Positions 1-64,000 of a stretch of 64,000 nucleotides of DNA are shown in pieces. The stretch covers positions 10,208,784 through 10,272,783 of the forward strand of contig CM121341.1 in the NCBI GenBank assembly GCA_051530055.1, written 5' to 3'. The notes under the pieces were generated by a model that worked only from the letters and a program-made list of their open reading frames with translations, was not told the origin of the DNA and searched no databases. Made by a program: the position numbers and the translations under genes. The stretch is from Neoechinorhynchus agilis (lineage: Eukaryota > Animalia > Acanthocephala). Each line of letters begins with the position of its first letter. Position 1 is the stretch's first letter.

Positions 1-1
1 T

Positions 2-439
2 AGACGTTTATTGGAACTTAAACCTCGATACTCAGATGTGGAGTTTCTACAGTTGATTTCTGATCGTTTAAAACTGCACGACAAGGATCAAAAGATTAGA
101 GCAGAATGGATAGCTTTGCTAAAACGCGTTTCTCAATTATCGAATACGGACTATAAAGTACTAGAAATCTTAAGCGATTGGGACGATCGCAATGATGAGA
201 AGCAAAATTGGATGCAAAAAGCGTTGGCACAGTTTCTGAGTTTATACAACAACAACTCAGATTGGACCTCTGAAGTGAAACGTCTTTTCACAAAAGCCAC
301 CGGAGTATTCAAAGGTGATCGACAGAATGTTCAGAAATTAAAGGTAAAAATTGATTTGGCAATTGCTTTGGCTATGAAACATGAAGATAAGGATGCAGTT
401 GTTAAGTGGCTAGAGGAATTGCGAGAAAATGAGCTGTAA
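2..439 (+). CDS. 3' portion (last exon) of an unidentified, probably helical protein; 5' end lies outside the window
   Basis: Frame is open from base 2 to TAA at 437-439 (about 145 codons) with protein-like composition; no family motif recognised. Confidence 0.5.
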   Translation, partial: RRLLELKPRYSDVEFLQLISDRLKLHDKDQKIRAEWIALLKRVSQLSNTDYKVLEILSDWDDRNDEKQNWMQKALAQFLSLYNNNSDWTSEVKRLFTKATGVFKGDRQNVQKLKVKIDLAIALAMKHEDKDAVVKWLEELRENEL

Positions 440-840
440 ATTGTTTTGTCAAGTTTTTAACTTTATGAATAGTGTTTGTCGTAACGTGAATTCAAAACAC
501 AAAAACGGGGCCCCAAAGTTACAAAGGAGAATCTAAGCGATGATATTGAACTCTTAATCATTTCGGAAGATTTCTTTAACATGCAAATTCAGAGATGTTT
601 AATTTCTCTTTTCCATCTTTTTGGCCATCACATGAGCATCTTTAGTTGTTATCTTTAAAGCTCAACAATATGAATATTTTTAGTGTGGAGCATCCATTCA
701 CCACATTTATAGTTCATTAGCTTACTTTTGTCCTTTTATTTCTAGGCGGTACAAATGTTTACTCACAAGCTCGCATTTCATACTGAAAAGTTGCTAAAAG
801 CTGTCTGTGAATTCTGACCGTCTCGAAAGCTTTTAATAGC

Positions 841-886
841 TATTAAACTGATGATGAACCCGAAGAGATTCGAAACCTCTTTAATA
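841..886 (+). ncRNA. Minimal type-I hammerhead-ribozyme-like motif (Penelope-type), copy 1
   Basis: tattaaa-CTGATGA-t-gaaccc/gaag/agattc-GAAAC-ctc-tttaata. Helix I strands tattaaa/tttaata are complementary and the core CUGAUGA...GAAAC is present; the triplet is CUC rather than GUC. Confidence 0.6.
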
Positions 887-1618
887 AAAATTTATTTATC
901 AGGTAAGGATCTAAATAAAAGTTCTATTGTTAAGTTTTTCAAAAACGCATTTTCACCTTTGTATTAATTAAAAGAAAGTAGCGGTATTTATCGTTTGTGT
1001 ATGTGGCTGGTAACATTTCGATTGTATTTTAGATGATTATTCCTACACAACTGATTTCTCTTGGGCACACAGCCTCTTGATTTGGGTCAGGGAATCGCAT
1101 AAAATCCCTTAATACCCCGGAGGGATGAGTACAAACTCATAACCGTATGTTTCAGGGTTTTAAAGTGATTTTATGTGTTTGTCTGACCCAAGTCGGTGGT
1201 AAGGATGAATTTCATGTAATGGTATATGCGAAAGTGCTCTCATTTTATTTTCCCAACCCATTTTGGCAATAACAGGATTCCTTCATTAGTATAACTTTAG
1301 AGAGGTGGCAGAAACCTTCTACCTCTTCCTATGAATTATGCTTTGTTCTCAAAAGAAATGTCTAGACGTTCCGTGCAAGCCTGTGAGGTTTCCAGTGGTG
1401 CACAAATGTAAGCCTCGGAGGTAGGCGCAAATCGAAATTGTGGAAACTACTTCCTTTTTGAAAAATCTCTCCGCGCCTCAAAAGTAAACTTTTAGCTTCT
1501 CCAAGAAGTCATTCAAACTCTAAGACTTCACAATATTGCTTATATTATTCGACATTTAGCGACCCATTTCGTCATTTAATAGAATCATTTCCGACTTTTC
1601 TTTAACCAACGCCTGTGT

Positions 1619-3407
<1,789 letters not shown>

Positions 3408-4168
3408 TGTTCTAGGAAACGTGAATGACTTTTAACAATACATTTTGCTCTCTATAATTAATGCCCAGGGACTTAAAAGACTCCTTCGTCTAGAGAACGA
3501 GCTGTCATTCCGTTGACAAAACGTCAAATGGGTAGATGTAAAGGTCATCAATGCAGCGAGGAAAGCAGTGAATTTCGATAAACCTTTACCGTCTCGTTTA
3601 ATTCCTTTCTAGAATTGCGGCTAAAATTGTCTAAATGAATTCTTAAAGCAAGCATTTATTTGAAATCGGTAAACGACCCACATAATCGCTTCGATGTGTA
3701 ATAGTTTAACAAAAAATATCAAAAGTCCTTTGTTACAATTATGAAATCGTGAAAAAATGCACGATCTTACACTTTATTGCATCATAAATCTAGGCCTATT
3801 TTTCGTCTAAAAGTTATAATTTTTTCAAAACGGCAATCAAAGGTTATTTCATTGCCCTTTTTTGGAAGGAAGGAGTTAAAAAAACAAATCATTATTCACA
3901 ACAAAAACCCTAAAGTATAATTTAAGGTTGGCTTTTTGACGACAAAAATTCAACCTGTGTTTCCGACAAAAAGTAGAATAATTTTCTTTTACTGTCCTTC
4001 AAGTTCTATCCATGGCAACCGAACGAAGAATCGACTTATCTACGACTTTGTGTGAAATATTTAAAAATAAACGTGTTATTTAGGTATTAACCCGGTGGGG
4101 AACGCTCTATTGAAGAGGCTCCGAACCTCGTTAGGCCCATCATCAGTTTGTAATCGTCTTTTAATAGC

Positions 4169-4214
4169 TATTAAACTGATGATGAACCCGACGATGTTCG
4201 ACACGTCTTTAATA
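4169..4214 (+). ncRNA. Minimal type-I hammerhead-ribozyme-like motif, copy 2
   Basis: tattaaa-CTGATGA-t-gaac...gttc-GACAC-GTC-tttaata; same family as 841-886, GUC triplet intact, GAAAC changed to GACAC. Confidence 0.6.
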
Positions 4215-4244
4215 AAAAATTCTTTACCAGGTAAATTATCCGCA

Positions 4245-4655
4245 GAGCAAAATACAAAGACACTTTCTTAAATGGGGATATTTGTTGATTTAAAAGTCAT
4301 CGATTTTGTCCATTATTCATTTTTTTGGTTTATGAAAAATGTTTATACAGAATTCCTAAATAAGACATTTTTTAACAATTGGTCGCGAATCGTAATTGAA
4401 ACGTTTTGATATTTCGTTTTATTATTTTGGTCGATCCCCGAAACCCGAGTGAGATCGTTAAAGTCGAATATATAAATTGCGACTAATTTAATCAGTCGTT
4501 ATCAATTTAAGTTGTTTGAAGATCAAAATAAAAAGACACTTTCTTAAATCGGGATATTTGTTGATTTAAAAGTTATCGATTTTGTCCATTATTCATTTTT
4601 GTGGTTTATGAAAAATGTTTTTACAGAATTCTTAAATTAGACATTTTTTAACAAT
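4245..4655. repeat. About 1.5 units of the ~276-bp satellite
   Basis: Near-identical to the unit arrayed at 11647-13140 (agagcaaaatacaaagacactttc...gaatcgtaattgaaacg...aaacccgagtgagatcg). Confidence 0.9.
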
Positions 4656-4677
4656 AAAACCACTTTTAATTTTCGGA

Positions 4678-5225
4678 CATGAAATCATTCACACCACAAT
4701 CTCTTAGACAATTGCTTGACCAGGTCCTGCGCCGCGGTACCAAACGACCCGAGTGTCTCGACGACTCAGGTGCGTGTATTTCGCCCTTTTGCGTTCCTCA
4801 GCGGTGCCTGTTGCTCCCCCTCCGGTTTAACAGCGGCAAATTTTATGTTGCTGGCAGCGGGCGTCATAGAGAAGGCACGGGTATTCTGTGACACCGTCCG
4901 ATCTACGGCCATCGAGTCGGCAAAGATATCTTATTATTTAAGTTCGACGATTATTTCAATCTCAAACCAAGACGCGCTCAATTCTCACATGATTCGATCA
5001 TTTCTACAGAAAGACGTATGGAGCGCTCGGCAGCTCGGCACTCTCTCTGCTCAAGGATCTCTCGAAGAAATTGAGAGAGGCAACCGGAGACTCAAGAGCA
5101 GGCTTATTTCTTCGACAAAATATCTCGCTGGCAGTACAACGGGGCAATGCTGCCAGCGTGATGGCGACGGTCGAGGAAGGACAAAAGCTGGAATTTGGTG
5201 GGAGGTGGTGAATGTAAAGAAAAGT
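4678..5225. mobile_element. CRE-type 3' tail (minus strand, 4678-4925) and a second CRE-family 3' fragment (plus strand, ~5000-5225)
   Basis: 4678 begins with the shared terminus catgaaatcattcacacc. The minus strand contains RPDG/ETLG-type endonuclease-region sequence, and 5100-5165 reads ISLAVQRGNAASV on the plus strand. Confidence 0.75.
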
Positions 5226-5737
5226 AACCAAATAGAAAACTGTATGACAATCTGAAAGTTCGCAAAATCAGATATTAAAAAAAATTCTAAGAATGTTCAG
5301 CCCTATTCAAGGCCCCAGTATCAGTTTGCTGACTTCGATCCATCGATTTTTTAGATTTAACGCTTTCAAATCAGCAGAACTAAAGTTCGAAATCATCTTT
5401 TTAATCCAAGTTCGATTACGAGACAAATCCGCTTAAGCAAAATGAGAGAACGCAAAAAATCTATGGGAAGTATCGTTTTTTCGTAACGAAATGTTACAGA
5501 ATTCCTGACGTTAAAAAACAAAAGATTGAATGATTTGTATTTTTTGTCTTAAACGCAAAAAGCATTCGAGTCAATAAATATCGAGAATTGATATGTCAAC
5601 AATAAATATGTTTCACTAACAAATAACCTAATATTTGTGACTGCTTGAGACGATGTTAAGCTGAACGGCGGTACCCTTGTTGAACCAAGAAACTAACGAA
5701 ACGAAATACCAATTTCTATTATTCGCAAACCAAAAAT

Positions 5738-6166
5738 ATGGCGCAAAACGGAAACAGTCAATCAATTGGTACTGATCAATTCTCCGAAATGGATCATGCT
5801 TATTTAGAAACTACCTATCAAGAAAATCCGATGCCTGATGAGGAAAGGATTAATGGAATCGCGCAGTTTCTTGGAAAACATCCCGGATTGGTTCGAATTT
5901 GGTATTATTTTAGAAGATGTCGTATGGTGGATCAGAGTACTTCACTGAGACAACTTTTGAATTACGTCATCAGTGCAAGAATTGCTCAACGATTGGAAGT
6001 TCATCGGCAATTCGTGCCTCAATTCTTTTTGAATTCGTATTTGCCTCCAAGACCGCCCGAGAATGGATCAATTGAACCCGGTGAGCTGTTTCGGCAGTAC
6101 GAGAGGACAATACAAATAGAAAGCGATTCCGAGAGCGACAGTTCAGAGGAGTACAAATTAGGATAG
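5738..6166 (+). CDS. Divergent homeodomain protein, cassette copy 1 (142 aa)
   Basis: Residues 8-67 align without gaps to the homeodomain pattern (F8, L16, E17, Y20, N23, P24, P26, I34, A35, L38, V45, W48, R52, R53). Strong aaaATGg start context and an acidic C-terminal tail. Confidence 0.8.
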   Translation: MAQNGNSQSIGTDQFSEMDHAYLETTYQENPMPDEERINGIAQFLGKHPGLVRIWYYFRRCRMVDQSTSLRQLLNYVISARIAQRLEVHRQFVPQFFLNSYLPPRPPENGSIEPGELFRQYERTIQIESDSESDSSEEYKLG

Positions 6167-6517
6167 TACATTATTTAAAAGAATATTTATTATTTCTGTA
6201 TATTGATCGCGATCCTCGGTAGATCCATGACAATATTAAATAAGGCACTTTGAAGATAAAAATACCGGATTCTCGGGGGTTCGGAAAATATTTAAATCTT
6301 TATTGTAGGTAAATTTAAACAACTTTTGATTCCAAAATAAAGTCTTGAAATACTAACCGAATTTGTAAACGTAAGGTCGCAGTCAAGTATTTGCTATGCG
6401 TTTGCATCCTAATTTATCTAGGAACATTTTTTAGAGGTCAAATATATGAAAAATATGTTTTTTTTAAGAAGTGTTATATTTGCAAAGAAATCTTTGCATA
6501 TTGGGTAATGTTTTCTA

Positions 6518-6800
6518 CGTGAAATCGTTCACACCACCGCTCTGGATCACTCAGCTGCCGTCCTGGTGTAATGGTCAAAAGGGGCGAATGCAGCGTTCCC
6601 TCGTTGCAGGAACGGACTTATGTTTTGTTGAAGGAATGCTCTTGATATCGGATCGCCAGTGATTCGTCTCAATCTCTTAAAGAATTGCTTGACTAGATTC
6701 TGCGCCGCGGTACTAAACGACCCGAATGTCTCGGCGCCAAAGGAAACTAAATAAAGATTTCGACTCAGGTCCGTGTATTTCGGCCATTCGTTGTCCTTGG
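6518..6800 (-). mobile_element. CRE-type 3' tail separating homeobox cassette copies 1 and 2
   Basis: Minus strand encodes KYTDLSRNLYLVSFGAETFG...RITGDP...QRGNAA-like sequence followed by the conserved terminal hairpin. Confidence 0.8.
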
Positions 6801-8974
6801 CAGCGATTGCTGATCCCCTGGTTTAGTAGCGGAGACCACGGCAACCATCCTGACCTGTGATCATGACAAAAACTCAAACCGAAGATCAGTAGAACTTTGT
6901 TTTGTAAAATGCATTTTTACACTAGGCAAACGCTTAAGGTACGACAAATGCGTTAATTTTAGACTTTGCGTTCCCAAAAAAAGTCCAAAAACGATAGCAT
7001 AATTTTCAGCAATAAGCGGTAATAAAAAGATCATTCTTTATACTTTATGATTACCTAAAACCCATGATTTTCTTTATTAAATGTCGAATAAATTGTATCA
7101 ATGTTACGCGGACGGCCACGTATTTAAAAATAATCAGTAACGCACTTTATCTCATCAATTGGCTAATATAATCACTCGTTACACGATAATCTTTTCTTCT
7201 AAAACATCTCGCATTACGCTGGAGTCTCCGTGCTGAACTTTATGGAACAATCGCATCAACGACAGAATACCGATTTCTCATTCTGGCGAGATTCGGCGAC
7301 AATGTTCAAGACGCATTAAGCTCAATTTTTTCATCATTTTCATCTCCGAAGGCGAAATCTTGAAACTCACTTTCAGTGCGGTGACAGAGCAACCAATTCA
7401 TTGATGGTTGTTATTTGCGGTTATTTAAATGCCACTGATGAATTCGTTCGATTCAATCTTCGGTATAAAAGAATAAATATTTAGTTTACCTTGGTGACTT
7501 AGGTGAAGGATCTAAAAAATCGAAGTTTTTAGGAACCACACGAAGCACAGTTTCACCAATTTTATGGTTAGGGAATCGTGTATCTTCGGAAAAAAAAGCG
7601 AAAAAGGCGGGTGGAAAAGTGTTGCTCTTATAAAGGAAAAGCGCAAGAAGCGTCCACGATTTGATCGACTTTTTGTGATGATTGTTTCCGCCGTCATGGT
7701 TATTCGAAATGGACCACTAAATGCTTCCAATGAAACCAGATTAAAAGCACAGAACGCATTCTTATATTAAGGAATAAAAGATAATTAAAGAAGAGGAATT
7801 TAGCTTAAAAATTGCTCAAAATTGCACTCTAAAAACAAAATCAAGCTAATCATTTAGGTGTAAATAACAAATTTCGAAAGCCTTTAACGAAATCTATCTG
7901 AATTAAAGGGCAATAACTGTAAGTGAAGCGATTTTAAGATGGATCGCTCAGAATCACTTTTATCGCGATTAGACCGGCACTGATTAAAACCTCAATCGCT
8001 TAGATTTAAAACGCATGTGATTAATTCCAGCAAAAATGCCGATATCTGCAGTTGGAAACTTCAGGCTTCAATGCAACATTTTATAATGTTGCATTCTAGT
8101 CCCCTTGAAAGGTGGAGATGTTCGAAATTCAATGATTTTAGGCCTAAAAATTGCACGATAAAAATTTCTGAAGTAATAACCTTGTAAAACAGAGCGTTTT
8201 CCATATTTCGTTTACTTTTAAAAGTAACGAAAATAATTTTCTAAAAATCATCAATTCAACGCTCAATATTGTCTAGCGATTTTTCCATTAAAATGGGGAC
8301 GTGAATGTTGATCCGTTTGTGGAAATTCGATTTCAAATCGATACATTGATATCTTTTATTTTCACAATAAATGAATTCTTAAATTCACACGCGCGATTGC
8401 GTAAAAATGAAACCAAGATTTTTTAATGACTAATTATCGATGGAGCCTTATTGATTTGATGGCATTGAACTAAGAAGTATTTATGTTTGACGATTATTTC
8501 CATCTCAAACCGAGACGCACTCAATTCTCACATGATTCGATCATTTCTACAGAAAATTAATTCTAAGAATGTTCAGCCCTCCTCAAGGTAGTTTTAACGT
8601 TTTCAAATCAGCAGAACTAAAGTTCGAAATCATCATTTTAATCCAAGTTCGATGACGAGACAAATCCGCTTAAGCAAAATGAGAGAACGCAAAAAATCTA
8701 TGGGAAGTATCGTTTTTTCGTAACGAAATGTTACAGAATTCCTTACGTTAAAAAACAAAAGATTCAATGATTTGTATTTTTTGTCTTAAACGCAAAAAAC
8801 ATTCGCGTCAATAAATATCGAGAATTGATATGTCAACAATAAATATGTTTCACTAACAAATAACCTAATATTTGTGACTGCTTGAGATGATGTTAAGCTG
8901 AACGGCGGTACCCTTGTTGAACCAAGAAACTAACGAAACGAAATACCAATTTCTATTATTCGCAAACCAAAAAT

Positions 8975-9391
8975 ATGGCGCAAAACGGAAACAGTCAATC
9001 ATTTGGTACTGATCAATTCTCCGATATGGATCATGCTTATTTAGAAACTACCTATCAAGAAAATCCGATGCCTGATGAGGAAAGGATTAATGGAATCGCG
9101 CAGTTTCTTGGAAAACATCCCGGATCGGTTCGAATTTGGTATTATTTTAGAAGATTTCGAATCGTGGATCCGAGTACTTCACTGAGACAACTTTTGAACT
9201 ACATTATCAGTGCAAGAATTGCTCAACGATTGGAAGTTCATCGGCAATTCGTGCCTCAATTCTTTTTGAATTCGTATTTGCCTCCAAGACCGCCCGAGAA
9301 TGGATCAATTGAACCCGGTGAGCTGTTTCGGCAATACGAGAGGACAATACAAATAGAAAGCGATTCCGAGAGCGACAGTTCAGAGGAGTAG
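8975..9391 (+). CDS. Divergent homeodomain protein, cassette copy 2 (138 aa)
   Basis: Intact ORF near-identical to copy 1, lying 3237 bp downstream in tandem. Confidence 0.8.
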   Translation: MAQNGNSQSFGTDQFSDMDHAYLETTYQENPMPDEERINGIAQFLGKHPGSVRIWYYFRRFRIVDPSTSLRQLLNYIISARIAQRLEVHRQFVPQFFLNSYLPPRPPENGSIEPGELFRQYERTIQIESDSESDSSEE

Positions 9392-9708
9392 CAAGTTAGG
9401 ATAGTACATTATTTAAAAGAATATTTATTATTTCTATATATTGATCGCGATCCTCGGTAGATCCATGACAATATTAAATAAGGCGCTTTGAAGGTAAAAA
9501 TACCGGATTCTCGGGGGTTCGGAAAATACTTAAATCTTTATTGTAGGTAAATTTAAACAAAGTTTGGCTCCAAAATGAAGTCTTGAAATACTAACCGAAT
9601 TTGTAACCGCAAGGTCACAGTTCTGAGGTCAAATATATGAAAAATATGTTTTTTTTAAGAAGTGCTATATTTACACAGAAAAGTTTGTATATTGGGTAAT
9701 GTTTTCTA

Positions 9709-11640
9709 CATGAAATCATTCACACCACCGCTCTGGATCACTCAGCTGCCGTCCTGGTGTAATGGTCAAAATAGGCGAATGCAGCGTTCCCTCGTTGCAG
9801 GAACGGACTTATGTTTTGTTGAAGGAATGCTCTTGATATCGGATCGCCAGTGATTCGTCTCAATCTCTTAAACAATTGCTTGACTAGATTCTGCTACGCA
9901 ATTCGACGCCAAAGGGAACAAAATAATGTTTTCGACTCAGGTCCCTGTATTTTGTCCTTTTGTGTTCCACAGCAGCTGCTGTTGCCCCTCCGGTTTAATG
10001 GTGGCGAAATCTATGTGTCCTAGAGAATGCATTTGCCTCCAATCGCCACGAGAACACTATGACATTGTCCGGTCTGCGACGACCATCGAGTCGGCAAAGA
10101 TTGCTCAGCTCTAGGATGTTGGGGCGCATTCCCAATATTCAGGGCACGACTAAGAGCATTGCGTTCACTTCGGCAATGAAGAGCGTGGTCTTGATCAGGA
10201 ACAGAGGATCGTGTGAATATAATTCATCAGCTCGTTCGCACAGCGCCGAAAGTTGCGGTTGAAGAATGGCAATTTCTGCTTCAACATTAGAAGCAAAAGT
10301 GCAACTTCCTAGAAGACTCAGAGTGCGCGACGGGATTAACTGCGGGTGAGAAGGCTATTGGGCCCAAAGGATCCCCTTGTTGAACTCTTCGTTCTGACCA
10401 CAAAACGTTTTTATTGAACAACAGGGATGTTGAAGCTCCATAGGCATTAACGAAATAGCGAAATGCTTCTGGTGTGTGATCTCTAACTACTTCGAGCAAA
10501 TCTGCTCGGTGAACTGTGTTGAATGCATTTTTGAAATCACATTTCAAGATCACGCACGGTTTTGAGTTTCTGGTGATGAACGTACGGAGTGAATGAACAA
10601 TCGCCTCTGCGCCACAAGGTGTACAGCACCCTAACTGAGTCGGGAGAAGCACCATCCCTACTTTTTCCGCGATCATTTTATTTAAATTTTTTGCAGTTAA
10701 GCGTCGCAGAGTTGTTCCAAGTGCAATGGGACAAATCCCACCTTCCTTTTTTGCGAGGGCACACAAAGATGTGCCGAAAAATAGCTCCGTTGCTTTCGGA
10801 ACCAACTCTTCCCGTGCTAATAGGTCGACTAGGATTGCCAATGCATCTCTAAGGGACTGGGCAGCGTCATCTACTGAAAAGGAAGTCATATCCTTTAGGT
10901 GTTGGGGCCACAGCCCATCAAGCCCGTGAGCTGATCCGTATTGCCATCTTCACTTTTGATGTTGATGATAAAACATAAGGGACCGTATCAAAGGAGGAGG
11001 ATTCCACGAAATATCGCCGACCGCCGTCACTGGGATGTTTGGAACGAAGAGTTCGTAAAGATTCTACGTTATCTTTGGCGAGACTGTCCATTGGTCATAA
11101 AAGACGAACTGCTCTTCTGACATATCTATCTGCAAGCTTCGGAGAAACGCGTCCAGCAAGCGACCGATTTGAGTTTCGGCAGTGGTCAGGCTCCTGGACA
11201 CGTTCCTTACGAAGCTCGCATGCTGTTGAAAGGCATTGAGTAAAATTTTTGTAAAAAGAACTTATTCGCTCTTATATTTTTGTGGCAAGAGATCCCTCAG
11301 AAATATCATCAGCGGAAAACGCTAGTCTACGGCACGCAAATAGATGCATCCACGACAACTCTGACCTATTTTCGGTGCAGTCTGTCATTAGAGTAGTGAA
11401 TCTCTTTGCTACTTGATATCGCGCGAACTTTGGGATTCTTTTTAGAACGTTCCTGGGCAGAACTCTCGCACAATATTCCCTACAAATGGAATCTCATTTT
11501 GTACTGGTGAAGTCGTGAAAGGCGTTTCATGCACATTATCAATAAATGTAGGAGATGAACCTGGACCGTCGCAGCGTGATTTGCGGGGCCCATGGATCCT
11601 AAGAATTCCTGTTTTTGCCAGGGAAAAAACCCATCACACA
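9709..11640 (-). mobile_element. Internally deleted, 5'-truncated CRE-type non-LTR retrotransposon
   Basis: Remnants of an N-terminal Zn-finger and VLKRIPK motif near 11400-11640. RT motifs PIALGTTLRRL, QLG...GAEAIVH, CDFKNAFN, VQQGDPLGP at 10287-10889. RLE/3' tail at 9709-10170. Multiple stops and deletions. Confidence 0.85.
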
Positions 11641-11646
11641 TAGTCA

Positions 11647-13140
11647 CGAATCGTAATTGTAAACGTTTTGATATTTCGTTTTATTATTTTGGTCGGTTCT
11701 CGAAACCCGAGTGAGATCGTTAAAGTCGAATATATAAATTGCGACTAATTTAAGCAGTCATTATCAATTCAAATTGTTTGAAGAGCAAAATACAAAGACA
11801 CTTTCTTAAATCGGGATATTTGTTGATTTAAAAGTCATCGATTTTGTCCATTATTCATTTTTTTGGTTTATGAAAAATGTTTATACAGAATTCCTAAATA
11901 AGACATTTTTTAACAATTGGTCGCGAATCGTAATTGAAACGTTTTGATATTTCGTTTTATTATTTTGGTCGATCCTTGAAACCCGAGTGAGATCGTTAAA
12001 GTCGAATATATAAATTGCGACTAATTTAATCAGTCGTTATCAATTTAAATTGTTTGAAGAGCAAAATACAAAGACACTTTCTTAAATCGGGATATTTATT
12101 GATTTAAAAGTTATCGATTTTGTCCATTATTCATTTTTTTGGTTTATGAAAAATGTTTATACAGAATTCTTAAAGAAGACATTTTTTAACAATTGGTTGC
12201 GAATCGTAATTGTAAACGTTTTGATATTTCGTTTTATTATTTTGGTCGATCCCTGAAACCCGAGTGAGATCGTTAAAGTCGAATATATAAATTGCGACTA
12301 ATTTAATCAGTCGTTATCAATTTAAGTTGTTTGAAGAGCAAAATACAAAGACACTTTCTTAAATCGGGATATTTATTGATTTAAAAGTTATCGATTTTGT
12401 CCATTATTCATTTTTTTGGTTTATGAAAAATGTTTATACAGAATTCTTAAATAAGACATTTTTTAACAATTGGTTGCGAATCGTAATTGAAACGTTTTGA
12501 TATTTCGTTTTATTATTTTGGTCGATCCTCGAAACCCGAGTGAGATCGTTAAAGTCGAATATATAAATTGCGACTAATTTAATCAGTCGTTATCAATTTA
12601 AGTTGTTTGAAGAGCAAAATACAAAGACACTTTCTTAAATCGGGATATTTATTGATTTAAAAGTCATCGATTTTGTCCATTATTCATTTTTTTGGTTTAT
12701 GAAAAATGTTTATACAGAATTCTTAAAGAAGACATTTTTTAACAATTGGTTGCGAATCGTAATTGAAACGTTTTGATATTTCGTTTTATTATTTTGGTCG
12801 GTTCTCGAAACCCGAGTGAGATCGTTAAAGTCGAATATATAAATTGCGACTAATTTAATCAGTCGTTATCAATTTAAATTGTTTGAAGAGCAAAATACAA
12901 AGACACTTTCTTAAATCGGGATATTTATTGATTTAAAAGTTATCGATTTTGTCGATTATTCATTTTTGTGGTTTATGAAAAATGTTTATACAGAATTCTT
13001 AAAGAAGACATTTTTAACAATTGGTTGCGAATCGTAATTGAAACGTTTCGATATTTCGTTTTATTATTTTGGTCGATCCTCGAAACCCGAGTGAGATCGT
13101 TAAGGACGAATATATAAATTTCGACTAATTTAAGCAGTCA
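11647..13140. repeat. Tandem satellite, ~276-bp unit, about 5.4 copies
   Basis: The anchor cgaatcgtaattg recurs at about 11647, 11924, 12200, 12477, 12753 and 13028; units are highly similar and have no variable spacers. Confidence 0.95.
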
Positions 13141-13379
13141 TAAATTCAAATCTAAAAAATGACCGACCGCAAAATAATAAAACATCTAATAACTCGAAAC
13201 GATCTCTCTGTCCGATTCAGTATTAACGACGTCAATTTTCTATGTTCTGTCGCATTATACAAAAAGGTTTGTGGGTTTCGAGCGTTGGACTTCATTTTCT
13301 AAGGATAAATCCGAGTGAAGTCGAGTTGTTGATCCGTTTCATGTTTTGAGTGTGCAAAAGTCCTAATTTTTTCCAGATT

Positions 13380-15295
13380 ATGGACCAATCGGCCAATGTT
13401 CGGAACCACGACGGCGATAAATCGGACGAAGATGGGAAAAAACGCGAACTTAGTGAAGATGATGACGTGAGTTCTAAAAAATGACCCACTTAATCACCAA
13501 ACAGTCCAGTTCAGGTCTGTCCGATATGTTTCGATCCATTTTCCACCGAAGGTCCACATCGCCTCGTCTCTTTGCGATGCGGCCATTTATATGGAAAAGA
13601 GTAAAGCTTTCGTTTTGTTTTAAAGACGACTAAGCCGATTCGGTTTAGTTGTGTGGCCAAATGGCTCCGGCATTCTGATCGATGTCCTCAATGCAACAAA
13701 ACTGCTCGTGCTCGAGATATGCGCCGTATTTATGGACGCCGAATAGTTCAAGTGGACACATCAGAAGTTGAAATTCTAAAGTCTAAACTCCGGACTGAGT
13801 CGACGATGCGTAGGGAGTTTGAGATGACCGTAGCTGAGATGAAAACAGAATTACTTTCTTTACAACGACAATTAGATGTTTACAAGTCAATAAACCTAAA
13901 CAAACCTAAGCTTTCATCTAAAATTGAGTGTAGACTTCTAAAATCAAAACGAATGGAACACTCGACCGGAGGAAGAGTCCTTACATTCTCATATGCACTT
14001 CAGTCTTTTATATTCTCTCGAAAATCACACTCTCCTCTTCTTAAAGGATATGGAATAGGTTTGCTTGATATGAACGCAGCAAACGGTCTTGTTTCAAATG
14101 ATCTACCTCGTCCACCCGTTCTTCATTCTGCGGATATTAAGGATATAAAATGCAACTATGACCAAAACCCAACACTCGTGTTGACCGCTGGTTTCGATGG
14201 TTTCGTGAAGGCCTATGATTTGAGAACTGGTCAATGTGATTTGGATTTGGAATTAGATCGACCCGTTTGGAGCTGCGAATTTGGATCAGGTGGAACACAC
14301 AGTGTTTATTGTGGCACAACGAATGGGGTTGTCTCAGAGTACAATAAAGTGGTCTACTCGATTTTAGGGCATTACTTTATATCATTGAAATCCATTAATA
14401 TCCTTCTTTTTCATATGAAGAGTAATACCGTTTTTTTTGTCAGCGTTATACTGTTCAGTCATGTGAACATCTAGATGATACTCGAAACTTCTTTTGAACT
14501 AAACGAATTCACTGTTAATATGTAAATTTTTTTGGTTTTCGTTGTATGCGATCTAAAATTCTTATTTAAAGTTATGTTTTTCTTGTAATTTTCCTCTACT
14601 AAAAGGGAATTTTTAATCGTTTAAACGCCTTTATTCCTTAGGGCTAAAAATTTATTTGTTCTTTAATATTTAAAATCGAACGAGTAGCCACTTAATATGA
14701 CCTAAGACAGACAAGCTCGAAAGTGGCCGATATCTATGCTGCTGAATATTCTTCAACACCGGTGAATTCAATTGTGCCCATAAGTTCAGAAGAGAAATGT
14801 AATCGAAAAGGGTTACTATTGTGCCAGTTAGACTGTACAACATTTGTAGACTCCACGGGCACTATGGATCGTTTGTTCGTTGGATTCCGTCCAATCTGTA
14901 CGTCAAAGTCAAAGTCGATGTTCCTGATCACATTTCGTCCAAGTAAAGGACAAACCGATCAAATCCATCACGTGTGTGAGCTTCCCGGAACAACACCGGA
15001 TCTAGTTACAACCGTGAATCGATTCTCTGGTTCACCTCTGTCGTCCGTTATGAGTAAAACAGCTCTGTTTGTTCTTAAAGGCGAGAAAGAGGTGAAGCCA
15101 ATGGTTGCATCGTATAGCCATAATGCCCGAGCGATTGCTATTCACGATGTTCTGAACGATGGGAAAGTCGTGAGTCTTATCAAAGGACCATGCGGAGTAA
15201 CTGATATTTGCTCAGCGACTCACGGAAATGTGCAACTCATGGCGTCCATATCACCCGACAGTGTAGATGTATTCGTTATCCAATGTGGGTCGTGA
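13380..15295 (+). CDS. RFWD3: RING finger and WD40 E3 ligase, RFWD3-like; 4 exons (13380-13466, 13515-13600, 13649-~14347, ~14711-15295)
   Basis: Spliced [49 protein letters not shown] matches the RFWD3 pattern, followed by a coiled coil and WD40 repeats (RPVWSCEF...VYCGTTNG). The first two introns are 48 nt GT-AG. Confidence 0.85.
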
Positions 15296-15594
15296 GTTCG
15301 CAGTCTTTTCGATTTGCGCGTTTGTGTACAAAAAAACGATTGTAATATTTTGAAATGACCAATTTAAATAATGCTTGCAACGATGACCAGATCCGTTTCG
15401 GCATAAATACTTCTAAAAGCCTTAGCAATTCCATTATGCCGTTCTGCTTCTGATGGCAAAAATAGACTTTTGGAATGGATTTTATTAAGAACATTTTAAT
15501 TCGAGAATCTAAGGATATTTATTTGAATCTGTAGTCCTTATGAAAAAGTTTTGGTGAGATGAGTTCTAATAACTGGGCAATATGTATTTACAAA

Positions 15595-15945
15595 CTTTCA
15601 TGCCACCGCTTTGGAACTTGTGTAATAGTCCAAAGGATGCAGTGTTCCCTCGTTACAAAGTCAAGCCTATGTTTTGCATTCGTCTGAATATCTTGGACAA
15701 TTTCTTTAACCCGTGGGAGCAGCAACTACCGCAGAGGATCGCAATAAGACCAAATTCAGGGACCTTGGTTGAAATCCTCATTTCGTTCCCTTTCGCGTCG
15801 AGACACTCGGGTCGTTTAGTACCACTGCTCAGGACCTGGTCAATCAATTGTCTAAGAGATTGAGACGAATCACTGGCGATCCGAGGCAGGAGCATTCCTC
15901 CCGACTCTGCGTTGGGGGGAAACGCTGCATCCGCCCCTTCGAACA
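15595..15945. mobile_element. Two CRE-type tail fragments in opposite orientations
   Basis: 15595-15720 matches the tail on the minus strand; 15800-15940 reads VETLGSFSTTAQDLVNQLSKRLRRITGDPR on the plus strand. Confidence 0.7.
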
Positions 15946-16103
15946 TTACACCTTATAAATCATTTCAGTCTTTAGTTGACGAATACGTCACCGGTATTTA
16001 ATTGAATAGTTCTTTTGGGAATGGAAATTTGCTTCACTTTCCAATTAGTCCCTTTTTGAACAAAAATATATTTTCTGGGCAAATAACAATATGGTGTTTA
16101 ATT

Positions 16104-17540
16104 TCACGCAAGTAGCTTTCTCTTTCTCGGTTTAGCCATTTCCTTTTCTGCGATTCGCATATTCGGAGTCTTATGAAGTAATCTTTCAGCTCGCTTTAAA
16201 ACCATCTTCTCATCCAAACTTCTCTTCCCACTCTTGCCGCCTTCCAGTTCTTTACGTTCCAAACGCGCCTTTCTCTTCTTCTTCGCCTTCCTCCTCATTG
16301 TCTTCTTCTCTTCTTTGCTTAGATCGTCTTTAGAGGCAATACTCTTTATTCGTCCAGCCACTTCCTCCGGTGCCAGCACTTTATCATCTAATCCCCCTTC
16401 TCCCGGCAATACCTGACCAATTTCTTCCATCACGACCGTTGGCAAACTCGATAAAATTTTGACTTCAGGAAGGGCCGGTGTTGGCGTAAACATTGAATGA
16501 GAAAGTGTGTCAAGTTTTTTGAACAGTTCTCGCATTGATTCCCGCACTTCCTCTCGTTTCGTCTCCTCTGGATCCTCTTCTTTTGTCCCCATGGATTTGG
16601 AATACGCATCTCCGTACACATCGGCCAAACCCTTTTGACTCTTCTCAAAATCTAACTTTATTGGTGGACGATACTCGGTCAAAGGTTTGACCTTCCTTTC
16701 GACATCATCAAAAGCTCGGTCTTTTATCCTTCTACGAACAATAGACTCAATCTTTGTAGTCAGTTCTGCAGTAATAGCAACCGGCACCTTGGTTTGCCTA
16801 TCAAACTCAAGATATTCTTCAATTGCACTATCCGATGGACGATCCTTCGCCTCAACCTCACCTCGCATCTGCCAAGGCTTCTCAACTTCCACCATTTCCT
16901 GTTCAATCGCAGCCACACGTTCAGCTGTCTTCATCTCTTCACGCTCATAATGAGTAGCATCTTTAAAGAAATCTTCAAATCGCAACTCATCAGCTCCCGC
17001 GTCTTCGGCATCGTATAACTCGTCCAAATTATCCTCATCGTTGTTCGTCATAAATGCCTCCATCTCTTTCTCATTGAACATTTCTTCTTTGACAGCGTCT
17101 TTGTTTTTCAGAATCGATTTTAAAGGAGTCTCCGATGATGTCGGATGTGCATTTCCATCCGACGATTGCAAATCTTTATGCCAACGAACTTTCCTTCGTT
17201 TCAGACGTAATGATGGAACCGACATTTCCGAAAAACAACGACGACCCATCAAAATGAGCTGACTGTACACTTGCTCAGGAACCATTGAGTCATTCACATA
17301 CAGTCCGTCCACTCCGAGCTGTTGAACGTACTTGAACCGCTTAGAGGATTCAATCGCAGCGTCAAAGAAGGATTTACAGTTCCAAAGTAGAACGTCAATC
17401 GCAGATGCTATCGGTTTAACGGTTACATTGTCTTTTAGAGACTCAGAAGGAAGATTTTCCATCTGAAATGAGATACTTTCCAATAAATCGAGAACCTTAA
17501 CGGATTTCTTAGATCTTAAATATCTTCTAGTAACTAACAA
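16104..17540 (-). CDS. MPP10: U3 snoRNP protein Mpp10 (5' end uncertain, probably with an upstream exon)
   Basis: KPWQMRGEV..KDRPSDSAIEEYLEFD, LTTKIESIVRRRIKDRAFDDV, LFKKLDTLSHSMFTP, LAPEEV and a Lys-rich C-terminus. Confidence 0.92.
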   Translation of the reverse strand: MLVTRRYLRSKKSVKVLDLLESISFQMENLPSESLKDNVTVKPIASAIDVLLWNCKSFFDAAIESSKRFKYVQQLGVDGLYVNDSMVPEQVYSQLILMGRRCFSEMSVPSLRLKRRKVRWHKDLQSSDGNAHPTSSETPLKSILKNKDAVKEEMFNEKEMEAFMTNNDEDNLDELYDAEDAGADELRFEDFFKDATHYEREEMKTAERVAAIEQEMVEVEKPWQMRGEVEAKDRPSDSAIEEYLEFDRQTKVPVAITAELTTKIESIVRRRIKDRAFDDVERKVKPLTEYRPPIKLDFEKSQKGLADVYGDAYSKSMGTKEEDPEETKREEVRESMRELFKKLDTLSHSMFTPTPALPEVKILSSLPTVVMEEIGQVLPGEGGLDDKVLAPEEVAGRIKSIASKDDLSKEEKKTMRRKAKKKRKARLERKELEGGKSGKRSLDEKMVLKRAERLLHKTPNMRIAEKEMAKPRKRKLLA

Positions 17541-17638
17541 ACTGATGAAAAATACGGCCCTAAACAGCGCATCCAGGCGCCACTGGAGATTTGCTCATTT
17601 CACAACATCCACGGAAGAATCTTATTAGTCATAATCTA

Positions 17639-18130
17639 TATTTCGTTTTTGGTCATTTATAGAGAGATTAACTTATTATTGATTCTCTTTCTTTCAAACA
17701 ATATTTCATCCGTCTCATTGTACTTCAGGTGACAAACTTGCGAGACAACTTGAAGTCCGACGAAAAGGAAGAAATATTGTGTAAAAAAAGGGAATCAATA
17801 ATAGTAAATTAATCTCTCTATAAATGACCAAAAACGAAATAACTTCTTTACCAATTTTTGGGTTTTCGGTAATCGTAAAAAATCAAGCGACGTTCTCCTA
17901 TATTGTGAAGAAGTTATTTCGTTTTTGGTCATTTATAAAGATTAATTTATTAGTTCTCTTTTATAAACAATATTTCGTCCGTCTCATTTGACTTCCTAAG
18001 GTCTAAAACTCTCGACGATACGGACGAAATATTGTGTGAAAAAAGGAATCAATAATAGTAAATTAATATCTCTATAAATGACCAAAAACGAAATAACTTG
18101 TTTACAATAATTCTTTACCAATTTTTGGGT
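17639..18130. repeat. Two tandem foldback (hairpin) units of about 270 bp
   Basis: Arms atttcgtttttggtcatttatag...caatatttc and gaaatattg...ctataaatgaccaaaaacgaaat are inverted complements at about 17639-17842 and 17913-18098. Confidence 0.85.
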
Positions 18131-18187
18131 TTTCGGTTATCCTAAAAAAATCTTGTATCCGAATGGTGTATCAATTAATTCGCGTCC

Positions 18188-18584
18188 TCGTTAAATTTAG
18201 TCTGTCCCTTCTTGCCCGGCTTATTTTTAGGCATAAAGCCAAACCAATTGCATCAGAGAAGTGATATAACCACATAGTCTCCAATGCACGGTTAAAAGTT
18301 TGTACATTCCTCCGGATTCTCAGATGCCTTTAGGAGGCGGGACTCATCAGTGAGTTTCCTCCCTTCAGCGGTATTTCGTCCCCTTTAGTTATGAGTCATT
18401 GGCGATAACGGATTCGAACCACTTGACCCTTTACTTGGATCACAAACATTAGTCCACTTGAGCACCTCGGTACAACTACGGAATGTGCAAACTCTAGACT
18501 TGTGGTTATATCACTTCTCTGATGCAATTGGTTTGACTTTGTGCCTAAAATAGCCGAGTATAAGGGACGAACTAAATTTAATGA
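18188..18584. mobile_element. MITE-like element with ~90-bp terminal inverted repeats and an internal tRNA-derived segment
   Basis: TIRs at 18188-18280 and 18496-18584; internal minus-strand A-box (ggtgctcaagtgg) and B-box (ggttcgaatcc). Confidence 0.75.
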
Positions 18585-18629
18585 TGATATGAAACAAACC
18601 GGCTTGCCAGTAAAAACCTAAAAATAGAA

Positions 18630-18830
18630 CACTGCACCCACCTTGAGTTGACAAAACTGGCTGAGTTTGTAGCCGGATGCAGCAGCATTGAAGTCAGAAT
18701 TCAACAGCACCAATGGCGCTGGGTTGGCATCTACAACGCATGGCCCCCGATCGTTTAACCAAAAGAATCCTCTATAGCGAACTCTTAAATGGATTGTAAC
18801 AATAACACGTTTTATTTGCATCAGGGGGAA
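18630..18830 (+). mobile_element. RTE-clade LINE C-terminal fragment
   Basis: SIEVRIQQHQWRWVG, then after a frameshift HLQRMAPDRLTKRILYSEL, the typical RTE RT tail. Confidence 0.6.
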
Positions 18831-19514
18831 ATACAAGCCGCCGAACCATGGATCTCAGGTATCTAGTGAAACTTGCAACTTGTAAGACTTGGACGGGTTT
18901 CTAGAAGATTATTTTCTTTTATTGTTCCCACTATGCCGCTCACACCGCTACAATATCATCCAGATTTCCCTGCAAACAATATCCGCCAATCTCCACCAGA
19001 ACGGACATCCCCAGACCTGATATTTCCACACGAACGGACATACCAAAAATAACGGAATAACTACGTGTTTATGAGGACCCAAAGGTACATGGGTCTGATT
19101 TCTTAAACACAAAAATCTTGGAGTTGAGAAATTTAGTATGCTTGTCAATTAAGAAATCTAATTGTGTGCCCAAGGAAAAATAATCAGTTATGAAAAAGGC
19201 CACACTTATTAATTGTTCTGGTAACTTTACTCTCAACCTCCCCGATATTAATTGATTTATTGGTCAGAACAATTAATAATTTCATTCCCCCGACTACAAT
19301 CCAAGAAGGTCACACTCAAACACAAACAAATCGGATAGTTTGATGTCTAAGCCCTTAAAGCGGATACTTGTTAAAAACCACAACGTTTGTTATCTTTTTT
19401 AAACAAACCTGTGAAATTTAATTCGCGTTAAAAATCAAATCAGCGAGCTGTAGCGCGAGGTTCCTTTCGACGAATTCATCCCCATTCATTTATTATCGAT
19501 AAAACTAATCGTGA

Positions 19515-22049
19515 TTATTTAAGTAGCGCATCAACAACGGCATCAACACTCAGATTTTTGAGATCGCCGTACGTCTGCCCGGTTCCAACAAAGATAATAG
19601 ACTTTGATGTCGTGTATGCCATTGAAATCGCAGCTCCAACCTAAATATGAAACCAGAGCATGAATGCTTAGTCTCTTTGTTGGTGGCTAATGTTTACCTT
19701 ATCATCGACAGTATCGAATTTTGTAAGAATGATTCCGTCTATTAGCCTCGGAGTTTGATTTCCTGGACAAAAATCCGCGAGGGCTCTATTGAATTTGACA
19801 ACTTGATCGACAGCTTCGTTTCCAACCAGTGCTTCGCCGACGAATAAAACGAGATCCGGATTGTTCATACTGATTAGCTTTTCAAGATGTGAAACGTTAG
19901 TGAATCCACAAAACGAAACGAAAAAGAGCGTTAATGAAATTATTTGTACTATGACTTTTTCCATATTAATGCCTGGAGAATTTTACTCAATAAGGAGACG
20001 CTTTGTTTGAAATCTCTAGAGTTAATAATTAATTAGATATGAAATAACGAAGAGTATGAGTGATGAGAAGAATCCCTATAGAAAAGCGTTAATTTTCAAT
20101 GACTTGATCTTTGAATTCATAAAAGTCGCGACGTACCTTTGCGAGAGCTCTCATTAATGGCTCATTATTCTGCATTCGTCCTGCGGTATCGATCAAAACC
20201 ACATTATAACCATCGCTCTTCGCTTTCAAAATAGCTTGACTGCAAACATTAGCTGCATCCTGCCCGTATCCTTTATCGAACAGTTGAATGGTTTTCTGAC
20301 TATATTTAAATATGTCAGCTAAATGCTTGCAATGAGTCCTCAATTGTTCGACAGCACCGCTTCTAAACGTGTCGCATGCAGCTACCATAACACTCAAATC
20401 ATTAGCGAGTAGCCAATGAGCGATTTTGCTTAGACTCGTTGATTTTCCAACTCCGTTGACTCCGCAAACGACAATCGTGTATGGATGAGCAACTTGTTTA
20501 ATTAATCTGGTACGCTTATCCAATGCATCCCTCAATATCTTTGATGAAGTTAGTCCAGACGATTGACCACTTAATACTTGAGACACAATATCCGTCATCG
20601 CTTTTTGAACGTTGCTTGATATCCCTTCAAACGAACTGATTGTACGATCAGTCAATTGAACCAATAGAGATTGACACAGTTGGTCGCTTACGTCGCATGC
20701 GACGTTTTTGCTCATCAAATGCTCTTTTAGTTTCTGGACTACGGGTTCAAGGTCTTGTCTGGTCAAGACGTGGTTGAGTGAGATCATCTTGGTTAAACGG
20801 GACATGAAACTCGGTTTAAGACTGTGATCTTTTTGACTTTCAACACTCGACAACTCTGATCTTATTGGAGTTTGTACACTGGCTTTATCCGTGCCGTCTT
20901 TTGATGATGATTGTGCGCTGGATGATGGTTGTGATGTGTAGTCTAATGAATTTATGTCCACTTCATTGCCACCCATTCCATCCCATACGGTCGCCTGCTT
21001 TACTCGCTTTGTCGACGTAGAGGTCTTCGCAGATTTCCTAAATGGACGGGTTGGTTATCTCTTTGCTTGAAGGTGAAGAAAATGGACGATCTTGAGATTC
21101 AGAATGAGATTCTTTAAGTTTGAAACCACGACTGTGAAAGCATTTATCAACTCTCATCTAGTGAGCTGGGGAAAGGTGTCCAGAATATTGTCATATAGTT
21201 GAAAATAATCAGACAGTCGTGCCTGAAACCTATTCACAAAGAATTGTTCGGAGATTTTAGAAATCATGAGGTGAGTCTCAAAGTAAAACGATGCGGTCGC
21301 AATATCGAGGAATTCGATACTCTCTTTAAGATACAAACTTTTTCTTTTTCCCTTTACCCGTTTGAGCCGCGATGCCGTTTGTTCCCACCAGTTTCGCGAT
21401 TGGAGCAAGGATGCCCAACGAGCGCCCATTGGAATCCATAACCATCGATGCCATAGTCTTTTTAGATTTTTCGGACTCTTCCCATGAACGTTGTGGTCGA
21501 CGCGATTGCTCCAGTGCGGCCTGTTCGTGTGACCGATAGACCGTATCGAACGTATTGGCGAACTGATCGTAATTGTGCCGGAAATTTCCTTTTTTTCGGC
21601 AAATTATGATTCTTGGTGCGTGCTATAAATGAGTACTCACTGAGTGTAAGTTGAAGACGGAACATATCCCGAAATCGAAGTTGTATCTCATCCAGAAATT
21701 TGTCTATATAAGACAATTGTAATACTTTTTGATAGGCTACCTTCGAAAGGGATATTATTGTTGGACTTTTTAAAGAAAACCCAGATTGATACAGACCACA
21801 AAAAGAAGATCAAACTCATTATCCATGGCGTATTGAAGAGCGAGGCTGTTCGATTGACTCCAAGGTTGTTTTACTTGGGCTTTTCCCTAAGTAATGATTT
21901 TATAAAGCATTAAAAAAGAACACACGTACTGGTAAGAGGCCTTGATCTATAAAATGAGTTAAGGCCGATACACTAGAGATTTCAGAGCCTTGCTGGAAAC
22001 ACCATAGCACGATTCCGCCGCGGGTGAAGATTGTAAAAAAGTCAAGCAT
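19515..22049 (-). CDS. SRPRA: Signal recognition particle receptor alpha subunit, multi-exon
   Basis: N-terminus [19 protein letters not shown]; EESEKSKK; G motifs [38 protein letters not shown]; C-terminus [12 protein letters not shown]. All frames can be joined by GT-AG introns. Confidence 0.93.
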
Positions 22050-24119
22050 CCCAAGAGTGGATGTATCTGAAATCAAAGCCGAGAATTTGCCTTAACAAAA
22101 ACGTTCTTTTTAAACTCTAAAATGAGCGCCCAATCCACAAAAATACCCATCTTCCATGGAAACAAATACTCATGGATTAAACCTAGATTGTCGTTTGCTA
22201 AGTTCACAACATAAACCTTAGAATCTTATGAAATGCTACTTAATATTGAGGCCGCCGGATTAAGTTTTGTCTTCGAAAATCGACACTTGGGCGGGCTGTC
22301 AAACTTTCGTCGGCTTGTGGCTTCCTCAGGAATCAGGAGTGTGGAGATGTGAAATGGGTTAGCGATATTGAAGCGGGAAGTTCTGGGGCTTCGTCTAGCC
22401 AATATCTTGAATTCTAAACAATCCGTCAAAGTAACAATTTTAAGAGAATGACGAAGGTGTAAGATTGAACGGCTCTAATAGTCGTATCGAGATAAATGCT
22501 CCCTTAATAGTCCAATAAGGAACTTCTATAATTACAGTAAATTCAAGATCAAATTTATGATTTCATCAGACTCTAACCTTCAATCGTGACCTTCGAGCTA
22601 TGAAAAGCTTTTTCTAGAAATATTCAAACAAATAAGAAAAACGCGATCATTACGTGAAAGTTGAAAAGTTAGTTCTTAAACCTGTCTAAGAGAACATAGT
22701 AAAGTTGGTTCCACCGTTTATGCACGCATTTAATTAAGAAACATTTTATTGGGTTGAGGTGGAAGTTTCGTGAAGAAAGCGAGCAATAGCTTGTAAGTTT
22801 TGAGCAAAAACGCTATTCTACACAAAAGAGAGGTTGCACGACGTCATTAGTATTCTTTCCGCTCAATAATCACCGAGTAGGCTAAAAACGGACCAATTTA
22901 AGGATCATTTTATAAAACAGGAAAAATATCCAATAAATTGCGATGATGAAAATTGCTTTCCCTCCTCGGCGGTTTAAGCACTTTTAACCGGCTAGGGGAG
23001 GGAGATTATCATCACCGTAATTCAAAATTCGCCATCCCGGTGGATTTTCTCGATACTTAAAAGACATTGCAACGAATGACGCTCTCGAATTCTCCATTTT
23101 GACAATGTATCTTTGAGTGTGGTTAAATCGCCGTTTTACCGCTCTGGATCACTCAGTTGGGAATATTTTTGTAGTTCCCGTCTGGGTTTGAATGTTATTG
23201 TTGTTCAGTTTCAAGCAGGTATTTTTAAAACCACTCAACGAAGATTTTTTGCAGTTCGTTGTAAAAGACAGCGAAATCCAAACAAAACCCTATAAATAAA
23301 TATTTTAGTCTGCTATTTTAAAGTTGTCATGGTTTTTTAAATCCGCAAAGGAGCAACAAAGTTTTTTTTCTTTTTTCTGGACTTTCATCGTGGTTCAAAG
23401 CGATCGCTATCTCACTATCTCAAACACATCGATTTAATCGACCATTAAAAGGTGTTTATTTTAATGCCATCTTTCTGTCATCCTTTGTGAAAAATCTTAA
23501 TAGGACTGCAAGGTATTTTCTTGCTTTAAAACATTGGATTTAACTATCTCAAACATATCGATTTAATCGACCATTAAAAAGTGTTTATTTTCAAGTAAAC
23601 TTTGCTGTGATTCCTTGTGAAAAAGCATTAAAAGAACGAGCAGGTATTTTTTTATTGTAAGCAAATTTTTTGCTGAACGTTCATAACTGTAAGAGGCGCA
23701 AGCTACGTCTAACATATCAACTTAAAATTCAAAATCATTTTCCCAAATCACTCATTCTTAATTTTTCACGTACGAGATCCACTGTAATCCATATGACATG
23801 AAGTAGAATGATAAAGGTGGTGTGCAGAAGGACACATACCAGCAAAAAAGATCTGTATTCCATCTATGGATATTTGAGCCCAAGAATGGGGCTGAAACTC
23901 CGTTGCCATGGATATAGCGCAGTTACGGCGAACAGTTTAAATGGGACGACGTCGGGACGCAAGCGTTTTGGTCCTAATAATCGGTTGGTTCGATTAACCG
24001 GATTTTACTGTATATTTATAATTAGTAGAGATTATAAAAATCTCGAAATCAGATGTGATTTTTCCTTCTTTATCGCATAAAAGGAAAGGCGTTAAGGGAG
24101 ACGAGTGTATAACCATTAA

Positions 24120-25625
24120 TTTCTGTTTTAAATTGGTGTCATCCATTTGCGTGATTCTTAAGTGTGATTTTCAGAATGCCTTTAACTCTCTTAATAGAGA
24201 ATGCATGTTCTGCGCTATTAGGGATCACGCGCCAGAAGCTTTCCAGTATTTTCTCAATGCCTACGAGACCGCGGCTCCTTTGATTTTCGAAGACCACCTC
24301 ATTTGGTCCGAAAGAGGAGTGCAGCAAGGGAATCCTCTCGCTCCAATCGCATTCTCGCTAACAATAAATCCAATAGCGTACTCTCTCCAATCCAGCTTCA
24401 ACGCTTGGTACTTGGATGACGCTCGGAGGTGATCTCTCCGTTGTAGTGCGCGATTTGGAGACGCTGATTAGGGAAATCTCGAGAATGGGCATTGAGCTCA
24501 ATGTTGGAAAGTGAGAGCTCCTAGTATTAAATATCGAAGACGCTTCTAAAATCAAGGAGCTAATGGATGGGTTCGATGCCGTAGCTCCAGGTCTGAAACT
24601 CGTGACTTCAGAGCAACTCAGCCTCCTATGTAGTTGCGTCTTTGATTCAAATGTGGAAACTGAGATTGGTGGTGTCATACCGAAACTTTCGTTGCTGTGC
24701 GATAAAATTAGCGCTCTCTCGGCTCACGAAGCGTTAGTTCTGATAAAGAACGCACTCTATCCCCAAATTACATTCTTCAAACATAAGAAAGGATTGGCTA
24801 AACTCGACAACAAGGTGAGGGCTTCTCTCTAGCGTATTTTAAATGTCCAGCTCTCAGATGAGGCTAACGACAAGCTTCATTGCCTGTGTCATCTGGGGGA
24901 ATGGGCATTCGGGCGCTAGTAGACTTCGCCAGCCTTCCTTGGATCGTACGAGGGGAGTCAACCAATAGTGAAGAAAATTCTGAAGGAAAAGTTTTGTCTT
25001 GACCAAGACTTTGTGGTAGCAGTTGAAGAATGGTGTTAGCAGACAGGCGCTAACCATATTCCCGTGAATGGGCTCAGACAGTCGATCTGAGACAGACCTC
25101 TCGTCGCGAGAGCTCACAGCTCTCTACTTTCAGGTTCTCGCGATGGGGGTTAGATTGTTGGCAGTTTCGACACGAGAATCTGGGTCGTGGTTGGAGGCTG
25201 TTCCTCTGGCATCAGTGGGAACTCTTCTCACTGATGAGGTAACGAAGATCGCAGTGTCCTTAAGACTTGGTCTCCCGATATGCACGCCCATTCGCTGTCG
25301 ACGCTTTGCTTGAAGCTTTCGGGCCGCACGGTCTAGTTTACCGAAAATAAGGATTAAGGTTCTGACACCATTCTGAGATCAACAGCGTAATTTCTCGGGC
25401 GTTGAAAACGGCGAAATTCCCCAACATCTTGGAACCCGTCCATCTTTGTAGACCTGACGTAATTTCGGTCTTTCCGTGGCGGGAGGGCAAACGATTTCTC
25501 TGGGACGCCACGTGTGTTGTATTCCTGCGACAAAATATCTCGCTTGCAGTACAGCCAGGCAATGCTGCTAGCGTGATAGCGACAGCCGAGGAAGGTGGGA
25601 AGTTCCAATTTTGCGGACCATGGTG
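24120..25625 (+). mobile_element. Decayed CRE-type non-LTR retrotransposon (RT domains 3-7 through RLE)
   Basis: CDFQNAFN, GVQQGNPLAP, WYLDD, ESGSWLEAVPLASVG, RPDVISVFPWREGKRFLWDATC, ISLAVQPGNAASV; frameshifted. Confidence 0.85.
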
Positions 25626-25796
25626 ATTGCACGTTTTGTGCTTTATTGTTGTAAAACCTAGAAAAATTATTACCAAAAATGAACATTAAATTGCAGTTGT
25701 AAAAACGTATCATAGTTTACTCGTCTAAAATTTACACTTCTAAAAAAACGATATATTTTATTTGTCTGATACAACATTCAACTTCCTGCGCCTATA

Positions 25797-26465
25797 TCAA
25801 CTACACGAGAAAGCGGCATAAAAGCTTTCGACGATACCCCAAAGATCATCTGTTGCTTTTGGCTCAACAAAATACTCCTTAAGCGATGGTACGGTTTTTA
25901 CAATTTCTCTGTTTTTGTCTGCATAATCAAAATTGACATCAGGGCAAAAGTTCATGTACAAGCTTTGAAAGAAGGCGAAGATGCTGAGATCTGCATAGGT
26001 GAGATTATCGCTGACTATGTAACCATTTTCCCCATACAAATCCTCAAGCCTTTTAAGAGAACTTATCAATTTCGGAATCTCTACTCTTGTATAATCTTTG
26101 ATTAACTGCTTTCCCTTTTGCTTAGCTTCATTATAGGCTATGTCCAAAAGCCTACTGAAATATTCGTCAAGTATAAAGACTATTGCATCACACCTACAAG
26201 CGTCCAATTCCGTATTTCCAGCTAACCCGTGTTTTTTACCAAGGTATCTTACGATGGCACTCAAGTTAACTAAAAGTTCGTCGTTCACTTTAAGCGCAAG
26301 ACCATTTTCAGAGGGCATTTCAAGACGGTGTTTCGTTAATTCCTCATCTTTATCCAAATTAACTTCTTTAAACATCTGACCGGTTGCAATTAGAATAAGT
26401 CTTATAAGCTCATCACGTCTTGGAAAAGAGTCAAAGTAATAAAGAGTGTATTGGTTAAGAGGCAT
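25797..26465 (-). CDS. Glutathione S-transferase, sigma-like, with an atypical G-site
   Basis: YTLYYF...ELIRLIL, AIVRYLGKKHGLAGNTELDACRCDAIV, N-capping motif LTYADL; intronless, 222 aa. Confidence 0.88.
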   Translation of the reverse strand: MPLNQYTLYYFDSFPRRDELIRLILIATGQMFKEVNLDKDEELTKHRLEMPSENGLALKVNDELLVNLSAIVRYLGKKHGLAGNTELDACRCDAIVFILDEYFSRLLDIAYNEAKQKGKQLIKDYTRVEIPKLISSLKRLEDLYGENGYIVSDNLTYADLSIFAFFQSLYMNFCPDVNFDYADKNREIVKTVPSLKEYFVEPKATDDLWGIVESFYAAFSCS

Positions 26466-27340
26466 TGTCCTCTAATGCGCCACCTTTTCGAGAGTGCTGA
26501 TGCGACGGTAGCTTGTTGGATTTTTGAAATTAACGCGTTTGAGCTAAGATAGGTGTAAATGTTCACGGAGCTATGAGAGTCAAGCGGGCTTAATCATCCG
26601 GTATCTTTAAAAGCTTCTAGCATATGAGCTTTATAAACTAGAGCGCCAGTAGAGGTTTTGGATAAAAAAATTGAACGTTTAGAAAGGATGGAAAGTGAAT
26701 CATAAACAGTTTGGGTTTCAGCTTTTCCCAAACGATATTTTTCTGAAGAAAATGATGATTCATTTAGGCGTCTCTTTAAATTCAAAATGGCGCCGATTTC
26801 GTTTCCTTCATTAAGTTAATTGAGAATTTTTGACTAACATTAAAATAATCTCTCCTAATAAATTGTGTCGCACGGTAAGGTCTTTCTAATAACTCAAAAG
26901 TTCTTGTCCTAATCATTAATCTTGATCGCAAACCTATAAATCTGATCTGACCGAGTCGTGTCCGAAAATTGTTTGAAAAATAGTATAAATTTCCATAAAT
27001 GTCGAAAGTTAGTAGCTCTCGAGAGAGGGAAAAATGAGTGAGTGAGAAGAAGTAGCTTCTACGAATGCATTGTTTTCGCATTCTGTTATGCATACGACTG
27101 TTACAACTCACTTAGTGTTTAATCGCTTCGACAAAATCATCAAATCTTTAACTAGAACTTGTTTTCTATTAAAAATGCGGCAACCGCTTTTCGAACTCTT
27201 CATTAGATCTCTCTATTGATTCCTTGAATTTGATCAACAAATAAAAGATGAAAAAACTCGACTTCAATCACAAATAAGAAAACGTGATTTCTACTGTGTC
27301 AAGATTAAGAAAAAACTTCTATTAAGTTCACAATTGTCTA

Positions 27341-27463
27341 TCATTCAGACGACCTAGGATAAAAGCCTTCGATCATTTTCCACAGGTCCTTCATTGACAT
27401 TTGCTTTTCGAAATATTCCTTCAGTGCGGGAACTGATTCCACTAATCTTTTATTCCTCGCTAC
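27341..27463 (-). pseudogene. 3' fragment (41 codons including the stop) of the GST at 51153-51812
   Basis: Near-exact reverse complement of 51690-51812; the spacer 26930-27340 also matches 51813-52269. Confidence 0.85.
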
Positions 27464-27916
27464 TCGACGTGTCCTTTAGTGCCCAACGGTCTTGAGTCAC
27501 GCAACGAATGCAGTTGTCAAATGAATTTTTGAAATATTTTATAAGAAGATCGAAATAATTAATAATCGCATGTTTTATTAAAGAAGAAGCAGAACCATGA
27601 ACATTTAAGTCCTCGTCAACACTCGAGTTCCTATAGGTTTCGTTTACTAAAGTTGTTTAATTCTAAATAAATTTTTTCCGGCATGGTTTACAATTCGACG
27701 TGTCCTTTAGTGCCCAACGGTCTTGAGTCACGCAACGAATGCAGTTGTCAAATGAATTTTTGAAATATTTTATAAGAAGATCGAAATAATTAATAATCGC
27801 ATGTTTTATTAAAGAAGAAGCAGAACCATGAACATTTAAGTCCTCGTCAACACTCGAGTTCCTATAGGTTTCGTTTACTAAAGTTGTTTAATTCTAAATA
27901 AATTTTTTCCGGCATG
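27464..27916. repeat. Direct tandem duplication with a 231-bp period
   Basis: tcgacgtgtcc starts at 27464 and 27695; both units end in ccggcatg (27685, 27916). Confidence 0.9.
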
Positions 27917-30900
27917 AAATCATTCACACCACCGCTCTGGATCACTCAGCTGCCGTCCTCGTGTAATGGTCTAAAGGACGGATGCAGCGATCCCTCGTTG
28001 CAGGGCCGGACTTATGCTTTGTAGGAGGAATGCTCTCGATCTCGGACCGCCAGTGATTCGTCTCAACCTCTTAGACAATTGCTTGACCAGGTCCTGCGCC
28101 GCGGTACTAAACGACCCGAATGCCTCGGCGCCAAAGGAAACTAAATAAAGATTTCGACCCAGGTCCGTGTATTTCGTCCATTTGCGAGCCATGGAAGCGA
28201 TTGCTGATCCCCTGGTTTAGTAGCGGAGACCACGGCAACCACCCTGACCTGTGATCATGACAAAAACTCAAATCGAAGATCAGTAGAACTTTGTTTTGTA
28301 AAATGCATTTTTACACTGGGCAAACGCTTAAGGTACGACAAATGCGTTAATTTTAGACTTGGCGTTCCCAAAAAAAGTCCTAAAACGATAGCATAATTTT
28401 CAGCGCTCCAATTTCGAAGCGTGAGTGATAGCGATCAGAGTACCACAAGCAATACGAACACCACACCTGGAGTCTCCGTGCTGAACTTTATGGAACAATC
28501 GCATCAACGACAGAATACCGATTTCTCATTATGGTGAGATTCGGCGACTACGTTCAAGACGCATGAAGCTCAATTTTTTCATCATTTTCATCTCCGAAGA
28601 CGAAATCTTGAAACTCACTTCAGTGCGGTGACAGAGCAACCAATTCATTGATGGTTGTGATTTGCGGTTATTTAAATGCCACTGATGAATTCGTTCGATT
28701 CAATCTTCGGTATAAAAGAATAAATATTTTGTTTACCTTGGTGACTTAGGTGAAGGATCTAAAAAATCGAAGTTTTTAGGAACCACACGAAGCACAGTTT
28801 CACCAATTTTATGGTTAGGGAATCGTGTATCTTCGGAAAAAAAGCGAAAAAGGCGAGTAGAAAAGTGTTGCCCTTATAAAGGAAAAGCGCAAGAAGCGTC
28901 CACGATTTGATCGACTTTTTTGATGATTGTTTCCGCCGTCATGGTTATTCGAAATGGACCACTAAATGCTTCCAATGAAACCAGATTAAAAGCACAGAAC
29001 GCATTCTTAAATTAAAGAATAAAAGATAATTAAAGAAGAGGAATTTAGCTCAAAAATTACCGAAAGGACGTAGAACAACTGCTCAAAATTGCACTCTAAA
29101 AACAAAATCAAGCTAATCATTCAGGTGTAAATAACAAATTTCGAAAGCCTTTAACGAAATCTATCTGAATTAAAGGGTAATCACTGTAAGTGAAGCGATT
29201 TTAAGATGGATCGCTCAGAATCACTTTTATCGCGATTAGACCGGCACTGATTACAACCTCAATCGCTTAGATTTAAAACGCATGTGTTTAATTCCAGCAA
29301 AAATGCCGATATCTGCAGTTGGAAACTTCAGGCTTCAATGCAACATTTTATAATGTTGCATTCTAGTCCCCTTGAAAGGTGGAGATGTTTGAAATTCAAT
29401 GATTCTAGGCCTAAAAATTGCATGATAAAAAATATCTGAAGTAATAACCTTGTAAAACACAGCGTTTTCCATATTTCATTTACTTTTAAAAGTAACGAAA
29501 ATAATTTTCTAAAAATCATCAATTTAAAGCTCAATATTGTCTAGCGATTTTTCCATTAAAATGGGGACGTGAATGTTGATCCGTTTGTGGAAATTCGATT
29601 TCAAATCGATACATTGATATCTTTTATTTTCACAATAAATGAATTCTTAAATTCACACGCGCGATTGCGTGAAAATGTAAGCAAGATTTTTTTAATGATT
29701 AATTATCGATGGAGCCTTATTGATTTGATGGCATTAAACTAAGAAGTATTTATGTTTGACGATTATTTCCATCTCAAACCGAGACGCACTCAATTCTCAC
29801 ATGATTCGATCATTTCTACAGAAAATTAATTCCAAGAATGTTCAGCCCTATTCAAGGCCCAGTATCAGTTTGCTGACTTCGATCCATCGATTTTTTAGTT
29901 TTAACGTTTTCAAATCAGCAGAACTAAAGTTCGAAATCATCTTTTTAATCCAAGTTAGATTACGAGACAAATCCGCTTAAGCAAAATGAGAGAACGCAAA
30001 AAATCTACGGGAAATATCGTATATTTTGTAACGAAATGTTACAGAATTCCCTACGTTAAAAAACAAAAGATTGAATGATTTGTATTTTTTGCCTTAAACG
30101 CAAAAAACATTCGCGTCAATAAATATCGAGAATTGATATGTCAACAATAAATATGTTTCACTAACAAATAACCTAATATTTGTGACTGCTTGAGATGATG
30201 TTAAGCTGAACGGCGGTACCCTTGTTGAACCAAGAAACTAACGAAACGAAATACCAATTTCTATTATTCGCAAACAAAAAATATGGCGCAAAACGGAAAC
30301 AGTCAATCAATTGGTACTGATCAATTCTCCGAAATGGATCATGCTTATTTAGAAACTACCTATCAAGAAAATCCGATGCCTGATGAGGAAAGGATTAATG
30401 GAATCGCGCAGTTTCTTGGAAAACATCCCGGATCGGTTCGAATTTGGTATTATTTTAGAAGATTTCGAATCGTGGATCCGAGTATGTCACTGAGACAACT
30501 TTTGAATTACGTCATCAGTGCAAGAATTGCTCAACGATTGGAAGTTCATCGGCAATTCGTGCCTCAGTTCTTTTTGAATTCGTATTTGCCTCCAAGACCG
30601 CCCGAGAATGGATTAATTGAACCCGGTGAGCTGTTTCGGCAGTACGAGAGGACAATACAAATAGAAAGCGATTCCGAGAGCGACAGTTCAGAGGAGTAGC
30701 AAATTAGGATAGTACATTATTTAAAAGAATATTTATTATTTCTATATATTGATCGCGATCCTCGGTAGATCCATGACAATATTAAATAAGGCGCTTTGAA
30801 GGTAAAAATACCGGATTCTCGGGAGTTCGGAAAATACTTAAACCTTTATTGTAGGTAAATTTAAACAACTTTTGATTCCAAAATAAAGTCTTGAAATACT

Positions 30901-31490
30901 AACCGTATTTGTAACCGTAAGGTCACAGTCATGAGGTCAAATATATGAAAAATATGTTTTTTTTAAGAAGTGCTATATTTACACAGAAAACTTTGTATAT
31001 TGGGTAATGTTTTCTACATGAAATCATTCACACCACCGCTCTGGATCACTCAGCTGTCGTCCTGGTGTAATGGTCTAAAGGACAAATGCAGCGTTCCCTC
31101 GTTGCCAGGGACAGACTTGTTTTGTAGGATGAATGTTCTTGATCTCGGATCGCCATTCATTCGTCTCAATCTCTTAAAGAATTGCTTGACTAGATTCTGC
31201 GCCGTGATTCGACGCCAAAGGGAACAAAATAAAGATTTCGACTCAGGTCCCTGTATTTTGTCCTTTTGTGTTCCACAGCAGCTGCTGTTGCCCCTCCGGT
31301 TTAATGGTTGCGAATTTTATGTTGCTGGCTGCGAGCGTGTCCACGAACGTGGCGTCGCAAAGAAAGCATTTGCCTAACCTCCCCCGGAAATATTGTGACA
31401 CCGTCCGGTCTACGACCATCGAGTCGGCAAAGATTGCTCGGTTCTAAAATGTCGGCCGCATTCCCAATATTCAGGGCACGACTAAGAGCA
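27913..31490 (+). mobile_element. Homeobox cassette copy 3, bracketed by CRE-type tails
   Basis: Tail at 27913-28200, shared intervening sequence, homeobox ORF, tail from 31017; colinear with 6518-10170. Confidence 0.8.
30283..30699 (+). CDS. Divergent homeodomain protein, cassette copy 3 (138 aa)
   Basis: Intact ORF near-identical to copies 1, 2 and 4. Confidence 0.8.
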   Translation: MAQNGNSQSIGTDQFSEMDHAYLETTYQENPMPDEERINGIAQFLGKHPGSVRIWYYFRRFRIVDPSMSLRQLLNYVISARIAQRLEVHRQFVPQFFLNSYLPPRPPENGLIEPGELFRQYERTIQIESDSESDSSEE

Positions 31491-32300
31491 TTGCGTTCAC
31501 TTCGGCGTATCGTGAGTACTTCGTGCCTGATTGCCGACAGACGAGACCATTGCGTCCCGATGGTTCCACGGTCGCATCGCAACGGCAGCGATTGTATTGT
31601 ATTGTATGCAACGGTACTTTCCTACGTCGTATGTACGACAGTTCCCTTTGCCTTTACGATACAATGTCGTTGGCTTCCAGAAAAAGAATTGTTGCACGAC
31701 CTGTGGGCAAGATGCCTCGGACCGAATTATATTGCCCGTGAACTGCAGTCGTCTGCGGCGCAAATATTCACTGGGCGGTTGGACTCCGGCTCTCTTATAC
31801 AGTGCTCTGTTGGTCACTTTATCTGAGGTCAGAACCGCAGCGATGGAATGTGCGCATCGGTACCCCAAGTCTCAGGGATACTGCAAACCTTACTGTCTCG
31901 TCAGAGACAAAGGTACCAACAGAGGCGATTGGGAGAGCGTTGAGCCAAGCACCCGATTCTCTTGTAAAGACTGCCGACAATCGAGTTCGGTTAACCAGGT
32001 CACGAGAACGTGAAATTGAAGAGTTATGAATTCTCGCCACCAGGAGCGAATTCCAAGCTGATTATTTGCAACCATTGATGGGTACCTGCTCGCTGCCAAA
32101 ATTTCCACACCAAAGATTAAGCGCCTCCACAAAATCTTCATCTAAAGTGTAATTCTCGCCAAGGACGGATTGAGCTATTTTACGGCTTGCTTCATACGAT
32201 CCCAAATAAGTTGGCAGAGAAATATCGACTGTTTTTCGAATACCCAAACCGCCGGGCGATTTAAAATTTTCTCGAGAGAGGTTTTCAACGTCTCGTCTAA
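31490..32300. mobile_element. Mosaic of RTE-like and CRE-type fragments; inverted copy at ~45780-46560
   Basis: Minus strand VTNRALYKRAGVQPPSEYLRRRRLQF (RTE-like) and RESGAWLNALPIASVG...FAVSLRLG (CRE-type). Confidence 0.75.
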
Positions 32301-32606
32301 TTTTGCCAGCTTATCCTTATGTCTAAGAAAATGTGATGTGCGCAGCTTATACAAAATGAATGTGGCTATTTATTTTGGAGTGCATTACGAGTCCGATCGG
32401 GTAGGAATATCAAATCGGATTTAAATGTGTGTCCGAGTGAGAATCGGCGGCTATTGGTATAGGAAACTTCGCAAGGTTGTCCCTTCCCTTCGGTTCATCC
32501 CAATCCGATATCCGAGAAGATTGGAAAGAATGGAAAAAGGAGCAGAGGTAGAGGGAGGTGCGAGGTTGAGGGAGGATTAAACGAATCGGGATTGCGAATG
32601 TTGTGC

Positions 32607-34030
32607 TCATGTGAAAAGGGGAACAAAATGAGGTAAAAATTGTGGTGGTAGGGTTGATAGGAGTTTTGATTTTTTGTTGTACATTTTAAAAATGCATTTG
32701 GTGAGCGGGGAAAAATCAACTGTGCAAATTTTTGAGCAAGCCTCAAAAGCGGTGTAGTTTGGTTCATCAGGTGAAATAGGCACCTGGTAATACGCCTCGT
32801 GAAGATCAATTTGACTGAAATGCCGGTTAGCTGCAATTCTGTTGACCGTTTGATCGATTTTTGGAAGCGGGTACGCATTGAAGAATTTGAATCGGTTTAT
32901 TGTTTGGGAGAAATCAACCACGAGTCTATTCTTTCCACAGCCTTTTCTGACAACGAGTACTTGAGCATGCCATGACGAATTCGCGCTTTCTATTATCTCT
33001 TGTTTAAGCATTCGTTGGATTTCAGAGCGAATTAATTGTTCGTCGAATTGACAATGGGCTCTGGATTTTGTATCGATTGGCGTACATTTGCTGCTTAGAT
33101 TGGCGAAGAGCGATGGAACATATCTAGGACCATTGATGGCTGATACTCGTATTTCCGGGGGTTTTTCGTTTCCTTTCATGAAAATTCGGAATTCCTTGTG
33201 TAATGTCAGAAATGGGAGTCCGAGGATAATGTCAGCGCAAAGATCAGGCAGCACAAAAAGTTCTACTTTTTCGTAGCCTTCCTTTCCATGCAGAAGATCG
33301 ACTTCGCATCTGCCGGTGATTTGATTTGCTTTGTTTACTGTTGCCAAAGTGACAGTGAGCCGGGTAACTTCGATTCTAGCGTTGATACTTCTAGCGGCCG
33401 ATTCGTCGATAAAGTTCAAAGAGCTCCCGGTATCCAATAGCGCAGAAAGCTCTTTTCTTTTGACTTTAATAAGTATTGTGAGCGGATTATCACTTGGACG
33501 AGAGGCTGGTAAAAGTACAGAGGAAAGGCTGGTTTTCTTGTCTCTTTTAGAGCGGCATCTTTTCGAGAAATGGCCAGTCTTGCCACAATTGAAACATTCG
33601 ATTCCATTCGTTGGACATAAACTGCGAGGGTGTCTCATCCTTCCGCAAAAATAACAGTTGTTTTCTCTTCGGGATTGGAATCGATTCTGAATTTTATCTT
33701 TAGATGCGGCACTACATGTCTCAGAATAAGGATTGTACTTTTCTCGACGATGACCAGAATCGTCATCTTCAAAATCAACACTTCTTAAAGTTTCGATTAT
33801 CGCAGAGTTATCGAAAAGCGCTATACTATCAGATGCGTACAGCATACTCTTTGCTGTTTCAATAGCTTTTTCTAAGTATAGTTCGCAGCTTTCCAATCAG
33901 CGCTGTCGAATCGTAGTCGATTTTAGCCCGGCAATAAACGCATCGCGAATAAATTGGGTCTTAGCTTCCTCGGCGCTAACTGCTTTGAATGAACATTCGA
34001 AAGCCATTGTTCGTAGGGTGAAGACATACC
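32607..34030 (-). mobile_element. Truncated Ty3/gypsy LTR-retrotransposon gag-protease-RT fragment
   Basis: Two CCHC knuckles (CYFCGRMRHPRSLC, CFNCGKTGHFSKRC), protease LLDTGS, RT start RLVVDFSQTIN...YPLPKID...IDLHEAYYQV; in-frame stop just upstream of the ORF; no LTR seen. Confidence 0.88.
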
Positions 34031-34436
34031 CACATCCCACCCCGAGTTTCAAATTGGCATCCTACGAGTCACCTCCCAACGAATTTTGGGTCTCCAATTT
34101 TAGTCAAATTTGAAATGGGATTTGCCCATCGCTCTCTCCCTGAAGCTTAACACCTTTAAAATTGATCTCCTCAGACGCTTCCGGCATTTAGGAATCCCTT
34201 AACCCGATGTCTACAAATTTTACTTCAGCTTTATTTTACCCTCCCTCAACTACGGTTATCTCGTCTTTTGCAACCTTTCCAAATCTCAAATCCGTCTGTT
34301 AAAAAGATAACAATCAGCCTACGATCGAGTTTGATGCATTGCTGACCACATTTTTGGGTTTGCAGTATGTTTATTCACAGTATAATTCTGCTCCATATTC
34401 ATAGGAAAAAAAATTCATCTCTCTCAGTTTACGAGC

Positions 34437-34593
<157 letters not shown>

Positions 34594-36177
34594 CGATAGT
34601 CAAGCGTCGCTCTCGCTCTAATGATATCGATTAAGCTCCTCGTAAGCGTTTCGTGGTACATCCTCAGATTTGCTTCCTCAGGCTACCATTGTATTAGAAA
34701 TTGTGCTAATTCCGAAACACCGCGCAGAATTCAAAAACAATTGTTTTGAATTTCAGCGACATTGGCTACTATATCGGCGTTTATATCGTATCGAATGAAC
34801 GAAATTCTCTAGTTATATTCGTGCGTAATACTTCTTTCGAAAAAGTACATAAATTCAATCACTTCTCAACGATTAATACTGTGGACAGTCTTCTACTACC
34901 ACGACCACATCTAGTTATATTCTTGCACATAGGTTCAAAATATCATGAGCAATCATAGTTCTTACACAATATAATATTAAATTGATTGTAGTCCACTTCT
35001 ATCCTGTCTACATTTCACTTAGGAGCCTCGTATACAAAGTATATATTGAAACTAATTTTGCCAAACCTTTAAGTTCTCGGGCAAAATTATTGTTTAGTTT
35101 CGGCTATATCGATCCGCTGTCAAATAATTTAAGCTGAAGCACCCTGTGATCAAATTAATGATGACGAAGCGTTAATGAATATAAAAATGCACTGACAATT
35201 GCAGCTCGAAAAATTCTATTTGTGCTTAGTCGAGAAATTAACCAATGTGAGACATTTTCCCGTAATTATTTATCTATTTTGTTTATTCACAACATCAAAG
35301 TTATACGTACGAATCACAAGTTTTTCTTTCTTCGAATAGAGAAGTATTTATCCGCCTACCTGTTTCTTCGCTAAAAGACATAAAGTCTTCACTCAATTTA
35401 AAGCGTTGTTGCTTAAACTACTTACGTTGCAAAATATAGTAATCTTCACATTGTTCATCATGTTTTAGAGTAAAAGGAGCTTTTTATACCTTCCATTTTT
35501 TGATGCTTGGTACGAACCTTTTAAAATTTACTACTGATAATATTTGTTCTTGATTGAATCGTTTATCAACATCCGAGAGGGATCATTAAATAAGAATAAG
35601 TGTGCTGGGTTAAGCAGACACACTTAAAAAACTTTCAAGCAATTGATAAATGGCTAATTGTATGAGTCGAAATATACATTATTCTTTAATGGTCCCTCTC
35701 GGTTATTGACAATGGACACAAATAGCGACATATCTAACAACCCGAACGCAATCCCCAATAAGATAATATTTGTGTCAATTTTGAATTATTCGAAGGTAAG
35801 TGAATCTAAAATTTTAATGAATTGAGGCATGAATCACTTTAATTGCTTTAATATTTTATCCATTTTTAAAATACAATACGCGTGTAGAAGCGAATTCTGG
35901 TTTATGGGATCTTGCAATGTCAATTTTCGTTATTTTTTAAGTATGTTTTAAATTTTGAATGTCGTTGTATATCAAAATCCTCATTGTGCCCAATGTTTTC
36001 AAATTGCACCGAATTTAGTTAGCAAATGAAAATAATATTCAACCTCCAAATGCTATTCTCACGACCCTATGACCAAGTACAAGTGAAGAATGAAGTTTTG
36101 ATTTTTATTTTACAAGCATTTATACATTTATGTTAGCGCAGATAATATCTGTTTGACTTTACAAATTAGCAACTTAA

Positions 36178-37157
36178 TCAGCGTCTAGTCTTTCTAATCG
36201 CGAGTAGTATATGGCAGTATAAAATGGTGGGATCTCGATGCAGTTCGAACATCCCAAAAAACTTCTCGAGGCTCAATCTTAAGTCTAGAATAGACATTTT
36301 AAATTTTTCTAGTTTAGAAATGAAATACCTACTTTTAACGCCACCATGTTCGCAGCCAATCTTTTGAGCCTTTTCGAATTGCAATTTTGCTAATTCGTCA
36401 TATCTATTTCCAAGCACACAGTCCGTCAGTTCCTCATACTGAATATTATGTGCTTTATATTGAGATAGTCGATCACAATCAATTGGAAAGCGTTCTCTGT
36501 TCTTAAATCGTTGTTGACTGACTACAGCCACCATCATATGTCTATTAAGGGAAATAGATTGTCGTAAGCTTGGAGATACATTTAAAATAATATATACGTT
36601 AGTCAAATACCAAACGCGTAATACAAGCATTTGACACAATCAATTAAAATTACTTACAAAATATATTTTCCGTGGCTTGCCAACCACTCAGTGCCAATGA
36701 AGGTCGGGTGATCCTTGTCAGTTTCATCCAGAAGTTTCCTAAAAGAATCAGACCCTCAAAAGTGTTACTTTAATCCGACAAGTGCAAACCTAATAATGTC
36801 AAGCGCGTGCTCTAATTGTTCGGTATCGAATGTCTGAAAAGACTTTAAAGCGTAGAGGCACGCAGCTTCCATAAGATCAAGAAATCGCTGCTTTTTGTTT
36901 TCCTTATTCATTTCACCTCGTTTTTCAAGGATATCTGCGTATATCGCGAGCAAATGGTCCTGAGAAAGTTTATGAACGCTGTCTCGATTTACTCGATAAA
37001 TTGGAGTAACTAGGGACGGTCGATAACTTGGTTGAAACTGAAGCCTCCACTTGGTTACATGTTTGAAGGCATCGAACTGAGACTCAGAGTCACTAGAAGA
37101 GTCGCTTTTGTATTCATAAAAATGCCTTTTTGATCGCTTGATCGGTGGTGATGTCAT
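36178..37157 (-). CDS. Orphan 3-exon gene, left palindrome arm (~286 aa)
   Basis: Mirror image of 37574-38553; same predicted protein. Confidence 0.65.
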
Positions 37158-37464
37158 CTTTCTAAAATCGAATAATCAAACACAATGTACTTGCTATATA
37201 TCGTGCGACTGCAAATGAACTATATGTAGCAAATTCTCATGTTAATGACTCTCACTCTGATTGGTCAATATAATTGCATTACTATCTTTTTAAAGTTACC
37301 GCTTTTGATCTCGAATTACATAATAACTTTAAAAAATTGACATATGATCAATCCTTCGTACCGCCAAAGTAATCAAAGCAATCGATTAAATTCTATCACT
37401 TAAGTTATTATGTAATTCGAGATCAAAAGCGGTAACTTTAAAAAGATAGTAATGCAATTATATT

Positions 37465-37474
37465 GACCAATCAG
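37465..37474 (+). promoter_or_regulatory. CCAAT-box-like motif upstream of the palindromic gene (mirrored on the left arm)
   Basis: gaccaatcag about 100 bp upstream of the ATG, with tatatag at 37531-37537. Confidence 0.4.
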
Positions 37475-37573
37475 AGTGAGAGTCATTAACATGAGAATTT
37501 GCTACATATAGTTCATTTGCAGTCGCACGATATATAGCAAGTACATTGTGTTCGATTATTCGATTTTAGAAAG

Positions 37574-38553
37574 ATGACATCACCACCGATCAAGCGATCA
37601 AAAAGGCATTTTTATGAATACAAAAGCGACTCTTCTAGCGACTCTGAGTCTCAGTTCGATGCCTTCAAACATGTAACCAAGTGGAGGCTTCAGTTTCAAC
37701 CAAGTTATCGACCGTCCCTAGTTACTCCAATTTATCGAGTAAATCGAGACAGCGTTCATAAACTTTCTCAGGACCATTTGCTCGCGATATACGCAGATAT
37801 CCTTGAAAAACGAGGTGAAATGAATAAGGAAAACAAAAAGCAGCGATTTCTTGATCTTATGGAAGCTGCGTGCCTCTACGCTTTAAAGTCTTTTCAGACA
37901 TTCGATACCGAACAATTAGAGCACGCGCTTGACATTATTAGGTTTGCACTTGTCGGATTAAAGTAACACTTTTGAGGGTCTGATTCTTTTAGGAAACTTC
38001 TGGATGAAACTGACAAGGATCACCCGACCTTCATTGGCACTGAGTGGTTGGCAAGCCACGGAAAATATATTTTGTAAGTAATTTTAATTGATTGTGTCAA
38101 ATGCTTGTATTACGCGTTTGGTATTTGACTAACGTATATATTATTTTAAATGTATCTCCAAGCTTACGACAATCTATTTCCCTTAATAGACATATGATGG
38201 TGGCTGTAGTCAGTCAACAACGATTTAAGAACAGAGAACGCTTTCCAATTGATTGTGATCGACTATCTCAATATAAAGCACATAATATTCAGTATGAGGA
38301 ACTGACGGACTGTGTGCTTGGAAATAGATATGACGAATTAGCAAAATTGCAATTCGAAAAGGCTCAAAAGATTGGCTGCGAACATGGTGGCGTTAAAAGT
38401 AGGTATTTCATTTCTAAACTAGAAAAATTTAAAATGTCTATTCTAGACTTAAGATTGAGCCTCGAGAAGTTTTTTGGGATGTTCGAACTGCATCGAGATC
38501 CCACCATTTTATACTGCCATATACTACTCGCGATTAGAAAGACTAGACGCTGA
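37574..38553 (+). CDS. Orphan 3-exon gene, right palindrome arm (37574-37962, 37993-38073, 38163-38553; ~286 aa)
   Basis: GT-AG introns of 30 and 89 nt (gtaaca...tttag; gtaagt...gactaac...ccaag), both phase 2, join two track ORFs through an 81-nt stop-free exon. NLS-like PPIKRSKR and Ser/Asp-rich N-terminus. Confidence 0.65.
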
Positions 38554-39536
38554 TTAAGTTGCTAATTTGTAAAGTCAAACAGATATTATCTGCGCTAACA
38601 TAAATGTATAAATGCTTGTAAAATAAAAATGCAAAACTTCATTCTTCACTTGTACTTGGTCATAGGGTCGTGAGAATAGCATTTGGAGGTTGAATATTAT
38701 TTTCATTTGCTAACTAAATTCGGTGCAATTTGAAAACATTGGGCACAATGAGGATTTTGATATACAACGACATTCAAAATTTAAAACATACTTAGAAAAA
38801 TAACGAAAATTGACATTGCAAGATCCCATAAACCAGAATTCGCTTCTACACGCGTATTGTATTTTAAAAATGGATAAAATATTAAAGCAATTAAAGTGAT
38901 TCATGCCTCAATTCATTAAAATTTTAGATTCACTTACCTTCGAATAATTCAAAATTGACACAAATATTATCTTATTGGGGATTGCGTTCGGGTTGTTAGA
39001 TATGTCGCTATTTGTGTCCATTGTCAATAACCGAGAGGGACCATTAAAGAATAATGTATATTTCGACTCATACAATTAGCCATTTATCAATTGCTTGAAA
39101 GTTTTTTAAGTGTGTCTGCTTAACCACACTTATTCTTGTTAATGATCCCTCTCGGATGTTGATAAACGATTCAATCAAGAACAAATATTATCAGTAGTAA
39201 ATTTTAAAAGGTTCGTACCAAGCATCAAAAAATGGAAGGTATAAAAAGCTCCTTTTACTCTAAAACATGATGAACAATGTGAAGATTACTATATTTTGCA
39301 ACGTAAGTAGTTTAAGCAACAACGCTTTAAATTGAGTGAAGACTTTATGTCTTTTAGCGAAGAAACAGGTAGGCGGATAAATACTTCTCTATTCGAAGAA
39401 AGAAAAACTTGTGATTCGTACGTATAACTTTGATGTTGTGAATAAACAAAATAGATAAATAATTACGGGAAAATGTCTCACATTGGTTAATTTCTCGACT
39501 AAGCACAAATAGAATTTTTCGAGCTGCAATTGTCAG

Positions 39537-40495
39537 TACGAAACGCTTACGCGGAGCTTAATCGATATCATTAGAGCGAGAGCGACGCTTTTCGATTATC
39601 GCTGTTGCTCGTAAACTGAGAAAGATGAATTATTTTTTCCTATGAATATGGAGCAGAATTATACTGTGAGTAAACATACTGCAAACCCAAAAATGTGGTC
39701 AGCAATGCATCAAACTCGATCGTAGGCTGATTGTTATCTTTTTAACAGACGGATTTGAGATTTGGAAAGGTTGCAAAAGACGGGATAACCGTAGTTGAGG
39801 GAGAGTAAAATAAAGCTGAAGTAAAATTTGTAGACATCGGGTTAAGGGATTCCTAAATGCCGGAAGCGTCTGAGGAGATCAATTTTAAAGGTGTTAAGCT
39901 TCAGGGAGAGAGCGATGGGCAAGTCCCATTTCGAATTTGACTAAAATTGGAGACCCAAAATTCATTGGGAGGTGACTCGTAGGATGCCAATTAGAAACTC
40001 GGGGTGGGATGTGGTACGAAACGCTTACGCGGAGCTTAATCGATATCATTAGAGCGAGAGCGACGCTTTTCGATTATCGCTGTTGCTCGTAAACTGAGAA
40101 AGATGAATTATTTTTTCCTATGAATATGGAGCAGAATTATACTGTGAGTAAACATACTGCAAACCCAAAAATGTGGTCAGCAATGCATCAAACTCGATCG
40201 TAGGCTGATTGTTATCTTTTTAACAGACGGATTTGAGATTTGGAAAGGTTGCAAAAGACGGGATAACCGTAGTTGAGGGAGAGTAAAATAAAGCTGAAGT
40301 AAAATTTGTAGACATCGGGTTAAGGGATTCCTAAATGCCGGAAGCGTCTGAGGAGATCAATTTTAAAGGTGTTAAGCTTCAGGGAGAGAGCGATGGGCAA
40401 GTCCCATTTCGAATTTGACTAAAATTGGAGACCCAAAATTCATTGGGAGGTGACTCGTAGGATGCCAATTAGAAACTCGGGGTGGGATGTGGGGT
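39537..40495. repeat. Tandem pair of a ~480-bp unit; third, inverted copy at ~34031-34655
   Basis: Unit runs tacgaaacgcttacg...ggggtgggatgtgg; about 300 bp of it is decayed LINE RT C-terminus on the minus strand (ILGLQF..KWD...LLRRFRHLGIP...YGYPVF). Confidence 0.88.
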
Positions 40496-41500
40496 AGCGG
40501 GAGAATGAGGGGATCATTTCGAACAATTTTGAGAAATTCAGATGGAGTTTGTCATTTCGTTGGAGGTTAAGAAAAGGGAGAGATGGGGTGGTGAATGGGT
40601 GATGGGGGTGATATTGTCGGCATATAAGAAAGGTTTAGAGTGATAGGAGGGAGGTTTGAGGTCGTTTAGGAAAATACTATAGGGAAGTGGTGATAGCACA
40701 GCAACTTGAGGTACGTCTTTGGTGAGAGATAGGCTGATAGAATAGGTGGAAAGGCAGTGGATGTATTGTTTGCGATTGTGAGGATAAGATTCGAGCCAGC
40801 GGATCGACCACAAGTTGAGACCATAATTGGAGCAGACCGGGAGAAGGAGTGAATGGTCTACTGAGTTGAAAGCTTTAGATAAATCAATGAATGAGACGGG
40901 TGACGTTGGAGGGATTATTGTCTAGGTTACGCAATAGCGTGTCATAAATGCAAAGTAGGGCATCAGTTGCAGAAAATTTGGGCGGGAAGCCGAATTTCAG
41001 GACCGTTAACATGTCGTTGAGTAGTGGAAGAAGGCGAGTTTTGAAACGTTTTTATATAACTTTAGGAAGAGCAAACATAATGGATATGGGGTGGAATTAT
41101 TCGGAGGAAATCGGATGTCCATTTTGCGAAAGAACAATAATAACTTTAGCAGTTTTACTGCATGGAGGTTGACGCCATATAAAAAGCTGTTGTTTATAAT
41201 GTGGGTAAAATATCGATGGGTTTGGGGATGATGTAGCGAAGAGCCCAGTTTGGGATTTCGGATTGAGAGGACGAATTTTTGGGTAATTTCTTGAGAGACT
41301 GTAATACTTCATATGACGAAACTAAGGGGAGTATCGGCGAGTTTACAAAAGTTTCAGGTGTGGGTGCGAAAGATTGTGCGGTGATTGATGTTGAGCAGTT
41401 ATTGTAAATTGAGTCAGGACCGAGGTTCTGATTAATGGAACTCTAGAACCTGTTTTAATTCAGTGGAGGTCAAATTAGGGAAGGGAGCCGGGTTGCGTAG
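40190..41500 (-). mobile_element. Decayed CR1/L2/jockey-like LINE reverse transcriptase
   Basis: Remnants of DLSKAF, VPQVAVLSP...FLND...LYADN and the downstream RT thumb. Confidence 0.75.
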
Positions 41501-42199
41501 ACAATAAGAGTCCCTGACGGCCCGCCACCATGTTGAATTGCCATCCGAACGAATTTTTGAGGAAAGTTTTTACGGGTGATAAGTATTTTGTTAGATTAAG
41601 CTATTTGTGACCGGGTGGAAAATATCAATCTTAAAAGTAAGTACAGCCGAGAATATAACTGCAAGTCAAGCTCGTTTAGAAATAGATATAGAGATAGCAT
41701 AAGACGTATTTTGAACTGGCATATTCTGTTACTTGCTGACGGCATGATATGTATGGTACTTGTCGGAATACTCGTAAATTCGGGAATGTTTCTTTGTTGT
41801 TTTAAATATTATTTCAGCGATTACAATGAAACGATTTGTGGAATTTTTGAACAGTGCTGCTGAAGCACTCAACAGGGAGGTAGCAATCAAATAAAATGAA
41901 CCGAGCAATGTCTTTAAGACGAGAGAATATGTGCAATATCTCCTACATCAGGCAAATTAAAGCCAATATTTTGTTTTAACGAGCTGATGCTTCTCGTTTG
42001 ATCGAAGAATAACCGCGTTGTTGTTTAAACTATCATGCGAACAATAATTTGTTATTAGTAGTGGTTTAGCTTCACCGATTCCGGAAACTTTCACATCTTT
42101 AGTATTTGATTAAGAACGTACCAGTAAATAAATTACAAATAGCAAAGCATTAAGGGCAAACTTTTATTTGGATTAACCCACTTTAACCCGTTTGCATCT

Positions 42200-43500
42200 T
42201 TTCTTGATAAAGTCAACTACCCCTTCGTAACAAACCTTGCTTTGTTCCGCAATGATCGCTCGCACGAATTTTTCGTTATTATCAATCTTGATATCAGTCG
42301 CTGACGAATTGAAATCGGTTGTGGCCTTCGCGTACGTTTGTGTGGAGCATGGTGGATATTAGTCGTATCGAATAGAGCTAAGCTACTATTGATGGACGCC
42401 AATAGCGAATCGAAGTGGTTAGTTAACCGCTTTTCGAGATTTTGTAAGTCGACCATTTACAAAATTTTGGCGTTAAATTGCTCCATCATTCGATCCAAAT
42501 TGTCTCGTTGGACATCCGAAGATCTTGTAACAGCTATACTTGTTGATACGAACGGTATCGGCGTCTGCACGTGATGAGATTGATTCGAAGGAGTCGTATT
42601 TATGCACTTTTCCCATGCCGTGCCAACGTTGAATGCAGCTACTTGCTTCTGTTAAGCCCAGAAAAAGTACTTCTTAAATTCACCATATGATTTGGCGAAC
42701 GCGTAGTGACCGATTTGACTGCAATTAGCACATCTCCGGGGACTTTTCGGACAAATGTCTGCGGTATGCTCCAATGCATAGAATGGGCACCGGATTTGCT
42801 TATTAGGCCATTTCTGCGTCCAGTGGCCCCATTGTTGACATTTGTTACATCGCGGATAATGAAAATCATCGAAATGATATGTATTGCCTGGAAAAAACAA
42901 CTTTTACTGGTGAGATCATCTCTGATGTGGGCAGAGAAGCCTTTACTACGGCCCGTGGAATCGGGGCGTTCGTTTTGCTTGACTTCAGAAAAAAATAATA
43001 TTTGAAAGTTGAAATTGTTTTCGAACTCCTTACGATCAGCTGTATCGACATGAGGAGACAATCTTGAGACAATGAACGTCGAATCATGGTTTCCGATCGA
43101 TAGGGAGATTCCTGTCATGTCGCAGTTCTTGACGACGAACTCCTTAAACTGCTCAAGATGATTTTTTGTAGACAAAGTGTATTTTAAGCTTTCCGCCGCA
43201 GTATGAAATCGACCGAACTCGCTCACGATCGTCTTTGATTGTTTTTAGCCATGGCGATAGCACTCGTGAGTGCAAGCTTTCTCGTGGCAGAATGGGGTTT
43301 GAATCTATGAAGGCCACATGCGGCCATCTTTTGGTAGGATGATCGATGTAGCAGCAATCGCCATTTGAATTGGGTTGTATCTTGTCCGATGAGACAGGAG
43401 TCGGATCGGAACAATAAGGTTGAGAAATGGGGGCCGTTTGCCACCCTCCGCTACAACGCAAGGTTGCAAAAACATTTTTACTTTATGAAAAAGCAACAAT
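42200..43500 (-). mobile_element. Decayed non-LTR ORF1 (gag-like, CCHC cluster)
   Basis: PRCNKCQQWGH...RCP...HTADIC...RCANCSQIGHYA, typical of I/jockey/R1-group ORF1. Confidence 0.7.
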
Positions 43501-43519
43501 ATATTAACCATGGCATCGT

Positions 43520-43710
43520 TATGGGTCACTGAGCTACCGTCCTGGTGTAATAGTTCAAAGGATGCAGCGTTCCCTAGTTGAAGGGACAGACTTATGTTTT
43601 GAAGGAGTAAATTTTCCAGTCCTCGGATCGTCTCAATCTCTTGGACAATTGATTGACTGGGTTCCGTGCAGCGGCACCAAACGACCCGAGAGTCTCGACG
43701 TCAAAGGAAA
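43520..43710 (-). mobile_element. CRE-type 3' tail fragment
   Basis: Minus strand VSFDVETLGSFGAAARNPVNQLSKRLRR plus part of the terminal hairpin. Confidence 0.7.
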
Positions 43711-43893
43711 CGAAATAATCACGAACATTACCATTTACACGAAGCAAAACAACGCGAAAAAACGAAGTTACAGGACATACGAAAAGCAACAAACCGCGAC
43801 AATTAAATAACTTCATTCCCAGCTTATGATTCTTTCAGGTATAAAAACAACATTAAGAGAGTTCAGGATCATAAGAATTACTAACATGTTCAA

Positions 43894-44660
43894 ATGATGG
43901 CCAGCGGGAAGTGCACAATGTCCGAGGCATTACGAAAGATATTGCATGAGATTAGAAAGGTCACATATAATCGAAGGCGAATTCTTTTAGTTGCTGTTTC
44001 CAAACTGCAGCCCATAGAAAAGATTCTTGAAGCTTATAAGTGTGGTATTCGTGATTTTGGTGAGAATTATGTTGAAGAGCTTATTTCGAAGTCCGATGAT
44101 CCAGTTTTGAGGGAAAAATGCCCAGATATTAGATGGCATTTTATCGGTCACCTTCAGAGCAAAAAAACATCGAAGCTTTTAAAGAGCGTGACGAGCCTTT
44201 ATATGATTCACAGCGTAGATTCGGTTCGATTGGCTGATAAGATAAATTCCTCTGCACTTCATGTGGCTTGATTTTTTTGAAAGAAAACTCGTAATAGAGA
44301 TCTTGCCAAAAGAAAATGAACGTATTGGTTCAAGTAAACTCAAGCGGAGAAGAGAGTAAAAGCGGTTTGGATGATGATGATCAAATCTTGACATTGTGCT
44401 CACACATTGTAGAGAAATGTTCAAATTTGATTTTTAAAGGTCTAATGACCATTGCATCACCGAACGAAGGCAAAGTGGTGGACGAATTCAAGTATATGAA
44501 TAGTTTGCGTCTTAAGGTATCTAATCACATCAATGTTCAAGTAGAAGAAATCGAATTGAGCATGGGAATGTCCAGTGATTATCTAGAGGCAGTAAAGGAA
44601 GGTAGCACTATTCTCAGAATTGGATCAAGTATTTTTGGTCCACGAAACAAGAATGAGTAG
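43894..44660 (+). CDS. PLPBP: Pyridoxal-phosphate homeostasis protein (YggS/PROSC family); intron 44263-44297
   Basis: LVAVSKLQP, FGENYVEEL, WHFIGHLQSKK, VLVQVNSSGEESKSG, GLMTI, ELSMGMSSDY, LRIGSSIFG; a 35-nt GT-AG phase-0 intron joins the frames. Confidence 0.95.
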
Positions 44661-44929
44661 CGCCCATGTATCTGAAAACTCAAAGAATTTTGAAATCTCC
44701 ATTGCGGGTGAATTTAACAATTGTATTCGTTACGTCATCGAAGACCGATGGGCACGAAAGAGCACGTCGAATTGCACGTTTAGAAGTGTCAGAAAACAAT
44801 GACGTTCATAAGTGCAACTTTACTCCGCATTGGACTTTTTTACATTCCCCGTCTACAAATAGCTCAATCGTGCAAAATACTTGTCGCCCGCAGGACTCTT
44901 TTGGTCTACTAAACTAGGATCCCTTCACA

Positions 44930-45760
44930 AACTTGTTCTCTTCTGAACTGAAACATGTCCTAAACTCCACAAATCAAAACCAATGCCCAAACACGAGTCA
45001 TAACCATTGCTCCATCTCAGATTCCACACAAACTTTCACTCCAAACAATTGACAATTCTGTCGACTCTTTAATACTCCCCTTAGTCTCGTCATATGAAGT
45101 TCTCCAACATCTTAAAAAATTACGTCGAAATTCGCCCCCTCAATCGGAAATCTAGAAGTTTACTATTAACCGCATAATTCCCGAGCTCATCGATTCTCTT
45201 ACCCTCATTATAAATCACTGCCTGAAAACTGCCAAAGTGATCCTTCTTTCGAAAAATAGACATTCGATTTAAACCGAATCATTCCATTTAATATCCACTC
45301 AGCCCCAATTTTTAAACATTCATCGAAAAATGTTTTAAACTCGTCTTCGTTCACTTCTCAACAAAAAATCATCGCCCCTCTGCAACCGATGGCCTACTTT
45401 TCATTTAAGACGTGCTTTTAAGAGACCACGACAATGATCCCTTTAACATCATCCGTGTCATTTAAATGGTTTTTTCGAACGCATTTGACTCCCTATGCCA
45501 TTCACTACTCCAAGCTTATTCTGATTTCGACTTAAACGCATTGCAAATCCACTGGCTGGCCTCTTAAAATTGCCAACAATACATTAACTGCCGTTCTACC
45601 CCCTCTATCAGCCTATCCCTCACCAAAGGCGTACTTCAAGTTGTTGTGTTGTCATCACTTCTCTTTAATATTTTTCTAAACAACCTTAAACCTCTGTCCT
45701 CTCACTCTAAACTTTAGTTATACGCCGACGATATCACCCTCATCACTCAATCAGCACCCC
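44930..45760 (+). mobile_element. Decayed CR1/L2/jockey-like LINE RT, same family as 40190-41500
   Basis: LTKGVLQVVVLSSLLFNIFLN...LYADD; shared tactccccttagt.tcgtcatatgaag block. Confidence 0.7.
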
Positions 45761-47099
45761 ACATCTGCAAAATTAGACGAGACGTTGAAAGTTTCTCTCG
45801 AGAAAATTTTAAATCGTAAGCAAGCCGTAAAATAGCTCAATCCGTTCTTGGCGAGAATTACACTTTAGATAAAGATTTTGTGGAGGCGCTTAATCTTTGG
45901 TGTGGAAATTTTGGCAGCGAGCAGGTACCCATCAATGGTTGCAAATAATCAGCTTGGAATTCGCTCCTGGTGGCGAGAATTCATAACTCTTCAATTTCAC
46001 GTTCTCGTGACCTGGTTAACCGAACTCGATTGTCGGCAGTCTTTACAAGAGAATCGGGTGCTTGGCTCAACGCTCTCCCAATCGCCTCTGTTGGTACCTT
46101 TGTCTCTGACGAGACAGTAAGGTTTGCAGTATCCCTGAGACTTGGGGTACCGATGCGCACATTCCATCGCTGCGGTTCTGACCTCAGATAAAGTGACCAA
46201 CAGAGCACTGTATAAGAGAGCCGGAGTCCAACCGCCCAGTGAATATTTGCGCCGCAGACGACTGCAGTTCCGGGCAATATAATTCGGTCCGAGGCATCTT
46301 GCCCACAGGTCGTGCAACATTCTTTTCTGGAAGCCAACGACATTGTATCGTAAAGGCAAAGGGAACTGTCGTACATACGACGTAGGAAAGTACCGTTGCA
46401 TACAATACAATACAATCGCTGCCGTTGCGATGCGACCGTGGAACCATCGGGACGCAATGGTCTCGTCTGTCGGCAATCAGGCACGAAGTACTCACGATAC
46501 GCCGAAGTGAACGCAATGCTCTTAGTCGTGCCCTGAATATTGGGAATGCGGCCGACATTTTAGAACCGAGCAATCTTTGCCGACTCGATGGTCGTAGACC
46601 GGACGGTGTCACAATATTTCCGGGGGAGGTTAGGGTGCACATTCCATCGCTGCCGTAGCGGAGCGACCGTGAGATCGTCGGGACGCCATGATCTCGTCTG
46701 TTGGCAAGCAATTGTCTAAGAGATTGAGACGAATCACAGGCGATCCGAGATCAGGAGCATTCAACGATGGAACGCTGCATCCGTCCTTTCGACTATTACA
46801 CCAAGACGGCAACTTAGTAATCCAGAGCGGTGGTGTGAATGATTTCATGTAAAAAACATTACCCAATATACAAAGTTTTCTGTGTAAATATAGCACTTCT
46901 TAAAAAAACATATTTTTCATATATTTGACCTCATGACTATGACCGTACGGTTACAAATACGGGACGGGTGGTGTGAATGATTTAATGAAATTTATAAATT
47001 TTTTAAAGGAAAACTTTACCCAGTAAACAACGTGTTCGCTAATTTTACAAACAATTTTTTAATCTGACCTCATCGTTAGTTTCTAATAAGCTCACAGTC

Positions 47100-50000
47100 T
47101 TGAGATACACCCTCACACCCAGCATGTCCGTGTGGAACCATCAGGACGCCATGGTCTCGTCTGTCGGCAATCAGGCGAAAGAACTAACGATACGCCGAAG
47201 TGAACGCAATGCTCTTAGTCGTGCCCTGAATATTGGGAATGCGCCCCAACATCCTAGAGCTGAGCAATCTTTGCCGACTCGATGGTCGTCGCAGACCGGA
47301 CAATGTCATAGTGTTCTCGTGGCGATTGGAGGCTAATGCATTCTCTGGGACACATAGATTTCGCCACCATTAAACCGGAGGGGCAACAGCAGCTGCTGTG
47401 GAACACAAAAGGACAAAATACAGGGACCTGAGTCGAAAACATTATTTTGTTCCCTTTGGCGTCGAATCGCGGCGCAGAATCTAGTCAAGCAATTGTTTAA
47501 GAGATTGAGACGAATCACTGGCGATCCGATATCAAGAGCATTCCTTCAACAAAACATAAGTCCGTTCCTGCAACGAGGGAACGCTGCATTCGCCTATTTT
47601 GACCATTACACCAGGACGGCAGCTGAGTGATCCAGAGCGGTGGTGTGAATGATTTCATGTAAAAAACATTACCCAATATACAAACTTTTCTGTGTAAATA
47701 TAGCACTTCTTAAAAAAAACATATTTTTCATATATTTGACCTCAGAACTGTGACCTTGCGGTTACAAATTCGGTTAGTATTTCAAGACTTTATTTTGGAA
47801 TCAAAAGTTGTTTAAATTTACCTACAATAAAGGTTTCAATATTTTCCGAACCCCCGAGAATCCGGATTTTATACCCCAAAAACGCCATATTTAATATTAT
47901 CATTGATCTACCGAGGATCGCGATCAATATACAGAAATAATAAATATTCTTTTAAGTAATGTACTATCCTAATTTGCTACTCCTCTGAACTGTCGCTCTC
48001 GGAATCGCTTTCTATTTGTATTGTCCTCTCGTATTGCCGAAACAGCTCACCGGGTTCAATTGATCCATTCTCGGGCGGTCTTGGAGGCAAATACGAATTC
48101 AAAAAGAATTGAGGCACGAATTGCCGATGAACTTCCAATCGTTGAGCAATTCTTGCACTGATGACGTAATTCAAAAGTTGTCTTAGTGAAGTACTCGGAT
48201 CCACGATTCGAAATCTTCTAAAATAATACCAAATTCGAACCGATCCGGGATGTTTTCCAAGAAACTGCGCGATTCCATTAATCCTTTCCTCATCAGGCAT
48301 CGGATTTTCTTGATAGGTAGTTTCTAAATAAGCCTGATCAATATCGGAGAATTGATCAGTACCAAATGATTGACTGTTTCCGTTTTGCGCCATATTTTTG
48401 GTTTGCGAATAATAGAAATTGGTATTTCGTTTCGTTAGTTTCTTGGTTCAACAAGGGTACCGCCGTTCAGCTTAACATCGTCTCAAGCAGTCACAAATAT
48501 TAGGTTATTTGTTAGTGAAACATATTTATTGTTGACATATCAATTCTCGATATTTATTGACGCGAATGTTTTTTGCGTTTAAGACAAAAAATACAAATCA
48601 TTGAATCTTTTGTTTTTTAACGTAAGGAATTCTGTAACATTTCGTTACGAAAAAACGATACTTCCCATAGATTTTTTGCGTTCTCTCATTTTGCTTAAGC
48701 GGATTTATCTCGTCATCGAACTTGGATTAAAATGATGATTTCGAACTTTAGTTCTGCTGATTTGAAAACGTTAAAACTAAAAAATCGATGGATCGAAGTC
48801 AGCAAACTGATACTGGGCCTTGAATAGGGCTGAACATTCTTGGAATTAATTTTCTGTAGAAATGATCGAATCATGTGAGAATTGAGTGCGTCTCGGTTTG
48901 AGATGGAAATAATCGTCAAACATAAATACTTCTTAGTTTAATGTCATCAAATAAATAATGCTCCATCGATAATTAACCATTAAAAAAATCTTGCTTACAT
49001 TTTCACGCAATCGCGCGTGTGAATTTAAGAATTCATTTATTGTGAAAATAAAAGATATCAATGTATCGATTTGAAATCGAATTTCCACAAACGGATCAAC
49101 ATTCACGTCCCCATTTTAATGGAAAAATCGCTAGACAATATTGAGCGTTGAATTGATGATTTTTAGAAAATTATTTTCGTTACTTTTAAAAGTAAACGAA
49201 ATATGGAAAACGCTCTGTTTTACAAGGTTATTACTTCAGAAATTTTTATCGTGCAATTTTTAGGCCTAAAATCATTGAATTTCGAACATCTCCACCTTTC
49301 AAGGGGACTAGAATGCAACATTATAAAATGTTGCATTGAAGCCTGAAGTTTCCAACTGCAGATATCGGCATTTTTGCTGGAATTAATCACATGCGTTTTA
49401 AATCTAAGCGATTGAGGTTGTAATCAGTGCCGGTCTAATCGCGATAAAAGTGATTCTGAGCGATCCATCTTAAAATCGCTTCACTTACAGTTATTGCCCT
49501 TTAATTCAGATAGATTTCGTTAAAGGCTTTCGAAATTTGTTATTTACACCTGAATGATTAGCTTGATTTTGTTTTTAGAGTGCAATTTTGAGCAGTTGTT
49601 CTACATCCCTTCGATAATTTTTGAGCTAAATTCCTCTTCTTTAATTATCTTTTATTCTTTAATTTAAGAATGCGTTCTGTGCTTTTAATCTGGTTTCATT
49701 GGAAGCATTTAGTGGTCCATTTCGAATAACAATGACGGCGGAAACAATCATCAAAAAAAGTCGATCAAATCGTGGACGCTTCTTGCGCTTTTCCTTTATA
49801 AGGGCAACACTTTTCTACTCGCCTTTTTCGCTTTTTTTCCGAAGATACACGATTCCCTAACCATAAAATTGGTGAAACTGTGCTTCGTGTGGTTCCTAAA
49901 AACTTCGATTTTTTAGATCCTTCACCTAAGTCACCAAGGTAAACAAAATATTTATTCTTTTATACCGAAGATTGAATCGAACGAATTCATCAGTGGCATT

Positions 50001-50762
50001 TAAATAACCGCAAATCACAACCATCAATGAATTGGTTGCTCTGTCACCGCACTGAAGTGAGTTTCAAGATTTCGTCTTCGGAGATGAAAATGATGAAAAA
50101 ATTGAGCTTCATGCGTCTTGAACGTAGTCGCCGAATCTCACCATAATGAGAAATCGGTATTCTGTCGTTGATGCGATTGTTCCATAAAGTTCAGCACGGA
50201 GACTCCAGGTGTGGTGTTCGTATTGCTTGTGGTACTCTGATCGCTATCACTCACGCTTCGAAATTGGAGCGCTGAAAATTATTCTATCGTTTTAGGACTT
50301 TTTTTGGGAACGCAAAGTCTAAAATTAACGCATTTGTCGTACCTTAAGCGTTTGCCCAGTGTAAAAATGCATTTTACAAAACAAAGTTCTACTGATCTTC
50401 GGTTTGAGTTTTTGTCATGATCACAGGTCAGGATGGTTGCCGTGGTCTCCGCTACTAAACCAGGGGATCAGCAATCGCTTCCATGGCTCGCAAATGGACG
50501 AAATACACGGACCTGAGTCGAAATCTTCATATAGTTTCCTTTGGCGCCGAGGCATTCGGGTCGTTTAGTACCGCGGCGCAGGACCTGGTCAAGCAATTGT
50601 CTAAGAGGTTGAGACGAATCACTGGCGGTCCGAGATCGAGAGCATTCCTCCCACAAAACATAAGTCTGTCACAGCAACGAGTTAACGCTGCATCCGTCCT
50701 TTAGACCATTACACGAGGACGGCAGCTGAGTGATCCAGAGCGGTGGTGTGAATGATTTCATG
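47100..50762 (-). mobile_element. Homeobox cassette copy 4 (inverted), bracketed by CRE-type tails
   Basis: Reverse complement of copy 3, including about 35 bp of its outer flank (50763-50797). Confidence 0.8.
47977..48393 (-). CDS. Divergent homeodomain protein, cassette copy 4 (138 aa)
   Basis: Intact ORF near-identical to copies 1-3. Confidence 0.8.
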   Translation of the reverse strand: MAQNGNSQSFGTDQFSDIDQAYLETTYQENPMPDEERINGIAQFLGKHPGSVRIWYYFRRFRIVDPSTSLRQLLNYVISARIAQRLEVHRQFVPQFFLNSYLPPRPPENGSIEPGELFRQYERTIQIESDSESDSSEE

Positions 50763-51152
50763 CCGGAAAAATTTTATTTAGAATTAAACAACTTTACCCA
50801 TTTTAAGACAGCATGTCATGCAAACTGAGTGTATTAACTGAGTTACCAAATTATATTTTACTCTTAAACTTTCAATTTAGCGTGTAGTTTTTTTAGAGGA
50901 CCGAAACAAGAATTTTTAGGAATTCTAAACAATTCAGTATTATAGGAATTATAGGAAATTGTACGAAAAAGGGCAGTTTACCGCTTACTGCAGCACCAAT
51001 AATATCGGCATATTTGTTAGCATTCCTAGTCATAGAAAAAGTGTCGTTCCTTAAAGTGGATGACTCGCGTTTCTTGTTAGTTTTCTAGTAGGCGTTTTCG
51101 TTTTCTTTATTTAAAGGTAGAAAAATCACACTGGTACAGTCTTGTTCACGAA

Positions 51153-51812
51153 ATGTCTCCGAGATACACCGTCTACTACTTCGATGTTGAAGGAAGGGGC
51201 GAAATAATTCGAATGTTGCTAACTGTAGCTGGTCAGCCATTTGAAGATATTCGATTTGAAAGGAATGATTGGGCTGAAAAGTATAAATCACAAATGCCAT
51301 TGAATATAGTTCCTGTGCTTGAAGTAGACGGCGAGCTTTTATTTGAGACCAGTTCCATTGTTCGATATCTTGGCAAAAAATTCGGCTTAGCCGGCCAATC
51401 AGATTTGGACGCTGCTCGATGCGATGCGGCTATTTGTGTAATCGACCACCATTTCGCCAAATTCGGGGAGGGATATCAAGTTGCTTCACCGGTGGAGCGT
51501 CAAAGAATAATACAGGATCTTTTTAACGATGAAGTTCCAAAACTACTCGCCTCCCTTGAGAAGTTGGAAGCATTGTTCGGCAAAGACGGATACATGATTT
51601 CGGCTCAATTAACCTACGTGGATCTTTATATCTATTATTTTATCCGTACATTGGAAGCGTACACTCGTCATCGGGTCCAAGCAGATTTTGTAGCGAGGAA
51701 TAAAAGATTAGTGGAATCAGTTCCCGCACTGAAGGAATATTTCGAAAAGCAAATGTCAATGAAGGACCTGTGGAAAGTGATCGAAGGCTTTTATCCTAGG
51801 TCGTCTGAATGA
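51153..51812 (+). CDS. Glutathione S-transferase, sigma-like
   Basis: YTVYYFDVEGRGEIIRMLL, QMPLNIVPVLEVDG, ETSSIVRYLGKKFGLAG, LTYVDL; intronless, 219 aa. Confidence 0.92.
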   Translation: MSPRYTVYYFDVEGRGEIIRMLLTVAGQPFEDIRFERNDWAEKYKSQMPLNIVPVLEVDGELLFETSSIVRYLGKKFGLAGQSDLDAARCDAAICVIDHHFAKFGEGYQVASPVERQRIIQDLFNDEVPKLLASLEKLEALFGKDGYMISAQLTYVDLYIYYFIRTLEAYTRHRVQADFVARNKRLVESVPALKEYFEKQMSMKDLWKVIEGFYPRSSE

Positions 51813-52268
51813 TAGACAATTGTGAACTTAATGGAAGTTTTTTCTGAATCTTGACACAGTAGAAATCACGTTTTCTTATTTGTGATTGAAGTCGAGTTTT
51901 TTTCATCTTTTATTTGTTGATCAAATTCAAGGAATCAATAGAGAGATCTAATGAAGAGTTCGAAAAGCGGTTGCCGCATTTTTAATAGAAAACAAGTTCT
52001 AGTTAAAGATTTGATGATTTTGTCGAAGCGATTAAACACTAAGTGAGTTGTAACATTCGTATGCATAACAGAATGCGAAAACAATGCATTCGTAGAAGCT
52101 ACTTCTTCTCACTCACTCATTTTTCCCTCTCTCGAGAGCTACTAACTTTCGACATTTATGGAAATTTATACTATTTTTCAAACAATTTTCGGACACGACT
52201 CGGTCAGATCAGATTTGTAGGTTTGCGATCAAGATTAATGATTAGGACAAGAACTTTTGAGTTATTAG

Positions 52269-52985
52269 AGCGATCCATCTTAAAATCGCTTCACTTACAG
52301 TGATTACCCTTTAATTCGGATAGATTTCGTTAAAGGCTTTCGAAATTTGTTATTTACATCTGAATGATTAGCTTGATTTTGTTTTTAGAGTGCAATTTTG
52401 AGCAATGTTTAAGCAAAATTCCTCTTCTTTAATTATCTTTTATTCTTTAATTTAAGAATGCGTTCTGTGCTTTTAATCTGGTTTCATTGGAAGCATTTAG
52501 TGGTCCATTTCGAATAACCATGACGGCGGAAACAATCATCAAAAAAAGTCGATCAAATCGTGGACGCTTCTTGCGCTTTTCCTTTATAAGGGCAACACTT
52601 TTCTACTCGCCTTTTTCGCTTTTTTTCCGAAGATACACGATTCCCTAACCATAAAATTGGTGAAACTGTGCTACGTGTGGTTCCTAAAAACTTCGATTTT
52701 TTAGATCCTTCACCTAAGTCACCAAGGTAAACTAAATATTTATTCTTTTATACCGAAGATTGAATCGAACGAATTCATCAGTGGCATTTAAATAACCGCA
52801 AATAACAACCATCAATGAATTGGTTGCTCTGACACTGCACAGAAGTGAGTTTCAAGATTTCGTCTTCGGAGATGAAAATGATGAAAAAATTGAGCATCAT
52901 GCGTCTTGAACGTAGTCGCCGAATCTGACCAAAATGAGAAATCGGTATTCTGTCGTTGATGCGATTGTTCCATAAAGTTCAGCAC
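52269..52985 (-). repeat. Partial inverted cassette copy without the homeobox ORF
   Basis: Matches ~49428-50200; it joins the GST spacer at ...gttattaga|gcgatcc. Confidence 0.85.
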
Positions 52986-53283
52986 GGGAAAATGTTTTAA
53001 ATCTCGCATCATTGGTTTCGAGAGTTTTACTTCTCTGTCACTGTGGCAGTGTCCGAATCGCTTCCACGATGTGGATAACCCCGGGATCGTCATCGATCAA
53101 TCGCCGCTTGCAGGTCATCTCGTCGACAACGTTGCTTCGAGTGCAAATCGAATCTTGCTTCTTAAATTTTCTTTCGGTCCAAAGCCGCTATGAGCACCGA
53201 GCAGTCATATAATCATTATTAATATTCTTTTGTCCTTAAAGACATAATAAATCCTTTAGCAAATAAGAAACAATCATTTTGCG

Positions 53284-55062
53284 ATGGCTCTTCGACACTT
53301 GGTTCGGTCAATACACGCAGTTTGTATTGCACGTTTCCCCAGGCGATTGGTGAAACGTTTTGCCGATCGGCCTACTATACAAATGAAAAACAAAAATGAA
53401 CGATACATTCCATTAGAAGATTTGTCAAACAAATTTGTGTTTTTATTTCCCGGCCCTCAAAGTCTAATCAGGTTCAAATACGCTGAACATTTAAAATCAA
53501 TGATTACAATAATCATGTTGGAATATCGGAATTCGCGTTCCTACATGACTGTGCTAAGCAGTTCTCAAGTGTGCGGGATCTTTTTAAGACTTCAAGTGAC
53601 ATTTTACGGTACGACGTAATGAATGTCCTTCGGTCAGACGAAGGGAATGAACCTGTGGTTGTCGAAGAACCCGTACATTTCGTGGTACTCATGGCTTATC
53701 TTGAACGTCTTAAGATTATTAGTCCGAAGACGGTTGAACTTTGCGCTAGAACTGCCGGATTTGGTGTCGGTGAATATGCAGCGCTTGTTATGGCCGGACA
53801 TTTACGCCACCGATTTTTAGCCTTTTTAAACAAGGAATGATTCGCTTTCTTGTCTCTCATAAAACCCTCAACCTCGTGAACTATTTCGGAACTCTTGACG
53901 CCCTTTTTCAAAAAGTTTTTTACATTTAACCGACTTTTTGTGAAAAAATCGATGGTTAAAGCCTAGAGGACGCTTTAGATCTCATAAATGAACGATCGCG
54001 ACTAATTCACGATTCGGCACAAACTGCGCCTTCCGGTCAAATGACCGTACACTTAAAACCGTCGAGCAAACTCAGCTTAGCTTTATTCGCAGGTCGTGAG
54101 TTTTGCGAAAAGAAACTATTAATCGAAGATCCAGTTTGTGCGTGTACGGCTTTCCTTCACACTGAATGTAAGTTGTTGGGCGGAAATCTTGAAGCGATCC
54201 AATTTATGGCACATAATTATAAATATTTCGATCTCGGCAAAGTTCATTACGTCAAGTGCCACTCGGGATTCGTAAATACGATTCGAATGAAGAAGTCATC
54301 GTGGAAGTTGAAGCGAATGATCGGAGAGCGGATTAGGTTAATGCTTCTTTAGATTGCTGAGTCTGTATTTTTATCTTTAGGTGGTGAAGATAAGTGGCCA
54401 AAAAGAAGAATGGAGTTTGATTGCTATTTCTAGTCGATCTTTTCTTTAAATTATCATTTGAAGCAATACGATCTAAATGTTAAACGATAGACTCTTGTTT
54501 GTACTTTAATGGCTAAATAGAATTTGATTAAACAATTCAAGCAATACTCTAAGTGACAAAATGAAATTAGCAGCAAGATTGACTAATTCAAAAAGTATTG
54601 TTAAAGTGAATTGGAGTTTTATGTTATTTTCATGTAACGGAGTTCACAAACAACAATCCCGGTGCCGGATATTTTGATTATAAATTACTCCGACTTATGG
54701 TTATTTATCCCACCATTTCAACTGCATGTTTCATCTTAAATGTCAAGAAGCATTGACAAAAACCTTGGAACGGTAATGTGCGAGTTTGCATGAACAGTAA
54801 CGGTCAATTAGCGGCTACAATTAGCGAAGTCAGAACATCATTAGGTAATCAACTGTTTTCGGCCATAAAATGGGAACAGACAATGTCGGAACTTTACGCA
54901 CATCGAGCGAAGGATACCGAGCTTCCGCGAACACTTGTAATCGGCCCTCCAAGTAATCAACTCGGATTACTTCTAAAAAAAACGAACTATATGGCTAACC
55001 AGCGACTTGTTTCAACGAGATTGGTGCTGAGTGAATCAAGTGAGACTGAGTGCAGAGCCTAA
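53284..55062 (+). CDS. MCAT: Mitochondrial malonyl-CoA:ACP transacylase homologue; pseudoenzyme or pseudogene
   Basis: VFLFPG, VRDLF..ILRYD, TAGFGVGEYAALVMAG, PSGQMTV, NQLFSAIKWEQTM, LVIGPP..QLG follow MCAT order. The Ser/His catalytic positions are altered and exon joins are problematic. Confidence 0.75.
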
Positions 55063-55149
55063 TAGAATTTTTATTCTTATACAATACTTTTGGCTCAGTT
55101 GAAAGGCAAAGTCCCTTGGGCACCTTTATTAAATAAAATTTTTGGGGTC

Positions 55150-55900
55150 TCCATTGATAACCACGTATGATATTCTCATGGTCTTCGGAAACTACCATGC
55201 AAATCTTCCCTTAACTCTCCGTTTCCCAACTGGGCTCTACGCTTTATCATTCCAGATTTTATTGGTCCACTTACCCCAATAATCAACCAAAGTTTCATTA
55301 CTGGAATCTTTCCTAATTGCCTTAAAACAGCAAGGGTAACCCTGCTTCCGAAAGCAGGCAAACTTATATCCACCTTGAGTTTTCGACCCATCTCTATGTT
55401 ACCCTAAAGTGTGACAAGCACACATCAATTTCGTTGCACAAAGGATCCATTAAGCTCTATCTTCTTAAACGTCTCAGATTCCTTGGATTATCATCCAAAG
55501 ACCTTAGGTACTTTTATAACGCCGCCATCCTACCAACGCTCACCTACGCGCATATCCAACCTTCTGCAAGTTTTCTTCTAAACTATTCAAAAACTTAAAA
55601 CATTTCACAAGAGGTGCTCTCCAATCTGCTCCTCCGAACTCCTGCCCGTAGAAAAACACCTCTGTCTAATCTTTCAAAAGCACTCAAAACACCTTCATGC
55701 CATTCCGCCTCTTCAATTTCTACCACAGATTTCTCCTTTTGATCACACTTACAACACTCGCGCCGCCCAACATTTTCCATGCTTCACTTTCTCGCACAAA
55801 TCTGAACCTCCGCTCTTTCTTAACCACTGCTCAATCCTCCAAATGCGAATTGATTCGGAGGAAAGAACGGAAATCTCAAATAAACTAAAACCAACTAATA
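55150..55900 (+). mobile_element. Decayed CR1/L2/jockey-like LINE RT fragment
   Basis: PLTPIINQSFITGIFPNCLKTARVTLLPK...FRPISML. Confidence 0.75.
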
Positions 55901-56294
55901 GACCATAGTCAACTTACCTAAAAAAATTCAAATCTCTGCACGAATCTTAAAGAAGTGTGTTCATTAAGATCTAAAGATACGTAGATCCTTTTCTTTGTTA
56001 ATTAATGAATAAACGTGTTATTATTGATTGCAAACTGAAAGTGACTACGTTAAGGTTAAAAGTGAATGATAAGGCAAAAGGATTCATGCAAAAATATCTC
56101 TATTCTCGGATGAATACATTTAAGATATGAAAAATTTAACGGTGCATATGTGACATTCACGACCGGATACTCAAAGGGAAGATAACCGAAAATATTCTGG
56201 TACAGTTACCATTTATGCCGAATTTCATGCAATCTTTGAGCAACATTATATTTTAGGTGTATAAACACGCAAAGTGTCACTCGCCCACGTTATT

Positions 56295-57830
56295 CTAAAG
56301 CATCGTCTTCCCCATCAACGATTGGCTTTTGTTCATTTCTGACGTTCCAGTGAAGGCAATGAGCCAATGACTCGAACCAGTCGGATATTTGATCTGAATC
56401 ACAGATACAGGGGACTGGATAATCCGCGTTTGTTATTTCCACTCTATTTTCACACAATTTGGGCTTATCTTAAAAAAAACTTACATTTGTCCAGGACTGA
56501 CTTCTCCAACATTATTCCCATCGACCGAAAGCCAAGCTGCGTTTCGTGCTGTATCTGGCACTGTTAACTAAACACTTCAAATAATTAAAAGGTGTCAACC
56601 CATAAATATGTACCCTCAAAACTATTCTTTGAGGCACAATTATTGGTCTGAAGGAAAGAGAATGCGGACAAATGGGGCAAACGACCATTGCATCAACGCT
56701 TGGATGTACCATGGACGCACCTGCGGCCATTGCATAAGCGGTTGAACCTGTCGGTGTCGAGACAATAAGACCTTTGAAAGCGGTTAAAACGAAGAATGCG
56801 AGCTTAAGCAGTTATACCATCTCCTTGGACTTTTGTAATGAATCGATCATTGATGTGCATATCGATATTTGTCAGAAATGCATATGCGCCTCGGTCAATC
56901 ACGATTTCGTTCATTGCTACATAGTCGCGAACAGGGCTTTCCCGATTGTTCGAAAAAACCTTTAATGAAAGACGGCACCGTGCCAATACAGGAGCATCTC
57001 CTAGAGATGAACGGGAATTATTCTTCGTATTTTGATAAGGCACAAAAATGGGATTATCCACATTCTTGCCGAGATCAATGTAGCGGATTCTTTGCTGTAC
57101 TTGGCAATGTAGAAATTAAAGCTTCGTTAAATTTACCGCTTTTAGTATAGGTCTCAAGATGGGAAATAATAATAAACCGATTAGTTCATTTGATGGAGGC
57201 TATTTTATTTCTCATACGTTAGCATATTAAAGTTCAACAAATATCAAATTATGGCAAAAACTAAATTCCTTTTAGAAATACGGCATACCTCGCATTAGTT
57301 TTTTGATCACTGCCTGGTAATGCTTTATACTAAACGGATTCAGAAACCCAATTGAACCTGAATTGAACGGCAATACAGGAGGACAAATGCGTGGAAAGAA
57401 TGACGTCGCTCTGATCAGCGTTCCATCACCACCGATAACTACGATGAAGTCAATCGTTGAGCATTGTGATTGTTCTTCTAAAATCGAGTATAAACCCGAT
57501 ATATGACAAAACTAGCAGCCGTTTTTTATATACCTTTAAAGGCCACTTTATCAATTTTCACAACATTTTTCCACCGCTCATCATCACTCGATATTTTCCT
57601 TAAAAGGTATTTACTTTCAGGTTCCTCGATATACACTTTTATATTTTCCTATTTTTTATAAAAGCGCAATTAGAATTTAAAAAATAATTTCGCCGCACTT
57701 TATCGATTAGGTACGATACAATATTCGCAAAATCGTCTATGAGGCGGGCGTCCTTTCTCATTGTTACAAACGCTGCTTGTGGCTGCTGGAGCCAATTTAA
57801 ATGAGAACTCAATGGATCCAAAATGCTCCT
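56295..57830 (-). CDS. NADK: NAD kinase, multi-exon; 5'-most exon(s) unresolved
   Basis: [74 protein letters not shown]; GT-AG introns. Confidence 0.93.
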
Positions 57831-58185
57831 GTTTTAGAAAAGGGAATGAATGAAAATTTAGTTGTATTCGCGAAAAGACACATTTACATCGGTCTGTGGA
57901 AATTCATAAACTTTGTAGCACGAACAATTTCCCGTTTAGAGCACACCAGACTACGAGATAGGCGAGAACTATTTCTTAAAGGGACAACAAAGAGAGCACG
58001 GGAGGCTTCTTGACGACATTTGAACAGCGTGAAACCCATGGTGTCGGTGGTGTACTCTGATTAGATATCGGTGTGTGAGAGTGGCGAACCAACGGGGGTG
58101 ATATCTGTAGAGGTGACGATTCATACGGACAATGGGTTGTTTTCTTAAAGCGAGACGACCGAATTTCGAGACGAAATGAAGTGCT

Positions 58186-59280
58186 CCAAAGAAAAACACA
58201 TTGACGACTCAAACATTTTAGTCATCTCCAAAAGACGTGGTTTCGACGACAACGACACAAGCTCTAATGCATATCATTTAAGAAAAGAAAATGAGTAACA
58301 AATAATTGTGTTGATGACAAGTGACCAAAACAACTATTCTTCCGTATATTGTTTACGTCACCGGAAACCAATTCAACAAAGGTCAAGCGTCGACATTAAT
58401 AAAATGCGCCAAAGAAAAACACATTGACGACTCAAACATTTTAGTCATCTCCAAAAGACGTGATTTCGACGACAACGACACAAGCTCTAATGCATATCAT
58501 TTAAGAAAAGAAAATGAGTAACAAATAATTGTGTTGATGACAAGTGACCAAAACAACTATTCTTCCGTATATTGTTTACGTCACCGGAAACCAATTCAAC
58601 AAAGGTCAAGCGTCGACATTAATAAAATGCGCCAAAGAAAAACACATTGACGACTCAAACATTTTAGTCATCTCCAAAAGACGTGATTTCGACGACAACG
58701 ACACAAGCTCTAATGCATATCATTTAAGAAAAGAAAATGAGTAACAAATAATTGTGTTGATGACAAGTGACCAAAACAACTATTCTTCCGTATATTGTTT
58801 ACGTCACCGGAAACCAATTCAACAAAGGTCAAGCGTCGACATTAATAAAATGCGCCAAAGAAAAACACATTGACGACTCAAACATTTTAGTCATCTCCAA
58901 AAGACGTGATTTCGACGACAACGACACAAGCTCTAATGCATATCATTTAAGAAAAGAAAATGAGTAACAAATAATTGTGTTGATGACAAGTGACCAAAAC
59001 AACTATTCTTCCGTATATTGTTTACGTCACCGGAAACCAATTCAACAAAGGTCCAGCGTAGACATTAATAAAATGCGCCAAAGAAAAACACATTGACGAC
59101 TCAAACATTTTAGTCATCTCCAAAAGACGTGATTTCGACGACAACGACACAAGCTCTAATGCATATCATTTAAGAAAAGAAAATAAATAACAAATAATTG
59201 TGTTGATGACAAGTGACCAAAACAACTATTCTTCCGTATATTGTTTACGTCACCGGAAACCAATTTAACAAAGGTCCAGC
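58186..59280. repeat. Tandem satellite, 223-bp unit, about 4.9 copies
   Basis: Identical short ORFs recur at 58321, 58544 and 58767; units are almost invariant. Confidence 0.95.
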
Positions 59281-60419
59281 TCAGACCCTTGTGACCGTTT
59301 TAACCCTTCGTTTCTCCCGCAAATACTGATATTCTGTCATTGTGTGACAAGAACGACGTATTTGAATGTATCAGAGGCGACGAGCACGCCTTGTAATCAT
59401 GAAACGTTTTCCAGTCTTGATAAGGAAACTCGGAAGACGCAAAGGAGTATGGCACAGAAGCACTGTCCAGAATCGCGTGGTATTGTTATATATACGAATA
59501 ATCATTTGGATGTTGATAAAATAAATATTCCTTTGGTTACACATCAGGTCCGAATGAGTTGAGCATGGGAACGTTTGGTAATCTGTAGATTTTATGAACC
59601 TTGGTCGGTTTTTAGAAATCTCAAAATATAAGTTTTTAAAGCAGCAAAAGCGATTTGATGTATAACAAATGTTGTTTTGCCCTTTTTTCTAGGGTATTGT
59701 GGTCTTTTTCGCGTGTTTTTGTTCGGAGTGTTATACTTCCATGCTAAGTTCTGACTAGTTTATATTCGCGTTAAAAATCATGGGACATTTTTGTGAAAAT
59801 ATCAACTTAAAGTCGCCAAGAAGGAATTTGCTTCTAGCTGTAGGGAATTTTTGTTTGTTTTTGATTTACTCCATCCTATATCCGTCGAAACAATTCTAGT
59901 GCATGTGTCAATGTCCATCATTCTTATAGTATAGCCACTTCAAATTATATCGATTCCTCGATGAATGTTGGTATCTTTCGCCAACTGAAAATCCATTGCT
60001 TCGATTTCTGATTATTGGCAACTTGGAATACAAGACTAACTTAGGTCGAATGCATAACAATTGAACCGTGCTAACCTTGTGATTCTGTTGATTTCTCATA
60101 AATTTCCCTAGCTCTTTAAATACTAGATTAAATTGTTGATAGCTTAAATAAAGTCCTCTGGTTTTTAAAAGAAGGTTCCACCCTCTACTGCGAAGTCGAC
60201 GCAATGTTAGAAAATTGTCGCTTGTCGGAACACTTCATTTCAATACACTCTTAAGCTTTTGGAGAATTGAAGCACTTATATCTTGGATTATTATCTTCTC
60301 GGAAAAGGATACTTTCTTTTGGTGGTTTTGCCACCCCGGGGATTTAAATTCACTAATTTATTTTTTTTACCAAAATATCGGATTTAATAAATTCTTTTAA
60401 TTTTTACGCTGGATTTATA

Positions 60420-60600
60420 GTTTCTTCGACGCCCCTATTCATCGGCGCAGGCCAAAATGCTAGCCGCATTGCCCCGCTGCACCGCAATGCTTATTTTTTG
60501 GGCTAGGAACGAAGTCGATCTTGGCTCTCCAGTCGCCGCGTTGTTTCGTTTCCCCAATTCCTTCACGAGGGCCAGTGCCGACCACTCCCTTTTCAATGGC
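60420..60600 (-). mobile_element. CRE-type 3' fragment
   Basis: Minus strand IAVQRGNAASILACADE*. Confidence 0.65.
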
Positions 60601-60659
60601 AATTTTAAACTGACTTTATTGCCTTAAATCGATTCAACTACGCAACCTCCTTCGATGGA

Positions 60660-61030
60660 TTCCATTATCAACCGATTTCGTAAATGTGGCTGGTCCAAAA
60701 TTCACTGCATGATTTGATATGGCGGATGAAGAGTCATAACGTCTAAATGCGAATATCTGTGCTGTGAGATCCTTTTGCTGAGTCCCTGTTTGATCTGTCC
60801 CAAATATTTGGTTGGGCCTTTGCAGTGGAACTATGCTGCTGATATTTTTGGCTTATTTTTACGGATACCAGCAAGGTTGCCACCCTGACCGGACCTCACA
60901 GCACAGATATGCATGTAGGCGTTATGATGCTTCTTCAGCTATATCAAATCACGCGTTGAATTGTGGACACCAAATTGATTTTGATGGCGCGAATGTGTGA
61001 CAAACGTACAGCCATATTTAGCCATCGAAA
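60660..61030. mobile_element. Two Penelope-like GIY-YIG endonuclease fragments in inverted orientation
   Basis: Minus 60660-60815 KYLGQIKQGLSKRISQHRY; plus 60880-61030 RTSQHRYACRRYDASSAISNHALNCGHQIDF. Confidence 0.6.
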
Positions 61031-64000
61031 TAAGCTGCGTAGTTGAATCGATTTAAGGCAATAAAGTCAGTTAAGACAGTGGTGTTCTAGCTCAGAGGTT
61101 CGCGTGGACAATGAGTCCAGGAACACGGGTTATAAAAACCAGTTCACAGGATAACGCTATAATGTTTGTGTTTTAGATGTGGCAAACCTCGAGGAAATGT
61201 CAGAATTATCCAAGAGGTGAAATATCGGGGAGATAAATTAGTGAATTTAAATCCCCGGGGTGGCAAAACTACCAAAAGAAAGTCTAAATTTTTGTCTTTC
61301 ATTTATTATCAATGCTTTTTTATGACGGTGAAAAATTAAAGGAATTTATTAAATCAAAATTTCGTACGCCTTTCTAGAAGGTTACAAGCGACTTCACGGG
61401 ATTGTGCCTACGAAATATCGGATTTAATAAATTCCTTTATTTTTTCACCGTCATAAAAAACATAAATAATAATTGAAAGACAAAAATTTAGACCTTAGGT
61501 TAAAGCGGCGGTGTTTTATTTGAATTGTCAAAACGTTTTTTAGGATGACTGAAACAAGGAACTACCTAAAATTACCGGCGGTTTTATAGGATGTGTTTTA
61601 GATGTGGCAAACCTCGAGGAAATGTCAGAATTATCCGAGAGGTGCAATATTGGGGAAATAAATTAGTGAATTTAAATCCCCGGGGTGGCAAAACTACCAA
61701 AAGAATGTTTTAAATCGTCTCAGAAACACTGTTTACACTTTACAGGGAGAGATTTAATCAATTACAAGTCGCCGTTGTGTGAATCATCACATTATTATAC
61801 TAATTGACCGCATCTTATGGACTACGGTGGAAACTATGGCAATGCACCACTGAATACAAAGTAGTCTTAAAAGAACATGCGGGAGCAAAATGCGTGCGAT
61901 CTTGCTTAATGTTCTGCAATCCTCAGAGGCCTTTTGGGAACAGTTCTTTGATATCGAATGCCTCAAGTTTTAGAGAGTGCATTTTTAAAAAGCTTTTACG
62001 ATGAAAACCCCTTAGAATGGTTAATAGGTTTGACGGAAACAATTTTCGAAGATTTTGAACCGGTTGAATAACCACAAATTGGCATTCAAATGTTTCCTCG
62101 ATAATGGATTTTGATTAATCTCATTAAATTTCATAAGTTTATTTTCACAATAAGAGAATAACGTCTTACCTGTTACATAGAAAAGCCAAGATGGCGAATG
62201 GAGACCTTACGGGAACATTAAGACCGGTTCCGCCTGCCGGATATGTCAGGGGTTCGAGAGCAAAGTGCACACCAACCGAAAATTCTGCACGACATCAAGA
62301 ATTAGGTTTTTAACTCATATTTTAGAGAAAAGGACTTTGTCAAATCCTATTACCAAAATATCACTGTTAATGTTAAGGCAGTTAAAGTTTTCGAAACTAA
62401 GCGTCGTCTCTATCCAAAGAATCGCGTATTGAACCTACTTGAATGCATCGTTTTCAAATGACATAATTTTAACGGAACCATTTACATTGCTGATTCGCAC
62501 AGTTCTTTTTTTCCGAAGCCATTTGCGTATACTAAGGCATTGTTGATTCCGTGTTAGATTCGCCAAAAGTTCGCGGATAAAGCAGGCACCTTGTTGACGA
62601 ACGTGAAAGGTTTGAACTTTAAACCCATCAAAACACTTTGTTTCGATGAACTCCTTTTACAAGGTCATCACAATACGACAATGTGAGACATAAAGTTGAT
62701 TGAAAATCGGCGTATGTCTTAAAGATGCAGATAACCTTATAGTTCGTCTACGAAATCCTTTTCTTGATGCATGTGGAAGGCAATATTAGATTGCAAGGCT
62801 AACTGTGCTATCATTTTCTCCTTCTCGTAGTTGATAACAGATTACGAACACATCCACAGCACCGAGAATAGAAAATACCGTTTCTTGAAAATTCCAAAGT
62901 CCGGTTTATCCTTTCCAAATCTAATTAAAATCGGCACTGTCTCCGTGCCACCCGTTGTCCCCAGCTCCTTTTTGTCTGTTCTAATCTGACGTCGTTCGAG
63001 ACAAAAACCTCTCTCCTTCTCTCTTCCCCATGTTAGCGAGTACTTCTACTAGTAGTAGTAGGTTACAGTCGAGACATTTAGCGTCAGCAATGGTGGAATG
63101 TCTCGTCGCTTACTCTACTTTATTTCTGCTGCTATAGGCTCTATTGTTGTTATTATTATTATTAGCCATAGATCAGTCGCCGCTGCCCGTGCCGGAACTG
63201 ACATCCTTCTTCGCCTTGGAATGCTCGAAATGAAACGAACTCGCCCCAATGAGGAAAAATGTGACTAATGTTTCTACGCTGACTTGGGAACTCTTTTGCG
63301 TGTGTTTAAAATGCGCCGTTGTAGTGGAAGGGCAGCAGAAAACAGTCAACTGATGTTGTCAGGTTCACTGGTCGTTCATACTGCAAAGGGCGCCCAACGC
63401 CTTGCAGCACAAAACGAGCATGAAAGGATTGTGTCATCCGATCTTTTAGAAAAGGTTACATTCTGCTTCCATTTATGAAAAAGAGGATGATACACCTTCG
63501 GTAACTTTTTCCCCGCAGTACAGTCTTTCAATTGTGAAAAAGTAATTTATCTTAAAATATCCGATTGATCCAAGGGATGAGAATTTTTCCAAAATGAACC
63601 ACGGTGCGCGGTTGGATTTAATTCAATTTAAAATTTAACTTAGTCTTTAATACTTCGGGAATTTTTTTTAATTGTTCAAATCGTACTATTTTGGATTTAT
63701 AAAAATATCTGTAGTCTCAAGAAATTTTCAATCAAAACGATCGAATCACCCCTAATAATCAATTGAGGTTTATAAATTCAGGCTTAAAAAACCTATGAGG
63801 TATCTTAAATTCCAAGACCCGCCTCTTCAGATGAAATTTAAGCTGCTAGTTAAAACTTACGTGTCCAGTCTGAATGATGTTATTTTCCCCAAAAACTCAT
63901 TCCTTTATCAATTTTTCATACTTTAAATTCATTATAAGCACAAATAGAAGTGGTTAATTGAACATATTCGGTGTGTATATTTAAATCTCGACTAATTCCA

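Follow-up and report, generated by a model that had tools for sequence, protein, structure and literature searches.

Homeobox genes and repeats in the window

The window analysed here, a stretch of 64,000 nucleotides from the acanthocephalan Neoechinorhynchus agilis, holds four closely related intronless open reading frames (ORFs). A preliminary reading made from the letters alone (the sequence-only reading) had placed these ORFs, of 138–142 codons, at 5738, 8975, 30283 and 48393, and had interpreted them as a homeobox gene spread in a composite cassette, retro-mobile or recombinogenic, between the tails of a non-LTR retrotransposon. The proposal provokes a question: is this gene the cargo of a transposon, or does it belong to the host? 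All four ORFs are indeed present; their frames are open and they are 95–98% identical to each other. Scanning the window for Rfam families and tRNAs gave no matches. The features of the locus are these:

4656–11642, no strand: two-gene block of 6987 bp, which interrupts a 276/277-bp satellite in phase with the loss of 2 bp of target
4697–4930, minus: TE-C, a third element tail, internally deleted; left border of the satellite-embedded block
5738–6166, plus: homeobox copy 1, 142 aa, intronless; the stop codon lacks one nucleotide, and the frame runs on through YKLG
6520–7010, minus: junction tail between copies 1 and 2, chimeric, with ~190 nt of downstream type (B) and then upstream type (A)
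7219–8974, plus: family-specific upstream region of copy 2, 1.76 kb, absent from the genome except next to these genes
8975–9391, plus: homeobox copy 2, 138 aa; homeodomain at about residues 8–67
9392–9710, plus: 3' flank of the gene, with ATTAAA ~85 nt past the stop codon; same junction with the downstream tail in 5/5 window-clade copies
9711–11642, minus: TE-B of copy 2, comprising the 3' end, an endonuclease-like region and the reverse transcriptase (RT; ORF 10287–10889); two internal deletions, 5'-truncated at the satellite
26885–52269, no strand: imperfect palindrome (arms 26885–37329 and 37402–52269, 72-nt spacer) carrying copies 3 and 4
27914–28219, minus: TE-A of copy 3, upstream tail, 5'-truncated, ~300 bp
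30283–30699, plus: homeobox copy 3, 138 aa; left palindrome arm
31018–32353, minus: TE-B of copy 3, downstream; ends beside an LTR-retroelement gag-pol ORF
45765–47658, plus: TE-B of copy 4, downstream, rearranged; accompanied by additional incomplete copies of the 3' flank
47977–48393, minus: homeobox copy 4, 138 aa; right palindrome arm
50456–50761, plus: TE-A of copy 4, upstream tail
51153–51812, plus: GST gene, divergent from copy 4

The deletion at the stop codon of copy 1, with its run-on of four residues, and the indels between flanks (8588/8589, ~9621 and 7010–7219) had both been noticed in the sequence-only reading and are as it described them. It had also held that the gene was amplified along with its upstream region, and this is borne out. 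Of the 2 kb or more claimed to be shared by copies 2–4, the segment 7219–8974 recurs upstream of copies 3, 4 and a fifth copy outside the window, at 94–95% identity; copy 1 retains ~0.5 kb of it, truncated as claimed and split by a 274-bp SINE-like insert. A transposable-element origin of this region was considered and ruled out by its occurrence at these genes only. Conservation of its proximal 165 bp (8810–8974) is 85–90% across three gene lineages out of the four described below, and ~70–87% in a trio of copies at 10.34–10.37 Mb. Because they are conserved across lineages, these 165 bp are likely to be a promoter or 5' leader.

A divergent homeobox family and its proteins

Acanthocephalan genomes are very small and gene-poor, and many regulators have been lost from them; that of N. 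agilis measures 46 Mb (PMC12690905, PMC12256650). In this genome, we found 11 intact copies of the gene, representing four lineages, as well as decayed ones, on a single scaffold at 10.12–11.10 Mb; 11/11 intact copies fall inside 1 Mb. The four intact copies of the sequence-only reading all hold, but they belong to this larger set. Five copies in total are at least 95% identical and are termed the window clade here, the fifth member lying 87 kb upstream; the other lineages are ~80% identical to this clade. A genome scan with PF00046 placed 10 family loci above the cut-off, namely 9 of the 11 intact copies and the decayed one at 11.10 Mb, and the family accounts for ~15 of the ~90 homeodomain loci in the genome. 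The public annotation lists family members as “hypothetical protein” only, and no homeobox entries were found in the supplements of PMC12690905. Two distant paralogues, P0014 and P0038, reside on a separate scaffold and have the family’s C-terminal motif in common at 34% identity. Among 1.84 billion representatives, a set that lay apart from the other acanthocephalan genomes, there were no relatives with this motif outside N. agilis.

The products are small single-exon proteins that combine a divergent homeodomain with a conserved C-terminal motif. The assignment of residues 8–67 to a homeodomain is corroborated by two lines of evidence: all four window copies pass the PF00046 cut-off of 22.9 bits (scores of 26.4–27.9, residues 15–62 matching profile positions 7–54), and an AlphaFold2 model predicts the three-helix homeodomain fold (helices 17–29, 35–45 and 49–60; pLDDT 73–84). 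When the PDB was searched with Foldseek, the best 50 matches were all homeodomains; TM by target rose to 0.93, and the best matches had an rmsd of 0.6–2 Å across ~50 residues. The best PDB matches were weak (best E 5e-3, none reaching 1e-3) and of mixed class (POU, LIM, PRD-like), with the DUX4 homeodomain among the weak ones. The homeodomain core positions L16, F20, W48, F49 and R53 are occupied by L23, Y27, W55, Y56 and R60, which are invariant in 11/11 copies.

In a homeodomain, the main base contacts are made by Asn51 and by Arg5 of a basic N-terminal arm. Neither is present in this family: position 51 (residue 58) is Phe or Leu, and the arm, SFGTDQFS, contains an invariant Asp but no basic residue. 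In P0014 and P0038, position 51 is His or Arg. The C-terminal YLPPRP...GELFRQYE motif and an acidic, Ser-rich tail are conserved, and the motif is included in the 75 residues that are invariant across the family; an ESM Atlas look-up with the C-terminal 75 residues returned nothing usable. Because Asn51 and the basic arm are missing from an otherwise recognizable homeodomain core, these proteins most likely bind DNA in an altered manner or serve as cofactors or competitors of other factors.

The flanking element and recombination between its fragments

According to the sequence-only reading, tails from the 3' end of a CRE-type non-LTR element flank the gene in antisense. As regards the tails, this is correct: the 3' ends of one element family lie on both sides, antisense to the gene, with upstream tails starting at 6520, 27914 and 50761 and downstream tails at 9711, 31018 and 47658. 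The RT of the element scores 43 bits against RVT_1; among solved structures, only R2 proteins are related to it (E 4.5e-5). Downstream of the RT, a motif that may mark a restriction-like endonuclease, RPDG...WD.TC.DT, was spotted by eye; Pfam and PDB searches with the putative endonuclease and the N-terminal zinc-finger-like ORFs of the element yielded no matches. We compared the element through natural copies, e.g. L040 and L042. Breakpoints that seemed to be shared among natural copies, at ~2112 and 2712–2723, were examined and set aside, the first being a deletion in L040, the ruler copy. More than 1000 first-look candidates, 80–85% alike, are found at unrelated sites, and the matches that were scored, more than 100 of them over three scaffolds, have unrelated 3'-end flanks. 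The 3' terminus consists of a short A-rich run only. CRE-type specificity for spliced-leader genes was not seen among these many insertions. The element is an old, dispersed, non-site-specific family with an RT closest to R2.

TE-A and TE-B are distinct copies of this element. TE-B is common to the window clade and a paralogue, g11007566; near the other two gene lineages, no tails occur within 1.5 kb (for five out-of-window copies, the downstream flank is known over 1.5 kb only). In 5/5 window-clade copies, the 70 nt adjoining the downstream tail are identical and the tail is of the same lineage. Because the junction is identical in all five, it derives from a single TE-B insertion that was copied along with the gene.

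The tail at the junction of copies 1 and 2 is a mosaic. Along 79 diagnostic sites, it reads as A, then as B at 10 sites, then as A again from about column 190; beyond that column, 63 of 68 sites are A, 3 are B and 2 are neither. The junction tail of the fifth copy is also a B/A chimera, with switch points that differ from those of 6520–7010. The spacing from TE-A to TE-B is 3104–3191 bp, and the tandem period is 3191–3237 bp. Chimeric tails of this kind at tandem junctions bear the signature of unequal crossing-over. The ~3.2-kb cassette of the sequence-only reading describes the tandem pair of copies 1 and 2 and one junction at the fifth copy, but not the remaining copies, such as 3 and 4 in the palindrome arms; the tandem comprises at most two full units (copies 1 and 2), or one unit plus part of another at the fifth copy.

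These features are best explained by the following course of events. Ancestrally in the window clade, two same-orientation fragments of the old dispersed element bracketed the gene: TE-A, a 300-bp tail ~2 kb upstream, and TE-B, which was longer and lay tail-to-tail, 319 nt past the stop codon. On at least two occasions, unequal crossing-over between the two, ~3.1–3.2 kb apart, gave rise to the 3.2-kb tandem repeat, leaving the B/A chimeras observed at the junctions. Larger segments were also copied, both directly and in inverted orientation, two of them together with the adjacent GST gene and one with a GST remnant. The divergent GST/homeobox pairing indeed recurs at the fifth copy, and a GST C-terminal remnant (27344–27463) adjoins copy 3. 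The GST-plus-flank segment is common to these copies at 98–99.6%, and homology between copies extends beyond the tails into it. Further layouts include a trio of copies ~15.6 kb apart and one inverted pair.

Host genes, transposon cargo and known parallels

Taken together, the data make it probable that this is a host gene family multiplied locally by DNA duplication, partly via recombination between TE-A and TE-B, and not retrotransposon cargo, because the 1.76-kb upstream region occurs only at these genes, the element is dispersed, the junction is shared and two lineages are free of tails within 1.5 kb. The cassette proposed by the sequence-only reading lacks support on further grounds. All intact copies lie within 1 Mb; the ends of the supposed cassette are not of element type; and copies beyond the tandem were duplicated as segments of differing size and orientation. 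That reading had called the unit “retro-mobile or recombinogenic”; the second term is apt, both tandem-junction tails being chimeric, but the first is not supported.

A cassette transduced by a retrotransposon would have an element 3' end with a target-site change, and dispersed copies; such borders exist only at block 4656–11642, which alone suggests that there may be room for a retrotransposition event. In principle, the element could have mobilized the gene, at least in this block, through target-primed reverse transcription acting on a chimeric RNA, itself the product of antisense read-through or template switching (R2-type reverse transcriptases switch templates); two homeobox genes, both intact and accompanied by their upstream regions, would then have been carried to a new location by an R2-like LINE. 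The satellite is interrupted in phase with merely 2 bp of target lost, and element ends lie at both borders, an arrangement that simple unequal crossing-over does not explain. Read on the element’s sense strand, the block starts within the element coding region, as a 5' truncation would, with ~4 extra nt, and stops ~23 nt beyond an element 3' end that is complete; by our own estimate, a random breakpoint would fall that near the tail end with a chance of ~1%. On the other hand, the assembly contains no source locus with the junction of TE-C and the upstream region. A 5'-truncated element could equally have entered the satellite first and acquired 5.2 kb of the gene array later, by repair or recombination, and the skip at 10174/10175 (L042 position 2075 to 2723) fits a joint of that sort. 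No contig of the four sequencing runs compared spans 9466–9649, the gap between gene and tail, or 7626–8545, so antisense read-through was not seen, which is weak evidence; nor is there evidence for the earlier suggestion that the antisense orientation shields the element transcript. All other copies show duplication at the DNA level. We therefore regard entry of the block by reverse transcription, and with it a composite retro-mobile unit, as unlikely.

It is likewise doubtful that the near-identical copies and the palindrome are artefacts, that is, uncollapsed haplotypes or chimeric long reads from a pooled sample. The assembly is a MaSuRCA hybrid with Nanopore reads from ~50 pooled worms, Hi-C scaffolded and gap-closed (PMC12690905), and some of the five copies at or above 95% could be uncollapsed haplotypes. 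The palindrome arms are 99.5–100% identical at the centre, around the 72-nt spacer, and a contig from other runs combines I10/E17 with I77, which none of the five assembled copies does. However, copies 1 and 2 are just 3.2 kb apart, within reach of a single read; the copies differ in large indels, a private SINE-like insertion, tail switch points and flanks; the palindrome arms are separated by kilobase-size indels and are 96.9% identical over the gene units; and the 80% lineages cannot be alleles.

Could the ORFs be functionless relics, open only through the youth of the copies? Window-clade copies differ by merely 2–5%, so their open frames are uninformative; dN/dS among the three other lineages is 0.6–0.7, which is not significant and would imply weak constraint; and Asn51 has been lost. 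Yet all 11 copies retain 138–142 codons across a dS of ~0.3, with true relics containing stops alongside them, and dN/dS between the window clade and the others is 0.36–0.40 (Fisher p 0.0005–0.002). The 75 invariant residues, with a C-terminal motif shared even by the paralogues, and the conserved proximal upstream region point the same way. Contigs from four sequencing runs cover the ORF, which suggests that the family is transcribed, the run type being RNA by guess only. We consider the relic explanation quite improbable. Least credible of all is the idea that an endonuclease-bearing LINE targets the sequence just 3' of the gene, the array being its target and not its cargo: its RT is closest to R2 proteins (R2 targets 28S rDNA) and a tail occupies the same position in every window-clade copy, but these tails are one copied insertion, the element sits in unrelated flanks elsewhere, and around the genes of 2/4 lineages the nearest 1.5 kb is free of tails.

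Our preferred reading, a locally duplicated host family, invokes a known mechanism, namely non-allelic homologous recombination (NAHR) between transposable elements, here in a species-restricted homeobox family of N. agilis; none of these results overturns current understanding. As in Alu–Alu or LINE–LINE NAHR, same-orientation fragments bracket a segment, the junction is chimeric and the period equals the fragment spacing. There is no essential difference, and the locus offers a clean, small-scale acanthocephalan example of gene amplification through recombination between LINE fragments. It also cautions that transposon tails on either side of a gene need not make it the passenger of a transposon. 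L1 3' or 5' transductions and template-switch chimeras resemble only the satellite block, with a 3' terminus at one end and a 5' truncation at the other; here, however, the cargo would be ~5 kb, antisense and made up of two promoter-bearing genes, with no source locus, tail-defined ends or dispersed copies. CRE1/2, SLACS, CZAR and R2 share with the element an RT followed by a restriction-like endonuclease (putative here), R2 proteins being the nearest solved RTs, but this element inserts at many unrelated sites rather than spliced-leader genes or rDNA, and it has a short A-rich end.

D4Z4, with its DUX4 gene, is similar in being a lineage-restricted ~3.2–3.3-kb unit with an intronless homeobox ORF and repeat-derived sequence. 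In N. agilis, by contrast, there is no long head-to-tail array of identical units (two full units at most, not tens), the protein has one homeodomain and not two, the borders lie in two LINE fragments with crossover chimeras, and most copies arose via larger segmental duplications. The mammalian Rhox, Obox and PRD-like clusters are comparable as fast-evolving, locally duplicated, species-restricted genes under moderate constraint; the present family differs from them in its Phe or Leu for Asn51, absence of a basic arm, private C-terminal motif and weak, mixed PDB matches. HOPX-type homeodomain proteins, which do not bind DNA, are comparable in build: they are also small, consist of little more than the homeodomain fold and lack key DNA-contact residues, whereas here a further 70-residue C-terminal part is conserved. 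The family thereby provides a natural set of homeodomains without Asn51 in which the role of such proteins may be asked. The genome scan also revealed further amplified, divergent homeobox clusters elsewhere in N. agilis.

Homeobox copies and their predicted fold

Four intronless homeobox genes lie in the window, at the positions proposed from sequence alone and with every frame open:

5738-6166, plus strand: copy 1, 142 aa, open frame
8975-9391, plus strand: copy 2, 138 aa, open frame
30283-30699, plus strand: copy 3, 138 aa, open frame
47977-48393, minus strand: copy 4, 138 aa, open frame

The four ORFs are 95–98% identical. The 1-nt deletion claimed at the end of copy 1 is indeed present: one base of the stop codon is missing, resulting in four additional residues. 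The homeodomain assignment also held, as all four ORFs scored 26–28 bits against PF00046 (Pfam homeodomain cut-off 22.9). AlphaFold2, given 11 family members as input, produced a model with three helices (17–29, 35–45 and 49–60; pLDDT 73–84); the C-terminal half was poorly modelled. When the PDB was searched with Foldseek, all of the best 50 matches were homeodomains, none of them reaching E 1e-3. A profile search of PDB sequences returned homeodomains only, as weak matches of mixed classes.

The protein retains the hydrophobic core, W48, an aromatic residue at position 49, and R53. At position 51, however, Phe or Leu replaces the near-universal Asn, and the N-terminal arm contains no basic residues. 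Given these two features and established homeodomain structure, we predict that base-specific DNA binding is altered or lost. The family has an atypical recognition helix; in two distant N. agilis paralogues, P0014 and P0038, position 51 is His or Arg.

Family size, constraint and expression

The sequence-only reading had counted four copies, which is correct for the window but not for the genome: a six-frame search of the assembly yielded 11 intact copies. In addition to the four, these comprise a fifth near-identical one 87 kb upstream (copy 5; copies 1–5 are termed the window clade) and six at ~80% identity, three at 10.34–10.37 Mb and three at 11.01–11.10 Mb. All 11 reside on one scaffold; copies bearing stop codons were found there and on a second scaffold. 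The published N. agilis assembly is 46.2 Mb (PMC12690905). The genome contains ~90 homeodomain-matching loci in total, and the family is thus a sizeable share of them. In a tree of the copies, four lineages, each well supported, join in an unresolved polytomy.

When 1.84 billion representative proteins were searched exhaustively with a profile, every full-length relative came from N. agilis. Among them are the two distant paralogues; P0014 shares 34% identity with copy 2, and both it and P0038 have the C-terminal motif of the family (YLPxRP...GELFxQYE) as well as an acidic tail. The remaining hits align to the homeodomain alone. The best hit outside the species, P0005 (from an ENA metagenome contig of 5333 bp), is a predicted protein of 1666 aa with 14 degenerate homeodomain repeats, many of which also lack Asn51.

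Comparison of the window clade with each other lineage gave dN/dS values of 0.36–0.40 (Fisher p 0.0005–0.002) at a dS of ~0.25–0.33; among the three other lineages, the ratio was 0.6–0.7 and not significant. Across the 11 copies, 75 residues are invariant, many of them C-terminal. Over the 165 bp directly before the ATG, three of the four lineages show 85–90% conservation and the 10.34–10.37 Mb trio about 70–87%; further upstream, the sequence is ~79% conserved or unalignable. We regard the family as functional, though evolving fast. It is a new, species-restricted example of a familiar class, that of divergent homeobox genes amplified locally.

Of the sequence words sampled between 8700 and 9700, about half occur in four runs from a single 2025 study, whose RNA origin is a guess; the runs may be among the 74 single-worm mRNA libraries of the genome paper (PMC12690905). 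Contigs from these runs cover 8593–9465, which includes the entire copy 2 ORF, and 6522–7625; none from the four runs fell on 7626–8545, 9466–9649 or 6154–6521. Coverage of this kind is more in keeping with transcripts than with genomic DNA, and it agrees with an end near the ATTAAA at ~9473; the contigs are uninformative on strand, ends and level. One 732-nt contig joins I10/E17 with I77, a combination absent from the assembled copies; further alleles or copies therefore exist.

Retrotransposon tails and the tandem pair

The minus strand of 9711–11642 is non-LTR retrotransposon sequence, for which the CRE-type label is provisional. Its reverse transcriptase (RT) ORF matches RVT_1 (43 bits), an RPDG...WD.TC.DT motif lies downstream of the RT, and R2 proteins are its only relatives of known structure. 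Element copies are 80–85% alike, indicative of an old family, and number more than 1000 first-look candidates. Site-specific insertion was rejected, because the copies are scattered across three scaffolds and the sequence beyond their constant 3' terminus is unrelated between sites. Genome-wide, the 1.76-kb region upstream of the gene occurs only beside these homeobox genes.

Alignment of the tails established that the antisense fragments on the two sides of the gene are different element copies:

TE-A, ~2 kb upstream of copies 3, 4 and 5: 5'-truncated 300-bp tail
TE-B, 3' end 319 nt past the stop codon: longer element copy

All five window-clade copies have the same 70 nt adjoining TE-B, and a decayed TE-B also sits beside another intact paralogue, g11007566; TE-B is therefore one old insertion, copied with the gene. 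The other two lineages have no element tail nearer than 1.5 kb; for five paralogues, the downstream flank examined was the nearest 1.5 kb.

TE-A and TE-B differ diagnostically at 79 sites, which were used to type the tails. At 6520–7010, between copies 1 and 2, the tail begins as A, is B at ten sites, and returns to A from about column 190, past which 63 of the 68 remaining sites are A, three are B and two are neither. The tail after copy 5, beyond which part of another unit follows, is likewise a mosaic of B and A but switches at other points. Moreover, the spacing from TE-A to TE-B (3104–3191 bp) matches the tandem period (3191–3237 bp). Mosaic tails and matching spacing together are the hallmark of unequal crossing-over between two repeats in the same orientation. 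This exchange happened, or was reshaped, at least twice. The tandem pair is a textbook case of TE-mediated tandem duplication. The proposal of a composite retro-mobile or recombinogenic unit was half right: the tails served as recombination substrates, not as a vehicle.

The satellite block and local duplication

Copies 1 and 2 occupy a block, 4656–11642, that interrupts a satellite while keeping its phase:

4098-4655 and 11643-13140: satellite, 276/277 bp, copies 85–98% alike

Two monomer bases are missing at the site, and there is no duplication; the satellite was not found at the other loci examined. Read in the sense direction of the element, the block starts within the element coding region, with some four additional bases, and ends ~23 nt past the complete 3' end of an internally deleted third tail (4697–4930). 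These borders are those of an ordinary 5'-truncated element insertion. The element may already have been in the satellite, and repair may later have placed 5.2 kb of the gene array in it, a history consistent with the irregular joints at 4930/4935 and 10174/10175. The same borders would match entry of the genes as part of the inserted RNA, via read-through or template switch; we consider this unlikely. The source locus is absent from the assembly, and the antisense transcript is not evident in the run contigs, which do not show strand.

The upstream region of copy 1 alone holds a 274-bp A-tailed SINE-like insert (5012–5285). At least 40 other genome copies are 99–100% identical to it over ~225–274 bp, and first-look candidates number more than 1000; it is thus a very young retroposon, probably still active.

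Other copies were duplicated in other ways, some with glutathione S-transferase (GST) neighbours:

26885-37329 and 37402-52269: imperfect palindrome arms with copies 3 and 4, spacer 72 nt
25797-26465 (minus), 51153-51812 (plus), 27344-27463 (minus): GST, window
4695-5351 (minus) of L020, 5497-6042 (plus) of L026: GST, out-of-window loci of gene copies
10338036, 10353666, 10369200 of C1, the window's scaffold: trio, spacing ~15.6 kb
11032257 (minus), 11096154 (plus) of C1: inverted pair, 64 kb apart

The palindrome arms are 96.9% identical over the genes, with indels of kilobase size; within ~2 kb of the centre on either side, identity rises to 99.5–100%, against 97% beyond. The palindrome may be a genuine inverted duplication or, in part, an artefact of the assembly. 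The assembly is a pooled-worm Nanopore and Illumina hybrid, Hi-C scaffolded and gap-closed; both the precise count of near-identical copies and the near-perfect centre of the palindrome need confirmation at the read level.

Copies 4 and 5 have in common an extra 1.4 kb of flank (99.6%) holding an intact GST gene, divergently transcribed from each; beside copy 3 there is only a GST remnant. The 11.096 Mb paralogue has a GST of 33% identity 2 kb upstream. The inverted pair is 98.9% identical over 3 kb, and a decayed copy lies 4.7 kb from one member. From the palindrome, the GST flank, the trio and the inverted pair, we conclude that local DNA-level duplication is the general mode.

Further features of the window are the following:

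32607-33896, minus strand: LTR-retroelement gag-protease-RT ORF, 429 aa, adjoining the truncated element end downstream of copy 3 and missing from the other palindrome arm
1619-3246, 13653-14474, 16104-17540, 20089-20976: host genes with long exons, namely SMAD (MH1, MH2), RFWD3-like WD40, Mpp10 and SRP54-type GTPase
58175-59366: tandem repeat, period 223 bp, five copies, 98–99%
27464-27916: tandem repeat, period 231 bp, two copies, 100%
39536-40313: tandem repeat, period 478 bp, two copies, 100%
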